This document shows positions 1 through 53,480 of a stretch of 53,480 nucleotides of DNA, one piece after another. The stretch is from a virus (taxonomy: Duplodnaviria > Caudoviricetes). Positions within the stretch are counted from its first letter, which is position 1. Each line of letters starts with the position of its first letter. Location of the stretch: the IMG/VR virus record IMGVR_UViG_3300047557_000938, positions 1-53,480 of that record; one strand, written 5' to 3'. A program made the position numbers and the translations under genes. The notes beneath the pieces are model-generated. The model was given only the letters and a program-made list of their open reading frames with translations, was not told the DNA's origin and did not search any database.

Positions 1-127
1 AAAGTTGGAGGGTGCTGACAGACTCGTGCGCCTAGTGAATGGAGCGAAGAGCCCCGAGCAACAGAAGGCTTTACAACAAGCCGTCTATCACACGGGCGAG
101 GCTGTCCTGAACGACTCTAAGAAACTT
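1..127. repeat. Terminal direct repeat (127 bp) identical to 53354-53480; circular or circularly permuted genome
   Basis: aaagttggagggtgctgac...gactctaagaaactt occurs at both ends; 127 is a common assembler k-mer size, so probably an assembly overlap. Confidence 0.95.
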
Positions 128-433
128 GTCCCCGTGGATACTGCCGCATTGAAGGACTCAGGCCGCGTAGAGAATATGAAGATCGGGAAAGGCAAGATTT
201 CAATCGAAGTCACCTACGGTGGGCCAGCAGCCCCGTACGCGAAGATCGTTCATGATGACGTGTCGATGAATCACTCGCCAAGTTTGCTAACGGTGGTGAC
301 GAAACGACCTCGTCGAGGGCAAGCCCTCTACTTGAAGGTGCCTGCTGATGCTTGGCGTTCCAGATTCGTGAAGTCTTTGATCGGTAGATACGCCCGCTAC
401 TTCAAGGGCGACTCGTATGGGAGTGGCGCATGA
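1..433 (+). CDS. HK97 gp10-like neck/tail-completion protein; true start at 53340 across the junction (MKVNVKLEGAD...)
   Basis: VPVDTAALKDSG and YAKIVH motifs; follows head-tail adaptor and stopper; TAATG overlap at 53338-53342. Confidence 0.75.
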   Translation, partial: KLEGADRLVRLVNGAKSPEQQKALQQAVYHTGEAVLNDSKKLVPVDTAALKDSGRVENMKIGKGKISIEVTYGGPAAPYAKIVHDDVSMNHSPSLLTVVTKRPRRGQALYLKVPADAWRSRFVKSLIGRYARYFKGDSYGSGA

Positions 434-825
434 TCCTGGAAGCCTTGGTTGACAAACTACAAACAGCGTCCGTGGGCACGGTTGCTACGAACGTGTTCAT
501 TGGGTTGATGCCAGATCAACCAGACAAAGTGATCGCCCTCTATGAGTACGCGGGACAGGCACCACTAGAAGTTTTTCGGAACGAGACTGCCACAATCGAG
601 GTGCCTACCGTGATTGTTATGGCGCGTGCTGCCAGGAATGATTACCCGACAGCGCGAGCCTTTCTTGAAGACGCGAGGGACGCCTTGTGCGGGATTATTG
701 ACGAGACGATCTCTAACGTTCGATTCCTTCGGGTGGCCGAGGCTTCCTCTATCAACTACGTAAACACGGACGATAACGACCGTCCGAGATTCACTGTTAG
801 CCTTACGGCGTATGTGGAACGCTAA
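430..825 (+). CDS. Tail terminator / minor capsid-type protein
   Basis: 131 aa, MPDQPD and DDNDRPRF motifs; position after gp10-like gene. Confidence 0.7.
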   Translation: MILEALVDKLQTASVGTVATNVFIGLMPDQPDKVIALYEYAGQAPLEVFRNETATIEVPTVIVMARAARNDYPTARAFLEDARDALCGIIDETISNVRFLRVAEASSINYVNTDDNDRPRFTVSLTAYVER

Positions 826-962
826 TGGATGCGTACGGGAAGGGCGCACTAACCATAGAGCGACCGCGCTGTTGGCGGTGTAACAAACTGCTGGCGGAGT
901 TGGTCACGGCCCCATGGAGGATCACTTGCCCACGATGCAAGGCATCAAATCAGCAGGAGTGA
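825..962 (+). CDS. Mu Com-like zinc-ribbon protein (45 aa, not in ORF track)
   Basis: MDAYGKGALTIERPRCWRCNKLLAELVTAPWRITCPRCKASNQQE; RCxxCNKLLA...CPRCK pattern; TAATG coupling. Confidence 0.7.
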   Translation: MDAYGKGALTIERPRCWRCNKLLAELVTAPWRITCPRCKASNQQE

Positions 963-963
963 A

Positions 964-2127
964 GTGAGCCTCAAAGACGAGTTCACCAAGACTGTTCAAC
1001 AAGCCGAGGAACTTGCCGCGCGCAAGCGCAAGTGGATTCCTGGTGTTGAGTGGCTTGGCGCAGAAGGCACAATCACCACAGATGCGATACAAGGTCAGCC
1101 TGACTGGTCGGCGATTCTTATCAAGTGGGAGTTAGACCCAAACGAGTTTCAGATTGTTGAACCCGTTCTCTTCAACTCTTGGGGCGGAGAAGACGGAATC
1201 AACAATCGTCAGTTCAAGGCAAAGGTCATACGTCGCACGAGCGCACCCGTTGATCTAGAGCCCCTGATTGAACGGGCTATGAAACAGAAACCCAGCAGCA
1301 AGAAACATGAAGGCGACAGCATCATGAGCGTCGTGTTGGCTGACTGGCAGATCGGTAAGGCAGATCACGGTGGTGTCGAGGGAACCATTCAAAGGATCAT
1401 GGATCGTAAACAGGCTGTGATAGATCGAGCAAAAGAACTCCGCAAGATAGGTCGCCAAGTTTCTTCGTTGAATGTGCTCTGGACGGGCGACTCGATTGAA
1501 GGCTGTCTCGGGCACTACCCATCGCAAACATTCTTGGTCGAGTTGGATCGCCGTGATCAGGTCAAAGTCGGCCGGCGACTTTTGGCGGACTCGCTCATGG
1601 AATGGTCCAAGCACTTCGACGAAATCGTTGTAGCCGCAGTCGGCGGCAATCATGGGGAGAACAGATCAACAGGCAAGGCGTTCACGGGCGCGCACGACAA
1701 CGACGATCTTGCCGTCGTGGAGCAAGTGTCGGAGATTCTTTCAGCGAACCCAGACGCCTTCGGTCATGTGCGATTCGTGGTGGCTCGTGACAATCTCACG
1801 CTGACCATTCCGGCAGGGGAATGGATCATCGGCATCACGCACGGGCACATGGCTCGAGCAAGTGGAAACGCCGAGGCAAAACTGCGCCGATGGTGGAGCG
1901 ATCAGGCGGCTGGGCGCCAACCAATAGGGGACGCAGACATTCTTGTGACGGGTCACTATCACCATCTGCGCATCGCTGACTGGGGTGGGTGTGTGTGGCT
2001 TCAAGCACCCGCGTTGGAGGGCGGCTCGGAGTGGTGGCGTGTTGCGACTGGCGAGGTGTCTCAGATCGGTATGCTCACATTCATAACAACACGCGAGCAG
2101 CGCGTAACGGACCTGGCTGTTCTTTAG
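964..2127 (+). CDS. Calcineurin-like metallophosphoesterase (MRE11-like)
   Basis: LADWQ, GDSIEG, GNHGE, THGH and GHYHH motifs. Confidence 0.85.
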   Translation: MSLKDEFTKTVQQAEELAARKRKWIPGVEWLGAEGTITTDAIQGQPDWSAILIKWELDPNEFQIVEPVLFNSWGGEDGINNRQFKAKVIRRTSAPVDLEPLIERAMKQKPSSKKHEGDSIMSVVLADWQIGKADHGGVEGTIQRIMDRKQAVIDRAKELRKIGRQVSSLNVLWTGDSIEGCLGHYPSQTFLVELDRRDQVKVGRRLLADSLMEWSKHFDEIVVAAVGGNHGENRSTGKAFTGAHDNDDLAVVEQVSEILSANPDAFGHVRFVVARDNLTLTIPAGEWIIGITHGHMARASGNAEAKLRRWWSDQAAGRQPIGDADILVTGHYHHLRIADWGGCVWLQAPALEGGSEWWRVATGEVSQIGMLTFITTREQRVTDLAVL

Positions 2128-2135
2128 GAGTACGC

Positions 2136-2240
2136 ATGGGTGAAAAGCCAGAGAGGGAGTTCTTCGGTAAATGGAAATACTCAAAGAAGAGGGGTGCGTG
2201 GGTGTGGAAATGGAAGAATCGAAAAGTCAAACGGCGATGA
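2136..2240 (+). CDS. Small basic hypothetical protein
   Basis: AGGAG RBS; ATGA overlap with next gene. Confidence 0.4.
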   Translation: MGEKPEREFFGKWKYSKKRGAWVWKWKNRKVKRR

Positions 2241-2524
2241 CACCCGAAGACATAGCGGCATACGCGGCACGACTTGTCTCCGATGACAGGCAGTACGAGT
2301 ACGGGCATCCACTTGACAATCTGGATAGGGCAGCCCGTATCTGGTCAGTCATCCTTGGATGCGAAGTCTCGGCGGAACAAGTAGCCCTGTGCATGGTCGG
2401 CATGAAGATCGCTAGACAAGTTCACAAGGCAAAGCCGGACACGGTTGTGGACATAATCGGGTACGCATTGACACTACACATGGTGGAGACGGAACGTGCC
2501 AAGCGCAGCCTTCATAACAGGTGA
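2237..2524 (+). CDS. DUF6378-like protein
   Basis: DRQYEYGHP...RIWSVILG...VALCMVGMKIAR...DTVVDIIGY pattern. Confidence 0.7.
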   Translation: MTPEDIAAYAARLVSDDRQYEYGHPLDNLDRAARIWSVILGCEVSAEQVALCMVGMKIARQVHKAKPDTVVDIIGYALTLHMVETERAKRSLHNR

Positions 2525-3548
2525 CTTCGACACGAACATGAACCCGCCGCAGCCGAACGGTTGCGCGTACTACCGATGTGTTCTCCCGTCGCGTGAGGTG
2601 GCAAAGTTAGGTTGGGAAACAGCCGTAGGTATGCCACGCGCCAACGAAGACGCTGGTATTGGTGTGGCGCATGAGAACGGGATGCTAATCGGGTGGGACG
2701 TGTCCGTGTTCAAACTGATGATGCATCAGGCGGTGCCTGGAATGTTCAGGAAGATGCAGGCAAGGGGCGAGCGGATCATCGTGGACATTGACGACTTTCA
2801 TTACGGGCTGCACGAGGAGAATGTTGCGTACAGCGCAACGAACCCGCACTTGAGCCCCGACAACAATCGCGCGTTCTATGAGATTGGTATTCGCCTGGCA
2901 GATACCGTAACGGTATCAACGGACTTCTTAGCGGACTTCTATTCCCGTCGCTGTCGTGATGTTCGCATCATACGTAACGCGCTGGACACCGCACGCTACG
3001 AAGCCGTGGAACAACCCGAGACACCCACGATCGGTTGGGTCGGTGGAACCTGGTGGCGGTCGGGAGACATTGAACTGTTGCGGGAGTGGCTCCCAGCGTG
3101 GTCGAAGGATCACAACATCACCGTCCATCACTCGGGCCACATTCCAGGCGACCCGCATCACTTCGGTGTTCGAGCGGGCTTGAAGAGAGTGCAAACAACC
3201 GTGATGCACCCCATCGCCATGTATCCCGAACTGTTGAAGAAGTTTCATATCGGGCTTGTTCCTCTCACTAGGACTCCATTCAACGAGGCGAAGTCTTTCT
3301 TGAAGGGCTTGGAGTACGCGGCGTCGGGTATCCCGTTCATCGCTACACCCACGGACGAGTACAGACTCCTGTACAGGGCAGGAGTGGGGCGACTAGCAGA
3401 AACGGCAGACGAATGGCGAGATCACGCAACGGAACTTCTCGATCCGCAAGTGCGTCGGGAGGAAGCCGAAAGACAAAGAAAGATCGTCCAGAAGCAGTTC
3501 GACATAAGCCTGATGGGGCCCGAGTGGGATATCGCGATGAGTGGCTGA
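2496..3548 (+). CDS. Glycosyltransferase, GT-B fold (GT4-like)
   Basis: YYRCVLP, VDIDD, IGLVPL...FNEAKSFLKGLEYAASGIPFIAT motifs. Confidence 0.85.
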   Translation: MPSAAFITGDFDTNMNPPQPNGCAYYRCVLPSREVAKLGWETAVGMPRANEDAGIGVAHENGMLIGWDVSVFKLMMHQAVPGMFRKMQARGERIIVDIDDFHYGLHEENVAYSATNPHLSPDNNRAFYEIGIRLADTVTVSTDFLADFYSRRCRDVRIIRNALDTARYEAVEQPETPTIGWVGGTWWRSGDIELLREWLPAWSKDHNITVHHSGHIPGDPHHFGVRAGLKRVQTTVMHPIAMYPELLKKFHIGLVPLTRTPFNEAKSFLKGLEYAASGIPFIATPTDEYRLLYRAGVGRLAETADEWRDHATELLDPQVRREEAERQRKIVQKQFDISLMGPEWDIAMSG

Positions 3549-4123
3549 CGCACGCTGGTCTGGGCTCGCGGCATTACGAGGTCGTCGTACACGCGTTCGA
3601 TAAGAACCTCCCTAAGGAGCCCGTGCGGCTTCTAGAGGCGGGTGTGGAGAACGGTGGCTCGCTCGAGGTGTGGAAGAAGATTCTTCCTGAGGGGAGCGAG
3701 GTCGTGGGCGTGGACTGTAATCCTTTGTGCGCCACACTCGGGTTAGATGTACGGGTAGGTGATGTAACAGACGACGGGTGGCTGCGAGGACAGTTTCGTG
3801 GAGAGTGGTTCGACATAATCGTGGACTCCACAGGAACCATGAGTGCGAACTTGTGGCCCTTCTTGACTCTCGGGGGTCGCATGTTCCTAGAGGGCTACGA
3901 CACGGAGCGAGTCGTTCAACTTGTGCGCGACGTTGCGGAGGATCGGGACTCGTGGCTGCCTGGTGAAGAGATCATGCGAGTTGAAGTGTTCCCACACATC
4001 GTCGTGATTGAGAAGAGGAATCCTCGCGTGGTTCCCTACTTGCAGATCACGGTGGGGAACTTCTACGACGTTGTGCCTGAGCCTGAGTTGCTGGCACGAG
4101 GCATGAAACGGGTCGTCGTCTAA
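3524..4123 (+). CDS. Class I SAM-dependent methyltransferase (sugar O-methyltransferase-like)
   Basis: LLEAGVENGGSL...VVGVD...GDVTD...FDIIVD; start estimated at GTG 3524. Confidence 0.7.
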   Translation: MGYRDEWLTHAGLGSRHYEVVVHAFDKNLPKEPVRLLEAGVENGGSLEVWKKILPEGSEVVGVDCNPLCATLGLDVRVGDVTDDGWLRGQFRGEWFDIIVDSTGTMSANLWPFLTLGGRMFLEGYDTERVVQLVRDVAEDRDSWLPGEEIMRVEVFPHIVVIEKRNPRVVPYLQITVGNFYDVVPEPELLARGMKRVVV

Positions 4124-4129
4124 ACTTAG

Positions 4130-4681
4130 ATGATGGCTAACTATTGGCAGAAGCGTGCTTACGCTGAACTCTCCACTGAGGCTTCGGATCTATCGAAGCG
4201 AGGTCTTGTGTATCTAATGGCAGAGTTCTTCACAGTAGGTGCCACGTCCTCGGTTCACTTCGTCATGGAAACGGGCACAAAGAGTATTCAGTTTGAGTTC
4301 TACGACATAGGCACAGACACAGCCACCGTAAGGGCCGAGTTGATTGAGGGTGCTACGTACACGAAGTTCGGAACGCCCATCACTCCAAGGAATCTGAATC
4401 GCACCTATCCCGATGCTTCGAGCATTGTTTTGTCTTCGGCGTCCGCGATTAGTGGCGGGACAAAGATCGCGAGCGAGTTAGTGGGGTCCGGTAATAAGGC
4501 GGGTGGCGATATGTCATCTAACAAGGTTCATATCCTTAGAGCCTCACAGGGATATGTCATGTCGTTCTACAACCCATCAAATCAACCAACACTCGCGCAC
4601 ATGAATCTCGGGTGGTCCGAAGATGAACCCGCGCAGTATGACCTCGTGACTGAAGGCATCAACTCCGGCGGCGTGACCTAG
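4130..4681 (+). CDS. Hypothetical beta-rich protein, possibly virion-associated; probably leaderless
   Basis: 183 aa ORF; TAAACT -10 at 4121-4126 six bases before ATG 4133. Confidence 0.55.
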   Translation: MMANYWQKRAYAELSTEASDLSKRGLVYLMAEFFTVGATSSVHFVMETGTKSIQFEFYDIGTDTATVRAELIEGATYTKFGTPITPRNLNRTYPDASSIVLSSASAISGGTKIASELVGSGNKAGGDMSSNKVHILRASQGYVMSFYNPSNQPTLAHMNLGWSEDEPAQYDLVTEGINSGGVT

Positions 4682-4714
4682 AAAACCCTGTAAACAGTCG
4701 GCATGTTGCGGTTG

Positions 4715-4790
4715 TTGAGTCTTGTGCCAAAGTAGGAGACACTTGTCTCAGACGGCTCCGAGGGGGAGCCCGAGGGACCGAGGGGGTCTC
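4715..4790 (+). promoter_or_regulatory. Island promoter P1 with two GAGGG-loop leader hairpins
   Basis: TTGAGT-N17-GACACT; GGCTCC-GAGGG-GGAGCC (4754-4770) and GGGACC-GAGGG-GGTCTC (4774-4790). Confidence 0.65.
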
Positions 4791-4792
4791 AC

Positions 4793-5155
4793 ATGAGCAA
4801 GTACACAATCATGGCGCCGGGTGCGTGGTGCACGGACATTGAACCCGCCATGGAAGATCGCATGAATGAACTTGAAAAGGGGACTGCGTACGAACACAGC
4901 ATTGAAGTGACTCAACAGTTTCACGACCCGTCAAGAGTTCTGCGACGCGGCAAAGGGACACAGCACCGATTCGACTTGTCATCCCTCGAGGCTGTCGCGT
5001 TCTTGCGAGGCGAGGCCGAATACAGATGGGACTGGAATCTCGACACCATGAAGGAGGCCGACGGCCCCGAGGACCGCGAGTATCGGAGACGGAATGCCCA
5101 GGCCGCGAAGAAGTTGATGGATCGTTGCGACGCGATCTTGAAGGCACAGTCATAA
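4793..5155 (+). CDS. Hypothetical protein, paralog of 37964-38317
   Basis: Shared EKGT, GxGT, FLxGEAxYR and AAxxLMxxC motifs. Confidence 0.75.
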   Translation: MSKYTIMAPGAWCTDIEPAMEDRMNELEKGTAYEHSIEVTQQFHDPSRVLRRGKGTQHRFDLSSLEAVAFLRGEAEYRWDWNLDTMKEADGPEDREYRRRNAQAAKKLMDRCDAILKAQS

Positions 5156-5394
5156 TGACCATCGATGGGATCGGCTCGGCTCGCAGACTGTTCGACGGTC
5201 GCTGCCAGGAGTTCGACGGCACCTACTGGGCATGGCCCGTGGATGGGTATTGGGATCTTCATCACGCGGAGAGAGGCGTTCAGCCAGACGGCTCCGATGT
5301 GATTGAGGAAGGCTTGCCGTCACTTGCGGCGGCGCGTGCGGCGGCTCGGGAGCGCCGAGACTTCTATGGTTGGCTCAACAAGTTGGAGGGGTGA
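5155..5394 (+). CDS. Hypothetical protein
   Basis: TAATG coupling; MTIDGIG start. Confidence 0.55.
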   Translation: MTIDGIGSARRLFDGRCQEFDGTYWAWPVDGYWDLHHAERGVQPDGSDVIEEGLPSLAAARAAARERRDFYGWLNKLEG

Positions 5395-5573
5395 TGGGGA
5401 TCAGGGGCAAGTGTGTGTGGTGTGAAGGAAAGGCTGATCGTTTATGGCACACCCGTTGCGGGCCAGAGGCCATGTGTGGGCCATGTGCCGAGACGCGCGC
5501 GATTGCGGCGCTTGCTGAGTTGGCGCGGCATCGTGAGAAAGAGTTGAGGGATCAGGGAAGGGAGGGGTCGTGA
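5394..5573 (+). CDS. Small Cys-rich (zinc-finger-like) protein
   Basis: CVWC...CGPC; GGAGGGG RBS; TGATG coupling. Confidence 0.55.
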   Translation: MGIRGKCVWCEGKADRLWHTRCGPEAMCGPCAETRAIAALAELARHREKELRDQGREGS

Positions 5574-5833
5574 TTGTTGAGATGATTGACGGGCAGACGT
5601 TCGTGTCGCCTGAGGTGGCTGAGGATGTGTCGGACGAGATGCTGACCTTGGCTGAGCAAGTGTGCGACGGGTACTTCGACGACGATGAACGAATCGACTG
5701 GGAGGAGTTCATTGACCGCATGTGTAAAGAGGGCTACTTGGATGACGGGACACGCCTTGAGTTCCAGGAGTATGACAACCCGGCGATCTCCAAGATCAAA
5801 CGACACGTTCGGAACTACAGGAGTGCATCATGA
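5570..5833 (+). CDS. Acidic hypothetical protein
   Basis: GGAGGGG RBS, GTGA overlap. Confidence 0.6.
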   Translation: MIVEMIDGQTFVSPEVAEDVSDEMLTLAEQVCDGYFDDDERIDWEEFIDRMCKEGYLDDGTRLEFQEYDNPAISKIKRHVRNYRSAS

Positions 5834-6084
5834 TTGTGTGGACGGGTCAGCCGTATCGGTTCACGGAAGAGGACGAGCGAGTGTTGGAGTCCCTCACTCA
5901 GGCGGGCTTTCTGGACAAAGATCAGCCGTTCAATGTTCTTGAGGTGGTGAATGCGGCCCGGACTTTTGAGCGAGCCCGAATCATTGACAACATAGATAGG
6001 CTGCCTGCAGCCGAACGAGTCTTGCTGACGAACTTTGTGATCTGGCTGACTCTCGGCGCACCCGATAGCAAGAGGGAGGCGTAG
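5830..6084 (+). CDS. Hypothetical protein
   Basis: AGGAG RBS, ATGA overlap. Confidence 0.55.
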   Translation: MIVWTGQPYRFTEEDERVLESLTQAGFLDKDQPFNVLEVVNAARTFERARIIDNIDRLPAAERVLLTNFVIWLTLGAPDSKREA

Positions 6085-6315
6085 TGGAATCTCGAGACAA
6101 CGATGCGTTGCAGAAGGTAACAAGTTGCGGCTGCCTTGGGACGTTGATCCTGTTCGGGCTCGCACTCACGACGGCTCTCGTGTTCTGGAGCGCAAAGATG
6201 ATCGGCACCATGCCGTGATGCCCACCTCGCCGGATCAACCCGTGTGGCTCGTGCTGTTGTTTCTTGTAGCGACAGGGATCGGTTTCGCTGCCTATTGGGT
6301 TACAGCAGGCCGCAA

Positions 6316-6942
6316 GTGACACCCGATGAAGTGCGCCGCATTTTGCTCGCGAAGAGGACGAAAAGGGACGAGCAGAGGAAGGTTGGACCAAGCGAGATCG
6401 GTGGCTGCCGACGGAAGGTGTGGCATCGCATCCAGCACACCCCTCAAACAAACCTAGACACGCTCCGTCTCGCAGCAAACCTGGGGACAGCGATCCACTC
6501 GTGGATCGAAACTCAACTCGCTAACGATGATCGGTTTATCTTGGAGACGCGAGTCGAGAGGGACGGGCTTGTCGGGCACGTGGACTGCTACGACAAAGAA
6601 CAGCAGATGGTGATTGACTGGAAGACGATCAAACTCTCAGGCGTGCCGTACTTTCCGTCGAAGCAGCAACGCTGGCAGGTTCACATTTACGGCTGGCTTA
6701 TGAGCCTTCAACATGAGGTTCGCTCCGTCTGCTTAGTTGGACTCCCCCGTGATGGAACAGACAGGGACGTCATCACCCACACCGAGCCCTACTCCGAGCG
6801 CATCGCCCTCGAAGCCCTCACCTGGCTGCGTGAGATTGAAGCCATGCCGGAGCCACCGAAGCCGGAGAAGCCGAAGAAGTTCTGCCGCGACTACTGCACG
6901 TACTACGACCCGACGGGCGTCATCGGGTGCACAGGGGCCTAG
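6316..6942 (+). CDS. Cas4-like / PD-(D/E)XK exonuclease
   Basis: PSEIGGCRR, GTAIH, GHVD, IDWKT, QVHIY and C-terminal CRDYC...C Fe-S ligand pattern; GTGA overlap start. Confidence 0.8.
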   Translation: MTPDEVRRILLAKRTKRDEQRKVGPSEIGGCRRKVWHRIQHTPQTNLDTLRLAANLGTAIHSWIETQLANDDRFILETRVERDGLVGHVDCYDKEQQMVIDWKTIKLSGVPYFPSKQQRWQVHIYGWLMSLQHEVRSVCLVGLPRDGTDRDVITHTEPYSERIALEALTWLREIEAMPEPPKPEKPKKFCRDYCTYYDPTGVIGCTGA

Positions 6943-7028
6943 GAGCGATTCTGAGCCCCGAACAGGCCACGGCCCGAATGGAGCGACCAGGGCGAGCCCT
7001 CGGCCCTCTACGGCCCTCAAAACACGAA

Positions 7029-7119
7029 TACCACCAAACATCCTGAGTACCACCAAACAGGGCAAATACCACCAAAACGGGCATCCCACACCAAACCTCC
7101 CCCAAGAAATACCACCAAA
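7029..7119 (+). repeat. TACCACCAAA direct repeats, mostly 19-bp period
   Basis: Copies at 7029, 7048, 7067, 7086 (degenerate) and 7110 in an intergenic region. Confidence 0.8.
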
Positions 7120-7171
7120 TCGGGCATTCCGGCATCCCCTAAATAGGGCCAAAACGGGCAGCCGCCCCTTG

Positions 7172-7226
7172 TTGCCAAGAGGGCCCCCCAGGCGTGATCC
7201 TTGTTTCAAGAGCCCGAGGGGGGCTC
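7172..7226 (+). promoter_or_regulatory. Island promoter P2 with GAGGG-loop hairpin
   Basis: TTGCCA-N18-GATCCT; GAGCCC-GAGGG-GGGCTC (7210-7226); AAAWCGGGCA boxes upstream. Confidence 0.7.
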
Positions 7227-7242
7227 AGAGGGAGGCAGTCAC

Positions 7243-8097
7243 ATGAGGACCGACATTCACAGGCCAGCCAGCGAGGCCTTCAACCCCGAGGCCTACGACT
7301 GCCACGGCGTGTTCGACAACCACGAGTTGTGGGGCAACGCCGCGGCGCGCGGGCAGGCGATCCGCTCACTCGTGAACCAGGGCTACAGGTTCGGCCACGG
7401 CAGCAGCGACATGTGCGGTCATTGCGGGGCGCGCATGCGCTACGCGGCACTCATGGTTCACCGCGAGGTCAAGGAGTTCATCTTCGTAGGCGAGACCTGC
7501 CTCGACAATCGGTTCCAACTGGCGAAGGGCGAGTTCGCTCGACTCCGCAAGGCAGGCAAGTTGAACTCGCAGCGGGCCACCCGCGCCGAGGTCGCCGAGC
7601 GCACGTTCGAAGAGAACCCGTGGCTCAACGAGATCGTGGAGCATGAACTCACGGACGGGTTCCTGGCATCGCTCCACGAACAAGCCCGCGAGGGCAAGAT
7701 CCTCTCGGCCCGGCAGATCGAGGCAGGCCAGGCAGCCCTCGTGAAGGCGATCCAGCGGAAGGCTGAGCGTGCAATCGAAGACGCCAACGCAGTCCCCGCA
7801 CCCGAGGGCAAGGTCACCGTTCGGGGAGAGGTGAAGAGCAAGAAGTGGCAGGAGAGCGAGTTCGGGGGCCAGTTGAAGATGCTGGTCCTCGCAGACGAGG
7901 GCTTCAAGGTGTGGAGCACAGTCCCAGCCTCGCTCCTGGGGACCTCGGTCCTAGTGGACGGGGATTGGATCGAGACCCTGGACGTGAATGTGGGCGAGCG
8001 GGTGGAGTTCACCGCCACGCTGACCCGCTCGAGCAACGACGAGACGTTCGCAATCGCGAAGCGTCCGACCAAGGCAATCAACCTAAGCAGGGCATAG
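7243..8097 (+). CDS. Hypothetical protein with CGHCG motif and probable C-terminal OB fold
   Basis: RBS GGAGG before ATG 7243; C-terminal beta pattern GERVEFTATL...KRPTKA. Confidence 0.7.
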   Translation: MRTDIHRPASEAFNPEAYDCHGVFDNHELWGNAAARGQAIRSLVNQGYRFGHGSSDMCGHCGARMRYAALMVHREVKEFIFVGETCLDNRFQLAKGEFARLRKAGKLNSQRATRAEVAERTFEENPWLNEIVEHELTDGFLASLHEQAREGKILSARQIEAGQAALVKAIQRKAERAIEDANAVPAPEGKVTVRGEVKSKKWQESEFGGQLKMLVLADEGFKVWSTVPASLLGTSVLVDGDWIETLDVNVGERVEFTATLTRSSNDETFAIAKRPTKAINLSRA

Positions 8098-8105
8098 GAG
8101 GGGTG

Positions 8106-8417
8106 ATGAAACTCAACGCAGAGGACTGGAACGGTCACAAGGTCGTGTGGGCCAACGGCTGGGCCTGGACGGAGAAGTACCACGAACTGACCATGAAGAA
8201 CGGCGACTCGTACGACTCGTGCATTCACTGCGGACGCAAGACCAGCAGGAAAGGCAAGTCTCTTGGGGTGCTTGTGAGTGAGGGAGGCGGCGCGTTCATT
8301 CTTGAAGCCGATTACGACAACTACCCTCACGACGGCGGGGGGATGGGTTGGTTCCCGGTCGGTCGCGAGTGCATCAAGGACGTGCCGAGCGCGTACTGGG
8401 TCGAAGACCCGCAGTAG
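8106..8417 (+). CDS. Hypothetical protein (CIHCG...EC)
   Basis: GGAGGGG RBS before ATG 8106. Confidence 0.6.
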   Translation: MKLNAEDWNGHKVVWANGWAWTEKYHELTMKNGDSYDSCIHCGRKTSRKGKSLGVLVSEGGGAFILEADYDNYPHDGGGMGWFPVGRECIKDVPSAYWVEDPQ

Positions 8418-8427
8418 ACCGCGCAAC

Positions 8428-8462
8428 GAGTGGCTCCGCATCGAAAGGTGCGGGACTTACTC
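8428..8462 (+). terminator. Hairpin ending the island (GAAA loop), possible terminator
   Basis: GAGTGG.TCCGCATC-GAAA-GGTGCGGG..TTACTC; no clear U-tract. Confidence 0.45.
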
Positions 8463-8465
8463 ATG

Positions 8466-8557
8466 TAGACTTGCACTAGCAACGTGTCCACGTGACCCCG
8501 CTCCGTTCGTGGGCTCGTCCCCTTGGGAGGCCGGGGTTGCCGTGCCTAAGGAGCGGG
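8466..8557 (+). promoter_or_regulatory. TAGACT -10 and structured leader of the tail operon
   Basis: TAGACT 8466-8471; alternative helices 8489-8500/8532-8544 versus 8497-8504/8550-8557 (covers the RBS). Confidence 0.5.
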
Positions 8558-8740
8558 ATGACGAAATACAAGACCCTCATAGGGATGAACTATGAGGGCA
8601 AGAGGGTTGAGGCAGACACGATCATCGAAGACCTTCCCAGCAAGAGCCTCCCGTGGCTTGTGGAGCAGGGACTCGTAGAGAAAGTTGAAGGAGAATCCAG
8701 CAAACGTGAGCCCAAGTCTCCGAGCGAAGGGGACGAGTAA
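8558..8740 (+). CDS. Small virion-associated protein
   Basis: AAGGAG RBS; MTKYKTLIG...WLVEQGLVE; precedes tail tube genes. Confidence 0.6.
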   Translation: MTKYKTLIGMNYEGKRVEADTIIEDLPSKSLPWLVEQGLVEKVEGESSKREPKSPSEGDE

Positions 8741-9462
8741 TGCCTACGTTCCGTCATGGCAAGAAGACAGTCGTACTGTTCAATGGCACCGACATGAGCC
8801 CGTTCTTGAACGAGGCGACCGAGACCACTGAGATCGAGACCGCCGAGACCACAGCGTTCGGTGACGGCGATAAGACGTACATCGTCGGCCTCGCCGACGG
8901 CACTATCAGCACTAGCGGCATGTTCGATTCATCGGCTGGCGCAAGTGACCCGGTGCTGCGAGGCATGATCGGTGAGGATGACAACACGTTCACGGTCCTG
9001 CCGGAAGGCGCAACCTCTGGCTCGCGGAGCATCATCGCGAATGGACAACTGACCTCTTACGAGGTGTCAAGTCCCGTGAGTGACGTTGTGGCAATCAGCG
9101 CGGAGATTCAAGCCGACGGTGGCTTGCTGCACGGTGTGGCACTCAACGGGCTCACAAACACCGGGTCCGCATCAGCCACCACCACAGGAGTGAACAACGG
9201 GTCAGCCACAAGTAACGGCGCGCTGTTCAACCTACATGTCACAAGCAACACCCGCAACGGGTCCGCCAGTGTTGTTGTGCAGCACTCCGCTGACAACAGC
9301 ACCTACACGGACCTAGTGGCCTTCACCGCTGTCTCCGCGTCCACCACGGTCGGGGAGTCAATCACCAGCACAGGAACTGTGAACCAGTACCTGCGCACTA
9401 GGAGCACCCTCGCCGGTGCGTCCGGCTCAATCACCTACCACGTATCGGCAGCAAGGAGATAA
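8740..9462 (+). CDS. Tail tube-like protein 1 with C-terminal extension
   Basis: ETAETTAFG, GLADGTIS.SGMFD and TSYEVSSPV shared with next gene. Confidence 0.75.
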   Translation: MPTFRHGKKTVVLFNGTDMSPFLNEATETTEIETAETTAFGDGDKTYIVGLADGTISTSGMFDSSAGASDPVLRGMIGEDDNTFTVLPEGATSGSRSIIANGQLTSYEVSSPVSDVVAISAEIQADGGLLHGVALNGLTNTGSASATTTGVNNGSATSNGALFNLHVTSNTRNGSASVVVQHSADNSTYTDLVAFTAVSASTTVGESITSTGTVNQYLRTRSTLAGASGSITYHVSAARR

Positions 9463-9465
9463 CAA

Positions 9466-9894
9466 ATGCCAACATTCAAGCATGGCAAGAACGCCTACTT
9501 CGCGCTCGACGGCACCGCAGCGTCCCTCGTGAACATCTCAGATGTTCTCAATGAGATCAGCATGCCCCGTGAGATCGAAACGGCTGAGACGACCGCGTTC
9601 GGTTCGGGCGACAAGTCCTACATCAGCGGTCTGGCTGACGCAACCATCTCCCTCTCGGGAATGTTCGACGCCACCACCAACACCCTCATCTCGGGTGACA
9701 TTACCAACCTGAAGACCGGCTCGGTTGCTTCGCTGTCGTTCGAGTACGGGCCGTCAGGCTCTGTCGCGACTAGCCCGAAGTTCACGGGTGAGGCAATCAT
9801 CACGTCCTACGAGGTTTCGAGCCCCGTGGGTGATGTGGTGACGTTCTCGCTCGAGTTGCAGGTTACGGGCGGCGTCACCGCTACAACGTTCTAG
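9466..9894 (+). CDS. Major tail tube protein
   Basis: Tail-tube pattern (FTGEAIITSYEVSSPVGDVVTFSLELQVTG); directly before chaperone and tape measure. Confidence 0.85.
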   Translation: MPTFKHGKNAYFALDGTAASLVNISDVLNEISMPREIETAETTAFGSGDKSYISGLADATISLSGMFDATTNTLISGDITNLKTGSVASLSFEYGPSGSVATSPKFTGEAIITSYEVSSPVGDVVTFSLELQVTGGVTATTF

Positions 9895-9967
9895 TAGATG
9901 CACGATCACCCGGCTCCAATACGGGGGCCGGGTCCACGTCCCCTAGTGGGCCAATCAAAGGAAACTG

Positions 9968-10354
9968 ATGAACCTTAGAGACAAGATCCTCGCGGCGAAG
10001 GACATTCCTTCCGAGAAGTTGCATGTCAAGGAGTGGGGCGTTGATCTGTTAGTGAAAGGCATGAGTGCTGGTGAGCGAATCTCACTCATGCAAGCCGCCT
10101 ACGATCAGAAGACAGGGCAAGTGAATATGGCTGCCGTGTATCCCGATGTTGTGGTGTCGTGCACCTACGACCCCACCTCGGACGAGCCTGTCTTCACAGA
10201 CGCTGACAAAGAAGCCCTCATGGGCAAGTCTTCTGCCGCGATTGAAGCAATCGCAGCGGTTGGACTTCGCCTCTCAGGTATCGGTCAGGAAGAGGAAGAA
10301 GCAGCGGGAAAAGATTCCTCGTCCACCCCGAGCGGCGATTTGTCTTCGAGTTAG
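9968..10354 (+). CDS. Tail assembly chaperone (G)
   Basis: Position before tape measure; ends ...AGKD at slippery site. Confidence 0.85.
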   Translation: MNLRDKILAAKDIPSEKLHVKEWGVDLLVKGMSAGERISLMQAAYDQKTGQVNMAAVYPDVVVSCTYDPTSDEPVFTDADKEALMGKSSAAIEAIAAVGLRLSGIGQEEEEAAGKDSSSTPSGDLSSS

Positions 10355-10506
10355 CGCAACGGCTTGGGAGGACGGTGGCTGAACTCCTGTACGGGTCGGG
10401 CGGTCACCGTCCACTCTCGTCAGACGAAATGACGGAGTGGATCGCACTAGAAAGACTGCGCGTGTGGGAGCACGAGCAGGAGGCGAAGAAGACGAAGCGG
10501 AGGTGA
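10306..10506 (+). CDS. Programmed -1 frameshift extension (GT) of the chaperone
   Basis: G GGA AAA at 10306-10312; -1 frame reads RFLVHPERRFVFELAQRLGRTVAELL...EWIAL to TGA 10506. Confidence 0.85.
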   Translation, partial: GKRFLVHPERRFVFELAQRLGRTVAELLYGSGGHRPLSSDEMTEWIALERLRVWEHEQEAKKTKRR

Positions 10507-10510
10507 GCCC

Positions 10511-13500
10511 ATGGCTGACATGGATGTGACTGCCAAGTTCACCGCTGACATTTCGGACATGAAGTCCAAGATGGACGCTATTGCTAAGGGCATGGACTCC
10601 ATCCGGCGTAACGCCGACAGCACGGGCAAGGGCTTCACGGTTCTTCGCGGCACTATCGCGACCGCGTTCGGTACTGCACTCACGGGCAGCATCACCGCCG
10701 CTACTGGCGCGCTGACGGGCTTCCTTTCGGGCACTATCAGTGCCGCGTCTGAGGCCGCACTCGCGGATCGCCGTATGACTCAAATCGCGTCCTCCATGGG
10801 CATTCTGGAATCGGTGCTGGGTGGCTCCACTCAACGCCTGTCGGACTTCGCGCAGGAAATGCAAGACACGACGGGTGTCTCTGACGAGGTAATCAAACAG
10901 GGTCAGGCCCTTCTCTTGACGTTTGCGAACGTTGCGTCGTCGGCGGGTCAAGTGGGTGGCATGTTTGATAGGGCCACGCAGGCGTCGGTCGATCTGGCGG
11001 CTGCGGGGTTCGGTTCCGTGGACTCCAACGCGAAACAACTGGGTAAAGCCCTGCAAGACCCCATCAAGGGCATCACGGCTCTCACGCGTTCAGGTGTGAC
11101 CTTCACGGCTGCCGAGAAAGAAAAAATCAAGACTCTTGTGGAGTCGGGTAAGACTCTGGAAGCGCAAGAGATGATTATGAAGGCCGTTGAAATGCAGGTG
11201 GGGGGAACGGCGGCTGCTACTGCGACAGGCGCGCAGAAGATGAAGGCCGCGATGGATGACCTTCAAGAGGCTATTGGTACGGCGATCTTCCCCGTCGTGG
11301 ACACAATGGCGAATCAGTTGATTCCCGTTATTCAATCTTTGCAAGCACCCCTGGCAACCGTGGCAGCCGCCGTGGGTGGAGCCATGACGCAAGCCTTCAA
11401 CGCTCTCGCGCCCGTGCTGCCAGTGCTGGCGACCGCTATCGGACAGATCGTTCAAGTTATCGCGGGTGCTTTAGGTCCAGCGATAGCCGCGCTGGCGCCC
11501 GCGTTCATCCCCATCATTGAAGCCTTCCAATACATCGCGGCACAGGTGGGACCACTACTCACGACACTACTCGGAAAGGTGGCGCAAGTTCTCTCGCGGG
11601 TGCTGGGTGCCCTTACACCTTTGTTGAAGCCGCTGACAGATATTTTCATGGGCATCCTGGATGCCGCGTGGCCCATCATCGAGGTTGTTGCGGACACGCT
11701 CCTTATTCTTGTGGATGCATTGACACCTCTGTTGGACGCGGTGATGGTTCTATTGAAGCCCCTAGGCCAACTGATTCAAGTTGTTCTCGCGGCGATCCTG
11801 CCCGTCATCAAACCACTGATGCCTGTCATCGCTGCACTCGCCAACGTGCTTGGCGTGGTGCTTATGAAGGCCGTGGGCCTCATCATGGCGGGGCTCGGCG
11901 GGCTAATCGTGGCCTTGTCTAAGATCGCACCGTTCGTGTTGAAGAACGTCACGAAGCCCGTAGTGAGTGCGTTCTTGAATATGGCAAAGAATGTTGTTGG
12001 TGCTGCCTCCAACATGCTTGGATGGGTGCCAGGTCTTGGTGACTCGTTGAAGACGGCAGAGGCCGCGATCAGCGAGTTCGCAGTCCAGACGGAACGAAGC
12101 ATCGGGCAGGCGGCTGACACCATCGCCACCGAGGGCTCTCGTATCGGCAACGAAATGATCACGCAGGGAACGAACGCGTTGAACGCGGCTGGTCCAAGCC
12201 TCGGCGCGGCTGCAAGCAATCTTGGTAAGTCCGTGGGTGCTCAATACACGGACGCTGTTTCTCGCGCCATGGCTCAAGCACCCGTCGGCCCCCCCGTGCC
12301 AAGCGTGCCGACACCCACACCCGCACCGACACCTTCAGGTACAGGGTCGGGTTCGAAGGAAGCCTCGAAGCAAGAGGAAGAACGACTCAAGAAGATTGAG
12401 AAGTTCGTGGACGGATACAAGAAGGCACTCGAGCGCATGAAGGAAGGCCGCGACGCACTCATGGCCTCGGTCAAGAAGTCCCCGTTCGCTGAAATGCTCG
12501 ACGATCTTGAGCAGTCTGAAATCCAACAGGCGTTTGGGAAGGACGGTGCAGTCGGCACCGTTATCGCATCCTACGATCAACTGTCGAAGGCGATTGACGA
12601 CTTCTATCAGCCTCTGCAGAACGTAAAGCGATTCGGGAAAGAGGCTGCGGCGTCGGCGAGACGGAGTGCCACCGATGCAAAGAACATGCTCTTCGCTGCG
12701 GCACAGACGGCGGCGTCGTTGATGAAGCAACGCGAACTGAACAAGCAGGCGTTGGAGCGTTTGGAGTCTGACTATTCAAGTGCCGTGGATGGGATCAACC
12801 GAACCTACGATGAGTTGGATCGTGCCGCCGCCGCTAACCTGAAGGCCGTTGAAGACAAATGGGCCGCGACGATCCCGGTGCTCGAGCGAGCCTTGGAGAC
12901 AGCCACGGCAGCGTTTGAGAAGGAGAACGACACTCTCCAATCCCTTATCAAGGAACGCGACTCTTACTTGAATCGTGTCGCCGAAGGGTTCCGTTCTTTC
13001 GTGAACGATCTGCGGATCGAGAAGGGCGCGGACCCTGGCGCGGCAAGCCTTCGGGAGGCGCTCGACACTCGCCTGGAAGCGGTGCGGGCTTTCGCCACGA
13101 ACATTCGTGCTCTCGCGGCGCGCGGCTTGGACCCGACCCTTCTGCGCGACTTCGTTTCGGCGGGTGTGTCTACTGCCGGGGACGTTGTCTCTCAACTGGC
13201 CGTGGCATCCGAGGAAGAGATTGCTGGCATCAACGCGGCACAGACGGCGCTCGCCTCAGAGATCGCCTCGTTCCAGTCGTACGCAACTCAACAATGGTTC
13301 GCTGCCGGCATCGCTCAACAGGAGGCGATTGTTGCCCCTCTGGCGGCTGCGAGGGATCAGGCGCAGGCCGCATTGACCTCCGCGAATGTTGCCCGCGCTG
13401 CTGAGATTGCTGCCGCGACGGCTCACGCGGAGGCCTTGCGGGTTCAACGGCAAGCCGCTCTCGATCAGGCGAAGGCGCAATACGAGGCGCAGAAGGCAGC

Positions 13501-14071
13501 CCTCGTGCAGCAGGGCGTGGAGATTGAAACTGCCCTCACGGAGAACGCGAACATGCTGCACGCCGGGATAGCGAATCTGCAGAACACGGTGCCACCTGAG
13601 ATGTTCAAGGCCGGCAAGAAGTCTGTGCGCGAGATGCTCAAGGGCTTCAAGGAGAAGTTCCCCGGCATGTCGGCTGAACTGAATAGGATGATGGACGGCC
13701 TCGCTGCGTCCATGAATCGAACAGCCACCATCACTGTTCGGACGGTCTATGAGGCAGCCAACCTCCCAGGGAGGGCTCTAGGCGGCCCCGTATCCGCGAA
13801 CAAGGCTTATCTCGTGGGCGAACGAGGCCCAGAAGTCTTCGTGCCAGGTTTCGCAGGGAACATCATTCCCAACAATCAACTTGGCACACTCGGCACGATC
13901 CCCGACATGCGTAGCCGTAACGCGATGACCACGGAGCAGGCAGTGAACATCGCCGCAGGCGCCGTACAGATCACCATCAACGGCAGTATGGATGCACGCA
14001 GCAAGGACGAGATCGAAGCGGTCGTGGATGAGGCCCTGTTGAGGCTGGCTCGGGAAATCAGGAGGTCCTAG
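10511..14071 (+). CDS. Tape measure protein
   Basis: 1186 aa, Ala-rich helical repeats, QLGKALQDP motif, C-terminal RALGGPV...VGERGPE. Confidence 0.95.
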   Translation: MADMDVTAKFTADISDMKSKMDAIAKGMDSIRRNADSTGKGFTVLRGTIATAFGTALTGSITAATGALTGFLSGTISAASEAALADRRMTQIASSMGILESVLGGSTQRLSDFAQEMQDTTGVSDEVIKQGQALLLTFANVASSAGQVGGMFDRATQASVDLAAAGFGSVDSNAKQLGKALQDPIKGITALTRSGVTFTAAEKEKIKTLVESGKTLEAQEMIMKAVEMQVGGTAAATATGAQKMKAAMDDLQEAIGTAIFPVVDTMANQLIPVIQSLQAPLATVAAAVGGAMTQAFNALAPVLPVLATAIGQIVQVIAGALGPAIAALAPAFIPIIEAFQYIAAQVGPLLTTLLGKVAQVLSRVLGALTPLLKPLTDIFMGILDAAWPIIEVVADTLLILVDALTPLLDAVMVLLKPLGQLIQVVLAAILPVIKPLMPVIAALANVLGVVLMKAVGLIMAGLGGLIVALSKIAPFVLKNVTKPVVSAFLNMAKNVVGAASNMLGWVPGLGDSLKTAEAAISEFAVQTERSIGQAADTIATEGSRIGNEMITQGTNALNAAGPSLGAAASNLGKSVGAQYTDAVSRAMAQAPVGPPVPSVPTPTPAPTPSGTGSGSKEASKQEEERLKKIEKFVDGYKKALERMKEGRDALMASVKKSPFAEMLDDLEQSEIQQAFGKDGAVGTVIASYDQLSKAIDDFYQPLQNVKRFGKEAAASARRSATDAKNMLFAAAQTAASLMKQRELNKQALERLESDYSSAVDGINRTYDELDRAAAANLKAVEDKWAATIPVLERALETATAAFEKENDTLQSLIKERDSYLNRVAEGFRSFVNDLRIEKGADPGAASLREALDTRLEAVRAFATNIRALAARGLDPTLLRDFVSAGVSTAGDVVSQLAVASEEEIAGINAAQTALASEIASFQSYATQQWFAAGIAQQEAIVAPLAAARDQAQAALTSANVARAAEIAAATAHAEALRVQRQAALDQAKAQYEAQKAALVQQGVEIETALTENANMLHAGIANLQNTVPPEMFKAGKKSVREMLKGFKEKFPGMSAELNRMMDGLAASMNRTATITVRTVYEAANLPGRALGGPVSANKAYLVGERGPEVFVPGFAGNIIPNNQLGTLGTIPDMRSRNAMTTEQAVNIAAGAVQITINGSMDARSKDEIEAVVDEALLRLAREIRRS

Positions 14072-14074
14072 ATC

Positions 14075-15583
14075 ATGGCAGTCGTCACCGTACGCCCAGA
14101 CTCCACACCCACGGGTGCGGCGAACTTCACGATCTTCGGTGGCGCGGCCTCCATCAACGCGGCTCTTTCAGACAACAACGTTGCAACATATGTGAAGAAA
14201 GGCGTCACGGGTAATGGTGCCGTCATTGTGGGTTTCGCAACCACGACCATTTCCGACAACGTGCGCGTGAAACAAGTTCGCATCAGATCCGAGGTTGCTT
14301 GCCCCACGGCCTCGTCTCGACTACGCGTCACTCCGATTGTGCGGATCAACGGTAGGAACTATGTCGGGTCGGCGCAAGTGTTCAATGGTGTGTTTGCCTT
14401 CGACGAATACGAGGGAGCATATTTCAGTACCGCACCGGACGGGCAAGCATGGGATCAAGATCGTATTGACGGCTTGCGGGCACAGATTCAAGACCTGGCC
14501 TCTGGCTCCGACTTGTCGAGCATCTACGAGTTGTTCTTCGACATTGATACCACTACTCAACCGACAGTCTCGGTTGCATCACCCACGGGAACTATTACAA
14601 CAAACTCGCGACCCGAGGTCTCGTGGACGTACTCAGACACGGACGGCACGGAGCAGGACTTCTATCGGATCAAGGTCTACACGCAGAGTCAATACTCGCA
14701 AGGAGGATTCGATCCCTCTTCAACGACCCCCTATTGGGATTCGGGAGTAGTTGCGTCGTCAGACAACACGGCGACGATTGAGGAGTATCTAACTGACGGT
14801 ACATTCCGCGCGTATGTGACTGTCGCCAAGACAGTTTCAGGTGTCCCCTTCTATTCGGCGTACGCGTACTCACAGTTCACAATAAACACAACACCTCCTG
14901 CGACACCGACCATGACGGGCACGTTCGATTCTGTCGACAATCTTGTTCTTATTCAGATCACGGGAACAACCGTTTCGGGTTCATTCGACAGTCAAGTGTT
15001 TCAAGTGCAGCGTTCGGACAACTCCGGCTCCACCTGGGCGGATGTGACGGGCGGTAGTGAGTTAGTTCCATCCGGCACAATCGCGGCCACATTGAACGAC
15101 TACGCGGCTCCCAGGGGCGCGACAGCCTTGTATCGGGTGCGTTCCATTGGCACGCTAGGTGAGAACGAGGTCGCCTCCACTTGGTCCAGCAACGTGAGTG
15201 TTGGGGTGACTAATGACGCCACATGGTGGTTGAAGCCTGTCACGGCTCCCACATTGAATATCGGGGGAGTGAAAGTCCAAGGCGGCTTCGATGTGTCCGT
15301 GGATGAACAGATCGGAGTGTTCCGACCTATTGGGCGGCAGAACGCCGTCACGGTTACTGCGGGCATCCAAGGACAAGACGGCACATTCACCATCGCTACT
15401 ACGGGAGTGTCGGCATTCAACACAACATGGAACACGATCATGCATGAGGGCGTGGTGCTAGTTCAGATTCCAGACGGCACGCAGCGATACATACGAATCA
15501 CGGAGCGCGGCTATCAACGTGGCGGCACGGGAAGTAACCCGTTGAACATAATCCGCGTCTCATATGTTGAGGTGGATGGCTGA
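14075..15583 (+). CDS. Minor tail protein (distal tail-like with beta-sandwich domains)
   Basis: Follows tape measure; Ser/Thr beta-rich; DYAAPRG..YRV and WWLKPV motifs. Confidence 0.7.
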   Translation: MAVVTVRPDSTPTGAANFTIFGGAASINAALSDNNVATYVKKGVTGNGAVIVGFATTTISDNVRVKQVRIRSEVACPTASSRLRVTPIVRINGRNYVGSAQVFNGVFAFDEYEGAYFSTAPDGQAWDQDRIDGLRAQIQDLASGSDLSSIYELFFDIDTTTQPTVSVASPTGTITTNSRPEVSWTYSDTDGTEQDFYRIKVYTQSQYSQGGFDPSSTTPYWDSGVVASSDNTATIEEYLTDGTFRAYVTVAKTVSGVPFYSAYAYSQFTINTTPPATPTMTGTFDSVDNLVLIQITGTTVSGSFDSQVFQVQRSDNSGSTWADVTGGSELVPSGTIAATLNDYAAPRGATALYRVRSIGTLGENEVASTWSSNVSVGVTNDATWWLKPVTAPTLNIGGVKVQGGFDVSVDEQIGVFRPIGRQNAVTVTAGIQGQDGTFTIATTGVSAFNTTWNTIMHEGVVLVQIPDGTQRYIRITERGYQRGGTGSNPLNIIRVSYVEVDG

Positions 15584-16221
15584 TGTACGCGGTTACGCCG
15601 GAGTTCAAGGCTAAAGTTAGACAGCCGCATGCCGCGAGCGTGCGCGCCGAGATTTGGCGCTCTGGGGTGTTCCTTCGTGCGTTAGATGTGATCGACGGGA
15701 GCGTAGATATTGACTCTCGCAGGTCGCAGCGACGCACATGCAGCCTCACGGTGCCAGCAACGAAACCCACGGTGCGTCTACTCCCAGAGTTCCTGACTTA
15801 TCAAGCAATCAGGGGCGCGATTGTTACTTGGGATGCTTCCACCCCAACCTGGGACACAGTAGGCGTCTTCACATGGGATCAGGGCAATAGTGTCGCCAGC
15901 ACCCTTGACGTGCCCACATTTCCAACGTATGCGGATCTTTCTACGGGGTACGAATCGTATGGCGCGATTAGGGAGATCACGGGCTACACGGAAGAGACAG
16001 TGGATGACGGGTTGATCCCGACGAGTCCCTTTTCGGACGTTTCACCTTTCGGCAACGAACTTCGCTTGTGGCGAGGCGTCGAGGTTGAGCGGCCTCTATT
16101 CCGAACCTACGAGTCGATCGCGGGTATCCGAATGACCTGGGATCTTGTTTCAGCATCACTTACTTGGGCCACGGTAGACTCGTTACTAACGTGGGCCGAC
16201 GGCAACGACGTGCCTATCTAG
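15583..16221 (+). CDS. Baseplate hub-like (DUF5047-type) protein, N-terminal half
   Basis: GSVDID...RRTCSLT...LIPTSP...SPFGNELRLWRGV; continues in 17905-18855. Confidence 0.7.
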   Translation: MYAVTPEFKAKVRQPHAASVRAEIWRSGVFLRALDVIDGSVDIDSRRSQRRTCSLTVPATKPTVRLLPEFLTYQAIRGAIVTWDASTPTWDTVGVFTWDQGNSVASTLDVPTFPTYADLSTGYESYGAIREITGYTEETVDDGLIPTSPFSDVSPFGNELRLWRGVEVERPLFRTYESIAGIRMTWDLVSASLTWATVDSLLTWADGNDVPI

Positions 16222-16231
16222 GAGGACACGA

Positions 16232-16396
16232 ATGGCAACGACCGCACAAGGGACGCCCTATGTCACGGGCTCTGACACGATCACGTCCTACCCGACCACG
16301 TCACTCGCGCTCGCGAACCGGGTCGATGACGTGGAGGACATAGCACTCGCCGCCTCTGAGCAAGTCATCAACGGTTTCTTCCTGATTGGAGCATGA
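16232..16396 (+). CDS. Fibre module A gene 1 (54 aa, not in ORF track)
   Basis: AGGAGG RBS; paralog of 19124-19288 (TPYV..SD / LPYP..SD; ends FFLIGA). Confidence 0.7.
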   Translation: MATTAQGTPYVTGSDTITSYPTTSLALANRVDDVEDIALAASEQVINGFFLIGA

Positions 16397-16399
16397 CGC

Positions 16400-16732
16400 A
16401 TGGCAATCGCATACAAAGAGTCTCAAATCCAAGGGTCCGCATCCGTCGGTACGTATGTCACGCTCTACAACACCCCGGCATCGGCAACTGCGGTCGTATC
16501 CACCATCACGATCTGCAACACGGCATCCACAGCGGCGACCTACCGGATGGGTATCGCGGGTTCGGCGTCCACCCCGGGCGACGGGAACTGGATCGCTTAC
16601 GGCTCCACGGTGGGAGCAAACGACACGATTGCTCTCACGCTTGGCATGTCGCTGGCGGCGAGCCGTTTCATTCGGGTGAGCAGTAGCGCATCCACAGTGG
16701 CGTTCTCCGCGTTTGTGAGCGAGATCTCGTAA
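16400..16732 (+). CDS. Fibre module A gene 2
   Basis: Paralog of 19290-19628 (CNTASTAATYR, TVGANDT). Confidence 0.75.
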   Translation: MAIAYKESQIQGSASVGTYVTLYNTPASATAVVSTITICNTASTAATYRMGIAGSASTPGDGNWIAYGSTVGANDTIALTLGMSLAASRFIRVSSSASTVAFSAFVSEIS

Positions 16733-17628
16733 TGCTCACTCATTTCGCTGATCAGACTCTTACGAATCCCCAAAGAGGAAGGTCGTTCACTGCTATCGGA
16801 ACGACAAATGTGCAAGTTGAATATCTTGTGATCGCTGGTGGCGGTGGAGGCGGTGGAGGAGACGGCGGATCTTATGCTGGCGGCGGCGGCGGTGCCGGTG
16901 GTTACCGTTGTAGTGTCGCGGGAGAAACCTCGGGTGGAGGCGTGCCCGCAGAAAACACATTCAGCGCCATAGTTGGTCAAGAATACGCTGTTGTTGTTGG
17001 CGCTGGGGGCGCAGCGGGAAGCGTAAACAACTCTGGCAGCAACGGTGCCTCATCTATCTTCGCAAGCATCACCTCCAAAGGTGGAGGCGGTGGAGGTTCG
17101 CGCGGTTCCAGCGCGACTGCTGCGGCAAAGTCAGGTGGATCTGGTGGCGGAGGAACCGAGATTTACAACACAGGAGGTTCAGGGACATCCGCGCAAGGGT
17201 TTAGTGGTGGAAATGGAACCGCAACAGGTGGCGGCGGCGGTGGAGGAGCAAGCGCGGTAGGCGCTAACGACAACGGCGGAGTCGATGCTGGGGCTAACGG
17301 CGGTGCGGGGCTCAGTTCTTCAATAACTGGGTCGAGTGTTGCTCGAGGCGGCGGCGGAGGAGGGGCTGGATACAGTGCTTATTCAACAGGAGGCACTGGG
17401 GGCGGAGGTAGGGGCGGTTTCAACACAACGGCTGGGGACCCCGGCTCAGCGAACACAGGCGGAGGCGCTGGAGGAAGCCCTCAGGCCACGGCTCAGGCTG
17501 GTGGAAGTGGTGTCGTGATCGTACGTTCTAGGCAGGCAGCAACCGCAACGACGGGCTCTCCAACTACAACAACAAGCGGTGTTTGGACTATTTACACGTT
17601 TACAGGTTCCGGCTCTATCACATGGTAG
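16732..17628 (+). CDS. Glycine-rich tail fibre / receptor-binding protein A
   Basis: EYLVIAGGGGGG...GGSGVVIVR glycine-rich domain. Confidence 0.8.
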   Translation: MLTHFADQTLTNPQRGRSFTAIGTTNVQVEYLVIAGGGGGGGGDGGSYAGGGGGAGGYRCSVAGETSGGGVPAENTFSAIVGQEYAVVVGAGGAAGSVNNSGSNGASSIFASITSKGGGGGGSRGSSATAAAKSGGSGGGGTEIYNTGGSGTSAQGFSGGNGTATGGGGGGGASAVGANDNGGVDAGANGGAGLSSSITGSSVARGGGGGGAGYSAYSTGGTGGGGRGGFNTTAGDPGSANTGGGAGGSPQATAQAGGSGVVIVRSRQAATATTGSPTTTTSGVWTIYTFTGSGSITW

Positions 17629-17637
17629 GGAAATAAC

Positions 17638-17904
17638 ATGGCTCATTTTGCACAGTTAGGTTCAGACGGTAAGACTGTCATGCAGGTGATCGTCGTCAAC
17701 AATGATGCTATTGCTGGCGGCGAATATCCCGAATCTGAGCCAGTTGGTCAAGAGTTCATAGCACGTCTTGGTCTGCATGGAATATGGCTTCAATGTTCAT
17801 ATTCAGGCAGTTTCAGATCGCGATTCCCGGGAGAGGGTTTTTCGTACGACGCTGATCTTGACGAGTTCGTCGCTCCTGTTGTGGAGTCTGAGCCGGAGGC
17901 GTAG
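17638..17904 (+). CDS. Fibre module A gene 4 (fibre-associated small protein)
   Basis: MAHFAQL...WLQCSY...YDADLDEFVAP; paralog of 20494-20742. Confidence 0.75.
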   Translation: MAHFAQLGSDGKTVMQVIVVNNDAIAGGEYPESEPVGQEFIARLGLHGIWLQCSYSGSFRSRFPGEGFSYDADLDEFVAPVVESEPEA

Positions 17905-18855
17905 ATGGCGCTTCCCGATAATCCTGACTACTCCGATTTGACAGCGGAGTTTGACACCTACGGTGCGTTGAAGCAGTCCCTTGGCACCGAGCCATTCATT
18001 GAAGAAGTCCCGCTTGGTGTGTTCGTTATGACCGAAGTGAATGTGCAAGACTCCATCAACGGTGCCACGATGGAGATACAAGGCGTTGATCGGTCCATTC
18101 GCATCGCCAAGTCCCTATGGGTAGACCCGTACCCGATCTCTGCCTCCACGAATCTCGCCACGGCTATCAGCCTGCTCTTGTCGGACAGATGGGCCGAAGT
18201 GGAGACCGATCTGCAAGACACCACACAGACAGTCCCAGCAATCGTGTTGGGTTTACAGTCTGGTGGTTCAGGGCAGGACCCGTGGCAAGATGCATCGAAG
18301 TTGGCTCAAGCGGGCGGATTTGATTTGTATTTTGACGGTGACGGGATCGCCGTTCTTGTGCCTACACCTGACCCGTCCGACCAGTCCCCTGTTGAGGTGT
18401 ACGAGGAAGGCTCCGAGGCGATGGTGCTTGATGTGCGCCGTCGCATCAACACGGATCAAACATTCAACGGTGTCGTGGTGTCTGGTGAGGGAACCAACGT
18501 GACCACTCTTGTACGGGTCGTACAGTTCGATGAGGACCCCGCCTCCCCCACGTACCGTTACGGGGCTTTCGGTGAACGGCCCACGTTTATTAGTAGCCCC
18601 CTGGTCACTACGGAGGCTGATGCGGTCGCGGTGGCTACCGCTCAGTTGTCTAAGTTGAAGGGCGCGGAGGAGAACGTCGAGTGGAATCAAATCTGCGACC
18701 CGTCCCTGGACGCCGGAGATGTTGTTCAAATCTCCAACACGGGCACGCGCCTGGACAAGATTGTTGTTCTGGATAAGGTGACGATTCCTCTTTCACCCGC
18801 GGGAGCGATGAAGGCGACTGCCCGCACGGTCAGGGTTTTGCAGGAGTCGGCATGA
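17905..18855 (+). CDS. Baseplate hub-like protein, C-terminal half
   Basis: EEVPLGVF...GVDRS...YFDGDG...FNGVVVSGE...SPTY..G.FG...DPSLDAGDVV. Confidence 0.75.
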   Translation: MALPDNPDYSDLTAEFDTYGALKQSLGTEPFIEEVPLGVFVMTEVNVQDSINGATMEIQGVDRSIRIAKSLWVDPYPISASTNLATAISLLLSDRWAEVETDLQDTTQTVPAIVLGLQSGGSGQDPWQDASKLAQAGGFDLYFDGDGIAVLVPTPDPSDQSPVEVYEEGSEAMVLDVRRRINTDQTFNGVVVSGEGTNVTTLVRVVQFDEDPASPTYRYGAFGERPTFISSPLVTTEADAVAVATAQLSKLKGAEENVEWNQICDPSLDAGDVVQISNTGTRLDKIVVLDKVTIPLSPAGAMKATARTVRVLQESA

Positions 18856-19091
18856 TCGGGCTTGATCTGCAGCGCATCGTCGGTGATTTCAAGACGCCCC
18901 CGGCGACTCTGCGTTTACGGTTCGGTGAGGTTGTGTCGGTTCAGTCAGGGTCAATCACAATCACGGTGGCTGGCTCGAGCGTGGAGATTAGCGGCGTCCG
19001 TTACCTCGACTCATACACACCCACCACCTCGGATGTGGTGGCTCTTCTCACGGATGGCCTGGACTTGCTTGTGCTTGGCGCGATCGCGTGA
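18852..19091 (+). CDS. Small tail-tip protein
   Basis: RYLDSYTPT..DVVALL..GLDLLVLG; ATGA overlap. Confidence 0.65.
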   Translation: MIGLDLQRIVGDFKTPPATLRLRFGEVVSVQSGSITITVAGSSVEISGVRYLDSYTPTTSDVVALLTDGLDLLVLGAIA

Positions 19092-19123
19092 CGGTAGACT
19101 AGACTCACGATTAGGAGGAACCC

Positions 19124-19288
19124 ATGCCTGTAACCCCTACATACAGTCTGCCGTATCCGCAGGATTCTGATCCCGTGGATGTGGCGGGGGATATTGAGGC
19201 CCTAGCGTTGGCCGTGGACACGGCTATCGCTACGGGCGGCGGCGGCTCGGGTGGCCTCCAGAACACTTTTCTTCTGATGGGAGCATGA
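19124..19288 (+). CDS. Fibre module B gene 1 (54 aa, not in ORF track)
   Basis: TAGACT at 19095, AGGAGG RBS; MPVTPTYSLPYPQDSD...FLLMGA. Confidence 0.7.
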   Translation: MPVTPTYSLPYPQDSDPVDVAGDIEALALAVDTAIATGGGGSGGLQNTFLLMGA

Positions 19289-19289
19289 C

Positions 19290-19628
19290 GTGGCTGAAAC
19301 TGTGAAGGTTCTTGGGCAGATCTCTGGGGGTGCTGCCGCGTCTACATATTCCGTGCTTTACGCCTGCCCGACCGCGACGACTGCGGTTGTGTCCACTCTC
19401 GCGGTGTGCAATACGGCCTCGACGGCGGCGACGTATCGTGTAGCGATCTCGACGGCTTCAGCAGCCCCAGCGGTGAAGGAGTTTCTCGTATTTGGGGCGA
19501 CCGTCGGCGCCAACGACACCGTTTTTCTCACGCTTGGCGCGACACTCACAGCGACTGAGAAGTTCCTGAACGTGTCCTCGTCTGCATCGACTGTTTCGTT
19601 CTCAGCGTTCGGAGTGGAGATCGCGTAG
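19290..19628 (+). CDS. Fibre module B gene 2
   Basis: Paralog of 16400-16732. Confidence 0.75.
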   Translation: MAETVKVLGQISGGAAASTYSVLYACPTATTAVVSTLAVCNTASTAATYRVAISTASAAPAVKEFLVFGATVGANDTVFLTLGATLTATEKFLNVSSSASTVSFSAFGVEIA

Positions 19629-20494
19629 TGGCGATCAAAGATGCAACAGAACTTGGGCTGACTTCTATTATCGCGCCCCGTTCTTTGTTGAGGGCGAGCA
19701 CAAATCCCCCCGCCGTAGTCTCGAACGCTTTCACCGGAACGTACACGGATGCGAATGGCGTGCGGTGGGGATACGTGGAGTTCACGTCAAGTTCGACCCT
19801 GACAGTCACGACGGCGGGTGTATGTGACTACATCGTGGTAGGCGGTGGAGGCGGCGGTGGTGCCGGTTTGCTTGGCTCTAACTCCGGTGGCGGCGGTGCT
19901 GGCGGTGGTGCTCACGTAGCAGTGACATCTGGCTATTTGGATGCAGGTACGTACACGGTGACGATTGGCGCTGGCGGCACTGCTGGGAACGGGCAGAACC
20001 CCGGCAGCATACCGACACGCGGGAATCCGACTCGCCTTGGGCAGGTCGTCGCTATCGGTGGAGGACGCGGGGGTGTCAACCTAGCGGTAACCGGTGGTGA
20101 CGGCGGCGGCGGCGGCGGCGGATATTCAGTCAACCTGAGTGTGAACGCTGGCGGATCGTCATTGTCTTTCGGTGGGGATGGTGCCTCATCTGGTGGCGTA
20201 GATTCACCCGGCGGTGGTGGCGGTGGTAGTTCTGCCAGCGCGTCTGTTCGTAACGGCGGAGCAGGAAACAGTTCTTCAATCACCGGGTCTTCTGTTGGGC
20301 GAGGTGGCGGCGGGGGCGCAGGCTGCATAGGAGGCTCAGCAGGAACAGCAACGGATGGTGGCGGTGCGGGAGGTTTGGGAGCGGCGGGGACGGCGGGGAC
20401 CGCAAACCGTGGTGGTGGTGGCGGTGGCTCTGGTGGTGGTAACGCTGGTGGCAACGGCGGGTCTGGCGTAGTAGTCATCCGAGTGAGGATCTAA
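19628..20494 (+). CDS. Glycine-rich tail fibre / receptor-binding protein B
   Basis: DYIVVGGGGGGG...GGSGVVVIR. Confidence 0.8.
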   Translation: MAIKDATELGLTSIIAPRSLLRASTNPPAVVSNAFTGTYTDANGVRWGYVEFTSSSTLTVTTAGVCDYIVVGGGGGGGAGLLGSNSGGGGAGGGAHVAVTSGYLDAGTYTVTIGAGGTAGNGQNPGSIPTRGNPTRLGQVVAIGGGRGGVNLAVTGGDGGGGGGGYSVNLSVNAGGSSLSFGGDGASSGGVDSPGGGGGGSSASASVRNGGAGNSSSITGSSVGRGGGGGAGCIGGSAGTATDGGGAGGLGAAGTAGTANRGGGGGGSGGGNAGGNGGSGVVVIRVRI

Positions 20495-20742
20495 TGACTT
20501 ATCACAATGCACACGCGGCCCGCGTCGAGGACGGCGTGGTCATGGAAGTGATCGTGATTCCCTTCATGGACGACGATGATGCGAAGGTCACCGAATACTG
20601 CAACGCTATCGGCCTGCCGGGAACGTGGCTGGACTGCTCCTACTTGGGTTCGAGAAGGGGCCGCTATCCGGGCGTGGGAGACCGCTACGACACGGAACTA
20701 GACGAGTTTGTTTCACCGGTATTAGTGGAGCCGACAGAGTAA
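20494..20742 (+). CDS. Fibre module B gene 4
   Basis: Paralog of 17638-17904 (WLDCSY, YDTELDEFVSP). Confidence 0.75.
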   Translation: MTYHNAHAARVEDGVVMEVIVIPFMDDDDAKVTEYCNAIGLPGTWLDCSYLGSRRGRYPGVGDRYDTELDEFVSPVLVEPTE

Positions 20743-20751
20743 GGTTCCCTT

Positions 20752-21414
20752 GTGAGGGTTGCTCTTATCACCGCGTGTTACGGGTCTTACGATCCTGTTC
20801 GGGAACTGCCTGAGGGCGTGGGCTTCGACGAGGCGATCTGTGTCACGGATGATGCGAGTCTAGTAACAGAGTCTTGGCGGGTCGTGGTGGAGCCCCGTGA
20901 CGAGCATCCGAGGTTGGCGGCGAAGCGTCCGAAGATGATGCCGTGGTTGTTCACGGACTGCGATGCGGCGATATGGTTGGATGCCTCGTTTGAAGTGACG
21001 TCTCGGCAGTTCGGTGTGTGGGCGCGCGGGCATCTGGAGCGGAACGATTTCATTGTGTGGACTCACCCTGAGGGTAGATTCGGGATCGAGCAGGAAGCGC
21101 CTGTCTGCTGGGATTGGCCCAAGTACAAGGACTTCGATATGCGGGGGCAACTAGCGGCGTACATGGCTGATGGGATGCCGGAGCGTTGGGGACTGTTCGC
21201 GTGCGGCATGATCGGATGGGTATTCAACGATGCCACGAGGGCTCTTGGTGAGGCTTGGTATCGGGAGAATGTTGAGTGGAGTATCCAGGATCAGATAAGT
21301 CTGCCTTATCTCTTGTGGCGGGAGGGTAAGAAGTTCGGGGTGTGGACCGCGAACGAGTATCAGAACCCGTATCTGCGGCTTAGATGGGATGAGCGACCGA
21401 ATCCTCAGTTGTAG
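20752..21414 (+). CDS. DUF616-like glycosyltransferase
   Basis: TACYGSYD, CVTD, IWLDAS, HP.R, QDQISLPYLLW. Confidence 0.75.
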   Translation: MRVALITACYGSYDPVRELPEGVGFDEAICVTDDASLVTESWRVVVEPRDEHPRLAAKRPKMMPWLFTDCDAAIWLDASFEVTSRQFGVWARGHLERNDFIVWTHPEGRFGIEQEAPVCWDWPKYKDFDMRGQLAAYMADGMPERWGLFACGMIGWVFNDATRALGEAWYRENVEWSIQDQISLPYLLWREGKKFGVWTANEYQNPYLRLRWDERPNPQL

Positions 21415-22097
21415 CGTTGCGCTCCTTCTTGTCGACCAAGATTAGGCCATAGTTCCTCGTCCCGCATGGCGTGACCCCAGAAATGTGCCGCGACCGTTTC
21501 CTCGAAAATAACAGGTTGTTGGTTGGGCATGAACGGGTTGCAGTAGCGGGACGTCCACACTTCGACGTGATCAAACTGTTCTTTCTTGACTGCGGTGAGT
21601 AGTTTCGGGCCGGTCACCCAGTCCATGCTTCGCCCCTCGGCGCGATGTACCGACTCTGGGATTGCTTCAATAACAGCGGTCATGAGTGGGTGTTGAGGGA
21701 CCGCTGCCATGAAGGCGTTGGAGATTAGCCACCCATCTACTTCGTAGGCCAGGAGGGCTTCGCGGTCACAGAAGTCGGTCGGCAGGGCGCGTATCGGTTT
21801 CATGTCGCAGTTGAGGTAGAGGCCGCCTTCGTTGTAAAGGATCTCGTAGGCTGCGATGTCGGCTTGCGTGACTTGGATCATGGTCGCTTCCTTAGCGTCA
21901 CCTCGCGCCGGTGTCCATGTGACCCCACAGGAATCGAACTCGGCTTGATTCTGCAGAGGCGGAAGATCTTCGTATCCCCAGTCGCGTAGTTCCCAGCCCG
22001 GGTTGAGGGCTATCCATTCCTCACCGAACCGCCGATACAAGTCCGGCATGGGTCGGGGGCCGAACCAGATGCGGTGCATCAGTTTGGGGATCGCCAC
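21405..22097 (-). CDS. GT32 (OCH1-like, DXD-type) glycosyltransferase
   Basis: IPKLMHRIWFG, ADIAAYEILYNEGGLYLNCD, NAFMAA...HP, TGPKLLT; AAGGAG RBS before GTG 22097. Confidence 0.85.
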   Translation of the reverse strand: MAIPKLMHRIWFGPRPMPDLYRRFGEEWIALNPGWELRDWGYEDLPPLQNQAEFDSCGVTWTPARGDAKEATMIQVTQADIAAYEILYNEGGLYLNCDMKPIRALPTDFCDREALLAYEVDGWLISNAFMAAVPQHPLMTAVIEAIPESVHRAEGRSMDWVTGPKLLTAVKKEQFDHVEVWTSRYCNPFMPNQQPVIFEETVAAHFWGHAMRDEELWPNLGRQEGAQRYN

Positions 22098-23092
22098 GTC
22101 ACTCCTTCGTTGTCCTTGAACCACTGGACCGTTTCGCTGATTCCTTGGTCGAGGGGCGTGAAACTGTTCGGATCGATGCCGATCACTTTTAGGGTGCTTG
22201 TGTCGGCTGACACGACGGTGCCGAGTTGCTTGACGGTGCGCCTGACGTCGATGGGCCGGAGTTCTGGGGCGGCGGATAGTACGGCCTTGACAACGGCGTC
22301 GACGGCTTGTGGGGTGGCGAGTGGGCCTCCCTCGGGTTCGCCGGGGCGCATCGGGACGGCTTCGATGATTGCCCCACCGACGGCGCTAGACACGGCTTGT
22401 GCGACTTCGAGGACCGTGTGTGGCATGGGGTTGCCTACGTCAATGGGGTAGTCGGGAATGATGCCTTGATTGGCGGCTTCGAGTGCGGCGACGAAGCAGC
22501 GAGCCACGTCTCGAACGTGGACGGAGTCGCTGTATTGAACACCGCCGCCGTAGAGCCTCATGGGATCTCCTGAGAGGGCTGAGCAGACAAACGATGGAAC
22601 GATTTTGCGGACCTTAGAGGGCCCGTAGGGGGCCGGGGCTGACTGGCGTGGCCCGTAGGCGTTCATGGGCCGTACGGCCACGATTCGGGCTCCTCGGTCC
22701 TCCCTGTACATGCCGACGAACTGCTCCCCCGTCGTTTTCGTTATGCAGTAGGTGCCTCGGCCGATACCTGAGTTCCCTACGGCGGCGAACACGCAGGGCA
22801 GGTCGTAGCGGGCTGCCGCCTCGAACACGTTGAGGGTGCCGACGATGTTGGTTTCTGCTGCGGGGCCGGGGTTGTCGATGGTCTCGGCGGTCCCGAGGAC
22901 TGCCGCGAGGTGGATGATGCCGTCGACGTGTGCGGCGAGTTCTTGCACGATTGTGGTGTCCCGTACGTCTCCGTAGAGGCCCCAGCCTTTACCGCGATGG
23001 TCGAGGACGAGTGCCTCGTGGCCTTTGGCTTCGAGTTCCGCTAGTACCCACGATCCGATGAAGCCGTGTCCACCGGTTACGCCAATCTTCAT
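22079..23092 (-). CDS. NAD-dependent nucleotide-sugar epimerase/dehydratase
   Basis: VTGGHGFIG, HLAA, YCITK (YxxxK), RPMNAYGP, VHVRDVA. Confidence 0.9.
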   Translation of the reverse strand: MKIGVTGGHGFIGSWVLAELEAKGHEALVLDHRGKGWGLYGDVRDTTIVQELAAHVDGIIHLAAVLGTAETIDNPGPAAETNIVGTLNVFEAAARYDLPCVFAAVGNSGIGRGTYCITKTTGEQFVGMYREDRGARIVAVRPMNAYGPRQSAPAPYGPSKVRKIVPSFVCSALSGDPMRLYGGGVQYSDSVHVRDVARCFVAALEAANQGIIPDYPIDVGNPMPHTVLEVAQAVSSAVGGAIIEAVPMRPGEPEGGPLATPQAVDAVVKAVLSAAPELRPIDVRRTVKQLGTVVSADTSTLKVIGIDPNSFTPLDQGISETVQWFKDNEGVTWRSPN

Positions 23093-23733
23093 TTGAGACT
23101 CCTCACGACTGCTCGCCAATATCCTTCATCAACGCCCAGGCTTATGTTGTGATCGGCGAGACGATAAATGTAGTCGGCTTGCTGACTCGCTGTGAAGCGG
23201 GCTTGTTGTTTGGCGCAGCCGATCCAGAACGCCCAGTCCTCGAAGAGCATGTCGCGGAAGGGGTTCCCGTGCCAGAGCCACTTGCGAAATGGGGAGCCAG
23301 AGAAGACAAGATTGTTCTCCACATCAAGAACGTCTTGATGCCTGAAGTCGGAGGGCAGAAGGTTGTAGGCGCCTTGCGGGCTATTGACTTGGATGCCGAA
23401 CATGAGTATGTCGGCGTCTTCGGGTAGATGATTGAAGGCGTGGGGTAGAAGTAGATCGTCCACGTCCATCTTGCATATCCACTCGGTGTCGCAGGCTTGG
23501 ATAGCCTCATTGACGAGAACTTGCGGGTGATGGCTGAACGTTGTGGTGGAGCGGATTACGGTTCCGCTGCACGGCATGTCTTTCACCATACTAAGAAGGT
23601 CACTTGTTATCAGTTCGGTGACTATCCCATAACAGTCGGGTGCGGTTTCAAGCCGAGCGGCGGCCTCGATCCATTCCGGCAGAAAGGCTCTGTATGTGTC
23701 GCCGTGGACGACGGTGACGAGCCCGATGCTCAC
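23089..23733 (-). CDS. GT-A (GT2-like) glycosyltransferase
   Basis: NEAIQACDTEWICKMDVDD and FEDWAFW motifs. Confidence 0.75.
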   Translation of the reverse strand: MSIGLVTVVHGDTYRAFLPEWIEAAARLETAPDCYGIVTELITSDLLSMVKDMPCSGTVIRSTTTFSHHPQVLVNEAIQACDTEWICKMDVDDLLLPHAFNHLPEDADILMFGIQVNSPQGAYNLLPSDFRHQDVLDVENNLVFSGSPFRKWLWHGNPFRDMLFEDWAFWIGCAKQQARFTASQQADYIYRLADHNISLGVDEGYWRAVVRSLK

Positions 23734-24008
23734 AATGCGTCCCAGGTCTTTCTGTCAATCACGCCCGTGATCTTCAACCCAGCCTGGTCTTGAAACTTGC
23801 GAACAGCCAGGGTGACTTCACGGTCGTATCGCCCGTCGAGTGGTCCCTCGTAGTGCCCGTGCTTCATGAGTTTCGATTGAGCCCACATAACCAACACTCC
23901 ACGATCACCTGTGTCTAGGGGATGACGGAATGGATAGTGATCTGAAACCGTAGGGGTGCTTGTCTCTTCTTCGACTAGGTTCATTCGTTTACGCGTGCGG
24001 GTCGCCAT
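23730..24008 (-). CDS. Stand-alone peptidoglycan-binding domain protein (PG_binding_1-like)
   Basis: GDRGVLV..AQSKL..HGHYEGPLDGRY...AVRKFQ...GLKITGVIDRKTW. Confidence 0.85.
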   Translation of the reverse strand: MATRTRKRMNLVEEETSTPTVSDHYPFRHPLDTGDRGVLVMWAQSKLMKHGHYEGPLDGRYDREVTLAVRKFQDQAGLKITGVIDRKTWDAL

Positions 24009-24014
24009 GCTTGC

Positions 24015-24021
24015 TATCCTA
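24015..24021. promoter_or_regulatory. Overlapping divergent -10 elements (TATCCT on +, TAGGAT on -)
   Basis: Only divergent intergenic gap; minus-strand -10 lies 7 nt before ATG 24008. Confidence 0.5.
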
Positions 24022-24040
24022 GGACACAAGGAGGCTCCCC

Positions 24041-24253
24041 ATGGATAACAAATGGCTCGTTGTTGCTAAGTCCTACTTGAAAGTCTTTCTAGCAGTCATC
24101 CTGGGATTGTTCCTGGCTGACGGCGCGGATGTGTTCGCCGTAGATGCTACGGATCTTCGCACCTGGTTAGCGGCGGGCCTAGCCTCCGTTCTGCCGCTAG
24201 TCATCACGGCCCTCGATCCGAGTGATCGCCGTTTCGGGACGAATAGCGAGTGA
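24041..24253 (+). CDS. Holin
   Basis: 70 aa, two hydrophobic segments, LDPSDRRFG tail; upstream of endolysin. Confidence 0.75.
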   Translation: MDNKWLVVAKSYLKVFLAVILGLFLADGADVFAVDATDLRTWLAAGLASVLPLVITALDPSDRRFGTNSE

Positions 24254-24570
24254 ACCCGGCTGATTGGTTGCTCCTAGCGGGCGGCATCGCCGCAGCCGTA
24301 ACGGGGGTCGGCATTTTCTTTCACCGTATTTACAAGATCGCCAAGAGGATCGACTCGGCTCTTGGGGTGGATAAGGAAGGCAGAACTATCTCGGAGCGTC
24401 TGCAAAGGGTGGAGCATCAACTGTTCCCAAACGGGGGAACTAGTCTTACAGATAAGATCAACAGGATCGAGCAAGATCAGCGGGAGATGAAAGGCCAAAT
24501 GGCTGCCTTTGAACGCATCTTGAACATGCTACTCAGGAGGGAAAGTGACGGAGCCGGAAGAGCATCCTGA
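24250..24570 (+). CDS. Lysis-cassette membrane protein
   Basis: N-terminal TM helix and PNGGTSL.DKI.RIE coiled-coil motif. Confidence 0.7.
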   Translation: MNPADWLLLAGGIAAAVTGVGIFFHRIYKIAKRIDSALGVDKEGRTISERLQRVEHQLFPNGGTSLTDKINRIEQDQREMKGQMAAFERILNMLLRRESDGAGRAS

Positions 24571-24618
24571 CTTTGAGGGTGATCCCGCTGTCGGGGTCTT
24601 TGAGATTGAGGATGAGTC

Positions 24619-25224
24619 GTGAGTTACGCCGACGATTTGAAGGCCGCCCTGGCAGAGTGGGCTCCCAATCGGGTCGTGTATGTCAAGGGCTGGCGCACTA
24701 GGAACACGGGCGAGTGGCGGTCAAAGCGTCCTCGCATGACCATCATGCATCACACGGCTGGCGCAGCAACCGAGTCCACGAACCCCACGAACAAGGGCAA
24801 TCGGAAGGGCGCTAACGCTGGCGTCGTGACCTACTGTGTTGCGAAGCACAACTCGGTGCCGTACTGCAACGCCGTCGTGGATCGGGACGGAACGATTTAC
24901 ATCTTGGCTGCTGGTCCCGTGTGGCACGCTGGTGTCGGGTCTTTCAAGGGCACACGATGGGTTTTGTGGAGGATTCCCGACAACAGTGCGAACGGATACA
25001 CATTCGGAGTCGAAGTCGTCAGCAAAGGCAGAAAGCCTGACTTCACGGCGAAACAAATAGAGTCGATCGACTTGTTGAACTGCGCTGTGAAGAAGGCATC
25101 CAAGTGGATCGGTTTCAAGTATCGGATCGCTAACCACAAGGACTGGACGACGAGGAAGATCGACACTCGTTACCCCTGGGAGACGTTTGTTGAGGGAGCC
25201 AAGGCAGCGTGGCGTCAAAAGTGA
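24619..25224 (+). CDS. Endolysin, N-acetylmuramoyl-L-alanine amidase (Amidase_2), no wall-binding domain
   Basis: HHTAG, VWHAG, GVEV, HKDW..RKID zinc-amidase motifs. Confidence 0.9.
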   Translation: MSYADDLKAALAEWAPNRVVYVKGWRTRNTGEWRSKRPRMTIMHHTAGAATESTNPTNKGNRKGANAGVVTYCVAKHNSVPYCNAVVDRDGTIYILAAGPVWHAGVGSFKGTRWVLWRIPDNSANGYTFGVEVVSKGRKPDFTAKQIESIDLLNCAVKKASKWIGFKYRIANHKDWTTRKIDTRYPWETFVEGAKAAWRQK

Positions 25225-25457
25225 CGCTGGCTGATGCCCTTGCCAGCGTGCAGCCAACTCACATCGGCGTGAAGTGTTACACCTGTTCCGCGGTGTCATC
25301 TATGACTAAGGAAGATAGGGAAGTCTTCGAGGAAGCCTTGACGCGGCGGGACATTACGAACCCCATGATGGTGCGCGCGTTGAAGGCTGCAGGCTATGAG
25401 GTGTCGAAAGGTTCTCTCGCGCGTCATCGGCGCGGGGAGTGCATGCCGCTAGAATAG
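25209..25457 (+). CDS. Small Cys/His DNA-binding-like protein
   Basis: CYTC...SLARHRRGEC. Confidence 0.6.
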   Translation: MASKVTLADALASVQPTHIGVKCYTCSAVSSMTKEDREVFEEALTRRDITNPMMVRALKAAGYEVSKGSLARHRRGECMPLE

Positions 25458-25460
25458 GGG

Positions 25461-25530
25461 CGGGTCGAGCCTTGCTCCCCACGGCCCCGGCGGGAACCCC
25501 TCACCTGCCGGGGCCGCCCATTTCTCCCCC
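25461..25530 (+). terminator. Terminator-like hairpin with AACCCCTCA loop; candidate small RNA
   Basis: 13-bp stem 25482-25494/25504-25516 then pyrimidine tract; TAGAAT at 25450-25455. Confidence 0.6.
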
Positions 25531-25578
25531 AAGAACTAGGGGCAAATCGGGCATTTCGGGCCAATGTTGTGAATGTTG

Positions 25579-25634
25579 TTGCCAAGTCCGAGCGGCAGCC
25601 GTGACCCTTGTTCTATGAGGCCGAGGGGGCCTCA
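25579..25634 (+). promoter_or_regulatory. Island promoter P3 with GAGGG-loop hairpin
   Basis: TTGCCA-N18-GACCCT; TGAGGCC-GAGGG-GGCCTCA (25616-25634); AAATCGGGCA at 25544. Confidence 0.7.
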
Positions 25635-25650
25635 GGAAGCGAGGGGCAAC

Positions 25651-25878
25651 ATGAAGTGGACCAAGCCTACGCAGTACGTGAACGGGCGCATCAAGGCTGA
25701 TCGGTCAAATGTGGCTGATCGTGGCGACGGCACCTACTTCGTCATCAACTGGGTTGATCGCGGAAAGCGCGCGTACCAACTCATCATCAAGACCTACGGC
25801 GACCCAGGTTTCGAAGAACTCGGTCGCTTCCCATCAGTCCGTGACGCTAAGGCATTCGCAGAAGGGTACGCATCATGA
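25651..25878 (+). CDS. Hypothetical protein
   Basis: GAGGGG RBS; first gene after P3. Confidence 0.65.
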   Translation: MKWTKPTQYVNGRIKADRSNVADRGDGTYFVINWVDRGKRAYQLIIKTYGDPGFEELGRFPSVRDAKAFAEGYAS

Positions 25879-26087
25879 GGGAGTTCATCACCACCGAGTT
25901 CGAGTTCAGTCACGGCAAGAAGCCACGGGGGCTCGGCTACTGGTACTTCAAGCCAGCAGATAACGCATGGCCCGGCGATTCGATGCCCACCGGCGGATTC
26001 TTCTGGCACTTCGGCACCTACGCCGAGGCCAAGAAGGCAGTCAGCGCGGCGTGGCCCGCAGTCACCTACTGGAAGGTCCTTCCGTAG
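25875..26087 (+). CDS. Hypothetical protein
   Basis: SHGKKPRG.GYWYF...GTYAEAKK; ATGA overlap. Confidence 0.7.
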   Translation: MREFITTEFEFSHGKKPRGLGYWYFKPADNAWPGDSMPTGGFFWHFGTYAEAKKAVSAAWPAVTYWKVLP

Positions 26088-26148
26088 TCGAAACGAGGCT
26101 TCGGCCTCGTCCAGCGGAACCCGCCACCCGCTGCTGAAGAGACAGGCG
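26087..26148 (+). ncRNA. Type II hammerhead ribozyme
   Basis: GTC-GAAA-CGAGGC(TTCG)GCCTCG-TC^-CAGCGG(loop)CCGCTG-CTGAAGA-GAC; loop CGCC can pair with 3' GGCG. Confidence 0.9.
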
Positions 26149-26166
26149 ACCTAGAGGGGAACGATT

Positions 26167-26385
26167 GTGGACGAGCAGGGCATGACGATGAATGATCTGA
26201 ACGAACTCACTCGCGAGGATCTGATCATGATCGACACGGCGCTGATGATCCTGAGCCGTGCCGAGCACAAGTTCAATGGCACAACGTGGGAGTGCGACAA
26301 GGCGACTCGTGCGTTGAATCGGATCGCAGTACGGCACGGGCTTGTGCCGGTTGATGGTTACGCGGCGCAGTTGGCGGCGTCGTGA
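26167..26385 (+). CDS. Hypothetical protein
   Basis: GAGGGG RBS downstream of the ribozyme. Confidence 0.6.
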   Translation: MDEQGMTMNDLNELTREDLIMIDTALMILSRAEHKFNGTTWECDKATRALNRIAVRHGLVPVDGYAAQLAAS

Positions 26386-26708
26386 GCCGTCTTGCTCAAC
26401 CCATGGACTTTGTGGCCCATTGGCTCCCGAAAGGGAGACCAATGGTTCACAGTCAAACAATCGAGCAGATTGGACGCTACACGTTCGCTGCAATCTCTGG
26501 GGCTCGTTACGGGACTACTGAGTCAAGCCTCATTATGCCGAGCGGGCAGGGGCACTACGTAACGGTCACGTTAGAGGCAAGCGACACCTACACGGTTCGA
26601 CACCTCTTTGTTCGGGCTGGCAAAGTTACAGTCAAACAAGAGTGGGAGGACGTGTATTGCGATCAGTTGTCCGACGTTGCCTATGAGGCTTCGCTCTGGC
26701 GCATGTAA
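26382..26708 (+). CDS. Hypothetical phage protein
   Basis: EQIG...AISGAR...SDTYTV...DVYCDQL; GTGA overlap. Confidence 0.7.
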   Translation: MSRLAQPMDFVAHWLPKGRPMVHSQTIEQIGRYTFAAISGARYGTTESSLIMPSGQGHYVTVTLEASDTYTVRHLFVRAGKVTVKQEWEDVYCDQLSDVAYEASLWRM

Positions 26709-26709
26709 A

Positions 26710-26731
26710 TGTCCGACCCTGCATGTAACGT
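26710..26731 (+). promoter_or_regulatory. RecA-NDp/PafBC-like promoter
   Basis: TGTCCG-N10-TAACGT versus consensus TGTCGG-N10-TA-N3-T; upstream of Gam/ERF genes. Confidence 0.45.
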
Positions 26732-26756
26732 GCGGGGCGAGAGAAAGGTGAGGGGA

Positions 26757-26987
26757 ATGGCACAAGCGATTGTGTTTCAGGTGGACGCGGGTCCGGCTGG
26801 AATGTATTGGGATGTGAATCTGTCGGATGGGCAAACATGGGAAGTGTCTGACGACATACGGACCGACATTAGTGACTTGTCGATCTCGGGTTACGAGGTT
26901 GTAGTTCGTTCGTACGAGTGGTACTTGAAGAACGCTTGTTCTGAATGTGGCTGCGAAGAACCACACACACATAATGAGGTGAGTTGA
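26757..26987 (+). CDS. Hypothetical protein with C-terminal CSECGC..H
   Basis: GAGGGG RBS before ATG 26757. Confidence 0.55.
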   Translation: MAQAIVFQVDAGPAGMYWDVNLSDGQTWEVSDDIRTDISDLSISGYEVVVRSYEWYLKNACSECGCEEPHTHNEVS

Positions 26988-27148
26988 ATGAACAACTCAA
27001 CTCTCCAAGCAATGATGCAGTTCATGCGACTACTGCCAGACGAATCGTTGAGCCTGGTCGCCGATGCTCGTTACACGTTCGAGCCCCGTGATTACAAAGA
27101 CAAAGTGATCCTGCAACTAGCGGCAGGTGAGTGGGAATGGAGGCAGGA

Positions 27149-27697
27149 ATGTCGGACTATGAAGTGACAGACGAGTTCAGGGCCGACACCTTGGAGAAGG
27201 CTAGTTGGGCGATGCGTAAGTATCGACGGCTGGCCCAGAAGAAGGCTCAGTACGAGAGTCTGGCGGCTGCGGAGCGAGTGAGGATTGACTCGTGGCTGGA
27301 ACGCATGATCGCGAGCGTGGAGTCTCAGATGGAGTTCTTTGGGGCTCACTTGGAGGCTTACGCCATGAGCCAGCGAGCGCAGGGAAACAAGAGTGTGGAA
27401 CTGCCGGATGGGACTATCAAGACTCGAGCCACGGGCGCGACGTTCGATGTAGACAAAACTGTGTTTTTGGAATGGGCTCAGGAGCAGAAGAGGGACGACC
27501 TCATGCGGGTGTCGTTCGCACCTGACATGACCGCTATCAAGACAGCGGTGCTTGTCGATGAAGGGATAGTGGTTGATCCTGCCTCCGGCGAGGTCGTTCC
27601 AGGGCTCTCGCCTGTGCCAGAGAAAGTGACCGTGAGCATCGCGCCCGACCTGGATGCGATAGATCTAGAGGGAATCGAGGGAATCGAAGATGAGTGA
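27149..27697 (+). CDS. gam: Mu Gam-like host-nuclease inhibitor
   Basis: ASWAMRK coiled coil, KSVELPDGTIKTR, GEVVPG motifs. Confidence 0.7.
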   Translation: MSDYEVTDEFRADTLEKASWAMRKYRRLAQKKAQYESLAAAERVRIDSWLERMIASVESQMEFFGAHLEAYAMSQRAQGNKSVELPDGTIKTRATGATFDVDKTVFLEWAQEQKRDDLMRVSFAPDMTAIKTAVLVDEGIVVDPASGEVVPGLSPVPEKVTVSIAPDLDAIDLEGIEGIEDE

Positions 27698-28340
27698 TAA
27701 GCCGCCTGTTCATGAGGCTCTCGCGTCGGTGATGGCTGACGTGAAGGCTGTTCGTAAGGAGGAACGCAACCAGGCTCAAGGGTTCAACTTTCGCGGCATC
27801 GACGCGGTGTTGAACGCTGTTGGGCCAGCGTTGAGGGCTCACGGAGTGATCGTGCTGCCGACGGTGTTGAAGCACACCTACGGGACGGTGACTTCAACGA
27901 AGGGCACCGTTATGGGTCATGTGATTGTGAAGGTGCGCTACGAGTTCATCGGGCCAGCCGGGGACTCCATCACTTGTACGACTGTGGGTGAGTCGATGGA
28001 TACGGGCGACAAGGCGACGTCGAAGGCTATGTCCGTCGCTCTCCGCACGGCCCTATTGCAGTCGTTGGCTCTGCCCACGGACGAGCCTGATCCCGATCTG
28101 GATGTGTACGAGAGGCAGACACCGACCGTGGTGAGCAAGCCGGGTAGGAAGAAGACCTACGCTGATTCGGCTAAGGTGCCGGAGTTGGTGGAGTCTTTCA
28201 CCGGGGTTGAGACGGAGCGAGACTTGGCTGACGTGGCGCAGCAGATTCCGCACCTTGATCTCTCTGATGCCGAGAAGGAACTTCTTCGGAATTCCTACAT
28301 GGCTGCGAAACAAAGATTAGAGGCAAGTGTCGGGGTGTAA
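27690..28340 (+). CDS. erf: ERF-family ssDNA annealing protein
   Basis: FNFRGIDAV, GESMDTGDKATSKAMSVA.R...LPTDE.DPD. Confidence 0.85.
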   Translation: MSDKPPVHEALASVMADVKAVRKEERNQAQGFNFRGIDAVLNAVGPALRAHGVIVLPTVLKHTYGTVTSTKGTVMGHVIVKVRYEFIGPAGDSITCTTVGESMDTGDKATSKAMSVALRTALLQSLALPTDEPDPDLDVYERQTPTVVSKPGRKKTYADSAKVPELVESFTGVETERDLADVAQQIPHLDLSDAEKELLRNSYMAAKQRLEASVGV

Positions 28341-28426
28341 CTGAGCACCTTGGTCTGATTGGTCGTGCGACGGCCCTAGGAGTTGTATGAGGCTCCTAGG
28401 GCTTCGCCATGAGGGAAGGGTCGAAC

Positions 28427-29164
28427 ATGAGTATCCAGAGAGTGCCTGAGGTTCCATTCGCGCAGATCGCGAACAGCGCACTACGAGACACCCGCCTGTC
28501 GTTCAAGGCTCGCGGTGTCCTTGCGCTCGTTCTGTCGAACGTGGGTGAGTGGGAGGCGACCCGAACGTGGCTCATGAGCCAGTCGGAGAAGGATGGTCGC
28601 CACGCCATACAAGAAGCCTTGAATGAACTAACCGCCCTGGGTTACAGGCGAGTAGAGAAAGTGCTGATAAACGGCTCCATCACCTCTGTCGTCGAGTGGA
28701 GGCATGAACCATCGGAGCCGATTTCTCGACGGACAGGAAACCTGACGGTCGGGAAACCTGACGGTCAGGAAACCGGGCCGCTAATAGAACACCATCTTCC
28801 AGAACACCATCAACCGAATACCACTAGAGAGATCGTTCTCAAGCCTGTGGATGTTGTCGCGCTTGAAGGCTTTCTTGAGTTTTGGAGGACATATCCACGC
28901 AAAGAGGGCAAAGGCCACGCACGGCAAGCCTGGATGAAAGCCATACGGAAGCAAGACCCCACCGTTATCATTGAGGGGGCGGCGCGTTACCGCGACGACT
29001 TGAATCGGGTGAAGGAGTTCACGGCGATGCCCGCTACATGGCTAAACGGGGAGAGGTGGGAAGACGAGCCGTTGCCTGGGCGCGTTGAAGACCGACGGCT
29101 GGACGAGGCGCAGCAGATGATCGCTCGAGCGGCGGCGAGGGACGCCGACAGAGAGGGGTTCTAG
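28427..29164 (+). CDS. Replication initiator (lambda O-like organisation)
   Basis: N-terminal wHTH (DTRLSFKARG), repeat-containing linker, C-terminal FWRTYPRKEGK...PATWLNGERWED. Confidence 0.8.
   Translation: MSIQRVPEVPFAQIANSALRDTRLSFKARGVLALVLSNVGEWEATRTWLMSQSEKDGRHAIQEALNELTALGYRRVEKVLINGSITSVVEWRHEPSEPISRRTGNLTVGKPDGQETGPLIEHHLPEHHQPNTTREIVLKPVDVVALEGFLEFWRTYPRKEGKGHARQAWMKAIRKQDPTVIIEGAARYRDDLNRVKEFTAMPATWLNGERWEDEPLPGRVEDRRLDEAQQMIARAAARDADREGF
28728..28825 (+). repeat. Probable replication origin iterons inside the initiator gene
   Basis: 3 x 16-bp GACGGWCRGGAAACCK (28728-28775) then AGAACACCATC repeats at 15-bp spacing. Confidence 0.65.
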
Positions 29165-29166
29165 TC

Positions 29167-29490
29167 ATGAAGGAAGCCGACGTTGCAACGCTTCTTGCGC
29201 TGGCGAATGGGCATGATCAACGGCACGGCATGAGCGATGTGAAGGTGCGAGCCTGGTTTGTCCTGTTCGAGCAGGAGGCCGCCGACATGGAACCCGTGTG
29301 GGCCCAGAAGAAGATCAACGAGCACTACGCCCGCACCACAGACATGCTCATGCCCGCGCATCTGGTCACCGCATGGAAACAGCACAAGCGATACGAACGG
29401 AATCGTTTGAGTGTCACGGCTGGACGAGGTGTGCCGATGCCGGACTATGTGAAGGCTGAGATGCAGCGCCTACTATCTAGGCGTGATTGA
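29167..29490 (+). CDS. Putative helicase loader/inhibitor
   Basis: Position after initiator; helical VRAW...EHY...MPAHL pattern. Confidence 0.5.
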   Translation: MKEADVATLLALANGHDQRHGMSDVKVRAWFVLFEQEAADMEPVWAQKKINEHYARTTDMLMPAHLVTAWKQHKRYERNRLSVTAGRGVPMPDYVKAEMQRLLSRRD

Positions 29491-29672
29491 ATGCGGTTCC
29501 TGCGGTGAACCTTTCTCGCCTGTTGCGAGCAGATGGTTGTGCCCTAACTGCGGCTACAAGGAGTCCTGTTGTGAGGGTGAACCCTTGTGAGCACCTGGCG
29601 ATGCTCCGTGTGTGGAGCGACAGGTGATGGTGGAGTGAAAGCCTTCTACGCCCACTACAACAAGGCACACTC

Positions 29673-30011
29673 GTGAAGATGCCACCGAAGACCGCCGAAC
29701 TCGTCAAAGCCCGAGCAGGCGGTCGTTGCGAACTATGTAACACCAGCACCTCGTATCGGTGGAGCATCCATCACCGCAAGCCACGCGGCATGGGTGGCAG
29801 CAAAGACCCCGCGATCCACAGCCCCGCCAACTTGATCTACTTGTGCGGCTCCGGCACCGAAGGCTGCCACGGCAAAGTCGAGTCGAATCGCGCCGAAGCG
29901 TTGGAGTTTGGGCTACTGATCTACCGCAACGACGACCCTACATTGACACCTGTGAGCCTATGGCGCGGCACAGTTCTGTTGGATGACGAGGGCGGCTGGC
30001 AAACCTGTTAG
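29673..30011 (+). CDS. HNH-like endonuclease
   Basis: GRCELC, HHRKPRGMGG, NLIYLC..GCHG. Confidence 0.75.
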   Translation: MKMPPKTAELVKARAGGRCELCNTSTSYRWSIHHRKPRGMGGSKDPAIHSPANLIYLCGSGTEGCHGKVESNRAEALEFGLLIYRNDDPTLTPVSLWRGTVLLDDEGGWQTC

Positions 30012-30021
30012 GGTGTGAAGT

Positions 30022-30384
30022 GTGCACTTCATCCTGTCCTATCCACACAAGCCCCTAACAACCAACGCGGAGCGGGCAGGCAACCGATGGAAGCGCGCAG
30101 ACCACACAAAGGAATGGCGGCAAGCCTTCTATTGGCTGGCTAAGAAAGAACACATACCACCTATGAAGTGGATCAACGTGATCGTTCAACCATTCCAAGC
30201 CAAAGGAAGATTACAAGACACAGCCGCATGCAACCCGTCCGTGAAAGCCGCAATCGACGGACTCGTCGATGCCTCCGTCGTGCCCGACGACACTGGCGAG
30301 TTTGTTCGACAGATAACCTTCCTGCCCTGCGTGAGAGGGGAAGACATGCTGACGCTCATTATTCAAGGAGAACGAAATGCCTAG
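30022..30384 (+). CDS. RusA-like Holliday junction resolvase
   Basis: QD...PSVKAAIDGLVDASVVPDD. Confidence 0.75.
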   Translation: MHFILSYPHKPLTTNAERAGNRWKRADHTKEWRQAFYWLAKKEHIPPMKWINVIVQPFQAKGRLQDTAACNPSVKAAIDGLVDASVVPDDTGEFVRQITFLPCVRGEDMLTLIIQGERNA

Positions 30385-30610
30385 ACCGTTGAGGGTGCCA
30401 AACGAGTACGAGCGTGCTCAGTTAGACATCGTGAAGGACATAAACGAAACAATCATAAAGAACATTGAACGGAATAAGGCTCTCTCCAAGGATCGCCGCG
30501 AGCGAGTCCTCTCCCTCCTGGCTGAAGGCTGGTCGATGTACGGCATCGCTCTAGAAACAGGCATCACCCCCAACACCGTGAAGAGAATCGTGGAGTCCAA
30601 GCATGAGTGA
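30377..30610 (+). CDS. Small HTH protein
   Basis: GWSMYGIALETGITPNTVKRI. Confidence 0.7.
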   Translation: MPRPLRVPNEYERAQLDIVKDINETIIKNIERNKALSKDRRERVLSLLAEGWSMYGIALETGITPNTVKRIVESKHE

Positions 30611-31412
30611 CGCACTCGAGATTGAAATGATCCCATTGAAAGACGTTCGACTGGACCCGAAGAATGCACGCTCCCACTCCGAGCGAAACCTAGAGGCGAT
30701 AATGGAGTCGCTGCGCCAGTTCGGTCAGCGCAAGCCCATCGTGGTCACTCACGACGGGATGGTCGTCGCCGGCAACGGGACCGTGGAAGCGGCACAAAAT
30801 CTAGGCTGGACTCAAATCTCCGCCACGCGTATCCCCGACGACTGGTCGCGGCAGCAGATCACCGCCTACGCGATTGCAGACAATCGAACTGCTGAACTCG
30901 CATCATGGGACTCCGAGATCCTCGTTCCAGCACTCGCCGAACTTGAAGCGGCTGGAATGTTGGAGTGGACAGGCTTCACTCAATACGAGTTGCAGAACTG
31001 GGACTCGCTGGCTCTGCGAGGAGGCCTGCCAGGTGGCGACTCCAGGTTAGACAACGACGAAGAGATTGACCCTGACGAGGAGCAAGGATCACTACTCGCA
31101 CTTGCGGATGTGACAGTTGCAGAGCCGAAACATGAAGTAGCGCAGCATGACATATTCATGCTCACTATGCCGAAGCATGATGTGACGCATGTCTTGATCG
31201 TTGCAAACGTGATGAAGGAATGGACCCTCTGGGCTGACTACTTACAAGGCGAAGCGATCTTCGTTCCCTTCCCTGATCCATTCATCACTGGAACGGACGT
31301 GGCTCGCAAACAGCCTCTTGTTTTAGTGCAACCCGATTACTACATGGCGGGTCATGTCCTCGACAAGCACGCCGCCTTCTATGGTGAAGAGCACGTAACG
31401 AGGATGCCGTGA
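30603..31412 (+). CDS. ParB/Srx-like N-terminal domain protein heading the DNA-modification operon
   Basis: PKNARSH, FGQRKPIVV, AGNG..EAA, IADNRTAELASWD. Confidence 0.8.
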   Translation: MSDALEIEMIPLKDVRLDPKNARSHSERNLEAIMESLRQFGQRKPIVVTHDGMVVAGNGTVEAAQNLGWTQISATRIPDDWSRQQITAYAIADNRTAELASWDSEILVPALAELEAAGMLEWTGFTQYELQNWDSLALRGGLPGGDSRLDNDEEIDPDEEQGSLLALADVTVAEPKHEVAQHDIFMLTMPKHDVTHVLIVANVMKEWTLWADYLQGEAIFVPFPDPFITGTDVARKQPLVLVQPDYYMAGHVLDKHAAFYGEEHVTRMP

Positions 31413-32308
31413 AGAAGAAGAACACAGGAGGCGGGACGTTCGACAAGAACGAGCAACCCGTCTACTTCATCGCGTCCGGCCCCACGCAACTAGAGATCGC
31501 GCAAGAGATCACCGACCATCTGCTTGTTGCCGTAAACGAGTTGGAATCCCCAAAAGCAATCGAACAGTTCGACAAGATGCTCGACACGGGAGCAAAGGTG
31601 TTTCTGGACTCCGGCATCTTCAACTTGACCAACAGGCACATGCGTGCCCACGGCATCACCATGGACGAAGCCCTAGCACTCGCGCCAGACGAGATTGACG
31701 GCTTCGACAAACTGTGGGACAACTACTGCGAGATTGTGACCCGATTCGCCAATCGCGTGTGGGGCTTCATCGAACTTGACCAAGGTGGAGCGATCAACAA
31801 ACGCAAGACTCGAGCGCGTATCGAAAAAGAAACAGGGTTGATTCCTGTTCCCGTCTATCATCCACTCAACGACGGCTGGGACTACTTCAATGAACTCGCA
31901 AAAGAATATGATCGGATCTGTTGCGGCAACGTCGTGCAGGCGAATCAAGCCACACGCAAGCGGTTGATTACAACCTTGTATGAACGGCAAAGACAGGATC
32001 ATCCCGATACTTGGATTCATTTCTTGGGCTTCACTCCGAACGAGTGGGTTCATGCGGCGCCGTTCTACGGCTCTTGCGACTCGTCCTCCTGGCTCGTGAA
32101 TGTCCGATGGTCCAGGGCGCATCGAAGTCAAGGAGCGTGCAAGCGGGTCGGTGGGTTCGTGTACGGCATGAGATACAAGTACGGCAGCGACTACACGGAC
32201 GACAACGGTTACGAGAGGGCTATCCGTTTCGCGGGAGCGCAAGGCGGCTGGTTCTTGGAGAAGTCTTGGAAGGCATACATGAACGAGAGGGAAGAGGTGT
32301 TCGGATGA
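31409..32308 (+). CDS. dpdA: DpdA-like DNA guanine transglycosylase (TGT fold)
   Basis: FLDSG.F, ELD, PVYH, IHFLG, CDSSSW motifs; coupled to Que genes. Confidence 0.7.
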   Translation: MKKKNTGGGTFDKNEQPVYFIASGPTQLEIAQEITDHLLVAVNELESPKAIEQFDKMLDTGAKVFLDSGIFNLTNRHMRAHGITMDEALALAPDEIDGFDKLWDNYCEIVTRFANRVWGFIELDQGGAINKRKTRARIEKETGLIPVPVYHPLNDGWDYFNELAKEYDRICCGNVVQANQATRKRLITTLYERQRQDHPDTWIHFLGFTPNEWVHAAPFYGSCDSSSWLVNVRWSRAHRSQGACKRVGGFVYGMRYKYGSDYTDDNGYERAIRFAGAQGGWFLEKSWKAYMNEREEVFG

Positions 32309-32649
32309 CGGAAGTGTGGTGCACCTTCGAGAAGGTCGGGTTCCATCATTGGCCCGACGCGGCGGACATTCTTCCCCGTCGAGCGTATCTGTCGGATCGT
32401 CACAGGCATCTGTTCAAGATGCGGATCACCGTGCCCGTACTGCACGACGACCGCGACATTGAGTTTCATGAACTGCGCGACTACGCCGAGGAGTGGTGGC
32501 CCGAAGGCGGCGAGATGGGTTCCATGAGTTGCGAGGCAATAGCGCAATCGCTCGGGGCTCACATCATGGACGGGTTCCACATTCCGTGGGTTGAAGTTGA
32601 AGTGTCAGAAGACGGCGAGTGTGGAGCAAGCGTTAGGATGGAAACATGA
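32305..32649 (+). CDS. dpdL: QueD-like T-fold protein, predicted CDG decarboxylase (DpdL-like)
   Basis: GFHHWP, LSDRHRHLF (LxxxHRHxF), DRDIEF, SCE, VSEDGE.G; ATGA overlap start. Confidence 0.7.
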   Translation: MTEVWCTFEKVGFHHWPDAADILPRRAYLSDRHRHLFKMRITVPVLHDDRDIEFHELRDYAEEWWPEGGEMGSMSCEAIAQSLGAHIMDGFHIPWVEVEVSEDGECGASVRMET

Positions 32650-33014
32650 CGTTCAGGATCAGTAAAGAGTTCTCATTCTCGTCATCGCATCAACTCCACG
32701 GGCTTAGAGAAGGCCACCCATGCGGTCGCGTTCACGGTCACAACTACGTCGTGAAGGTCACCCTGTCGGGTGAGAAGTTGAACGGCAGCGGGTTCCTGTT
32801 GGACTACAACGACTTGAAGCCTTTCGGTCACTGGCTGGACGACGAGTTGGATCATCGCCACTTGAACGACGTTCTCAACTTTCAACCCTCAGCCGAGAAC
32901 ATGGCGCAATACTTCGCCTTCATGGTGGAGAACACGGTGAACGTTCCCGAGGGAGTGAACATCAGCGTGTCCGTGTCGGAGACTCCTAAGACCTGGGCGA
33001 CCTGGGAGAACTGA
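32646..33014 (+). CDS. queD: 6-carboxy-5,6,7,8-tetrahydropterin synthase
   Basis: CGRVHGHNY, LDHRHLND, PSAEN, VSETP. Confidence 0.92.
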   Translation: MTFRISKEFSFSSSHQLHGLREGHPCGRVHGHNYVVKVTLSGEKLNGSGFLLDYNDLKPFGHWLDDELDHRHLNDVLNFQPSAENMAQYFAFMVENTVNVPEGVNISVSVSETPKTWATWEN

Positions 33015-33736
33015 TGAACATGGCGGAAGAGATCGCCGAACTGAAACTCGTTCTAGATGTGAATGAGATATTCGGCCCCACCGTACAAGGCGAAGGCCCA
33101 TCGACGGGTGTTCGCTGCGCGTTCCTTCGACTGTCCGGCTGCAACCTCACTTGCGTATGGTGCGACACCCCGTACACGTGGGACTGGAAAGGTCAAAACG
33201 GCACGCCGTACTCCAAGGAAGCCGAAACGCACCCCATGTCGGTCCACGACGTATGGTTTCAACTAACCGGCTACGGTGTTCCCTTGTATGTCATCTCGGG
33301 CGGTGAACCCATGATGCAGCAGGAGGCTCTAGGAGCGTTGATCCCCCGACTCATGGCTGGCGGCAAACAAGTCGAGGTGGAAACGAATGGAACAATCAAG
33401 CCGAAGATCGAGCCCACCCGATTCAACGTGTCACCGAAACTCACTCACTCGGGAGTGCGCGAGAAGATCAGATTCAAGCCCGAAACGTTGAACGCCTACG
33501 TCGGTCGCTCCATTTTCAAGTTTGTGTGTCAGACAGTGAAAGACCTGGACGAAGTGATGTTCATGGCAGCCGAAGCCGACATACCCGACAGCGCGATTTG
33601 GATCATGCCCGAAGGACGCGACCCCGTAACACTCATGTCTCACGCCGAGGCGATCACGGACGAAGCGATCGCTCGAGGCTGGAACATCACAGGCCGACTT
33701 CACGTGATGACGTGGGGCGCAAGGAGAGGTGTATGA
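33014..33736 (+). CDS. queE: 7-carboxy-7-deazaguanine synthase (radical SAM)
   Basis: [34 protein letters not shown]. Confidence 0.93.
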
Positions 33737-34605
33737 AACTCACATGGCAAGACATTGAGATCGAAGCCCGCAATCTGGCGAAGCGCTGGGCGGGTCGCTC
33801 CTTCTCAGGTGTCTACGGCGTGCCGCAAGGTGGAGTGCCCGTCGCGTTGATCGTGTCGGACCTTCTTGATCTGCCTATTCTTGACGAGCCAGACATTCAC
33901 GCCTTGATCGTGGATGATCTAGTGGACTCAGGTCGCACCCTCTCTAGATACAACCAGGCGTGCGACGCCCTGTATCGGAAGCCCCATTCACCGAATCATC
34001 TCGCTGTTGGAGCGACCGAGGTGGACGAGTGGTTGATCTTCCCGTGGGAGAAAGACGACGGCGATCCGAACGAGATCGTTGTGCGGCTCCTGGAGTACGT
34101 GGGTGAAGACCCGACTCGGGAAGGACTCTTGGACACACCGAAGCGAGTGTTGAAGGCGTTCCGTGAAATGACAGAGGGGTACAAGAAAGACCCCGGCGAG
34201 ATTCTCTCCACTGTGTTCAACGAGGACTTCGATCAGATGGTGTGCCTTCACAACATCGAGTTCGTGTCCATGTGCGAGCACCACTTGCAGCCGTTCCGTG
34301 GAACAGCCGCCGTCGGCTACATACCCAACGGGCAGGTCGTGGGTCTATCCAAGTTGGCTCGCCTCGTAGACGCCTACGCTCGCCGCCTTCAAGTGCAGGA
34401 ACGCATGACGGAGCAGATCGCTGCTGCAATGAACGAGCATCTTGCGCCCGCAGGAGTCGCCGTCTACATTGAAGCGCATCACTCCTGCATGGGTAACCGT
34501 GGTGTTCGCAAGCATGAAGGCCGCATGGTTACACAGAAACTGACGGGGCTCATGAAGGATGATGCCGCCGCACGCGCCGAGTTCATGGGGCTAGTTCAGA
34601 AATAG
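33733..34605 (+). CDS. folE: Phosphoribosyltransferase-GTP cyclohydrolase I fusion
   Basis: N-term [25 protein letters not shown] (Gpt-like); C-term [33 protein letters not shown]. Confidence 0.9.
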
Positions 34606-34613
34606 GAGCATAG

Positions 34614-35084
34614 ATGACTGGCAAGAAGCCAGGGCGCAAGCCGCCGAAGGTCACAGATCAAAAGGTTCAAGACTTGATCAAAGCCTTGGAGTACGGCAAC
34701 TACATGGACGTGGCGTGCAAGATCGCTGGCGTCGGTGTGACGAGCGTGTATCGCTGGCTGAATGAAGGCGCGGAAGAAGCCAACAGGATCGCCGCAGGAC
34801 TGGAACCCGACTCCGATCGCGCCACATACATCGAGGTCATGCAGGCTATCGAGAAGGCTCGGAGCGAGGCCGAGGCTAGAAACGTGGCAATCATTCAACG
34901 CACCGCGCAGGAAGGCACATGGCAGGCGGCTGCCTGGTGGTTGGAGCGCACGCGACCCAACAAGTGGGGCCGTTATGTGCGCACGGAGGCTACGGCTCCC
35001 GAGGACACTAGCGTTGAGATGACAGTGAACGACGACGATTTGGAGTCCCTCGTGAATCGCATCCTGGGCGATGACTCTGATTGA
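34614..35084 (+). CDS. terS: Terminase small subunit
   Basis: HTH (ACKIAGV..TSVYRW), WQAAAWWLER; directly before TerL. Confidence 0.8.
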   Translation: MTGKKPGRKPPKVTDQKVQDLIKALEYGNYMDVACKIAGVGVTSVYRWLNEGAEEANRIAAGLEPDSDRATYIEVMQAIEKARSEAEARNVAIIQRTAQEGTWQAAAWWLERTRPNKWGRYVRTEATAPEDTSVEMTVNDDDLESLVNRILGDDSD

Positions 35085-36618
35085 CCGTGTTCTCGCCGCT
35101 GACCCAACGAAGCGGAAGGAACTCTACGAGGCCCTAACGCCGCAACGAAAGCAAGAACTTGCCTCGCTCCTGCTTGCTCGAGCGGACGACCGATGGGCGC
35201 GATACGCGAACGATCCCGTGTCCTTCGTTACTGAGGGTCTTGGCGAACAAGTGTGGTCTAAGCAGATACAAATCTTGGAGTCTCTGCGGGATAACAAACG
35301 CACCGCTGTTCCTGCTTGCCACGCTCCAGGGAAGTCGCACATAGCGGCCCGTGCGATTGCTTGGTGGGTGACTGTTCACCCGCCTGAGACTGTCCGTGTG
35401 GTCACGACCGCTACAACCTTCCGGCAAGTGAAGGGCATCTTGTGGCCTCACATTCGACGGCTCCACGCTGCACATGACTTGCCCGGTGAAGTTCACACAA
35501 CGGAGTGGAAGATCGACGACATAATCATCGCCGATGGTTTCTCCCCTGCTGATCATAACGAGGCGGCTGTTCAAGGTATCCACGCAGAAAATCTGCTCAT
35601 TGTTGTGGACGAGGCGGGCGGTATCTCCGACACCATCGGTCAAGCATTAGAAGCACTCATGACAGGTAGACATACACGGCTTCTGCTGCTTGGTAACCCA
35701 CCTACTGATCGCATGGGTTCATGGTTCGAGCGCGCCTGTTCTTCTGGGCTCTACAACGTGATCTCTATTGCAGCCGAAAGCACACCGAACTTCACCGGGG
35801 AGAAGATTGGGCCGTGGTCACGAAACCTTGTTGATCAGACCTGGGTTGATGAAGTCACTCGCACATTCGGGGAGGACTCACCGTTCGTTCAAGCAAGAGT
35901 CCATGCACGATTCCCCAGAACCGTAGCCAACGCGGTGATACCCATCGACTGGATCGAACGCTCACAAGACCTGGAGAGTGAACCCGGTCCCGTGCGTCTA
36001 GGTGTGGACGTTGCCGCCGATGGTGGAGACGAGTTCGTGATCGCCGAGGTGGACGGCTGGACGGCACGGATCGTGCATGCGAGCAGACATAACGCAAGCC
36101 CTGTTGAGGTAGCGGGACGGGTACTAGAAGCAATCAAGAAGGCTGAAGCCAAGCACGCGACCCGAGGCATCAACCAGCCCGTGCGAGTCAAGATCGACTC
36201 GATAGGTGTCGGCTGGGGAGTGGCTGGTCTACTCGAAGAATGGGGCTTGGAAGGTAGACACAACAGTGAAGTGTGGGCTGTGAACGTAGCGCAGGCAGCC
36301 TATGATCGAGATCAGTTCGCCAATCAACGAGCCGAGATGTGGTGGACGGCTCGGGAACTTCTTCAACCCAACGAAGAGGGTGAGCAAGAACTTGCCCTTG
36401 AAGTGGATCATCAGACGGCGGCTCAACTCGCGGCGCCCTCATATCGGTCCAACAGCACAGGCCGGCTGCAGATCGAATCCAAGGACGAGATGCGGAAACG
36501 AGGTGTCGGCTCCCCCGACCGCGCCGAAGCCATTCTTCTAGCCTTGTTTGAGCCACCTAGACACGAGATTCCAGCCGTGGCTCCCCTGAGCATCACCGGG
36601 CAGAACTCGTGGATCTAG
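35071..36618 (+). CDS. terL: Terminase large subunit
   Basis: Walker A HAPGKS, Walker B IVVDEA, GNP, nuclease GVDVA and SPDRAEA. Confidence 0.93.
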   Translation: MTLIDRVLAADPTKRKELYEALTPQRKQELASLLLARADDRWARYANDPVSFVTEGLGEQVWSKQIQILESLRDNKRTAVPACHAPGKSHIAARAIAWWVTVHPPETVRVVTTATTFRQVKGILWPHIRRLHAAHDLPGEVHTTEWKIDDIIIADGFSPADHNEAAVQGIHAENLLIVVDEAGGISDTIGQALEALMTGRHTRLLLLGNPPTDRMGSWFERACSSGLYNVISIAAESTPNFTGEKIGPWSRNLVDQTWVDEVTRTFGEDSPFVQARVHARFPRTVANAVIPIDWIERSQDLESEPGPVRLGVDVAADGGDEFVIAEVDGWTARIVHASRHNASPVEVAGRVLEAIKKAEAKHATRGINQPVRVKIDSIGVGWGVAGLLEEWGLEGRHNSEVWAVNVAQAAYDRDQFANQRAEMWWTARELLQPNEEGEQELALEVDHQTAAQLAAPSYRSNSTGRLQIESKDEMRKRGVGSPDRAEAILLALFEPPRHEIPAVAPLSITGQNSWI

Positions 36619-36724
36619 GGCCCTCCTAGGGCTCCAGGGCGCGCCCTCTAGGGCTTGCTCAGCCCAGATTCTAGGGGGGCCAAATCGGGCAAAACGGACA
36701 TTCTGGGAACTTTGTGAAATGGGC

Positions 36725-36782
36725 TTGTCTGAGCCCGAGCCCTTCAAGACACTTGGGGTACGGCAGGGCGAGGGGCCCAGCC
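36725..36782 (+). promoter_or_regulatory. Island promoter P4 with GAGGG-loop hairpin
   Basis: TTGTCT-N17-GACACT; GGC.GGGC-GAGGG-GCCC.GCC; AAATCGGGCA and AAAACGGACA at 36682-36700. Confidence 0.65.
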
Positions 36783-36798
36783 AGAGGGGATAGGCAAC

Positions 36799-36978
36799 AT
36801 GAGCAAGTGGGTTGAAATCGCAGAGGGAGAGGTAGGCCTCTTCACCTCGACTGGCAAGTTCTTCATGCTGGGCGAGACTGAGTTGGTCAAAGTCCACGAG
36901 GTCAAAGGCGACGAGGTGTACGTCCTCAACGGGGACGTTGTCTTCAAGACCAATCAAGTGAAGTTCGTGGGAGCCTGA
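36799..36978 (+). CDS. Hypothetical protein (59 aa, not in ORF track)
   Basis: GAGGGG RBS; MSKWVEIAEGEV... Confidence 0.55.
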   Translation: MSKWVEIAEGEVGLFTSTGKFFMLGETELVKVHEVKGDEVYVLNGDVVFKTNQVKFVGA

Positions 36979-36979
36979 C

Positions 36980-37135
36980 ATGGATGCTCTCTACACGAAG
37001 CGACTCACGATCGATGTGGACGACTTCTACAACATTGTGAACGTCCTCCGCGACGCGTGCGGCTGCGAAGACTGCAAGCGCATCGCAAACGACCTACTTG
37101 ACCAAAATCGCAAGCAACTTCGAGAGGGGAACTGA
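36980..37135 (+). CDS. Hypothetical protein (51 aa, CGCEDC)
   Basis: Tightly packed between neighbours. Confidence 0.45.
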   Translation: MDALYTKRLTIDVDDFYNIVNVLRDACGCEDCKRIANDLLDQNRKQLREGN

Positions 37136-37136
37136 C

Positions 37137-37502
37137 ATGAAGATGACGAAGGAAGAGCGCAAGGCTCGCCTCGCCGACCTGAAGGCTCTCGCCGAAGCGT
37201 TCACCGCAGGCACTGACGAGATGACCCTTCGCAAGACGCACCCAACCCTGATCAACAGGTTCTCGTTCCGCAACGTCTGTCTGATTCTGGCGCAGCGTGG
37301 AGATGCCATGGAGTGCGCGGGCTTCAACGACTGGCTGAAAGTGGGCCGGAAGGTGAAGAAGGGCTCCAAGGGCATCGCCATTCTGGTGCCCATGACTCGC
37401 AAGGCTAAGGGCGAGGAAGAGGACGACCCGATCTGGTTCACCTGGCGTTACGTCTTCGATCTGTCCGACACGGAACCCGTAAACCAGGAGGCCGTGGCAT
37501 GA
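37137..37502 (+). CDS. ArdC-like N-terminal ssDNA-binding domain protein
   Basis: FSFRNVCLI..Q, GFNDW...GRKVKKGSKGI.I, VFDLSDT. Confidence 0.75.
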   Translation: MKMTKEERKARLADLKALAEAFTAGTDEMTLRKTHPTLINRFSFRNVCLILAQRGDAMECAGFNDWLKVGRKVKKGSKGIAILVPMTRKAKGEEEDDPIWFTWRYVFDLSDTEPVNQEAVA

Positions 37503-37705
37503 GGCGACCCAGCACCCGACCGTTCCACTCAACGGGAACAGGAGGCTCGTACTACATCACAGGCGGGCGCACCTGGATTCAGAGAGTCAAGGGCTACAAG
37601 TGGCGACTCGCCTCTCGCGGCGAGGGAACATCGTGGATCGTGCACGGCGAGTTCGACCGCCTGGCTGACGCGATCCAGCACTATCGAAACCAGGAGGGAG
37701 TGTGA
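37499..37705 (+). CDS. Hypothetical protein
   Basis: AGGAGG RBS, ATGA overlap. Confidence 0.5.
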   Translation: MRRPSTRPFHSTGTGGSYYITGGRTWIQRVKGYKWRLASRGEGTSWIVHGEFDRLADAIQHYRNQEGV

Positions 37706-37878
37706 GCATCTTCACCGTCAAGATCGAGACGAGCAACGCATCGTTCGACGAGCCGGGATCAGAGATTGCTCGAGTCCTGAGAGTTCTCGCCACAACGATT
37801 GAGGAGGGCGGTCTTGAGGACGCGATCACGATCTTCGACATCAACGGCAACCGTGTTGGGAAGGCCACACACAAATAG
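37702..37878 (+). CDS. Hypothetical protein (58 aa, not in ORF track)
   Basis: FTVKIETSNASF..EIARVLR...DINGNRVG; GGAGGGAG RBS. Confidence 0.6.
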   Translation: MSIFTVKIETSNASFDEPGSEIARVLRVLATTIEEGGLEDAITIFDINGNRVGKATHK

Positions 37879-37891
37879 CACCACGGGATGA

Positions 37892-37944
37892 TTGCCTAAC
37901 GGCTTCATCTTGGAGATCATGTACACACAAGAGCCCTTCGGGGC
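37892..37944 (+). promoter_or_regulatory. Island promoter P5 with UUCG hairpin
   Basis: TTGCCT-N17-GATCAT; GCCC-TTCG-GGGC. Confidence 0.55.
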
Positions 37945-37963
37945 ATGAGGGAAAGAGGGCAAG

Positions 37964-38317
37964 ATGAACACATACAAGATCAGCGTTCCAGGTCACTTCG
38001 TGAGCGACTGGAGCACTTCAAGCGAGGGCCATGCCAGCGATATTGAAAAGGGCACAAGCGACCCCATCACGGCTCAGGCATACGTCGAAGTGTTCAAGGC
38101 ACTCACGGACACGGAGCCTCGCAAGCATGGGCGCGGGACCCGATATGTGATTGAACTGTCAGAGCAAGGAGTGCGATTCCTCGCTGGCGAGGCGAAGTAC
38201 CGTTACGAGTACAACGCGCCATCGAAGAGCAACACCTATGGATGCGAGGATCCTGACCCGGTTGCTCGCTATGCCGCAAGCCGACTCATGGCTCAATGCA
38301 AGAAGGCTCTCGCGTAA
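37964..38317 (+). CDS. Hypothetical protein, paralog of 4793-5155
   Basis: Shared motifs; first gene after promoter. Confidence 0.75.
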   Translation: MNTYKISVPGHFVSDWSTSSEGHASDIEKGTSDPITAQAYVEVFKALTDTEPRKHGRGTRYVIELSEQGVRFLAGEAKYRYEYNAPSKSNTYGCEDPDPVARYAASRLMAQCKKALA

Positions 38318-38441
38318 TGATGCCTAAGACAGCCGATTCGCACGCGGTCGAGCCCCCCGAGGCACCCGACTTGTGCGACGACTGCCACTACGAACTCAGC
38401 GAGTGTTCATGCTTCTATCCACCCGAGCCGTGGGACGACTG

Positions 38442-39062
38442 ATGCATGACGACCTCTTCTCACTACCTGAACTGCCGTATGCGGGAACGAGTGGGCATTC
38501 GGGTTCAAGCACAAGCGAGAGACGTGCCCGTGAGGCAGACAAGTCAGGTCGGACAAAAGATCGACAGAAAATGACCTTGGAAGCCTTGGCGCAAGCACAA
38601 GACCTAGGGCTCACATGGAAGGAACTCGCCGATCTCACGGGTTGGCATCACGGGACAACGAGTGGGGCTCTATCCGTCTTACACATGACGGGCCGCGTGT
38701 GTCGCCTTGCAGAGACACGGAACAAGTGCAAGGTGTATGTCTTGCCCGAGTTTGTTGATCACAGGCCCACGGAGCCGCATCGTGGTAGCATGAAGGGACG
38801 GGCAAGCAACCCAAGGGAGGCTGTCATGCTGACAGAGCACCAGGCTGATGTGTTGATTCAAGGACACGACACGCTCGTAAACCAGGTGTCGCGCACCATC
38901 ACAGAACACACTCATTCGGATAATCGCGAGCGCGCCGAGCGAATCATTGAGACAGTCGCCGAGTGGCTGTCCTCATATCGGCCACCCGAGATCGCCGGAG
39001 ACTACTGCACTCCGTTGGACGTTACGGCGTTCATTCTTCGGAAGGGTGAAGTCAAGTCGTAG
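38442..39062 (+). CDS. Winged-helix DNA-binding protein
   Basis: GLTWKELADLTGWHHGTTSGALSVLH..GRV. Confidence 0.65.
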   Translation: MHDDLFSLPELPYAGTSGHSGSSTSERRAREADKSGRTKDRQKMTLEALAQAQDLGLTWKELADLTGWHHGTTSGALSVLHMTGRVCRLAETRNKCKVYVLPEFVDHRPTEPHRGSMKGRASNPREAVMLTEHQADVLIQGHDTLVNQVSRTITEHTHSDNRERAERIIETVAEWLSSYRPPEIAGDYCTPLDVTAFILRKGEVKS

Positions 39063-39185
39063 ACGACAAGATTTCACGAAGGAGGGGTGGAGTGGAAAGC
39101 AAGATCACGCGTTGCATGTGTGGAGCGTGGACGTATGAGGGAAAACCATGTAGCACTTGTGCTGCACTTCTGAGGGGAAGAGAAC

Positions 39186-39401
39186 ATGAGTTATGGCTGG
39201 AGGGTGGCAGAGCCGCCCGTTGATCCACCGAACCCGCCGACCATTGACTGCTCGGACTGTGAGGGTTCAGGAACGATAACGGAAGATGACACTCCATCTA
39301 CGGAGTGCTTGAAGTGCGACGGATCGGGTCAGGTCACTTTCGACCCATACGACGATCCTTACGCACCTGATAACTGGAAAGAGTGGGAGGGGATCGCGTG
39401 A
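39186..39401 (+). CDS. DnaJ-type zinc-finger small protein
   Basis: CSDCEGSG...CLKCDGSG. Confidence 0.65.
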   Translation: MSYGWRVAEPPVDPPNPPTIDCSDCEGSGTITEDDTPSTECLKCDGSGQVTFDPYDDPYAPDNWKEWEGIA

Positions 39402-39546
39402 TGCGTAGAACATTCATCGCCAATGGGACAGAACTCGGCATCGAAGGCAACATCTTGATCACGGTGTACGACAACGGAGCAACACTCGCAGTGAAAACTC
39501 CTGGCTGGTCCTCATGGGGTCCTCCTGTTATGGCTCAGGAGACGAC

Positions 39547-39792
39547 GTGAATGCGATGATCCAAATGGGTTCGATAGAATGGATGACTGACGCACTTTGT
39601 CCTCAGGTTTCTCAGGACTTGTTCTTCCCTGAGAAAGGAAAGAGAGTAGACGATGCAAAAAGTGTCTGTCGCGACTGCCCTGTTACAGATAAATGCCTAC
39701 AACTTGCCCTGTCTATCCCTGGTGGTGTGTATGGCATCTGGGGCGGCACAACTGAAGCCGAACGACGTCGTCTAAGACGACGCGCTGTCTGA
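39547..39792 (+). CDS. whiB: WhiB-family transcription factor
   Basis: W...ALC, DLFFP, AKSVCRDCPV..C, GIWGG, ERRRL. Confidence 0.92.
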   Translation: MNAMIQMGSIEWMTDALCPQVSQDLFFPEKGKRVDDAKSVCRDCPVTDKCLQLALSIPGGVYGIWGGTTEAERRRLRRRAV

Positions 39793-39855
39793 ACTGTATT
39801 CAGAAAGGAGTGCCTTTGGAATAACCGTGTCCTGATCCTTCGGCATTGGAGACTC

Positions 39856-40362
39856 ATGCGAATCCTGCTTATGACAATCACGACCGCTCTGACACTCCTA
39901 ACAGCAACAGCCGCGCACGCTGACGGCAACGCGGCACCACCCCCGGTCAATCCCCCGGGCATCGTGGAAGGCATTCAACACTCTGCCTACACAGGCGAGT
40001 TCTTCATATCAACACAAGAGCCCTACCGTAAATGCATCGCTCAACGCGAGGCCCGTCATCAGTATTGGGCTACAGGCTCAAACGGCATGTACTTGGGCAC
40101 CTATCAAATGACCCATGAACTAGCACACGGGGCTGTCTGGATGATGACCCCCGAACTCCGGCGAATGTTCGGAGACGAAAAAGGCAAAGAAATACGAGAC
40201 GAACTTCATCAAACCAAGCCCACCAAATGGGGCCGATTCTATTGGGATATGGCTTTCTACACAGTGCTGAACTGGGAGCATCCAAACTCTGGAAAGCATC
40301 ACTGGCATGGTGGCCGTTTCGCCTGCCCCATTGGCATGAAACATTGGGACGGAGAACGCTGA
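39856..40362 (+). CDS. Secreted lysozyme-like / Rpf-like transglycosylase
   Basis: Signal peptide ending AHA; CIAQRE...NGMYLGTYQM catalytic-like segment. Confidence 0.55.
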   Translation: MRILLMTITTALTLLTATAAHADGNAAPPPVNPPGIVEGIQHSAYTGEFFISTQEPYRKCIAQREARHQYWATGSNGMYLGTYQMTHELAHGAVWMMTPELRRMFGDEKGKEIRDELHQTKPTKWGRFYWDMAFYTVLNWEHPNSGKHHWHGGRFACPIGMKHWDGER

Positions 40363-40396
40363 ACAAGAGGGTCCACGCTGCGACTAATCTTGTGTT

Positions 40397-40630
40397 GTGG
40401 CGTGGACCCTGCTTCTTCAGTTACACCCGTACAGGTGCCCTAAATGTTCGATCCTCATTAGAACTGTGAACACGACCGACGGTAGACTTGTTGTGATAGA
40501 TGAAGAGCCAACTAAAGAAGGCAACATTATTCCGTGGCCCTCTTCATCACCAACGGGACTCGCGCAAGCGCGTTTCGTCAATGTACCCGTAAGTGATGGT
40601 CCGATGTGGAAACTTCACTCATGTCAGTAG
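40397..40630 (+). CDS. Hypothetical Cys-containing protein
   Basis: CPKC...HSC. Confidence 0.45.
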   Translation: MAWTLLLQLHPYRCPKCSILIRTVNTTDGRLVVIDEEPTKEGNIIPWPSSSPTGLAQARFVNVPVSDGPMWKLHSCQ

Positions 40631-40649
40631 CATCTTCGTCGGAGGCGAC

Positions 40650-40892
40650 ATGGAGTTCAGTCAAGAAGAAGACGATCTTGAACGGGCAATCATCGCCATG
40701 GAAAAGTTTATGGAGGGCGATGGTGTAATCCTGACCGGGTGGGTTGTCATCGCAGAGTTCATAAATCAAGACGGTGATCTTGTTTTGGCAGGGTATGCAC
40801 GAAGTCGCATGCCGTATTGGCGCATCAACGGGTTGTTAGACGCCGGACCCGAAGCCTTGGCCTACGCCGAAGAGTGGGACATAGAGGAATGA
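40650..40892 (+). CDS. Hypothetical protein
   Basis: GGAGG RBS; TGWVVIAE...PYWRINGLL. Confidence 0.6.
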   Translation: MEFSQEEDDLERAIIAMEKFMEGDGVILTGWVVIAEFINQDGDLVLAGYARSRMPYWRINGLLDAGPEALAYAEEWDIEE

Positions 40893-41086
40893 AGAACGAT
40901 CTTCTAGAACTCTTAGATGACGAGATTCATAATGTGTCCGAAATGTCCGATGAAGATCTTGGCTTGTTCTTGAAGAAGATTGAACGCTCCTACGTTCATG
41001 TGTTGATCGAACAAAGTCTTCGCGTGAACAAAGTGTCGAATGTGACTGGCGTGTCGCGGATAGGAACACGGCCCCGTAGCGTCTAG
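40889..41086 (+). CDS. Hypothetical protein
   Basis: ATGA overlap. Confidence 0.45.
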   Translation: MKNDLLELLDDEIHNVSEMSDEDLGLFLKKIERSYVHVLIEQSLRVNKVSNVTGVSRIGTRPRSV

Positions 41087-41096
41087 TCTCCGTCGT

Positions 41097-41315
41097 GTGA
41101 CCCTGCAAGACGCAGCCTGTTCAGGAGCAGACCCACGGCTCTTCGACGCCGTGTCTGGCGAGCACGTCTTCACCGCACTCTTGTATTGCGAGCGTTGCGC
41201 TGTCCGACCTGAGTGCGAGGATTACGTCAAGCCCGCCAAGAGTCACTTTGATGGAGTGGCAGGCGGGAAGGTATGGCAAAACGGAGTGCCGGTTGATCCG
41301 GCCTTATTTGATTAG
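41097..41315 (+). CDS. Divergent WhiB-like protein
   Basis: AAC...DPRLF...CERCAV..EC...GVAGG. Confidence 0.7.
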   Translation: MTLQDAACSGADPRLFDAVSGEHVFTALLYCERCAVRPECEDYVKPAKSHFDGVAGGKVWQNGVPVDPALFD

Positions 41316-41322
41316 GAGAATC

Positions 41323-41724
41323 ATGTCTACACCAATCACTTTGATCGGTAATGCGACAGCAGATGCAGAACTGGCGTTCAGTGCAAACGGGGACGCTCGA
41401 GCCTCATTCACCCTCGCAGTCAATGAGAGGCTCAAGAAGGGCGACGACTGGGTTGATGGGGAGCCCGTGTTCTATCGGATCACGGCTTGGCGCAGCATCG
41501 CCGAGGCAGTAGCGGAGCGGGTGTTGAAGGGCACACGACTCGTGGTGATCGGGAAGTTCAAGCCCCGCGAGTACGAAACAAAGCAGGGCGAGAAGCGCAT
41601 GAGCCTGGACGTTACCGCTGACACGGTTGCTCTAGTCGTGAAGCCAGCAGGCGACACGCGCCGCCAACAGCCCTCCAGAGTTGCTGAATCTGATCCGTGG
41701 AGCAACGAACCCGTACCCTTCTAA
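41323..41724 (+). CDS. ssb: Single-stranded DNA-binding protein
   Basis: ITLIGN.TAD.EL, LAVNER, KGTRLVVIG, DPW...VPF tail. Confidence 0.92.
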   Translation: MSTPITLIGNATADAELAFSANGDARASFTLAVNERLKKGDDWVDGEPVFYRITAWRSIAEAVAERVLKGTRLVVIGKFKPREYETKQGEKRMSLDVTADTVALVVKPAGDTRRQQPSRVAESDPWSNEPVPF

Positions 41725-41739
41725 CGCTAGACTTGGGGG

Positions 41740-41868
41740 GTGACTCCACTTCTCACGTTCGCCGTGTCCATACACGAGTTGTACGCGGCGTTCCGTGAGG
41801 CGGGATTCACGGACGCTCAGGCTATGTACCTGACCGCACAGAGGATGAATGCCGATGCACGCCGATAA
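41740..41868 (+). CDS. Small leaderless protein (42 aa, not in ORF track)
   Basis: TAGACT 41728-41733 six bases before GTG; HELYAAFREAGFTDAQA. Confidence 0.55.
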   Translation: MTPLLTFAVSIHELYAAFREAGFTDAQAMYLTAQRMNADARR

Positions 41869-43114
41869 CTACGACTTTACCGAACTTGGCTCTTCGGGTC
41901 TGCGCCGTTCGGGCGGCACGATCAACGAGGAGTTCCTGTCCCAACTTCAGGGAGTCAAGGGCTTCAAGGTCTATCGGGAGATGCACGATAACGATCCTGT
42001 CATCGGGGCGATGCTCTACGCGATCGACAAGGTCATTACGAGGCTTGAGTGGCATGTTGAAGGGGAAGACGAGCGCACCGCAGTATTCGTTGAAGAGTGC
42101 TTGCATGACATGAGCGACTCTTGGGACGCCACCCTGCAGAACATCTTGTCGATGCTTGTGTACGGGTGGTCGTTCCATGAGATCGTGTACAAGATTCGTG
42201 GCGGTCACAGCAACGATCCCAAGTCCAACAGCAACTACAAGGACTATCGGATTGGCTGGCGCAAGTGGCCCGTGCGAGCCCAAGAGACTCTTCAAGAGTG
42301 GATGATTGACCCTCGCGGCGGCATTCAGGGAATGGTTCAGATCGATCCGTCGGGCGGCGGCCTTCACCGTATCCCTATCGAGAAGGCACTCCTGTTCCGC
42401 ACGACCACGAACCGAAATAATCCTGAGGGCTATTCGCTCCTTCGTAACGCCTATCGTCCGTGGTTCTACAAGCGGCGCATCGAAGAGATTGAAGCGATTG
42501 GTATCGAACGTGATCTTGCAGGGCTACCCATGGCTTACGTGCCACCCGAGTACTTATCGTCCACAGCATCCAATACTCAGAAGGCCGTACTGAACTCCAT
42601 CACCGAAATCGTTCAGAACGTGAAGAGGAACGAGCAAGAAGGCATCGTGTTTCCCGCCGCCTACGACGAGCAGGGCAATCGCGTGTTCGATCTGACTCTC
42701 CTGTCGGCTAGTGGTGGAAGGCAGTTCGACACAGGCGCGGTCATTCAACGCTACGACCAGCGCATCGCTATGAGTCTTCTGTCCGACTTCTTGCTGCTCG
42801 GCTCGGATCGCGTTGGCTCGTTTGCGCTTGGAACAGCCAAAGTGGACTTGTGGACCCTTGCCGTGGACTCCATCGCCAAAAGCATCGCCGAAGTTGTGAA
42901 TCAGTTTGCGATCCCACGGCTACTCAAACTCAACGCCATGCGAATGGACAAACTGCCACGACTCACATACGGGCAGGTGAACAGCGTGGAACTCACAGAG
43001 GTCGCCGACTTCGTTTCTAAACTCGCCGCAGCAGGCATACTCATGCCCGACAGGGAACTCGAAGCCCACCTTCGGAACATGGCTGATCTGCCGGACGCTG
43101 AACCTCTCGTGTGA
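41849..43114 (+). CDS. Portal protein (Mu gp29 / DUF935-like)
   Basis: YGWSFHEIVY, NPEG.SLLR.AY..W, GSFALG; followed by MuF. Confidence 0.88.
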   Translation: MPMHADNYDFTELGSSGLRRSGGTINEEFLSQLQGVKGFKVYREMHDNDPVIGAMLYAIDKVITRLEWHVEGEDERTAVFVEECLHDMSDSWDATLQNILSMLVYGWSFHEIVYKIRGGHSNDPKSNSNYKDYRIGWRKWPVRAQETLQEWMIDPRGGIQGMVQIDPSGGGLHRIPIEKALLFRTTTNRNNPEGYSLLRNAYRPWFYKRRIEEIEAIGIERDLAGLPMAYVPPEYLSSTASNTQKAVLNSITEIVQNVKRNEQEGIVFPAAYDEQGNRVFDLTLLSASGGRQFDTGAVIQRYDQRIAMSLLSDFLLLGSDRVGSFALGTAKVDLWTLAVDSIAKSIAEVVNQFAIPRLLKLNAMRMDKLPRLTYGQVNSVELTEVADFVSKLAAAGILMPDRELEAHLRNMADLPDAEPLV

Positions 43115-44751
43115 TGTTGCACTTCAAGGCCCGCCGAAGAAACCCGACAGCGAGTCCAGAACTCACCGCATCACAGCGGCGCATCATGAAGATCATGGGC
43201 GACGCTATGCAAGAGGTGCGGGCGCAAGTGATCCGCGATGAAGCAAAGATTCTGGACACGCTCCGTCACGGCCCCGAGTCGAAGATTCCCAATCTGGTCA
43301 CGACCGACCCTTGGTACAAGGCACAAGGGCTTGTGGAGGCCGAACTGTTGAGCGAGTTGATTGACGCTGGCAAGCGAACGGGATCAACGTTCCCTAAGAT
43401 TCAGAAAGCCACACTTTCGTATCGGTTCGATGCGGAGCGACCCGACTCCGCTGCATGGGCTCAGAAAGAGGCCGGCAATCTCATACGAGAGATCAGCCAA
43501 GAGCAGCAGACGATGGTGCGAGACTACGTCTCGCGCTCACAAATGGGCGAGTTTACGGTCACGCAGGTTGCCCGCAATCTTCGAGACGTTGTCGGCCTAA
43601 CATCACAACAAAGTGGCTGGGTCGATAACTTTCGAGAACGATTCATTCAAGACCGACTGGCACAGGGCGATCCAATCGAGCAAGCAATACAACGAGCAAT
43701 AAAGCCAACGGAGCGTTACCAGGCTCGTATTCACAAATATCGAACCGAGACGATTGCGCGTACCGAGATTCTTCGTGCTTCAAATGAAGGCCGAAATCAA
43801 GCGTGGCGGCAAGGTATCGAAGAGGGATACATATCTCCAGCCGCACAGAAACAATGGCAGGCTGAGTTTGATGCATGTGAAATCTGTCTGCCTCTTGATG
43901 GGGAAAGCGTGCCAATCACAGGGGACTTCCCGGACGGTGATCCACCGTTACATCCAAACTGTCGTTGCGACGTAATCATGGTGGATGTGGACGTTACGGA
44001 ATACGAAGACATGAGTTGGGATGAAATCGATTCCGTGCTGGACGAACTGCTAGGCGAGAACACAGTGGAGCGTCCCGCGAAACAACAAAACAGTTTTGAT
44101 GACTTGATGAACAATGCTCAAGAAGTGCAAGCCCGTTCATTCAAACGATCCGAGTCAGACGGAGAACGTCTCTTGCAAGAGTTGTATGACATAGCCGATT
44201 ACAACGGGAAACCAAAACTGCTCACAAAAACACAGTTGGATGCCGAAATACAAAACGGTGCTATTGAAGTGTTTCGGGGTGTAGTTGGAGAAACAGACGC
44301 TGAAGCCAAGGGATACATACGAGATTACAAGACAGGAACCCATTACGCAGGGCGAGGTATCTACGGTAACGGCACCTACACGTCTACTTGGCGCGAGACT
44401 GCCCTTAGTTATTCAAGTGGTGATGAGTCCAATGTTATGCGTATGGCTCTAAGTAAAGATGCCAAAGTTATTACATATGAAGAAGCAAGAAAAGCAACAA
44501 GTGATGAGTTTCTAAAAGTGCATGATGCGCATATGAAGAAAGTCTCGGAAATAAATCAGCGTGGTGGGGATCGTGGAGAACTTCAGGAGGAGTTGGAACA
44601 ATACGACGCGCAACGCGCGCTTATTGACGATCCCGGCTATTGGGCTGTCATGAATGGCTACGACGCTATGACAGTCAGTCCAGGCTCACCAAACGAAAAG
44701 TATTATGTTGTTTTCAATCGAGGCAAAATGATGGTGGAAGACGAGGGCTAA
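43111..44751 (+). CDS. MuF-like minor head protein with C-terminal ADP-ribosyltransferase-like domain
   Basis: IARTE, CEIC, PPLHPNCRC; C-term FRG, G.YG.G.Y, A.SY, GYD, EKYYVVFN. Confidence 0.75.
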   Translation: MMLHFKARRRNPTASPELTASQRRIMKIMGDAMQEVRAQVIRDEAKILDTLRHGPESKIPNLVTTDPWYKAQGLVEAELLSELIDAGKRTGSTFPKIQKATLSYRFDAERPDSAAWAQKEAGNLIREISQEQQTMVRDYVSRSQMGEFTVTQVARNLRDVVGLTSQQSGWVDNFRERFIQDRLAQGDPIEQAIQRAIKPTERYQARIHKYRTETIARTEILRASNEGRNQAWRQGIEEGYISPAAQKQWQAEFDACEICLPLDGESVPITGDFPDGDPPLHPNCRCDVIMVDVDVTEYEDMSWDEIDSVLDELLGENTVERPAKQQNSFDDLMNNAQEVQARSFKRSESDGERLLQELYDIADYNGKPKLLTKTQLDAEIQNGAIEVFRGVVGETDAEAKGYIRDYKTGTHYAGRGIYGNGTYTSTWRETALSYSSGDESNVMRMALSKDAKVITYEEARKATSDEFLKVHDAHMKKVSEINQRGGDRGELQEELEQYDAQRALIDDPGYWAVMNGYDAMTVSPGSPNEKYYVVFNRGKMMVEDEG

Positions 44752-44754
44752 ATC

Positions 44755-44916
44755 ATGGTGAATCCTGAAACATCTAGGCGCCTTGCGATGGCATTCAACA
44801 GACGCCTACTGACCCCCGATGAGCGTAATCGGATCGTGATTGAGGCTGAGAAGGCTGGCTCGTGGGAGAATCTACCCGATTGGGTGAAAGACTTAGTGCT
44901 GGCTACGGAACGGTGA
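44755..44916 (+). CDS. Small protein after MuF toxin domain, candidate immunity (53 aa, not in ORF track)
   Basis: GAGGG RBS; MVNPETSRRLAMAFNRR...WENLPDWVKDLV. Confidence 0.5.
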   Translation: MVNPETSRRLAMAFNRRLLTPDERNRIVIEAEKAGSWENLPDWVKDLVLATER

Positions 44917-44920
44917 AACA

Positions 44921-46609
44921 ATGGATCTCTTAGACAAGATCAACTCGCTCACGGACGATCAACTGCAAATGATCGCCGAGCGGGATGATGCGTCTGGGGT
45001 CCTGGCTGCCTATCGGTTGTCTGAGATTCGGGGGCTGCCGTATCCCGACCGTTCCACCGTAGTGCTAGGGGAGGGGTATGCAATCGTGGCTCAAGGGGGA
45101 ATGATTAGCCGCATCCCTATTGACGGTGGCGTTAGCAAGATTATCCGCGAAGAGGGCGGCAACTATTGCGTGTACTCAGAGGATGGATCGCGTTCATTTG
45201 GCTGCTATCCAACTCTGGTCGAAGCCGAGAATCGACTTCAACAGATTCACTACTTCGAGATTGAAGACTCCACGGACAAGGCTGAGACGTATTCGCCGCC
45301 GGAAGATGTGCAGGAGGCAGCGCAGCGAGCCGTTGATTGGATCGCGGAAGGCCATGCGGGTTCAGGCTTCACGGATGTGGGTCGCCGTAGAGCGTCGCAA
45401 CTTGCCAACGGTGATGCCGTGTCGGAGGAAACTATTCGCCGCATGAGTTCATACTTCGCTCGTCATGAGGTCGATCAGCAGGCCGAGGGTTGGAATCTAG
45501 GCGAAGAAGGCTTCCCGACCCCTGGACGTGTCGCATGGGACGCGTGGGGTGGCGATCCCGGGAAGCGTTGGGCCGACTCGATCGTGGAGCGACTGGAGCC
45601 TAAGCAGGCGTGTCCTGTCGCCACACAGAACGTGACCGTGAATCTTATGAGGCGGCAGACCGCTATCGACGTGGCGGATTACGGGCCCTTGAACCCTGCC
45701 GAGCCGAACGACGAGTATTGGGAGCACATCGCGGAGTATTTCGAGACCTCTGCTGACGAGGCTCGCAAGAGCACATGCGGGAACTGCGCCGCCTTCGACA
45801 TGACTTCTCACATGCAGGAGTGCATCGCGGGCGGGATCGAAGGGGAAGGCGGAGACTCCGAGGACCCTTGGGATGTTATCGAGGCCGGTGATCTCGGCTA
45901 CTGCCGTGTGTTCAAGTTCAAGTGCGCGGCGGCTCGTACTTGCTCCGCGTGGATCGCTGGCGGCCCCATCACCGACGAGGACATTCAAGAGACGAGGGAA
46001 CTGAGCAAGGCCACGTTTCTTCGTAAGCAAGCCGAGCAACGTTTCACGCTAGGCCCGTTGTATGTGCCGGACTTCATGGATGCTCACGGGGAGTGGACGG
46101 ACTCTCACGAGTTGCAGACGGCTGTGTGGGGCTGGGTGCGTGGAGGCGACCGCCGTATCTTCCTTCAACACGACACGGATGTGGTGGCTGGCGAGTGGGT
46201 TGAGGTCATGACGATGCCTCAGCCGTGGACGGTGAACATGCTTGGTCCTAACGGCGAACCCATTGGTGAAGTCACGTATCCCCCGAACACCGTGTTCCTT
46301 GGAGTGATCTGGAATGAAGAAGCCTGGGAGTTGGTGAAGCGAGGTGAACTTCGCGGCTACTCCATCGGAGGCTTCTCGGACAGAGTGTTCGCTGAACTGC
46401 CAGAGGACGGGATACGCGACGGGGTAGACATGCCACGGAGCGAGCCTGTCGATCTAGCGAAGTCAATCGCGGAGGCTGTTGCGGCTGCCATGAAGACCGC
46501 GCAACCCGTCGTGAACGTTGTTCTGCCAGAATCTAAGGCTACAAAGGTGCGACGGATCGAACGAGACGAGCATGGCAACATCGCTCGCATCATCGAGGAG
46601 GACGAGTAA
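44921..46609 (+). CDS. Multidomain capsid maturation protease (C-terminal XkdF-like domain)
   Basis: LYVPD..DAHGE, LQH, VKRGELRGYSIGG. Confidence 0.75.
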   Translation: MDLLDKINSLTDDQLQMIAERDDASGVLAAYRLSEIRGLPYPDRSTVVLGEGYAIVAQGGMISRIPIDGGVSKIIREEGGNYCVYSEDGSRSFGCYPTLVEAENRLQQIHYFEIEDSTDKAETYSPPEDVQEAAQRAVDWIAEGHAGSGFTDVGRRRASQLANGDAVSEETIRRMSSYFARHEVDQQAEGWNLGEEGFPTPGRVAWDAWGGDPGKRWADSIVERLEPKQACPVATQNVTVNLMRRQTAIDVADYGPLNPAEPNDEYWEHIAEYFETSADEARKSTCGNCAAFDMTSHMQECIAGGIEGEGGDSEDPWDVIEAGDLGYCRVFKFKCAAARTCSAWIAGGPITDEDIQETRELSKATFLRKQAEQRFTLGPLYVPDFMDAHGEWTDSHELQTAVWGWVRGGDRRIFLQHDTDVVAGEWVEVMTMPQPWTVNMLGPNGEPIGEVTYPPNTVFLGVIWNEEAWELVKRGELRGYSIGGFSDRVFAELPEDGIRDGVDMPRSEPVDLAKSIAEAVAAAMKTAQPVVNVVLPESKATKVRRIERDEHGNIARIIEEDE

Positions 46610-46965
46610 TGGCGGGTTTAGTAGACGCAGGCGAACACCTGATGCTGAATGGATTAGCGGGCGGTGTCACGTTCGTTTCTCTTCACACGGCTGATCCAAG
46701 CACGGGTGGCTCGAGCGAGGTGAGTGCTTCGCCATACACGCGCGAGGCTGTGTCATGGGCCGCCGCTGCTTCTGGCTCTGTGAAGTCAAACGCTCAGATC
46801 GTCTTCGATGTTCCAGGCTCAACGACGATCACTCATTTGGGTTACTGGTCCGCCAGCACGGCTGGCACCTTCTATGGTTCGCGGGCTTTGGACACTCCGC
46901 AGACTTACGCCACGGTTGGCACCTACACAATCGCTAGTGGGAACATAACCGAAACTGTGTCGTGA
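46609..46965 (+). CDS. Small virion structural protein
   Basis: VSLHTADP...YTREAVSW...ITHLGYW; TAATG coupling. Confidence 0.65.
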   Translation: MAGLVDAGEHLMLNGLAGGVTFVSLHTADPSTGGSSEVSASPYTREAVSWAAAASGSVKSNAQIVFDVPGSTTITHLGYWSASTAGTFYGSRALDTPQTYATVGTYTIASGNITETVS

Positions 46966-48266
46966 CGTATTGGGTTGCCCTAGACCCAAGCCTTGAATGG
47001 GGCGAGGGATCTGGCTCATGGGCGTCGCCTTCTCTCACCCCTCGATACAACAAACCTTCTTTCGTTGAGGTCAAGGCTTCCACCACATTCGATTCCACGT
47101 CAGCCTCATGGGTTGTCTCCTGGCCGATACCGTATGGCGTATCGCCGATCTACTCTCAACTGTCGAGCGAGTATTCAACCTACGGTGATCTGAAAGCGGC
47201 AAGCGTCACAAACTACGCGCTCCGTGAAAGCCAGCCGCCCTACTACATCGGGCGCACCTACATAACACTCGCGGGCTTGTACGCCACTTACGGCGACATG
47301 CAAGCACCACTCGTCTACACCGATCTCACTCGCAGCCTGCAAGCCGACGGCATCGTAAACGGCAACGTCACCTCGAGCGGGTCCGTCATCGGCATAAGCC
47401 TTATTCAACTCTCGGGCTCCGTCTCCGGCTCCACTTTGTCCACAGGTTTCATCACGGGACAAGTCGGCTTCAATGGCAGCACCACAGGCAGCGGGGTCTC
47501 GTCGGGCTCACTTGTGGGCACGCCCGGCTATCAAGGCTCAACAAGCGACAGCAGCGTCAGTTCAGGCAGCGTTCTAGGCGAAGTCGGATTCACCGGGTTC
47601 ATCGTTGGAGCAGTCACGTCCACGGGGTCGGTTACTGGTGGTGAAGGCAACACAGGGTTCGTCTCCGGCTCCGTAACCAGCACGGGTGTGGTCATAGGTT
47701 CGCCGCAACTGTCTGGCTCCGTGATAGGTGATTCCACATCACAAGGCTTCACTCAGGGTCAAGCGAACAGGGAAGGCTTCATCTCCGGCTCCGTGTCGAG
47801 CGCGGGAACAGTCGTCGGCGGGGAGGGCAACACAGGCAGCGTCAGCGGCTCCACAACAAACACAGGAGCCGTAACGGGGACGGCGGGCTATCTGGGGAGT
47901 GTTCAAGCCGTTGAGGTCTCCACAGGCCTCATACAAGGAAAGATCAACGTCCTTGGAACCGTAACGGGAACCACTAAGAGCAGCGGCACGGTGATTGGAA
48001 CGGGCGGCGAACCTCCCGCACCGCCGAGCCCCACACCATCAGGTCAAGGCTACGCCTGGTCGTTCAGCGGCGACAGCGTGCCGATCACAGACTTCTTCGG
48101 CTCCATATCAGGGCAAATAACGTCCTCGGGAACCATAATCGGCACGATCGGTGTGATTGGCGGTGCGATTGGAACCACTATCTTGACAGGTGAGATGAAG
48201 GGCGGAACAAAGAGGCTCCGCGAGGACGACGATCTTGAAGTCCTCTCCGCGCTCGGGTTGCTCTAA
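46962..48266 (+). CDS. Ser/Gly/Thr-rich repetitive virion (fibre-like) protein
   Basis: About 21-residue repeats G.VSGS..S.G.V.G. Confidence 0.65.
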   Translation: MTYWVALDPSLEWGEGSGSWASPSLTPRYNKPSFVEVKASTTFDSTSASWVVSWPIPYGVSPIYSQLSSEYSTYGDLKAASVTNYALRESQPPYYIGRTYITLAGLYATYGDMQAPLVYTDLTRSLQADGIVNGNVTSSGSVIGISLIQLSGSVSGSTLSTGFITGQVGFNGSTTGSGVSSGSLVGTPGYQGSTSDSSVSSGSVLGEVGFTGFIVGAVTSTGSVTGGEGNTGFVSGSVTSTGVVIGSPQLSGSVIGDSTSQGFTQGQANREGFISGSVSSAGTVVGGEGNTGSVSGSTTNTGAVTGTAGYLGSVQAVEVSTGLIQGKINVLGTVTGTTKSSGTVIGTGGEPPAPPSPTPSGQGYAWSFSGDSVPITDFFGSISGQITSSGTIIGTIGVIGGAIGTTILTGEMKGGTKRLREDDDLEVLSALGLL

Positions 48267-48275
48267 ACTTGGCGC

Positions 48276-48476
48276 ATGACAAAGATTGTGCGAGCCGGGA
48301 CCGCATTGAAGGCGTTGATCGACGGACGTATCAGACACGTCATTGTTCAAACTGTCACGGATCAAAACAACATCAGCGTGAGACTTGGAACGAACGAGTC
48401 AGATAATCCAACCATTGTGAACGCGGATCGCACGGCCTCAACTAAGACTAGAGGCACGCTTTTCGTGGAGGAGTAG
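48276..48476 (+). CDS. Small leaderless hypothetical protein
   Basis: TAAACT 48264-48269 six bases before ATG. Confidence 0.55.
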   Translation: MTKIVRAGTALKALIDGRIRHVIVQTVTDQNNISVRLGTNESDNPTIVNADRTASTKTRGTLFVEE

Positions 48477-48486
48477 GCCCCAACCG

Positions 48487-48606
48487 AAAACGGGCAAATC
48501 GGGCAGGATCGCCCCCTAGAAATCGGGCTAAATCGGGCATTCCTTGAATGTTGTTGCCTAAGGGCTCCCCAGGCGTGATGCTTGTTTCAACGGGTCGAGG
48601 GGCCCG
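48487..48606 (+). promoter_or_regulatory. Island promoter P6 with four AAAWCGGGCW boxes and GAGG-loop hairpin
   Basis: Boxes at 48487, 48496, 48520, 48530; TTGCCT-N17-GATGCT; CGGGTC-GAGG-GGCCCG. Confidence 0.7.
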
Positions 48607-48622
48607 AGAAACGAGGGGCAAG

Positions 48623-48772
48623 ATGAAGTACTACGGCAGCAAGGCTGAGGCCTTTCAAGCAGGCCGTGAGAGCGGCGAGACCTTCAAGGTCTACCGCGAG
48701 GTCCGGAACATTCCGGCAAGTGGACACAACAAGCCGTACACCTTGGTTCGCTACTTCGTGAAGGCGGCCTGA
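48623..48772 (+). CDS. Hypothetical protein
   Basis: GAGGGG RBS; first gene after P6. Confidence 0.55.
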   Translation: MKYYGSKAEAFQAGRESGETFKVYREVRNIPASGHNKPYTLVRYFVKAA

Positions 48773-48912
48773 CATGAGCCACCTGATCGAAGCCGACTTC
48801 ACATCCGAGTTAGGTCACCAGATTGTGGTCATCACTTGTGTTGAGCGAGGCGTGAGTGGAATCGCTGACGACCGTGGCCGGTGCATCTACTGCAATCTTG
48901 AGGTGGGATGAC

Positions 48913-49212
48913 ATGAGCGACTTCAAGTGGGCGCAGCGCATCAGCAGCGAGGAAGAGGTCGTTGATCGATTCCTCTACGAGGGCACGGTCAAGCCCGAGC
49001 CAGCCAGCGACGGCGATCTTGAGACTGCTATCGAGTGGCTTGCCCTGTACGGGGCTGGCACCGAAGAGGAGGCTCAGGCTTACGCGAACGTGATCGGGTT
49101 TCTTGAAGGGCAGTTGCAAGCAAGGGCGAAGCGTCGCCGCACTAACGATCTGAAGAGGGCTTACGCCCAATACAACGGGGTCTCATTCAAACAAGTACGA
49201 ATCAAGAAATGA
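48913..49212 (+). CDS. Hypothetical protein
   Basis: GAGGTGG RBS; MSDFKWAQ... Confidence 0.6.
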   Translation: MSDFKWAQRISSEEEVVDRFLYEGTVKPEPASDGDLETAIEWLALYGAGTEEEAQAYANVIGFLEGQLQARAKRRRTNDLKRAYAQYNGVSFKQVRIKK

Positions 49213-49220
49213 GGGGAATA

Positions 49221-49469
49221 ATGTCAAAGGGTCTGGAAAAAGAAGCAGTTTTGTACGACGTAGTGGTTGCGCAAATAAACAAGCAGGCATTACGGGATCT
49301 CATGCTTCAACTTGCCCACTGCATCACCGAAGAAGAAACCAACTTCATTGTTCGGGTTATCCGCAGCGAAGACGGCACAGCAAGGGCAAATCTAACGTTT
49401 GATGGTGGCATGGGCGTGACTATCCCTGTCACAGATCAGAGAGTCGTGATCGCATGGGAAGAGGTCTGA
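49221..49469 (+). CDS. Hypothetical protein
   Basis: GAGGGG RBS. Confidence 0.55.
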   Translation: MSKGLEKEAVLYDVVVAQINKQALRDLMLQLAHCITEEETNFIVRVIRSEDGTARANLTFDGGMGVTIPVTDQRVVIAWEEV

Positions 49470-49792
49470 CTATGGACATGACCAAGGAAGAGATGTTGAA
49501 GCGATACGAGGTGCTGGGTTTCGCGCTCGGCTACTGCATCGTGCGCGACAAGGCATCAGGGCAAGAGGGAACACTTGAGTTCTACCAGCAAGGCGACACC
49601 CGCTACTACCACCACTTTCAATCGGCCTGAGGAGGAACATCATGCGTATCGGAACATGGACATTGACCAAGCGTGGCGAGACAGTTCTCGCCTACGCAGC
49701 GACCTTCGTGATGCTGCTTGTACTAGGCTTCGTGGGGTGGCTTGAAAATCTCGGCATGTGAAACTCGCAAGCCGAAGCCCTAAGGAGGGGAC

Positions 49793-50110
49793 ATGAAGAA
49801 GATCACGGCACTAGCGGCAGGAGTGGGGATCGCGCTCGCGCTCCTATTCGCTCCACCAGCGCAAGCAGGGGTACGGGAGGACAAACTCTTCTACTCCCTG
49901 GTCACGGGTGATGCTCCCACCTTGAAAGGTGTGAGTCGCCAGCAACTCGTGAAGACGGCGAAGGAGACATGCAAGTTTCTTCGCGCTGGCTTCACCATCA
50001 TGGACGCCTACGACATGATGGACGAGTCAGGGTTTACCAACAAAGAGATCACCGTGTTTCTTGCTGGGGCTGTTGTCTTCTACTGCCCTGACCAGGAAGA
50101 TAACTACTGA
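49793..50110 (+). CDS. Secreted DUF732-like protein
   Basis: Signal peptide ending AQA; D..F...AKETC..L..G...FLAGAVVFYCP. Confidence 0.7.
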   Translation: MKKITALAAGVGIALALLFAPPAQAGVREDKLFYSLVTGDAPTLKGVSRQQLVKTAKETCKFLRAGFTIMDAYDMMDESGFTNKEITVFLAGAVVFYCPDQEDNY

Positions 50111-50118
50111 TCCAAACT

Positions 50119-50186
50119 CCTGGCTCGACCCCCTCGTAGAGTCAGGTCCGACCCCCGTCGCTCCCCCCGTGCGGCGGGGGTCTTTC
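50119..50186 (+). terminator. Two C-rich-loop hairpins, the second an intrinsic terminator
   Basis: CCTGGCTC-GACCCCCTCGTA-GAGTCAGG; 12-bp stem 50150-50161/50171-50182 then TTTC. Confidence 0.7.
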
Positions 50187-50245
50187 TATGCCCACGAGCC
50201 CTCTGACACACTCATGTATGATTGGGGGAAACGTTGGAGGTGCAT

Positions 50246-51094
50246 GTGCCGCGTAAAGCCCCAAAGATGACCAATCTGATCATCGACGAGACAAGCGGCG
50301 TCGATCATCCGGCTCACTTGCATGAGGGCTGGCTCGTGGTCAAGGCATCCAACGCGGCGACCGTGGCAGACGTTCTCAAGACTCTGCCTGAACCGATGGA
50401 GGCAAGCATGAGTGAAGCCACGGAACCCGTGGACGAGCAGGTGAAGGCCATGGACGAGGAAGAGTCCAAGATGGATTCTGAGCCTGAGATGAAGCAGGTG
50501 GAAGAGGAACTCGCGATGGCGCACGCCCGCATCGCGGAACTCGAAGCCCGCATCTCTGAACTTGAAGCAGCAGAGAGCGAAGACGAGATGGAAGACATGG
50601 AGCCCATGGAAGGCATGGACGACATGGAAGAGTCCCTCAAGTCCATCGCGAAGGCTGCACCCGAGCCGCTGCGAAAGGCTCTCGCTGAAATGGCGAAGGC
50701 TAAGGCTGAGGCACAAGAGGCCCTCGTAAAGGAGCGCGAAGAGCGCGCCGATGAGGCCGCAATCGCGAAGGCCCGTGAGACCTTCAAGCATCTTGCTCTT
50801 GACCCCGAGAAGGTCGGCCCGGCTCTTCGTCGCCTCGCGGCGATCGACGCCGATCTGGCTAAGTCCGTGGAGGACGCTCTGACGTCGGCTGACGCGCAGA
50901 ACGAATCCGCTGACATTTTTGTCGAGGTCGGCAAGGGCTTCGCCCTCAAGGGTGACGCCATTAGCAAGATGACTTCCCTCGCCAAGGCAGCGGTGGACGA
51001 GGGCAAGGCGGCAACCATTGAGCAGGCTCTTGCTCAGGTCGCCATGGAGAACCCTGCCCTCTACAACGACTACCTGATCGAGAAAGGAGCCTGA
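50246..51094 (+). CDS. Capsid scaffolding protein
   Basis: SGVDHPA N-terminus, acidic Ala/Glu coiled coil, ENPALY C-terminus; precedes capsid genes. Confidence 0.75.
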   Translation: MPRKAPKMTNLIIDETSGVDHPAHLHEGWLVVKASNAATVADVLKTLPEPMEASMSEATEPVDEQVKAMDEEESKMDSEPEMKQVEEELAMAHARIAELEARISELEAAESEDEMEDMEPMEGMDDMEESLKSIAKAAPEPLRKALAEMAKAKAEAQEALVKEREERADEAAIAKARETFKHLALDPEKVGPALRRLAAIDADLAKSVEDALTSADAQNESADIFVEVGKGFALKGDAISKMTSLAKAAVDEGKAATIEQALAQVAMENPALYNDYLIEKGA

Positions 51095-51097
51095 GAC

Positions 51098-51496
51098 ATG
51101 GCTTTCGAGTTCTCAAATGCGGCGGTGAAGACGACCTTCACCGCAGGCGAGGACCTGTCCTCAAAGCAGTACCACTTCGTCGAGATCGACAACGGCAACG
51201 GAACCGTGAAGGCCGTGAACTCGGCTACTGATCGCCCGATTGGTGTGCTGCAGAACGCGCCCACCTCGGGCCAGGCCGCCGAGGTCACCATTGTTGGTGG
51301 CACCAAGGTTGAGTGCGGCGGCTCCGCTTCCGCAGGCCAGGCTCTCTTCGCGTCAGCCTCAGGCACCGCCGTGACTCTGGCATTCGGCACCACCGCGTCG
51401 GCGGCATTCTCCGTCGGCACTTTCATTCAGGCGGCCGCCGCTGGAGACATCGGAACCGCCGTCATCGATTGCGCCAACGCGGCGCGTGGCCTGTAA
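51098..51496 (+). CDS. Capsid decoration / cement protein
   Basis: AGEDL...IGVLQNAP..GQAAEV; between scaffold and major capsid. Confidence 0.7.
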   Translation: MAFEFSNAAVKTTFTAGEDLSSKQYHFVEIDNGNGTVKAVNSATDRPIGVLQNAPTSGQAAEVTIVGGTKVECGGSASAGQALFASASGTAVTLAFGTTASAAFSVGTFIQAAAAGDIGTAVIDCANAARGL

Positions 51497-51510
51497 AGGA
51501 GTAGCGCACA

Positions 51511-52488
51511 ATGCCACAGCCCACCCAATCACAGGTGCATGTTGATGCAATCCTGACCAACATCTCGGTTGCGTACATGCAGCGTGCGGAGAACTTCATC
51601 GCGGACAAGGTGTTCCCGGTGGTTCCCGTCGACAAGCAGAGCGACAAGTACTTCACGTACACCAAGAACGATTGGTTGCGTGACGAGGCTCAGGTCCGTA
51701 CAGATGGCACCGAGTCTGTCGGCTCCGGCTACAACATCACGACCGACACGTACTACGCAGATGTGTACGCGATCCACAAGGACATTGGCGATCAGACTCG
51801 TGCAAACGCCGACGCTCCCATCAACGTGGACCGTGAGGCTGCAGAGTTCGTGACCCACCGTCTGCTCATGCGCCGCGAGATTCAGTTCATGAGTGACTTC
51901 ATGACGGCAGGCGTTTGGGGCACTACCGCTTCTGGTGTCGCCTCGGGCGCATCGAGCGGGCAGTTCATTCAGTGGAATGACTACACCAACTCCGATCCCA
52001 TCGAGGACATTGAGGCTGGCAAGGCTGGCATCCTGTCCGTGACCGGCTTCGAGGCCAACACCCTCGTTCTCGGATACGACGTGTTCCGTCAGTTGAAGAA
52101 CCATCCTGATCTGGTGGATCGCATCAAGTACACCTCTTCCCAGACGATCACTGAGGACATGCTTGCTCGCATGTTCGACATTGACCGCGTGCTGGTGTCG
52201 AAGTCCGTGAAGGCCACCAACAAGGAAGGCCAGACCGGGACGTACTCGTTCACCACGGGCAAGACTGCGCTGCTGTGCCACGTCGCTGAGGCTCCTGGCC
52301 TGCTCACCCCGTCGGCTGGTTACACGTTCTCGTGGACCGGTGTGTCGGGTGGTTTGGGTCAGACCATCGGCACGAGCACGTTCCGTCTCGAGTCGCTGAA
52401 GGCTACTCGCGTGGAGGCCGAACTCGCTTTCGACAACAAGGTTGTCGCAACCGATCTCGGTTACTTCTGGAACAACGCGGTCGCCTAA
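51511..52488 (+). CDS. Major capsid protein
   Basis: HVDAILTNISVAY, FPVVPV, SDPIEDI, PSAGYTF, GYFW; strong RBS and biased codons. Confidence 0.92.
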   Translation: MPQPTQSQVHVDAILTNISVAYMQRAENFIADKVFPVVPVDKQSDKYFTYTKNDWLRDEAQVRTDGTESVGSGYNITTDTYYADVYAIHKDIGDQTRANADAPINVDREAAEFVTHRLLMRREIQFMSDFMTAGVWGTTASGVASGASSGQFIQWNDYTNSDPIEDIEAGKAGILSVTGFEANTLVLGYDVFRQLKNHPDLVDRIKYTSSQTITEDMLARMFDIDRVLVSKSVKATNKEGQTGTYSFTTGKTALLCHVAEAPGLLTPSAGYTFSWTGVSGGLGQTIGTSTFRLESLKATRVEAELAFDNKVVATDLGYFWNNAVA

Positions 52489-52511
52489 GACCACAACTAA
52501 ATAACCCGCTG

Positions 52512-52544
52512 CGGGGGTCACTCACTTGAAATGGGTGGCCCCCG
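52512..52544 (+). terminator. Hairpin after the major capsid gene
   Basis: 13-bp stem CGGGGGTCACTCA/TGGGTGGCCCCCG; TAGACT at 52574 follows. Confidence 0.6.
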
Positions 52545-52597
52545 AAGCATTAGTTAGGCGCGTTCGCGCACGTTAGACTTGTGCAAGGAGGCGAGTT

Positions 52598-53011
52598 ATG
52601 ACTTTCACGTATTCTGGGAATCCAGGTGCATCTACAAGAGATCTGGTTCGTTTCTTGATCTCTGACACAAACTCTGCTGATGCTTATTTTCAGAACGAAG
52701 AGTTGGATTACCTCATTACGATTTGGGGTAATGGCTACACGGCTGCAATCGAGGCTGTTCGTACCCTTATCGGTCGTGAGGCGAATCTGTCGTCTACAAG
52801 CAAGAAGGTTGGCGATCTATCTCTCACCACCGTGAAGGGTATGTCTGTCACTAAGTGGCTTGAACTTATCAAGCAGTTGGAGACGGCTCGCTGGAATCTG
52901 TACCCGGCTGCGCCGGTGGTGAACCCGAACGCGATCCTGCCGACGGATGAAGGAATCGTGGAAGGGGAGGGCACCGACTTCTATGTGGGCCAGATGGACA
53001 ACAACACCTAA
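52598..53011 (+). CDS. Head-to-tail adaptor
   Basis: VRFLISDT...EELDY, KVGDLS; follows capsid gene. Confidence 0.75.
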   Translation: MTFTYSGNPGASTRDLVRFLISDTNSADAYFQNEELDYLITIWGNGYTAAIEAVRTLIGREANLSSTSKKVGDLSLTTVKGMSVTKWLELIKQLETARWNLYPAAPVVNPNAILPTDEGIVEGEGTDFYVGQMDNNT

Positions 53012-53340
53012 TGGCTATCGAATCTGATTACAGGGAACTGTTCTCCGAGACGGTTACTTTGTACCCGTATGCCAGCGTGGACAAGTACGGGAAGAGGTCA
53101 TTCACCGCATCGGCGAGCGTGACGGCGTGCGCGCATCTTGTGTCAGAGGTCTCTCTTGCTCGCGATCAAGACGGTCGCGAGGTGGTTGAGATGGGTCGCG
53201 TGTACTTGTACGGCACATTCCCGGTCACCACGGACTACAAGATTCAACTAGCAGACGGCAGCAGTCCTGTCATCATTGGTGTGGATCAGCCACACGACGA
53301 GAATGGCGCTCATCACACGGTGGTCAGGATCGGCCGATAA
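53011..53340 (+). CDS. Head-to-tail stopper / closure protein
   Basis: DKYGK, RDQDGREVV, KIQLADG; TAATG coupling. Confidence 0.7.
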   Translation: MAIESDYRELFSETVTLYPYASVDKYGKRSFTASASVTACAHLVSEVSLARDQDGREVVEMGRVYLYGTFPVTTDYKIQLADGSSPVIIGVDQPHDENGAHHTVVRIGR

Positions 53341-53480
53341 TGAAGGTGAATGTAAAGTTGGAGGGTGCTGACAGACTCGTGCGCCTAGTGAATGGAGCGA
53401 AGAGCCCCGAGCAACAGAAGGCTTTACAACAAGCCGTCTATCACACGGGCGAGGCTGTCCTGAACGACTCTAAGAAACTT

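Follow-up and report, generated by a model that had tools for sequence, protein, structure and literature searches.

The complete virus record analysed here (53,480 nucleotides, 53.5 kb; hereafter the window) carries hairpins with differing stems and a constant purine loop close behind several putative promoters, which raises the question of what such an element does on the transcripts of a phage. The window is Laroye-like at a distance, and the phage host is probably an actinobacterium, given that WhiB and DUF732 genes are encoded in the window according to a protein family scan, that the structural genes are Laroye-like, and that the best genome matches are Actinomycetota MAGs. Among the sequencing runs listed as holding this stretch, none is on record as RNA. 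Relatives were gathered via the terminase, and a catalogue of 26 hairpins was compiled, for 25 of which a -10-like hexamer was found; the exception is the window hairpin at 4774, the second of a tandem pair. A preliminary description had listed six hairpins with a GAGG(G) loop, and reading together with a mechanical scan recovered all of them at their coordinates on the + strand:

4754-4770, + strand: hairpin 1, GGCTCC GAGGG GGAGCC, 6 bp.
4774-4790, + strand: hairpin 2, GGGACC GAGGG GGTCTC, with one G-U pair.
7210-7226, + strand: hairpin 3, GAGCCC GAGGG GGGCTC.
25616-25634, + strand: hairpin 4, TGAGGCC GAGGG GGCCTCA, 7 bp.
36766-36778, + strand: hairpin 5, GGGC GAGGG GCCC, 4 bp, weak, pair probability 0.38 in the leader.
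48591-48606, + strand: hairpin 6, CGGGTC GAGG GGCCCG, equally a GAGGG loop with one bulged U.

Folded in isolation, the six range from -6.7 to -12.8 kcal/mol, and in predicted leader folds all but the one at 36766 form at probabilities of 0.84-1.0. They are present only after promoters, with none at internal gene starts of the window, and are absent from some of its promoter-like sites. The -10-like word GAYNCT followed by TG lies at 4738, 7196, 25603, 36748 and 48577. The word GAYNCTTGNNNNA has eight copies in the window against 3.4 expected, a count that 0 of 100 shuffles reach, and five of the eight directly precede a hairpin; the remaining three, at 1718 (- strand), 35889 (- strand) and 43306 (+ strand), have none. 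The occurrences of TAGACT-TG in the window, at 8466, 40483, 41728 and 52574, support the reading of GAYNCT-TG as a putative -10 element. A consensus promoter scan called none of the cassette promoters of the window, and their -10 is non-canonical. The five cassettes and an associated repeat array are arranged as follows:

4738..4795, + strand: cassette 1, GACACT at 4738-4743 then TG, hairpins at 4754-4770 and 4774-4790, start of a 120-aa ORF.
7055..7159, + strand: repeat array, five AAANNGGGC at 7055, 7074, 7117, 7141 and 7151, upstream of cassette 2.
7172..7245, + strand: cassette 2, -35-like TTGCCA at 7172-7177, 18-nt spacer, GATCCT at 7196-7201 then TG, hairpin at 7210-7226, Shine-Dalgarno (SD) sequence GAGGGAGG at 7228-7235, ATG at 7243 (284 aa), tail genes after it.
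25544..25653, + strand: cassette 3, AAATCGGGC repeat at 25544, TTGCCA at 25579-25584, 18-nt spacer, GACCCT at 25603-25608 then TG, hairpin at 25616-25634, SD GAGGGG at 25641-25646, ATG at 25651 (75 aa).
36682..36801, + strand: cassette 4, AAATCGGGC repeat at 36682, GACACT at 36748-36753 then TG, hairpin at 36766-36778, SD AGAGGGG at 36783-36789, ATG at 36799 (59 aa).
48487..48625, + strand: cassette 5, four AAAWCGGGC repeats at 48487-48538, TTGCCT at 48554-48559, 17-nt spacer, GATGCT at 48577-48582 then TG, hairpin at 48591-48606, SD GAGGGG at 48613-48618, ATG at 48623 (49 aa), head genes after it.

The AAANNGGGC array probably represents binding sites for a transcription factor; AAANCGGGC occurs ten times on the + strand of the window, never on the - strand, and almost never in relatives. 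Cassette 3 is followed by Gam and ERF recombination genes, and cassette 4 stands immediately behind the terminase large subunit gene (35071-36618), a position that a cassette also occupies in the relatives L038, L037 and L031. Covariance model (CM) scores of the hairpins are 26.8 and 17 bits in cassette 1 (-11.2 and -8.2 kcal/mol, pair probabilities 0.84-1.0), 28.8 bits in cassette 2 (E 1.3e-4, -11.2 kcal/mol, pair probabilities 0.99-1.0), 30.3 bits in cassette 3 (E 5.5e-5, -12.8 kcal/mol), 25.5 bits in cassette 4 (-6.7 kcal/mol) and 17.3 bits in cassette 5 (E 0.08, -9.8 kcal/mol). The hairpins had been described as lying 7-10 nt after five -10 elements; the five elements stand, and the range becomes 7-12 nt, since the gaps measure 10, 8, 7, 12 and 8 nt. 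It had also been stated that most lie upstream of a separate RBS, and five of the six do precede a separate SD and start codon. The exception is 4774-4790, where the GAGGG loop, 8 nt before the ATG at 4793, is itself the sole SD of the gene.

Whether such hairpins could arise by chance depends on how they are counted. Those with a GAGG(G) loop and a stem of four pairs number 14 against 8.9 expected (9 of 200 shuffles reach the observed count), and those with five pairs number 7 against 3.6 (13 of 200), so that raw counts at these lengths are near the shuffle level and enrichment is modest; at six or more pairs it is clear, with six hairpins against 1.25 and 0 of 200 shuffles. GAGGG is also a frequent word on the + strand of the window (116 occurrences, against 49 on the - strand), and both it and GGAGG are enriched ahead of starts genome-wide. 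That the hairpins are chance palindromes around such words, or intrinsic terminators belonging to the unit upstream, is nevertheless barely credible. When the test is made conditional on the loop word, at least three further pairs flank C-RAGGG-G in 5 of 11 instances on the + strand (P 1.5e-4) and at least five in 4 of 11 (P about 1e-6), against 0 of 5 with such pairing on the - strand. The hairpins lie downstream of the promoter rather than upstream of it, and none in the window is followed by a T-run. As intrinsic terminators they were rejected: their tails are purine-rich, and a scan that yielded 46 terminator-like sites lists none of the six. The conditional test, the covariation in relatives, which keep the hairpin with different stems, and an anchor on a promoter word together contradict a chance or terminator origin.

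Relatives share the same cassette, namely promoter, 5-7 nt, hairpin, 12-22 nt including an SD, and start codon, in which stems vary between copies and the loop is fixed per lineage as GAGGG, AAGGG or AGGGA. In a set of 20 non-redundant hairpins, both sides changed in 45 cells (12.6 in shuffles) and every member retains the closing C-G; 92.9% is paired against 59.7% in shuffles, a percentage that is inflated because the aligned sequences had been chosen for pairing. The covariation score of this set is 0.892 against 0.219 in shuffles, with 0 of 500 shuffles reaching it and slid controls at or below 0.17; a CM-derived alignment and RNAalifold agree with this result, and G-U pairs are tolerated in seven cells of alignment A6. 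The earlier claim of a covarying stem around a fixed loop is thus borne out by covariation and by conservation in relatives. Using the promoter word GGGGGTCATGCTATGAT as an anchor that is independent of the hairpin, an AAGGG hairpin was found after all five copies, with four different stems, whereas in metagenomes the window-type promoter pattern has 68 chance matches, none with a hairpin behind it. CM matches fall on the coding strand in 17 of 17 cases in 206 kb and in 10 of 10 in 1.03 Mb. Energies across the catalogue span -3.6 to -14.3 kcal/mol.

Placement is equally regular. Of the 25 cassettes with a -10-like hexamer, 10 have a gap of 7 nt from -10 to hairpin and 7 a gap of 5 nt; these 17 gaps would put the stem at about -1 to +2 of a transcription start that we infer from the -10 spacing. 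An SD begins 1-6 nt past the hairpin, and the start codon lies 12-22 nt past its end throughout the catalogue except at window 4774, where the distance is 2 nt. About 22 of the 25 hairpins have no start codon at SD spacing from the loop; the three exceptions are window 4774, which is clear, G001 3776, which is ambiguous, and L034, a scan artefact. With just one clear case in 25, the sequences indicate that the loop is generally not itself a working SD, although the word CGAGGGG is shared between the loop and the true SDs of cassettes. In L031 and L143 the SDs that follow (GGAGG, GAAAGG) differ from the loops (AAGGG, AGGGA). In G001, GAGGG stands just 5' of a hairpin with another loop in three cassettes, so the SD-like word and the hairpin appear to be separable parts, both kept near the 5' end. 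The hairpin is entirely absent from the close relatives G002-G005 and is therefore dispensable. Relatives also have plain promoters, such as TTGACG-17-TACCGT and TGcTATGAT, and in one relative a T-tailed terminator lies just upstream of the promoter.

A possible second class, which the preliminary description had not listed and which was kept out of the core family, is represented by one site:

39167-39188, + strand: mini-hairpin CTTCT GAGG GGAAG at 39167-39180, ATG at 39186.

This mini-hairpin (-3.0 kcal/mol) also forms at 0.84-1.0 in its predicted leader fold and has no clear -10. It stops 5 nt short of the ATG, so the SD-like GAGGGGAAG lies partly within its stem. At homologous sites in relatives the arms differ (ACTCT/GGAGT in L031, GCTCT/GGAGC in L036), and the candidate looks like a different, SD-embedding class.

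The preliminary description did not recognise a named motif, in line with which Rfam gave no matches at gathering thresholds; at E up to 1 there were two unrelated weak matches, neither near a hairpin. Among known systems, B. subtilis aprE carries a 5'-terminal stem-loop stabiliser. E. coli ompA and papA, further such stabilisers, are cited in PMC2358910, which in its text or reference list also covers the gyrase mRNA of M. smegmatis, with a 5' stem-loop then an SD, the mycobacterial katG mRNA, stabilised by a polypurine sequence, and the STAB-SD or polypurine examples of B. thuringiensis cryIIIA and the phage SP82 leader in B. subtilis. As in these stem-loops, a stable hairpin would here stand at the 5' end or a few bases from it and, as in gyrase (PMC2358910, excerpt), have an SD behind it. 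As in STAB-SD, so far as that excerpt describes it, an SD-like purine word would lie near the mRNA 5' end and in most cases serve no protein start, the hosts are Gram-positive or actinobacterial, and SP82 provides a phage precedent; unlike STAB-SD as described there, the word lies within or closes a hairpin loop, recurs at 5-6 promoters per genome in a structured motif conserved across a phage family, and would be a stabiliser by our inference. The purine word that characterises STAB-SD, complementary to 16S rRNA, is found here as the loop plus closing G, RAGGGG (AGGGA in one lineage), which contains GAGG or AGGG. It is complementary to what we take to be the CCUCC core of 16S rRNA, a generic core that may not be the host's own. 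Stem-loop stabilisers act whatever their loop sequence; the invariance of loop and closing pair in the present element points to a further contact that is sequence-specific.

Start-associated sequences (SAS) and extended SAS of Cluster K mycobacteriophages and Cluster EF Microbacterium phages also resemble the element, as far as the excerpts of PMC3203893 and PMC7302621 describe them: they are short, repeated, SD-containing motifs before a subset of actinophage genes, sometimes with inverted repeats, with no assigned function and a suspected host or phage partner. In the 13-nt SAS consensus given there, GGG and CCC ends flank a purine core, much as in the minimal hairpin at 36766, which differs from it by three mismatches. 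In those excerpts, however, SAS sits at the ribosome-binding site with its sequence conserved, and extended-SAS arms are conserved around a varying spacer; the present element has variable arms and a constant loop, and directly follows a promoter, upstream of a separate SD. Membership of SAS, a 13-nt word 3-8 nt before starts, was rejected: the hairpins stand 12-22 nt before starts with an SD between. The Cluster K SAS word, at up to three mismatches, has 12 matches in the window against 13.2 expected, no enrichment.

Lambda boxB (nut), bound by N protein, and the HK022 put RNAs are likewise short promoter-proximal RNA hairpins. The boxB pentaloop is GNRA-like, ends in A and is read sequence-specifically, its stem being less constrained; a genome has two nut sites, accompanied by a boxA, and put RNAs span about 70 nt and fold into two stems. 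A boxB or nut site was rejected for the present hairpins: GAGGG and AAGGG loops end in G, and AGGGA does not start with G. No member of the N-like arginine-rich antiterminator family was found among the scanned proteins, a search that can readily overlook small N-like proteins; most of the arginine-rich windows fall in alternative frames that overlap. CsrA/RsmA-binding hairpins were also rejected, as GGA is lacking from GAGGG and AAGGG loops and present only in the AGGGA lineage, and CsrA is not known from actinobacteria.

The anatomy is best fitted by one proposal of the preliminary description, an SD-like 5' stabiliser, because the hairpin would begin some +1 to +3 after the -10, its loop is polypurine with a GAGG/AGGG core, and the real SD follows directly. 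We hold, tentatively and at somewhat less than even confidence, that the hairpin is a 5'-terminal mRNA stabiliser whose SD-mimic loop may dock the 30S subunit. The hairpin would be transcribed as the first structured element of mRNAs from one phage promoter class, the proposed order being -35, spacer and -10, then 5-8 nt, the stem, an SD 1-6 nt further on and a start codon 12-22 nt past the hairpin. The stem consists of 4-9 pairs that vary between copies, with C-G closing it on a constant purine loop, which is GAGGG in the window and either AAGGG or AGGGA in other lineages. Such a stem would leave at most a few unpaired 5' bases and so block 5'-end-dependent decay by host RNase J and RNase E. 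By pairing with the 3' tail of 16S rRNA, which is rich in pyrimidines, the SD look-alike formed by the loop and closing G (RAGGGG) may retain a 30S subunit. That subunit would shield the RNA further, in the manner of STAB-SD and polypurine stabilisers, and could pass to the true SD immediately downstream. Against this, a plain stabilising hairpin requires no fixed loop, five nucleotides are a cramped site for 16S rRNA pairing, and at 4754 and 36766, where the gap is 10 and 12 nt, 4-6 bases would stay unpaired at the 5' end. The non-canonical -10 of the window, the loops of L031 and L143 that do not match their SDs, the promoter-like sites with no hairpin and its absence from G002-G005 also weigh against this reading.

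A loop that is uniform within each genome and switches between lineages equally fits a lineage-specific protein partner, and hairpins recognised by proteins typically combine a stem of variable sequence with a loop and closing pair that do not change. The main rival, also a proposal of the preliminary description and somewhat improbable, is a sequence-specific RNA-binding protein of phage or host that reads the loop and closing pair on every transcript of these promoters; it could serve in antitermination, in repressing or activating translation, or in protecting or processing the RNA. Many small ORFs of unknown function lie downstream of cassettes, but no RNA-binding domain was found among 50 window proteins scanned against Pfam and 29 against PHROGs. 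The hairpin co-occurs with genes at 30022-30384, 30377-30610, 27131-27697 and 38373-39062, which are missing from the hairpin-less G002, G003 and G005; this co-occurrence is confounded by shared descent, and the lineage-restricted genes that can be named encode a RusA-like resolvase, an HTH DNA-binding protein, Gam and another HTH protein. An AGGG core common to lineages whose terminases are 55-73% identical points to a universal partner, and the occurrence of GAGGG outside the loop in G001 also counts against a dedicated reader. The antisense RNA that had been offered as another partner found no support: the + strand has just one weak 4-bp hairpin with a CCCTC loop, and no consistent complement was found within 120 nt downstream.

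Less probably, the hairpin mainly serves translation rather than stability: abutting the SD, it would hold a short leader in a fold that keeps the SD single-stranded, and it may double as a standby site and thereby increase initiation on the operon's first gene. The short distances to SD and start codon, the high predicted formation of five of the six leader hairpins, and the use of the 4774 loop as the SD itself are consistent with such a role, and start-associated sequences of other actinophages also lie at ribosome-binding sites in the excerpts of PMC3203893 and PMC7302621. The restriction to promoters speaks against it, as do the predicted folds of 25616 and 48591, where coding sequence pairs with part of the true SD, and a fixed loop is unnecessary for insulation alone. 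It is highly improbable that the element acts as DNA, be it as the initially transcribed part of the promoter, by forming a cruciform or by binding a protein through the asymmetric core CGAGGGG. Hairpin promoters do occur in phage N4, the cassettes adjoin promoters with upstream AAAWCGGGC repeats that are probably protein-bound, and a conserved HTH protein is limited to hairpin-bearing relatives; however, compensatory arm changes that keep pairing are of no use to a reader of duplex DNA, the element accepts G-U pairs, which would be G-T in DNA, its loop occurs on the coding strand without exception, and it lies downstream of the -10, mostly past the open-complex bubble.

A broader reading, doubtful but worth serious consideration, makes the hairpin the operator of a post-transcriptional programme across the phage, in which one trans-acting partner reads the lineage-specific loop on all transcripts of the promoter class. 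That partner could be a small phage RNA-binding protein that co-evolves with the loop, or the 30S subunit, with the loop as a decoy SD that would park the 30S subunit at the extreme 5' end and pass it to the true SD 12-16 nt downstream. If true, the decoy form would be a built-in ribosome-loading and RNase-shielding device of a kind not described for phages.

All six hairpins named in the preliminary description, starting at 4754, 4774 (the second of a tandem pair), 7210, 25616, 36766 and 48591 on the + strand, were recovered as described, by reading and by a mechanical scan. The isolated hairpins have predicted energies of -6.7 to -12.8 kcal/mol, and within the predicted leaders the hairpin has a probability of 0.84-1.0, but 0.38 for 36766. 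Counts of GAGG(G)-loop hairpins show a modest excess over shuffles at 4-5 pairs, and stems of at least 6 pairs number 6 against 1.25 expected, a count reached in 0/200 shuffles. A cleaner test than raw counts is one conditioned on the loop word C-RAGGG-G, of which the + strand has 11 copies: 5/11 words are flanked by at least 3 further pairs (P 1.5e-4) and 4/11 by at least 5 (P 1e-6). A sixth word (48596) belongs to the bulged hairpin 48591, and those at 25640 and 48612 are the true Shine-Dalgarno (SD) sequences of their own cassettes, a cassette being the series promoter, hairpin, SD and start codon. On the - strand, further pairs were found in 0/5 words. The evidence contradicts chance palindromes or terminators, the terminator test having failed, and a G-quadruplex was rejected on reading, as each site has fewer than four G-runs.

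Terminator-like sites in the window occur at chance level. Mini-hairpins of the form YCUCU-GAGG-GGAGR lie 4-5 nt before start codons in the window (39167-39180) and in related loci (L031 at 13762 and 14570; L036 at 4638 and 14191), with arms YCUCU/GGAGR that covary from phage to phage, and may form a separate, SD-sequestering class.

The window, 53,480 bases long and bearing direct terminal repeats, is an entire virus record; its G+C content is about 57%, and it carries nearly all of its genes on the + strand. Its structural genes are distant relatives of those of Arthrobacter phage Laroye, its RusA-like gene has its closest DNA matches in Gordonia phages, and its terminase has its top genome matches in Actinomycetota MAGs. 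Together with the WhiB and DUF732 genes, the RusA-like gene and terminase matches suggest an actinobacterial host, although none amounts to proof. No tRNA genes were found in the window, and a megablast search of 8 kb of it against cultured phages gave no match. Among the sequencing runs listed for the stretch there is no RNA run; a single DNA run (X1) contains it and may be where it came from.

Genes and repeats of the window
35071-36618: terminase large subunit, 51% identity to Laroye
41849-43114: portal, 56% identity to Laroye
51511-52488: major head protein, 55% identity to Laroye
8740-9894: major tail proteins, Laroye-like
39514-39792: WhiB-family regulator
49793-50110: DUF732 protein
7055-7159, 25544-25552, 36682-36690 and 48487-48538: AAA(A/T)CGGGC direct repeats, upstream of 4/5 cassettes

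Other genes were noted in passing. A radical-SAM enzyme (33014-33736) and a GTP cyclohydrolase I (33526-34605), in the region 32646-34605 and with homologues in the related locus L037, suggest a 7-deazaguanine-type DNA modification. The sole clear - strand block (21405-24029) encodes an NAD-dependent sugar epimerase/dehydratase, which, with glycosyltransferase-like genes on the + strand (2496-3548, 20752-21414), may be used to modify the virion, DNA or host surface with sugars. Overlapping short ORFs in different frames (40397-40630, 40593-40892, 40817-41086 and 41097-41315), each with homologues in relatives, could be genuine small genes or a single gene with frameshifts.

The word GAYNCT followed by TG precedes the hairpins at five sites; it matches eight times in the window against 3.4 expected, and 5/8 matches lie before hairpins. 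The position of the hairpins after a -10-like word thus stands as first described, but the range of 7-10 nt given for it does not, the measured gaps being 7-12 nt. TTGCC(A/T) is common to three sites (7210, 25616 and 48591), 17-18 nt upstream of GAYNCT. Because the related TAGACT-TG is a regular TAnnnT hexamer, the comparison supports the view that GAYNCT is a -10 element whose first base is G. This related word, TAGACTTG, occurs on the + strand at 8466, 40483, 41728 and 52574 with no hairpin after it, and the hairpin is therefore missing at some promoter-like sites of the window. At least three of the four copies lie just 5' of gene starts, and that at 52574 comes after a strong hairpin (~52513-52545) 3' of the major head gene. 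A consensus promoter scan calls none of the hairpin-site promoters, and the case for promoters in the window therefore rests on the conserved motifs and on the analogy of relatives, whose upstream promoters are plain (e.g. TTGACG-17-TACCGT, TGcTATGAT and TATTCT); in one relative, a T-tailed terminator lies directly before the cassette promoter. A sigma-54 promoter was rejected on reading, since the spacing suits 7196 and fails at 4738 and 36748.

The direct repeats number 1-5 per cassette, at intervals of ~10-40 nt. The window has 10 copies of AAANCGGGC on its + strand and 0 on its - strand; the word is absent from the + strand in 11/11 relatives checked. The repeats are probably binding sites of a transcription factor particular to this phage. 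As a separate observation, the -35/-10 spacers of cassette promoters contain five consecutive Gs or five consecutive Cs (e.g. ACGGGGGCG, TAGGGGGTC and CTCCCCC), both in the window (7180-7189, 48562-48569) and in the related loci L036, L090, L031, L034, L037 and L040. Matches to the canonical sigma-70 consensus number 1, 3 and 3 in three window segments against shuffle means of 7.0, 7.2 and 5.4; all three lie below the mean, with a deficit of more than 2 standard deviations in the first segment only.

Locus searches with the single proteins 46962-48266 and 7243-8097, both poorly conserved, gave no relatives; the 434-aa protein of the two, which is not the major head protein, gave 6 weak homologues only. 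A terminase search returned 80 viral loci, with identities of 55-73%. In several of these terminase-linked phages the same element was located by a pattern scan and by a covariance model with 9 seed hairpins, the model giving 17 matches at E <=3 in 206 kb (17/17 on the + strand) and 10 matches in 1.03 Mb (10/10 on the + strand). The element is present in at least 10 distinct uncultured phage records; the hairpin is absent from G002-G005, whole related records with a terminase identity of ~70%. Scans with two promoter words gave no contigs beyond known relatives, and a blastn search of one cassette against cultured phages gave no match. A viral-contig scan for CTTGTTTCAA-N4-8-GAGGGG returned 26 loci, all chance matches without hairpin context. 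The first 50 kb of Laroye hold 4 GAGG-loop hairpins, all within annotated genes.

Covariation was assessed on A6, an alignment of 20 non-redundant hairpins, each of 7 pairs. It omits two L143 rows shifted by MAFFT, bulged or 4-nt-loop hairpins (window 48591, L139 6710 and L141 14936), the 7-nt-loop L151, and near-identical duplicates (L032, L035/L036 against G001, L048, L095, L096, L145 and L148). The claim that the stem changes but still pairs around a fixed loop was upheld, with a score of 0.892 against 0.219 when shuffled, equalled by 0/500 shuffles, and slid controls of at most 0.17. Cells changed on both sides number 45 against 12.6 in shuffles, and 92.9% of cells are paired against 59.7%, a percentage that is inflated because the sequences were chosen for pairing. 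Compensatory changes occur at 6/7 pairs, the closing C-G being invariant, and RNAalifold is consistent with this covariation. Free of that circularity are one promoter word followed by an AAGGG hairpin in 5/5 copies with four different stems; the cassettes that four phages have directly 3' of the terminase gene, each with a stem of its own; and, as a negative control, the window-type promoter pattern in metagenomes, where 0/68 chance matches are followed by a hairpin. A scan that left the loop unspecified, its only requirements being a TAnnnT hexamer, 6 or more stem pairs, an SD and a start codon, returned GAGGG, AAGGG and AGGGA as recurrent loops on the coding strand; the only other, GCCT, is one conserved site in ten near-identical loci.

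Post-terminase stems and loop lineages
Post-terminase stem, window: GGGC/GCCC
Post-terminase stem, L038: GGGACC/GGTCCC
Post-terminase stem, L037: GCCACC/GGTGGC
Post-terminase stem, L031: GGTC/GACC
GAGGG loop: window, G001, L038, L090
AAGGG loop: L031, L034, L037, L040, L048
AGGGA loop: L143/L145/L148, L083/L095/L096

A catalogue of 26 hairpins has a -10-like hexamer upstream of 25, window 4774 having none of its own. Of the 25 cassettes, 10 have a gap of 7 nt between hexamer and first paired base and 7 have a gap of 5 nt, which by the usual spacing rule would place the stem near -1 to +2. The element is read as an RNA hairpin at the transcript start of one promoter class, with the start placed by -10 spacing; its arms vary freely, and its loop, which has an SD-like AGGG/GAGG core, is under sequence selection. 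A separate downstream ribosome-binding site, as earlier proposed for most hairpins, holds with one exception: the SD begins 1-6 nt and the start codon 12-22 nt past the hairpin, save at window 4774 (2 nt). The loop itself stands at SD spacing from a start codon in one clear case only, window 4774.

We tentatively prefer a 5' stabiliser whose loop mimics an SD and which may also load ribosomes, because of the 5' stem-loop and polypurine precedents and because hairpin and GAGGG are separable in G001, a whole related record. In three G001 cassettes (2856-2874, 34207-34223 and 35477-35493; L114-L116), the hairpin loop is A-rich (AAAGT, AGAGA and AAAGA) and GAGGG stands directly 5' of the hairpin, which puts the purine word outside the loop. 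As these cassettes keep GAGGG outside a different loop, they suggest that hairpin and SD-like word are two cooperating parts rather than one protein-recognition fold. The main rival, that a lineage-specific RNA-binding protein reads the hairpin, is rather unlikely; the loop is uniform within each genome, as it predicts, but the scanned window proteins include no RNA-binding candidate. Nor did gene content of relatives with and without the hairpin reveal one, in a comparison confounded by descent, and most of what a search for N-like peptides rich in arginine returned were alternative-frame ORFs.

Less likely again is a purely translational role, and a DNA-level role is highly improbable. A cis partner for the loop was rejected, as CCCT occurs in 2/19 and CCTC in 3/19 downstream 120-nt stretches, with no recurrent complement. 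A generic per-genome hairpin-loop count was too noisy for use.

In the accessible text of PMC2358910, 5' stem-loops and SD-like polypurine stabilisers are precedents from Gram-positive and actinobacterial hosts, and the element, its action being judged from sequence, is likened to an SD-like 5' mRNA stabiliser (STAB-SD) or a 5' stem-loop stabiliser. As far as the accessible portions of PMC3203893 and PMC7302621 describe them, the (extended) start-associated sequences (SAS/ESAS) of other actinophages, repeated motifs of unexplained function, resemble it too. Unlike all of these, the element has variable arms around a fixed loop, lies directly after promoters and is kept as a structured motif across an uncultured phage family. 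Tests of the element as boxB, by its loop, and as SAS failed. In the accessible part of PMC5513430, the terms stem-loop, hairpin and inverted each occur 0 times, and no description of the motif was found in the literature searched, though one may still be in print. The preliminary description had recognised no named motif, and comparison with Rfam gave 0 matches at gathering thresholds and, with E relaxed to 1, no match close to a hairpin; because Rfam has none, the element is a candidate new RNA family.

Little is understood of how actinobacteriophages control their genes, and the element offers a compact, recurring and covarying promoter/hairpin/SD module, possibly usable as a ready-made 5'-UTR part for actinobacterial expression. 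It provides a testable case of possible phage mRNA shielding and loading in hosts with both RNase J and RNase E, and, if the loop binds 30S subunits or a dedicated protein, it could illuminate the SAS/ESAS motifs.

What the first reader, a model, noticed from the sequence alone, without database searches (positions are those of the whole stretch)
26087..26148. Type II hammerhead ribozyme inside an early operon
Seen: complete core with GAAA 26090-26093, stem III CGAGGC-TTCG-GCCTCG, cleavage triplet GTC 26109-26111, stem I CAGCGG/CCGCTG, CTGAAGA 26134-26140, short stem II GAC/GTC, and a possible pseudoknot CGCC 26122-26125 with GGCG 26145-26148. It begins at the upstream stop codon and ends just before the next RBS. 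Established: such ribozymes occur in phages but their role is unclear. Inference: cleavage detaches downstream genes from the GAGGG leader and gives them a 5'-OH end.
Basis: partly seen in the sequence, partly recalled or inferred. Interest (0 to 1): 0.8.

Follow-up and report, generated by a model that had tools for sequence, protein, structure and literature searches.

The report
Type II hammerhead ribozyme between phage genes
A complete self-cleaving hammerhead RNA motif of a well-known phage type sits between two small genes of this phage, where it most likely cuts a long messenger RNA into separate pieces; it is a genuine but ordinary example of its kind.

Summary
Window 26086-26152 (+) is a complete type II hammerhead. 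It has the GAAA and CUGAAGA core, cleavage site C26111, a 6-bp stem III, a 6-bp stem I and a 3-bp open stem II. A 4-bp pseudoknot joins loop I to the 3' tail.

- **Rfam:** RF02276 scores it 33.6 bits, below the gathering score of 37. Whole-window scans miss it.
- **Independent model:** a covariance model built from 75 other phage type II hammerheads, window excluded, scores it 63.7 bits, E 1.1e-14. It is the only copy in the genome.
- **Chance:** shuffled genomes give 0.03 loose descriptor hits each.
- **Pseudoknot:** it covaries across the family.
- **Geometry:** the stop codon overlaps stem II by one base and the next start lies 23 nt after stem II. Both are the family's modal or median values.
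- **Relatives:** 9 of 16 capsid-related phage records carry 1-8 such ribozymes, mostly among small ORFs upstream of recombination and replication genes.

Most likely role (inferred): intercistronic mRNA processing that leaves both products ending in a hairpin. "Early operon" is not shown. This is a new member of a known kind (Perreault et al. 2011). No cleavage or expression data exist for it.

The parts
25875..26087 (+). Upstream ORF (70 aa) whose TAG stop (26085-26087) overlaps stem II by one base
   Evidence: ORF list. GC3 is 0.85, typical of real genes here. 18 relatives in viral contigs. No Pfam or PHROG family.
26087..26089 (+). Stem II, 5'-side strand GUC (pairs with 26141-26143); C26089 is position 11.1
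   Evidence: Sequence. Stem II pairs are 100% paired in 78 aligned ribozymes, and 2 of 3 pairs show double changes.
26090..26093 (+). Core GAAA (G12 A13 A14 A15.1); A26093 pairs with U26110
   Evidence: Sequence. Invariant in alignments A1 and A2.
26094..26109 (+). Stem III hairpin, 6 bp with UUCG loop; becomes the 3' end of the upstream product
   Evidence: formed in the MFE fold. Covariation in family alignment.
26110..26111 (+). U16.1 and C17; predicted cleavage after C26111
   Evidence: Position in the Rfam and R1 alignments. H17 is C in 182 of 188 family sites. Cleavage itself not tested.
26112..26133 (+). Stem I hairpin, 6 bp with 10-nt loop (26118-26127); becomes the 5' end of the downstream product
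   Evidence: The 6 bp/10 nt/3 bp architecture is the commonest in the family, 41 of 188.
26122..26125 (+). Pseudoknot strand CGCC in loop I (pairs with 26145-26148)
   Evidence: 4 Watson-Crick pairs in the family's usual register. Pseudoknot columns covary.
26134..26140 (+). Core CUGAAGA (C3 to A9, N7 = A)
   Evidence: Sequence. Invariant except N7.
26141..26143 (+). Stem II, 3'-side strand GAC; G26141 is position 10.1
26145..26148 (+). Pseudoknot strand GGCG in the 3' tail, one A after stem II
26154..26159 (+). Shine-Dalgarno-like GAGGGG of the downstream gene
   Evidence: Sequence. An SD-like 4-mer lies within 40 nt after stem II in 158 of 188 family sites.
26167..26385 (+). Downstream ORF (72 aa, GTG start 23 nt after stem II)
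   Evidence: GC2 0.41 and GC3 0.75. No family or relatives found.
25524..25653 (+). Conserved leader-like element (one of three copies) ending in GAGGGG-CAAC-ATG; possible start of the transcription unit that holds the ribozyme
   Evidence: Repeat families D4 and D5. Three-way alignment. Fold z -3.7. Promoter function not shown.

Best explanation
Window 26086-26152 (+) encodes a functional-looking type II hammerhead self-cleaving ribozyme of the pseudoknot subclass. It lies in the 79-nt spacer between two small co-oriented phage genes. The transcription unit continues into Gam-like, Erf-like and replication-initiator genes.

Shown by computation:
- The motif, its fit to the family, and covariation of all helices including the pseudoknot.
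- Its stereotyped placement, with the stop codon inside stem II and the ribosome-binding site right after the pseudoknot.
- The recurrence of 1-8 such ribozymes in capsid-related phages.

Inferred:
- Once transcribed, the RNA folds, stems I and II are docked by the CGCC/GGCG pseudoknot, and it cleaves itself after C26111.
- The upstream product keeps its stop codon and ends in the stem III hairpin with a 2',3'-cyclic phosphate.
- The downstream product starts with a 5'-OH directly at the stem I hairpin and keeps an intact ribosome-binding site.
- Only the 3-bp stem II holds the two products together, so they separate.
- The ribozyme therefore acts as intercistronic punctuation. It uncouples the two upstream genes, and any 5' leader control, from the downstream recombination/replication genes. 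Each piece then has its own structured end, and hence its own stability and translation.
For: - **Anatomy:** complete at the stated coordinates.
- **Rfam:** RF02276 aligns full length, 33.6 bits, E 3e-5 on 351 nt.
- **Independent model:** R1, built from 75 phage ribozymes without the window, gives 63.7 bits, E 1.1e-14. No second true copy in the window.
- **Shuffles:** 0.03 loose and 0 strict hits per genome.
- **Pseudoknot:** 115 of 188 non-redundant sites have a run of 4 or more Watson-Crick pairs between loop I and the tail, against 13.8% when tails are swapped. In alignment A1, 93% of cells are paired against 67% shuffled and 30-40% slid. All 5 pseudoknot pairs show double changes.
- **Placement:** 161 of 188 sites have an upstream open frame of 40 or more codons ending within -25..+6 of the ribozyme (random positions 22%). 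The commonest offset is +1 (50 sites), as in the window. The median distance to the start codon is 23 nt, as in the window.
- **Coding:** GC3 supports the two flanking + strand ORFs and not the antisense ORF.
- **Lineage:** 9 of 16 long capsid-related records have 1-8 matches. Most lie among small ORFs upstream of the Cas4-like exonuclease and replication initiator, or upstream of Gam.
- **Literature (passages read):** type II hammerheads with this pseudoknot are common in prophages, flank genes, and were proposed to process long phage transcripts (PMC3088659). Three type II hammerheads near phage-like genes cleave in vivo in Desulfovibrio vulgaris (PMC8782182).
Against: - No cleavage, transcript or expression data exist for this element.
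- The Rfam score is under the gathering score (33.6 against 37), and standard whole-window scans miss it.
- The MFE fold without the pseudoknot pairs G12 in an alternative helix and is no more stable than shuffles.
- The ribozyme is not conserved next to relatives of the flanking genes. There is none in 18 loci with relatives of the upstream ORF or in 2 loci with Gam relatives. None of 338 ribozyme-flanking ORFs elsewhere resembles the window's neighbours. It is therefore dispensable for any particular gene.
- The biological role of bacterial and phage hammerheads is still called elusive in a 2019 review (PMC6765202).
- The stabilising effect of a 5'-OH and terminal hairpins is recalled knowledge about bacterial RNases, not tested here.
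- The family set was seeded with a pattern copied from the window's own core and stem II, so it is biased towards look-alikes.
Confidence: 0.6

Rival explanations
1. It is a real, active hammerhead, but it does not serve mRNA punctuation. Either it is a gated switch, in which cleavage depends on whether ribosomes terminate at the stop codon embedded in stem II or on some other signal. Or it is a nearly neutral passenger motif that spreads between phages together with variable small-gene cassettes.
For: - The stop codon lies inside or within 3 nt of stem II in most family members: offsets -3..+2 account for 118 of 161. TAG spans the junction in 56 of 188.
- Copy number varies from 1 to 8 among phages whose capsid proteins are 82-88% identical.
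- Flanking genes are not conserved.
- Perreault et al. note that gene identities are not constant and that other roles are possible.
Against: - The very regular spacing to the next start codon (quartiles 18-28 nt) and the preserved catalytic core argue for selection on a role in expression.
- No signal-sensing insert is present. The stems are plain helices.
- Complementarity between upstream sequence and the ribosome-binding site is not enriched: 14.4% against 14.8% in the control.
Confidence: 0.25
2. It is a hammerhead-derived relic that no longer cleaves at a useful rate.
For: - It is a single copy, where relatives have arrays.
- The pseudoknot has 4 pairs where the family mode is 5. The fifth family pair is a C/A mismatch in the window.
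- The Rfam score is below the gathering score.
Against: - Every core position matches the consensus, and the three core-adjacent pairs are Watson-Crick.
- Stems I and III are perfect 6-bp helices.
- Sibling ribozymes in related phages score 29.8-49.3 bits with Rfam, so 33.6 is within their range.
- Perreault et al. describe pseudoknots of four or more pairs as typical.
Confidence: 0.08
3. It is a chance resemblance, or the hairpins serve as a transcription terminator rather than as a ribozyme.
For: Two GC-rich hairpins lie in an intergenic spacer. The MFE z-score is unremarkable.
Against: - E 1.1e-14 with an independent model, and 0 strict hits in 100 shuffled genomes.
- No U tract follows either hairpin, and the terminator scan lists nothing at this site.
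Confidence: 0.02
4. The ribozyme produces a circular or spliced RNA by cleavage at two sites followed by ligation.
For: Arrays of hammerheads flank single genes in relatives. Perreault et al. raised this idea.
Against: - The window has only one ribozyme, so no unit is bounded by two cleavage sites.
- Perreault et al. report that they could not detect such products.
- The only 'RNA ligase' label in the window, a PHROG hit on 44921-46609, is a XkdF-type protease domain by Pfam.
Confidence: 0.02

Closest known systems
Type II hammerhead ribozymes of bacteria, prophages and metagenomes (Rfam RF02276; Perreault et al. 2011, PMC3088659, passages read)
   Same: Same permutation, with stems I and III capped and stem II open. 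Same core, same short stem II, and the same pseudoknot between loop I and the nucleotides just after stem II. Same phage intergenic setting on the coding strand.
   Different: It scores 3.4 bits under Rfam's gathering score. It is a single copy rather than an array, and its pseudoknot has 4 rather than the modal 5 pairs. It comes from an uncultured freshwater phage genome.
The three type II hammerheads of Desulfovibrio vulgaris, shown to cleave in vivo and in vitro (cyPhyRNA-seq, PMC8782182, passages read)
   Same: Type II architecture near hypothetical and phage-like genes. [quoted passage not shown]
   Different: Those were tested experimentally and this one was not. I did not compare the sequences directly.
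Ribozyme arrays in capsid-related phage records G002, G003, G007 and G012
   Same: Same ribozyme subclass (R1 scores 60-74 bits). Same kind of location, between small ORFs upstream of recombination and replication genes. Capsid proteins are 82-88% identical to the window's.
   Different: Those records carry 5-8 copies spaced about 300-1200 nt apart, and the window carries one. The small genes around them are not homologous to the window's (one search found no matches for them).
Synthetic ribozyme insulators such as RiboJ, placed between promoter and ribosome-binding site (recalled, not checked in any call)
   Same: It works alike in principle. Self-cleavage removes upstream RNA context and leaves a hairpin-led 5'-OH mRNA with a defined 5' untranslated region.
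   Different: Those are engineered, derive from a plant satellite hammerhead of another permutation, and sit after a promoter rather than between cistrons. This is a functional analogy only.
[quoted passage not shown]
   Same: Same kind of genomic neighbourhood and the same unresolved biological role.
   Different: Unrelated folds. None was detected in the window.

Membership tests
Hammerhead ribozyme (all types) | Conserved catalytic core: CUGANGA, GAAA, and a UH cleavage dinucleotide after stem III | tested here: met
   CTGAAGA 26134-26140, GAAA 26090-26093, and U26110-C26111. All align to consensus in Rfam and R1.
Hammerhead ribozyme (all types) | Three helices around the core, with standard pairs directly next to it (10.1-11.1, 1.1-2.1, 15.1-16.1). 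This is the rejection rule quoted from Perreault et al.. | tested here: met
   G26141-C26089, C26112-G26133 and A26093-U26110 are all Watson-Crick. Stems are 6, 3 and 6 bp.
Hammerhead ribozyme, type II (RF02276) | Permutation: stems I and III closed by loops, stem II open to the flanks | tested here: met
   Order along the strand is stem II strand, GAAA, stem III hairpin, UC, stem I hairpin, CUGAAGA, stem II strand.
Hammerhead ribozyme, type II (RF02276) | Pseudoknot of four or more pairs between loop I and the nucleotides just 3' of stem II (present in the majority of type II members) | tested here: met
   CGCC 26122-26125 pairs with GGCG 26145-26148, giving 4 pairs. The tail offset is 1 and 2 nt are left in the loop, both common registers. 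The family pseudoknot covaries.
Hammerhead ribozyme, type II (RF02276) | Score at or above Rfam's curated gathering score (37 bits). This is an operational cut-off, not a biological feature. | tested here: not met
   33.6 bits, and not listed in whole-window scans. Sibling ribozymes in related phages span 29.8-49.3 bits, and only 7 of 15 descriptor sites are listed. A model built from phage members scores the window at 63.7 bits.
Hammerhead ribozyme (all types) | Site-specific self-cleavage giving 2',3'-cyclic phosphate and 5'-OH ends | not testable with these tools
Hammerhead ribozyme, types I and III | Open stem I (type I) or open stem III (type III) | tested here: not met
   Both stems are capped by loops. 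Only the type II model is reported for the site (where overlapping clan members are reduced to the best).
Intrinsic transcription terminator | GC-rich hairpin followed by a run of U | tested here: not met
   No T run follows 26109 or 26133. The terminator scan of 21000-30000 lists nothing at the site.

The most novel reading that the evidence does not exclude
The ribozyme is a translation-gated cutter. The upstream stop codon lies inside stem II, so a ribosome terminating there occupies the GAAA core and half of stem III. The ribozyme can then fold and cleave only when the upstream gene is not being read through to its stop. On this reading, the phage uses upstream translation to decide whether the recombination/replication genes stay joined to the leader-controlled 5' module or are released as an independent, hairpin-capped 5'-OH mRNA. 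The type II permutation would be favoured in phages because it alone leaves both products hairpin-capped, held together only by a 3-bp helix.
Probability: 0.12. Interest if true: 0.65.

Novelty: new member of a known kind. Interest (0 to 1): 0.28.

Why it matters
On its own, this is one more example of a ribozyme class catalogued in phages since 2011. Its main value is as correct annotation of an element that standard Rfam scanning of the genome misses.

The wider point is that the role of phage hammerheads is still unresolved. Two results here bear on it:
- **Stereotyped geometry.** The stop codon sits in stem II, the ribosome-binding site follows the pseudoknot directly, and both products end in hairpins.
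- **A natural series.** Closely related phages carry from 1 to 8 copies in the same small-ORF region.

Together these give a concrete processing model that ordinary reporter and RNA-end-mapping experiments could test.

Tried and rejected
1. **Rfam at gathering threshold** on the whole window, and Rfam at E<=1 on the whole window, listed no hammerhead. The genome search with RF02276 on the window's own record found none at E<=0.001. I read this as a filter and threshold effect, because the 351-nt scan finds it.

2. **Megablast and blastn** of 25500-26700 against the phage collection gave no match.

3. **Relatives of neighbouring genes.** None were found in viral contigs for the downstream ORFs 26167-26385 and 26382-26708. 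Relatives of the upstream ORF (18 loci) and of Gam (2 loci) carry no hammerhead. Synteny at the level of single genes therefore could not be used.

4. **Occlusion of the ribosome-binding site.** The MFE fold pairs 26077-26082 with 26154-26159. Across 188 sites such complementarity is no commoner than with swapped partners, so I rejected this as a family mechanism.

5. **Link to an RNA ligase.** The PHROG 'RNA ligase' label on 44921-46609 is a XkdF-type protease domain by Pfam. Rejected.

6. **Further copies in the window.** The R1 hit at 45702-45771 has GAAC instead of GAAA, so it is not a ribozyme. The hit at 23953-23976 (-) matches the flanks only.

7. **Promoter and terminator scans** of 21000-30000 gave nothing useful.

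8. **Conserved leader element in relatives' loci.** blastn-short found nothing. A pattern search found one hit inside a tail gene. The leader's relation to ribozyme arrays elsewhere is unknown.

9. **Sequencing runs.** No RNA holder is listed. The only holder is a DNA run that may be the source sample.

10. **Literature.** Five searches found no paper in the held library that settles the role of phage hammerheads. One search returned no papers.

**Rows dropped**
- Of 221 descriptor hits, 216 were unique sites.
- 188 remained after removing identical sequences and sites too close to a locus end.
- Alignment A1 used 77 of these plus the window. They were selected for a pseudoknot of 4 or more pairs, a 3-bp stem II, length of 66 or less, stem I of 5 or more and stem III of 4 or more pairs, and they were de-duplicated by stem I.
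- A2 dropped two more that disturbed the alignment (L079:464-540 and L134:1428-1499), and it excluded the window.
- Of 80 kept capsid-relative loci (113 found), I searched only the 16 on contigs of about 25 kb or more as whole records.

Full report
**What the window is.** The window is a complete virus record of 53,480 bases with direct terminal repeats. A 127-nt terminal repeat is visible. The gene map from PHROG and Pfam scans is as follows.
- Large terminase at 35071, portal at 41849, head morphogenesis at 43111, and major head protein at 51511.
- Wrapping round: major tail protein at 8740, tape measure at 10511, and tail proteins up to about 21.4 kb.
- A minus-strand island at 21405-24029, with glycosyltransferases, an epimerase and a peptidoglycan-binding domain.
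- A long plus-strand run from 24041. It holds an amidase endolysin (24619-25224), small ORFs, the finding, more small ORFs, Gam-like (27131), Erf-like (27690), replication initiator (28409), HNH, RusA-like, ParB-like, and a 7-deazaguanine pathway cluster (31409-34605). It then returns to the terminase.

**The observation.**
- TAG 26085-26087 ends a 70-aa ORF and supplies the first base of stem II.
- GUC 26087-89 pairs with GAC 26141-43.
- GAAA lies at 26090-93.
- Stem III is 6 bp with a UUCG loop (26094-109).
- U26110 and C26111 form the cleavage site.
- Stem I is 6 bp with a 10-nt loop (26112-133).
- CUGAAGA lies at 26134-40.
- After a single A comes GGCG 26145-48, complementary to CGCC 26122-25 in loop I.
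- GAGGGG 26154-59 and a GTG start at 26167 follow.

The two flanking plus-strand ORFs have the GC3 signature of real genes here (0.85 and 0.75). The overlapping minus-strand ORF 26062-26493 does not (0.53) and has no family.

**Is it more than chance?**
- *Rfam.* The Hammerhead_II model aligns end to end at 33.6 bits, E 3e-5 for a 351-nt scan. This is below the gathering score of 37. The site is absent from both whole-window Rfam scans and from the genome search, so by routine annotation it would be missed.
- *A comparison set.* I therefore built an independent test. A simple descriptor (core motifs plus three helices) found 221 hits in the 1.15 Mb then held. These reduce to 216 unique sites and 188 non-redundant sites with usable flanks.
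- *An independent model.* From 75 of these, with the window excluded, I built covariance model R1. With filters off over the whole window, R1 scores the site at 63.7 bits, E 1.1e-14. The next hits are a flanks-only match (19.3 bits) and a site with GAAC in place of GAAA.
- *Shuffles.* The descriptor finds 0.03 sites per shuffled genome, and none in strict form, in 100 shuffles.
- *Caveat.* The comparison set was seeded by a pattern taken from the window, so it over-represents ribozymes with the same stem II and N7.

**The pseudoknot.** Neither the pattern nor the descriptor asked for it.
- 115 of 188 sites have a Watson-Crick run of at least 4 between loop I and the ten nucleotides after stem II. 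The figure is 13.8% when tails are swapped among ribozymes.
- On an alignment of the window plus 77 sites, 93% of cells pair, against 67% in shuffles and 30-40% when partners are slid. These sites were selected for having a pseudoknot, which inflates pairing but not register. All five pseudoknot columns show changes on both sides.
- The window uses the common register and the commonest overall architecture, 6 bp/10 nt/3 bp, found in 41 of 188 sites.
- Its pseudoknot has 4 pairs where 5 is the mode.
- This matches the published description: type II hammerheads, common in bacteria and prophages, with a pseudoknot of four or more pairs between loop I and the nucleotides just downstream of stem II (PMC3088659, passages).

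**Placement.**
- In 161 of 188 sites an open frame of at least 40 codons ends within -25 to +6 of the ribozyme's first base, against 22% at random positions.
- The commonest arrangement, with 50 sites, has the stop codon overlapping stem II by one base, exactly as in the window.
- The next start codon lies a median of 23 nt after stem II (quartiles 18-28), and the window's lies at 23.
- TAG spans the junction in 56 of 188 sites.

These ribozymes are therefore compact intercistronic cassettes on the coding strand.

**Lineage.** The major head protein has 113 relatives in viral contigs.
- I searched 16 long records as wholes with R1, and 9 have 1-8 matches. These include both records that are at least 90% complete. 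The 7 without matches are 41-64% complete, so their absence says little.
- In six records the ribozymes lie among small ORFs upstream of a Cas4-like exonuclease and the replication initiator.
- In one record (G005) two lie about 1 kb upstream of a Gam homologue, as in the window.
- In two records a single ribozyme lies between the portal and capsid genes.
- Rfam lists only 7 of the 15 descriptor sites in three of these loci, at 29.8-49.3 bits. The window's 33.6 bits is therefore typical of its siblings.
- The small genes next to the ribozymes are not conserved. None of 338 flanking ORFs resembles the window's neighbours. Relatives of the window's upstream ORF and of Gam lack a nearby ribozyme.

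**How it most likely works.** The motif and its conservation are shown. The rest is inference.
- After transcription the three-way junction forms, the pseudoknot docks stems I and II, and the RNA cleaves after C26111.
- This is established hammerhead chemistry, giving a 2',3'-cyclic phosphate and a 5'-OH (PMC6765202 and PMC8782182, passages).
- The type II order has a consequence that can be read from the anatomy. The upstream product keeps its stop codon and ends in the stem III hairpin. The downstream product begins at the base of the stem I hairpin and keeps its ribosome-binding site untouched. Only the 3-bp stem II joins them.
- From recalled knowledge of bacterial RNases, both products should be protected at their new ends and free to decay and be translated independently. 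That knowledge is 5'-monophosphate sensing by RNase E and J, and hairpin blocks to exonucleases.
- This is the processing role proposed in 2011 and still regarded as unproven in 2019.
- In the window it would separate a two-gene 5' module from the recombination/replication genes.

**The 'early operon' and the 'GAGGG leader'.**
- A roughly 110-130-nt element occurs three times, at 7054-7245, 25524-25653 and 48510-48625. Each copy ends in GAGGGG, four or five bases and ATG. The 25.5-kb copy folds unusually stably, with z -3.7.
- This suggests the first gene of the unit starts at ATG 25651, not 25573. It also suggests the ribozyme lies after the second gene of a unit that begins here. A 12-bp GC hairpin at 25483-25515 sits just before the element.
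- No promoter or start site is shown.
- Because the same element precedes tail-side and head-side genes, and an endolysin lies just upstream, I cannot call the unit early.

**Verdict.**
- The element is a new member of a known kind, ordinary for a phage. Its role is unproven, as it is for the whole class.
- No expression evidence could be obtained.

Noticed in passing
window 7054-7245, 25524-25653, 48510-48625 (+): Three copies of a conserved element of roughly 110-130 nt. Each has repeated AAATCGGGCAT-like units, a TTGTTGCC box and a GC hairpin, and ends in GAGGGG plus 4-5 nt plus ATG. TTGTTGCC can pair with the GGCAAC next to the ribosome-binding site. The 25.5-kb copy folds with z -3.7. It looks like a shared promoter/leader or translational operator for three gene blocks.
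   Followed up: partly
window 25483-25515 (+): A 12-bp GC-rich hairpin lies in the 115-nt gap after ORF 25209-25457. It is terminator-like but has no U run.
   Followed up: partly
window 31409-34605 (+): A gene cluster for 7-deazaguanine synthesis and insertion: a queuine tRNA-ribosyltransferase-like gene, PTPS (QueD-like), a QueE-like radical SAM gene and GTP cyclohydrolase I. This suggests modified phage DNA.
   Followed up: no
window 21405-24029 (-): The only minus-strand island: two glycosyltransferase-like genes, a nucleotide-sugar epimerase and a small protein with a peptidoglycan-binding domain.
   Followed up: no
window 23953-23976 (-): Model R1 gives a 19.3-bit hit (E 0.0045, rough calibration) that matches only the ribozyme's two flanks joined together, with stems I and III absent. 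It lies inside the peptidoglycan-binding ORF and is probably chance.
   Followed up: no
records G001-G007, G009, G012 (loci L251-L260): Phages with capsid proteins 82-88% identical to the window's carry from 1 to 8 type II hammerheads. Two of them have one between the portal and capsid genes rather than in the small-ORF region.
   Followed up: partly
loci L019-L137: There is a second, shorter subclass of type II hammerhead with no pseudoknot. It has a 7-bp stem I, a 3-4-nt loop and a 4-bp stem II (29 + 7 of 188 sites). It is often followed by CA-rich or A-rich tails.
   Followed up: no
L138 (genome contigs): A 5.4-kb contig binned in a MAG labelled Candidatus Nanopelagicales encodes a capsid protein 85% identical to the window's. 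This is a weak hint at the host, since the contig may simply be a phage fragment.
   Followed up: no
window 16831-20442 (+): Families of GGC/GGT-rich repeats (glycine-rich, collagen-like) are shared between two tail-fibre-like genes that hit the same PHROG.
   Followed up: no
window 26086-26152: Method note: the ribozyme is found by Rfam only when a short stretch is scanned. Whole-genome scans at either threshold drop it.
   Followed up: yes

What the first reader, a model, noticed from the sequence alone, without database searches (positions are those of the whole stretch)
33733..34605. Phosphoribosyltransferase fused to GTP cyclohydrolase I
Seen: about 105 N-terminal residues with PRPP motif [12 protein letters not shown] and Gpt-like WLIFPWE, in frame with intact FolE. 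A PRTase is not part of the deazaguanine pathway as I know it. Inference A: it recycles guanine excised by DpdA back to GMP and GTP, closing a loop into FolE. Inference B: it ribosylates the deazapurine for nucleotide-level incorporation. The domain is compact and may be regulatory.
Basis: partly seen in the sequence, partly recalled or inferred. Interest (0 to 1): 0.75.

Follow-up and report, generated by a model that had tools for sequence, protein, structure and literature searches.

The report
Compact guanine-type phosphoribosyltransferase fused to FolE
A phage gene joins a stripped-down purine phosphoribosyltransferase to GTP cyclohydrolase I inside its 7-deazaguanine DNA-modification operon, and this enzyme pair, fused or side by side, recurs in many phages that make such DNA although its role has not been tested.

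Summary
Window 33733-34605 (+) is one 290-aa ORF. It has a ~110-aa N-terminal domain with the fold and ligand-site residues of E. coli xanthine-guanine phosphoribosyltransferase (XGPRT/Gpt). This domain lacks the catalytic flexible loop. It is joined by a short linker to a canonical FolE.

The ORF ends a dpdA-dpdL-queD-queE operon in a complete 53.5-kb phage genome that has no queC, so the predicted DNA modification is 2'-deoxy-7-deazaguanine.

The fusion is not a read error:
- All 80 related viral contigs examined carry it, as do cultured Queuovirinae phages, where it is annotated only as FolE.
- Stand-alone compact PRT genes sit next to a separate folE in 45 of 80 further viral loci.
- Homologous PRT genes occur in phiST, immuto_2-6A and CP220, the three phages reported as fully guanine-substituted.

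The PRT site residues do not change with the end-product gene (QueC or DpdL).

Ranked readings:
- Best (about 0.45): a guanine/xanthine PRTase that removes guanine released by DpdA and returns it to the GTP pool for FolE.
- Rival: a purine or PRPP sensor that regulates FolE.
- Rival: a TubE-like PRTase that acts on a deazapurine.

No searched paper discusses this. It is a new variant of a known kind and is directly testable.

The parts
33733..34605 (+). PRT-FolE fusion ORF, 290 aa plus stop
   Evidence: Translation without a stop. Aligned over its full length with 33 fused homologues. Full-length model has pLDDT 95.1.
33721..33729 (+). Shine-Dalgarno-like AAGGAGAGG, 3 nt upstream of the ATG. 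The ATG overlaps the queE stop (ATGA).
   Evidence: Read directly from the sequence.
33733..34062 (+). Compact XGPRT-like phosphoribosyltransferase domain (residues 1-110)
   Evidence: NF006613 E 7e-11 and phrog_8995 E 8.5e-11. PDB phmmer hits to GpT-2 4z1o and to Gpt. Model pLDDT 96.3. Foldseek top hits are XGPRT structures and the phiST PRTase in BFVD.
33904..33939 (+). PRPP/5'-phosphate-binding loop [12 protein letters not shown] (residues 58-69)
   Evidence: D61, D62, D65, G67 and T69 are invariant in 34 fused proteins and in 68 of 68 fused viral domains. They align with Gpt D88, D89, D92, G94 and T96.
33979..33981 (+). Lys83 codon, aligned with Gpt Lys115
   Evidence: Invariant in alignment A1. 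K in 60 of 68 fused viral domains.
34030..34050 (+). WLIFPWE (residues 100-106). Trp100 aligns with Gpt Trp134.
   Evidence: W100 is conserved in 68 of 68 domains.
34078..34596 (+). GTP cyclohydrolase I (FolE) domain, residues 116-288
   Evidence: PF01227 at 238.9 bits. TIGR00063 at 223.2 bits. Foldseek matches human, T. thermophilus and M. tuberculosis GCH1 with TM(target) about 0.9.
33014..33736 (+). QueE (7-carboxy-7-deazaguanine synthase), immediately upstream
   Evidence: Radical SAM/Fer4_12 hits. Family HMM hits in 76 of 80 related loci.
32646..33014 (+). QueD (CPH4 synthase)
   Evidence: PF01242 E 1.1e-31.
32305..32649 (+). DpdL-like QueD paralogue (proposed CDG decarboxylase). Its ATG overlaps the dpdA stop.
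   Evidence: LSDRHRHLF fits the LxxxHRHxF signature given in PMC10516641. phrog_17812 E 1.2e-25.
31409..32308 (+). DpdA (DNA guanine transglycosylase), DpdA1-like
   Evidence: phrog_887 E 1.5e-23. Nearest cultured relatives are the DpdA of Queuovirinae phages. Only 38 residues align with the DpdA3 of immuto.

Best explanation
The gene encodes a bifunctional protein. Its C-terminal part is a normal GTP cyclohydrolase I. This is the first enzyme of the 7-deazaguanine pathway, which runs GTP -> H2NTP -> CPH4 -> CDG -> (DpdL) 7-deazaguanine and ends with DpdA inserting the base into DNA.

Its N-terminal part is a minimised XGPRT-type 6-oxopurine phosphoribosyltransferase.

Proposed mechanism (inferred, not shown):
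1. Each DpdA base exchange releases one free guanine.
2. The PRT domain condenses that guanine with PRPP to give GMP.
3. Host guanylate kinase and nucleoside-diphosphate kinase return GMP to GTP, the FolE substrate.

This would do two things. It removes a product that competes with the deazaguanine base for the DpdA-DNA intermediate. It also balances the pathway one to one: one GTP is consumed for each guanine released.

Fusion or adjacency to folE would keep the two activities co-expressed. Loss of flexible loop II may additionally make the phage enzyme insensitive to (p)ppGpp, which inhibits host HPRT/XGPRT. That last point is speculative.
For: Shown here:

1. Fold and sequence are XGPRT-like.

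2. Residues aligned with Gpt D88/D89, D92, T93-G94-x-T96, K115 and W134 are kept. They are invariant in 34 fused homologues and in 68 of 68 fused viral domains. From memory of the XGPRT structures, not from a call, these are the ribose/Mg site, the catalytic Asp, the 5'-phosphate loop, the O6 contact and the purine stack.

3. There is a conserved link with folE:
- 42 of 42 near-length homologues of the N-domain carry PF01227.
- 80 of 80 viral loci found with the fused query are fused.
- Of 80 loci found with stand-alone PRTs, 4 are fused, 45 have folE within 150 bp (31 FolE>PRT, 14 PRT>FolE), 14 have it farther off and 17 show none.

4. The pathway context is constant. QueE is in 76, QueD in 75 and DpdA in 63 of 80 fused loci.

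5. The ligand is probably common to all variants:
- QueC (46 loci) and DpdL (16 loci) alternate. The label changes 12 times on the PRT-domain tree, which has 13 DpdL tips.
- The site residues are the same in both groups.

6. The family grades from full-length XPRTs beside folE to loop-less forms. Examples are Brevundimonas phage MaInes (161 aa, PF00156 52 bits) and the loop-bearing phiST PRT.

7. The FolE domain keeps the motifs of a GTP-using enzyme, so it needs GTP.

8. The phage shows no polymerase, RNR or nucleotide kinase among the 20 ORFs scanned. A nucleotide-pool route would therefore rest wholly on the host.

My own estimate:
- The genome has about 30,500 G:C pairs (GC 0.571 x 53,480).
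- I assume 25-30% replacement, the upper range for DpdA1 in PMC10516641.
- I also assume a burst of 100 and a 1 fL cell.
- This gives roughly 1 mM guanine released, and as much GTP consumed.
Against: - No activity or binding was tested.
- The domain lacks loop II (Gpt residues 62-83). [quoted passage not shown]
- The Arg aligned with Gpt Arg37 is Gln in the window and variable in its clade: R in 36, T in 10 and Q in 9 of 68 domains.
- The domain scores below the curated cut-offs of PF00156 (21.5 against 26.3) and NF006613 (41.9 against 138).
- GMP is three steps away from the FolE reaction, so the fusion gives no direct channelling.
- Hosts normally have their own Hpt or Gpt.
- Many deazaguanine phages, such as the Escherichia Queuovirinae and the Mycobacterium phages matched only over FolE, manage without this domain.
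- CDG is also common to all variants, so point 5 above does not exclude a CDG-specific enzyme.
Confidence: 0.45

Rival explanations
1. Regulatory sensor. The loop-less PRT domain no longer catalyses. It binds a purine or phosphoribosyl ligand (guanine, GMP, PRPP, (p)ppGpp or CDG) and tunes the attached FolE decamer. This would be analogous to PRT-fold regulators (PurR, PyrR) or to GFRP control of animal GTP cyclohydrolase I.
For: - Loop II, said to cover the active site during catalysis (PMC6783271), is absent.
- The Arg37 equivalent is relaxed in the window's clade.
- The partner is always FolE, the committing enzyme, whichever the gene order.
- The linker to the first FolE helix is only about 6 residues, and the two-domain model has pTM 0.80.
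- A Gpt-like protein with bound ppGpp (5vog) is among the fold matches.
- PurR, PyrR and GFRP are recalled precedents, not results from a call.
Against: - The acidic PRPP/Mg residues and the Asp aligned with the catalytic Asp are strictly kept: 68 of 68, and invariant or at least 90% in 71 stand-alone proteins. This fits catalysis as well as binding.
- Most family members are separate small proteins (119 of the 150 listed representatives).
- Full-length XPRT forms occupy the same position beside folE.
- No interdomain interface could be examined.
Confidence: 0.2
2. Deazapurine PRTase. The domain phosphoribosylates CDG or another 7-deazaguanine base, as TubE does. This would feed a nucleotide-level route, or give DpdL a nucleotide substrate.
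For: - TubE is a CDG-specific PRTase encoded with FolE, QueD and QueE homologues in a pathway that lacks QueC (PMC6112128 passages; bioRxiv 10.64898/2026.04.15.718813 passages).
- Homologous PRT genes are in the genomes of phiST, immuto_2-6A and CP220. PMC10516641 reports these as completely substituted.
- DpdA3-like genes lie in 33 of 80 stand-alone-PRT loci.
- The same paper reports an ADG nucleoside in CP220-infected cells. [quoted passage not shown]
- In phiST the PRT gene lies two genes upstream of the ribonucleotide reductase large subunit.
Against: - A DpdA is found in 63 of 80 fused loci, and base exchange needs the free base.
- The window's DpdA is DpdA1-like.
- No kinase, RNR or polymerase was found among the 20 window ORFs scanned.
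- PRT site residues do not differ between QueC and DpdL clusters, so the final base is unlikely to be the substrate. CDG remains possible.
- The Asp aligned with Gpt D92, recalled as acting on purine N7, is invariant although 7-deazapurines have no N7.
- TubE did not accept deazaguanine.
Confidence: 0.2
3. Inert or purely structural appendage, for example an oligomerisation or solubility tag derived from a decayed PRTase.
For: The domain is shortened and below family thresholds. Many deazaguanine phages lack it.
Against: - The ligand-site residues are invariant across distant hosts, with mean column identity only 54% in the fused set and 26% with stand-alone forms.
- 1731 cluster representatives match the domain.
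- Stand-alone genes are maintained next to folE.
Confidence: 0.05
4. Assembly or sequencing artefact that joins two genes.
For: None found.
Against: 80 of 80 independent viral contigs, 42 of 42 database homologues and cultured phage genomes have the same continuous frame.
Confidence: 0.01

Closest known systems
E. coli xanthine-guanine phosphoribosyltransferase (Gpt/XGPRT; PDB 1A95, 1NUL, 4JLS) and Y. pestis XGPRT (6KP5)
   Same: Best structural matches, with Foldseek E 1.6e-8 and TM(query) about 0.8. The PRPP loop and the residues aligned with D88, D89, D92, T93, G94, T96, K115 and W134 are kept.
   Different: - Gpt residues 62-83 (flexible loop II) and the C-terminal tail 141-152 have no counterpart.
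- Arg37 is Gln.
- 110 aa against 152 aa.
- Fused to FolE.
- Below the curated family cut-offs.
Stand-alone phage 'phosphoribosyl transferase' genes: Flavobacterium phage immuto_2-6A gp211, Cellulophaga phage phiST gp064, Campylobacter phage CP220
   Same: Same family (tblastn; phiST is the best BFVD fold match). immuto gp211 lies directly upstream of folE in the queD-queE-...-dpdA cluster.
   Different: - They are separate genes.
- phiST keeps a loop at the loop II position.
- The phiST and CP220 genes are not near folE.
- These phages carry DpdA3, not DpdA1-like enzymes.
PRT-FolE genes of cultured Queuovirinae phages (Pseudomonas PaMx25/NP1 group, Vibrio 1.207.B/VpKK5, Xanthomonas, Stenotrophomonas, Sphingomonas phages)
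   Same: Same two-domain architecture (297 and 307 aa) and the same place in a que/dpdA cluster. 34 of 405 phage records with a FolE match cover residues 58-289.
   Different: - About 46-48% identity.
- Their clusters carry QueC or Gat-QueC instead of DpdL.
- They are annotated only as GTP cyclohydrolase.
- In the PaMx25 RefSeq record the gene is split into a hypothetical gene and a short folE.
TubE (tubercidin) and ToyH (toyocamycin) PRTases of Streptomyces
   Same: PRTases encoded together with FolE, QueD and QueE homologues. TubE uses CDG plus PRPP in a QueC-less pathway (PMC6112128).
   Different: - 194-aa stand-alone enzymes in antibiotic gene clusters without DpdA.
- The product is a free nucleoside antibiotic.
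PRT-fold regulators (B. subtilis PurR, PyrR) and GFRP control of animal GTP cyclohydrolase I (recalled, not from a call)
   Same: Precedents for a PRT fold used as a PRPP or nucleotide sensor, and for allosteric control of GTP cyclohydrolase I by a small partner. GCH1-GFRP complexes appear among the FolE fold matches.
   Different: There is no sequence relation to GFRP. Nothing here shows regulation.

Membership tests
Type I phosphoribosyltransferase fold, 6-oxopurine (XGPRT-like) branch | Core PRT fold | tested here: met
   Model pLDDT 96.3. The Foldseek top hits are all purine PRTases, with XGPRT first (E 1.6e-8, TM about 0.8).
Type I phosphoribosyltransferase fold, 6-oxopurine (XGPRT-like) branch | PRPP-binding motif: hydrophobic strand, two acidic residues, then the D-[ST]-G-x-T phosphate loop | tested here: met
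   [12 protein letters not shown] at residues 58-69. Invariant D61, D62, D65, G67 and T69. Aligned with Gpt 85-96.
Type I phosphoribosyltransferase fold, 6-oxopurine (XGPRT-like) branch | Flexible catalytic loop II that closes over the active site | tested here: not met
   Gpt residues 62-83 have no counterpart. The role of the loop is taken from PMC6783271.
Type I phosphoribosyltransferase fold, 6-oxopurine (XGPRT-like) branch | PPi loop with basic residue (Gpt S-R37-G-G) | tested here: inconclusive
   The GG pair is kept (G33, G34). Arg is Gln32 in the window. It is R in 36 of 68 fused domains and in at least 90% of 71 stand-alone proteins.
Type I phosphoribosyltransferase fold, 6-oxopurine (XGPRT-like) branch | Purine contacts: Lys to O6 and a stacking aromatic residue (Gpt K115, W134; roles recalled) | tested here: met
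   K83 and W100 align with K115 and W134. W is kept in 68 of 68 and K in 60 of 68 domains.
Type I phosphoribosyltransferase fold, 6-oxopurine (XGPRT-like) branch | Curated profile thresholds (Pfam PF00156; NCBIfam NF006613 xanthine PRTase) | tested here: not met
   PF00156 scores 21.5 bits against 26.3. NF006613 scores 41.9 bits against 138.
Type I phosphoribosyltransferase fold, 6-oxopurine (XGPRT-like) branch | PRPP-dependent formation of GMP or XMP | not testable with these tools
   An enzyme assay is needed.
GTP cyclohydrolase I (FolE, type IA) | Curated profile thresholds | tested here: met
   PF01227 scores 238.9 bits against 27. TIGR00063 scores 223.2 against 181.6. NF006825 scores 245.6 against 174.
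GTP cyclohydrolase I (FolE, type IA) | Zinc/catalytic motifs (CEHH ... HxC) and the basic/Ser residues for the GTP triphosphate. The mapping to E. coli residues is recalled. | tested here: met
   C181, E182, H183, H184, H250, C252, S206, K207, R210, Q222, E223, R256 and R138 are invariant in 34 homologues. The fold matches GCH1 structures with TM(target) about 0.9.
Phage 7-deazaguanine DNA-modification cluster (Dpd/Que) | DpdA together with FolE, QueD and QueE in one cluster | tested here: met
   Window genes lie at 31409-34605. No QueC is present in the complete 53,480-bp record. The DpdL signature is present.
TubE/ToyH deazapurine PRTases | Sequence relation to TubE/ToyH and CDG or preQ0 specificity | not tested
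Only the papers' passages were read.

The most novel reading that the evidence does not exclude
The compact PRTase is the unrecognised extra enzyme of phage 7-deazaguanine DNA modification.

One version: it closes a guanine -> GMP -> GTP -> deazaguanine cycle that pulls DpdA exchange towards completion.

Another version: like TubE, it phosphoribosylates CDG or deazaguanine, so that in some phages the modified base passes through the nucleotide pool.

Either version could explain why DpdL and DpdA3 could not be reconstituted in E. coli, and how phiST, immuto and CP220 replace every guanine.
Probability: 0.25. Interest if true: 0.85.

Novelty: new variant of a known kind. Interest (0 to 1): 0.62.

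Why it matters
The published schemes for phage 7-deazaguanine DNA modification list FolE, QueD, QueE, QueC and its variants, DpdL/M/N and DpdA. 'Phosphoribosyl' occurs 0 times in the main texts of PMC6884629, PMC10516641 and PMC10484667.

Here a PRTase turns out to be a recurrent, conserved member of these clusters. It is fused to folE, adjacent to it, or at least present in the genome of the fully substituted phages.

If it recycles guanine, it shows how a phage balances the purine budget of a base-exchange modification and drives the exchange forward. If it acts on deazapurines, it reopens the question of whether all such modifications are made after replication. In both cases it names a concrete gene to add to the reconstitutions that failed.

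It also defines a minimal, loop-less PRT scaffold of about 110 aa that is of interest for enzymology.

Practical by-product: the gene is under-annotated as plain FolE in cultured Queuovirinae genomes.

Tried and rejected
- Megablast of window 31000-36000 against cultured phages found no match.

- Read error or frameshift is rejected.

- An altered FolE substrate such as GMP is rejected. The residues I recall as triphosphate ligands are invariant.

- Repeated independent fusions are not supported. The fewest fused/split changes on FastTree trees of the ~110-aa domain were:
  - 1 among 142 unique domains from loci;
  - 2 with 91 fused and 57 split rows of known context;
  - 8 when 82 strictly stand-alone representatives were added;
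  - 21 with a looser definition that probably counts truncated fusions.
  These trees are short, unrooted and weakly resolved.

- Presence of the fusion in cellular genomes: the best 80 of 597 matches in one-genome-per-species contigs all start at query residue 71 or later, so they are FolE only or nearly so. Lower-ranked matches were not seen.

- Complex prediction on a natural split pair (FolE alignment A5 plus PRT alignment A4) gave the verdict 'no answer', score 0.00. This is no evidence either way.

- The 'FUSED' flags printed were an artefact, because my FolE profile still contained the PRT domain. One search repeated the count with domain-only profiles, and only those numbers are used.

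- The DpdA counts in the stand-alone loci are lower bounds. The flanks were 6 kb and the profiles were home-made from the loci themselves.

- The Crippen et al. 2019 paper on CP220 is not held, so its content is cited only through PMC10516641.

- Supplementary files of all papers were closed. The gene tables in the supplements of PMC10516641 and PMC6884629 may list the PRT genes.

- The claim 'not discussed in print' rests and on word searches in three main texts. Subscription journals were not covered.
Full report
**What is there.** Window 33733-34605 (+) is a single open frame of 290 codons.
- Its ATG overlaps the stop of the upstream queE (ATGA) and is preceded by AAGGAGAGG. A longer GTG-initiated frame from 33526 exists. 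The homologues start at or near the MKLTW position, so 33733 is the likely start.
- Residues 116-288 are an unambiguous GTP cyclohydrolase I: PF01227 at 238.9 bits and TIGR00063 at 223.2 bits, both far above their cut-offs. In the full-length model (pLDDT 95.1, pTM 0.80) this part superposes on human, Thermus and M. tuberculosis GCH1 with TM(target) about 0.9.
- CEHH, HSC, GLSK, R210, QxQE and R256 are invariant in 34 homologues. From memory these are the zinc, guanine and triphosphate ligands, so the enzyme should use GTP.

**The N-terminal domain.**
- Profile hits name purine PRTases but stay under the curated thresholds: PF00156 21.5 against 26.3 bits, NF006613 xanthine PRTase E 7e-11, phrog_8995 E 8.5e-11.
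- phmmer against PDB sequences finds S. solfataricus GpT-2 (E 8e-6) and E. coli and Yersinia XGPRT. These XGPRT alignments come in two blocks with a gap between them.
- A domain-only AlphaFold model built on 75 sequences has pLDDT 96.3. Its best PDB matches are E. coli XGPRT (4jls, 1a95, 1nul; E 1.6e-8, TM about 0.8), Y. pestis XGPRT, the P. horikoshii purine PRTase and S. solfataricus HGXPRT. In the viral library the best match is the 'phosphoribosyl transferase' of Cellulophaga phage phiST.
- I aligned the domain with E. coli K-12 Gpt, fetched. The pairs are D61/D62 = D88/D89, D65 = D92, S66 = T93, G67 = G94, T69 = T96, K83 = K115, W100 = W134, G33/G34 = G38/G39 and Q32 = R37.
- Gpt residues 62-83 and 141-152 have no counterpart. 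[quoted passage not shown]
- The domain is therefore a minimised XGPRT. It keeps the PRPP/5'-phosphate loop, the Asp I recall as catalytic, and the purine contacts. It lacks the lid.

**Context in the window.** The window is a complete viral record with terminal repeats (53,480 bp, completeness 100).
- The gene closes a translationally coupled row:

| Gene | Coordinates |
|---|---|
| ParB-like | 30603-31412 |
| dpdA | 31409-32308 |
| dpdL-like | 32305-32649 |
| queD | 32646-33014 |
| queE | 33014-33736 |
| PRT-folE | 33733-34605 |

- The small and large terminase genes follow.
- The dpdL-like ORF carries LSDRHRHLF, which fits the LxxxHRHxF signature of PMC10516641.
- No QueC is present anywhere in the genome. 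By the logic of PMC10516641 the predicted product is therefore 2'-deoxy-7-deazaguanine.
- The DpdA is nearest to the DpdA of Queuovirinae phages, not to the DpdA3 of immuto.
- Twenty other ORFs were scanned. They gave Gam, Erf, a replication initiator, RusA, structural, lysis and glycosyltransferase genes, but no polymerase, ribonucleotide reductase or nucleotide kinase. Not every ORF was scanned.

**The fusion is real and conserved.**
- A word-indexed search with residues 1-112 returned 42 proteins of 284-311 aa (the query included), and all carry PF01227.
- In IMG/VR, the 80 best loci found with the fused alignment all have the continuous frame. With home-made profiles built from the loci themselves, QueE is present in 76, QueD in 75, DpdA in 63, QueC in 46, DpdL in 16, and neither QueC nor DpdL in 18. 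Many of those 18 are cut by a contig end.
- In cultured phages, 34 of 405 records with a FolE match cover residues 58-289.
- I checked two of them. PaMx25 has a 297-aa PRT-FolE ORF, which RefSeq splits into an out-of-frame hypothetical gene plus a 191-aa folE. Vibrio phage 1.207.B has a 307-aa one. Their clusters carry Gat-QueC or QueC.
- In one-genome-per-species bacterial and archaeal contigs, the 80 best matches are FolE only.

**A wider family of stand-alone compact PRTs.**
- An exhaustive profile-free search with the N-domain found 1731 cluster representatives at E <= 1e-3. Of the 150 listed, 23 are fused to FolE, 119 are small proteins made of little more than the domain, and 8 are other forms.
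- I searched IMG/VR with an alignment of 71 stand-alone proteins and examined the 80 loci kept. Four are fused. In 59 a separate folE lies within 6 kb: 45 within 150 bp (31 in the order FolE>PRT, 14 PRT>FolE) and 14 farther away. In 17 no folE was found; several of these sit at contig ends and seven have other que genes.
- A DpdA3-like gene, profiled from immuto, is in 33 of these 80 loci and in none of the fused set.
- tblastn with one stand-alone PRT against cultured phages found 22 records.
  - Flavobacterium phage immuto_2-6A is among them. Its PRT gene is directly upstream of folE in the que/dpdA/dpdN cluster.
  - Cellulophaga phages phiST, phi13:1 and phi19:2 also match. Their PRT gene lies beside RNase H and two genes before RNR, not near folE.
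  - Campylobacter phages CP220 and CC_R7 match as well.
- PMC10516641 reports phiST, immuto_2-6A and CP220 as the completely substituted DpdA3 phages.
- The family also grades into full-length forms. Brevundimonas phage MaInes has a 161-aa XPRT (PF00156 52 bits) right after folE. The phiST protein keeps a loop where the window's domain has none.

**Does the PRT follow the end product?** It does not.
- On a FastTree of the fused PRT domains, the QueC/DpdL label changes 12 times with only 13 DpdL tips. Close relatives therefore swap the end-product gene while keeping PRT-FolE.
- D61, D62, D65, G67, T69 and W100 are identical in 13 of 13 DpdL-type, 44 of 44 QueC-type and 11 of 11 other domains.
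- The ligand should thus be common to all variants. Candidates are guanine or xanthine, GMP, PRPP, or the shared intermediate CDG. It should not be the final base.
- The fused forms make up one or a few clades, with 1 to 8 state changes depending on sampling.

**Mechanism.** I rank guanine salvage first, at about 0.45.
- DpdA exchange frees one guanine for each modified position, and FolE consumes one GTP for each deazaguanine made. An XGPRT-type enzyme links the two through GMP and host kinases. It also removes a base that should compete for the DpdA-DNA intermediate. The competition is an inference from what I recall of TGT enzymology.
- The genome has about 30,500 G:C pairs. If I assume 25-30% replacement, a burst of 100 and a 1 fL cell, the flux is of millimolar order.
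- In PMC6783271 a dimeric loop II deletion of HPRT lost pppGpp binding. A loop-less phage enzyme might therefore escape alarmone inhibition. This is speculation.

Against this reading:
- the lid is missing;
- the Arg37 equivalent is not kept in the window;
- no channelling is possible;
- hosts have their own enzymes;
- many deazaguanine phages lack the domain.

The rivals are these:
- A non-catalytic sensor that controls FolE (0.2). This best explains the exclusive partnership with FolE and the lost lid.
- A TubE-like deazapurine PRTase (0.2). It is supported by the TubE precedent (PMC6112128). It is also supported by the statements in PMC10516641 that an ADG nucleoside occurs in CP220-infected cells and that DpdL and DpdA3 could not be reconstituted.
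- An inert appendage (0.05).
- An artefact (0.01).

**Comparison with what is known, and novelty.** Both domains belong to known superfamilies.
- The N-domain fails two tested membership features of XGPRT: loop II and the curated thresholds. I therefore call it XGPRT-like and do not file it as a Gpt orthologue.
- PRT genes are annotated in several of these phages, and the fusion lies unrecognised in GenBank records.
- No paper that I could search links a PRTase to phage DpdA clusters. 'Phosphoribosyl' occurs 0 times in the main texts of PMC6884629, PMC10516641 and PMC10484667. The four papers that hold both 'phosphoribosyl' and 'DpdA' do not concern this. Searches found nothing relevant.
- Supplements were closed and subscription journals are not covered.
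- I rate the finding as a new variant of a known kind. Interest is moderately high because it adds a testable component to an active problem.

**Limits.**
- All functional statements are inferences from sequence, predicted structure and gene neighbourhood.
- The family profiles were built from the loci being counted.
- The loci were chosen by similarity to my queries, so the fractions describe those samples, not all phages.
- The residue roles in XGPRT and FolE are recalled from the literature, not taken from a call.
- The search of earlier findings and the VIA-align libraries were unavailable.

Noticed in passing
L001 4772-5702 (Pseudomonas phage PaMx25, NC_041953.1): RefSeq annotates a 124-aa hypothetical gene (gp38, another frame) and a 191-aa folE (gp37). 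A single 297-aa ORF at 4809-5702 encodes the PRT-FolE fusion. Other cultured Queuovirinae records label the fusion simply as GTP cyclohydrolase.
   Followed up: partly
P0141 (571 aa): A PRT-FolE protein with an insertion of roughly 280 residues placed just before the CEHH motif of FolE. It looks like an intein or homing-endonuclease insertion at the catalytic cysteine.
   Followed up: no
L037-L042 and other fused loci: Closely related PRT-FolE genes sit in clusters that carry either dpdL or queC. The end-product module therefore seems to be swapped often between related phages (12 changes on the PRT tree).
   Followed up: partly
L023, L025, L057, L059, L068, L085: These clusters have DpdA, QueD, QueE and PRT-FolE and enough flank, but my profiles found neither QueC nor DpdL. 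They may stop at CDG or use an unrecognised tailoring enzyme.
   Followed up: no
P0065, P0071: Proteins of 255-277 aa with two tandem compact PRT-like domains. The second domain appears degenerate in the PRPP loop.
   Followed up: no
L004 5043-6198 (Brevundimonas phage vB_BpoS-MaInes): folE is followed directly by a full-length XPRT (161 aa) beside ribonucleotide reductase and a dNMP kinase. My queries found no DpdA in the whole record, and my profiles found no QueD or QueE in the 12-kb locus. The FolE-PRT pair therefore also occurs outside recognisable deazaguanine clusters.
   Followed up: partly
Alignment A5 (split-type FolE of loci L090-L160): The folE genes that accompany stand-alone PRTs have CSHHH where the fused forms and classical FolE have CEHH. 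They also carry a longer N-terminus (about 230 aa in total).
   Followed up: no
window 31409-34605: Every junction of dpdA/dpdL/queD/queE/PRT-folE overlaps by 1 or 4 nt (ATGA type), which suggests translational coupling of the whole operon.
   Followed up: no
window 20752-23733: Two glycosyltransferase-like ORFs and a nucleotide-sugar epimerase-like ORF lie here, three of the four ORFs on the minus strand. This may be a moron that modifies the host surface or a sugar.
   Followed up: no
L167 8001-12097 (Cellulophaga phage phiST): The phiST PRT gene, which retains a loop, lies between RNase H and the ribonucleotide reductase large subunit and far from the que genes. This placement would suit a role in nucleotide metabolism.
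   Followed up: partly
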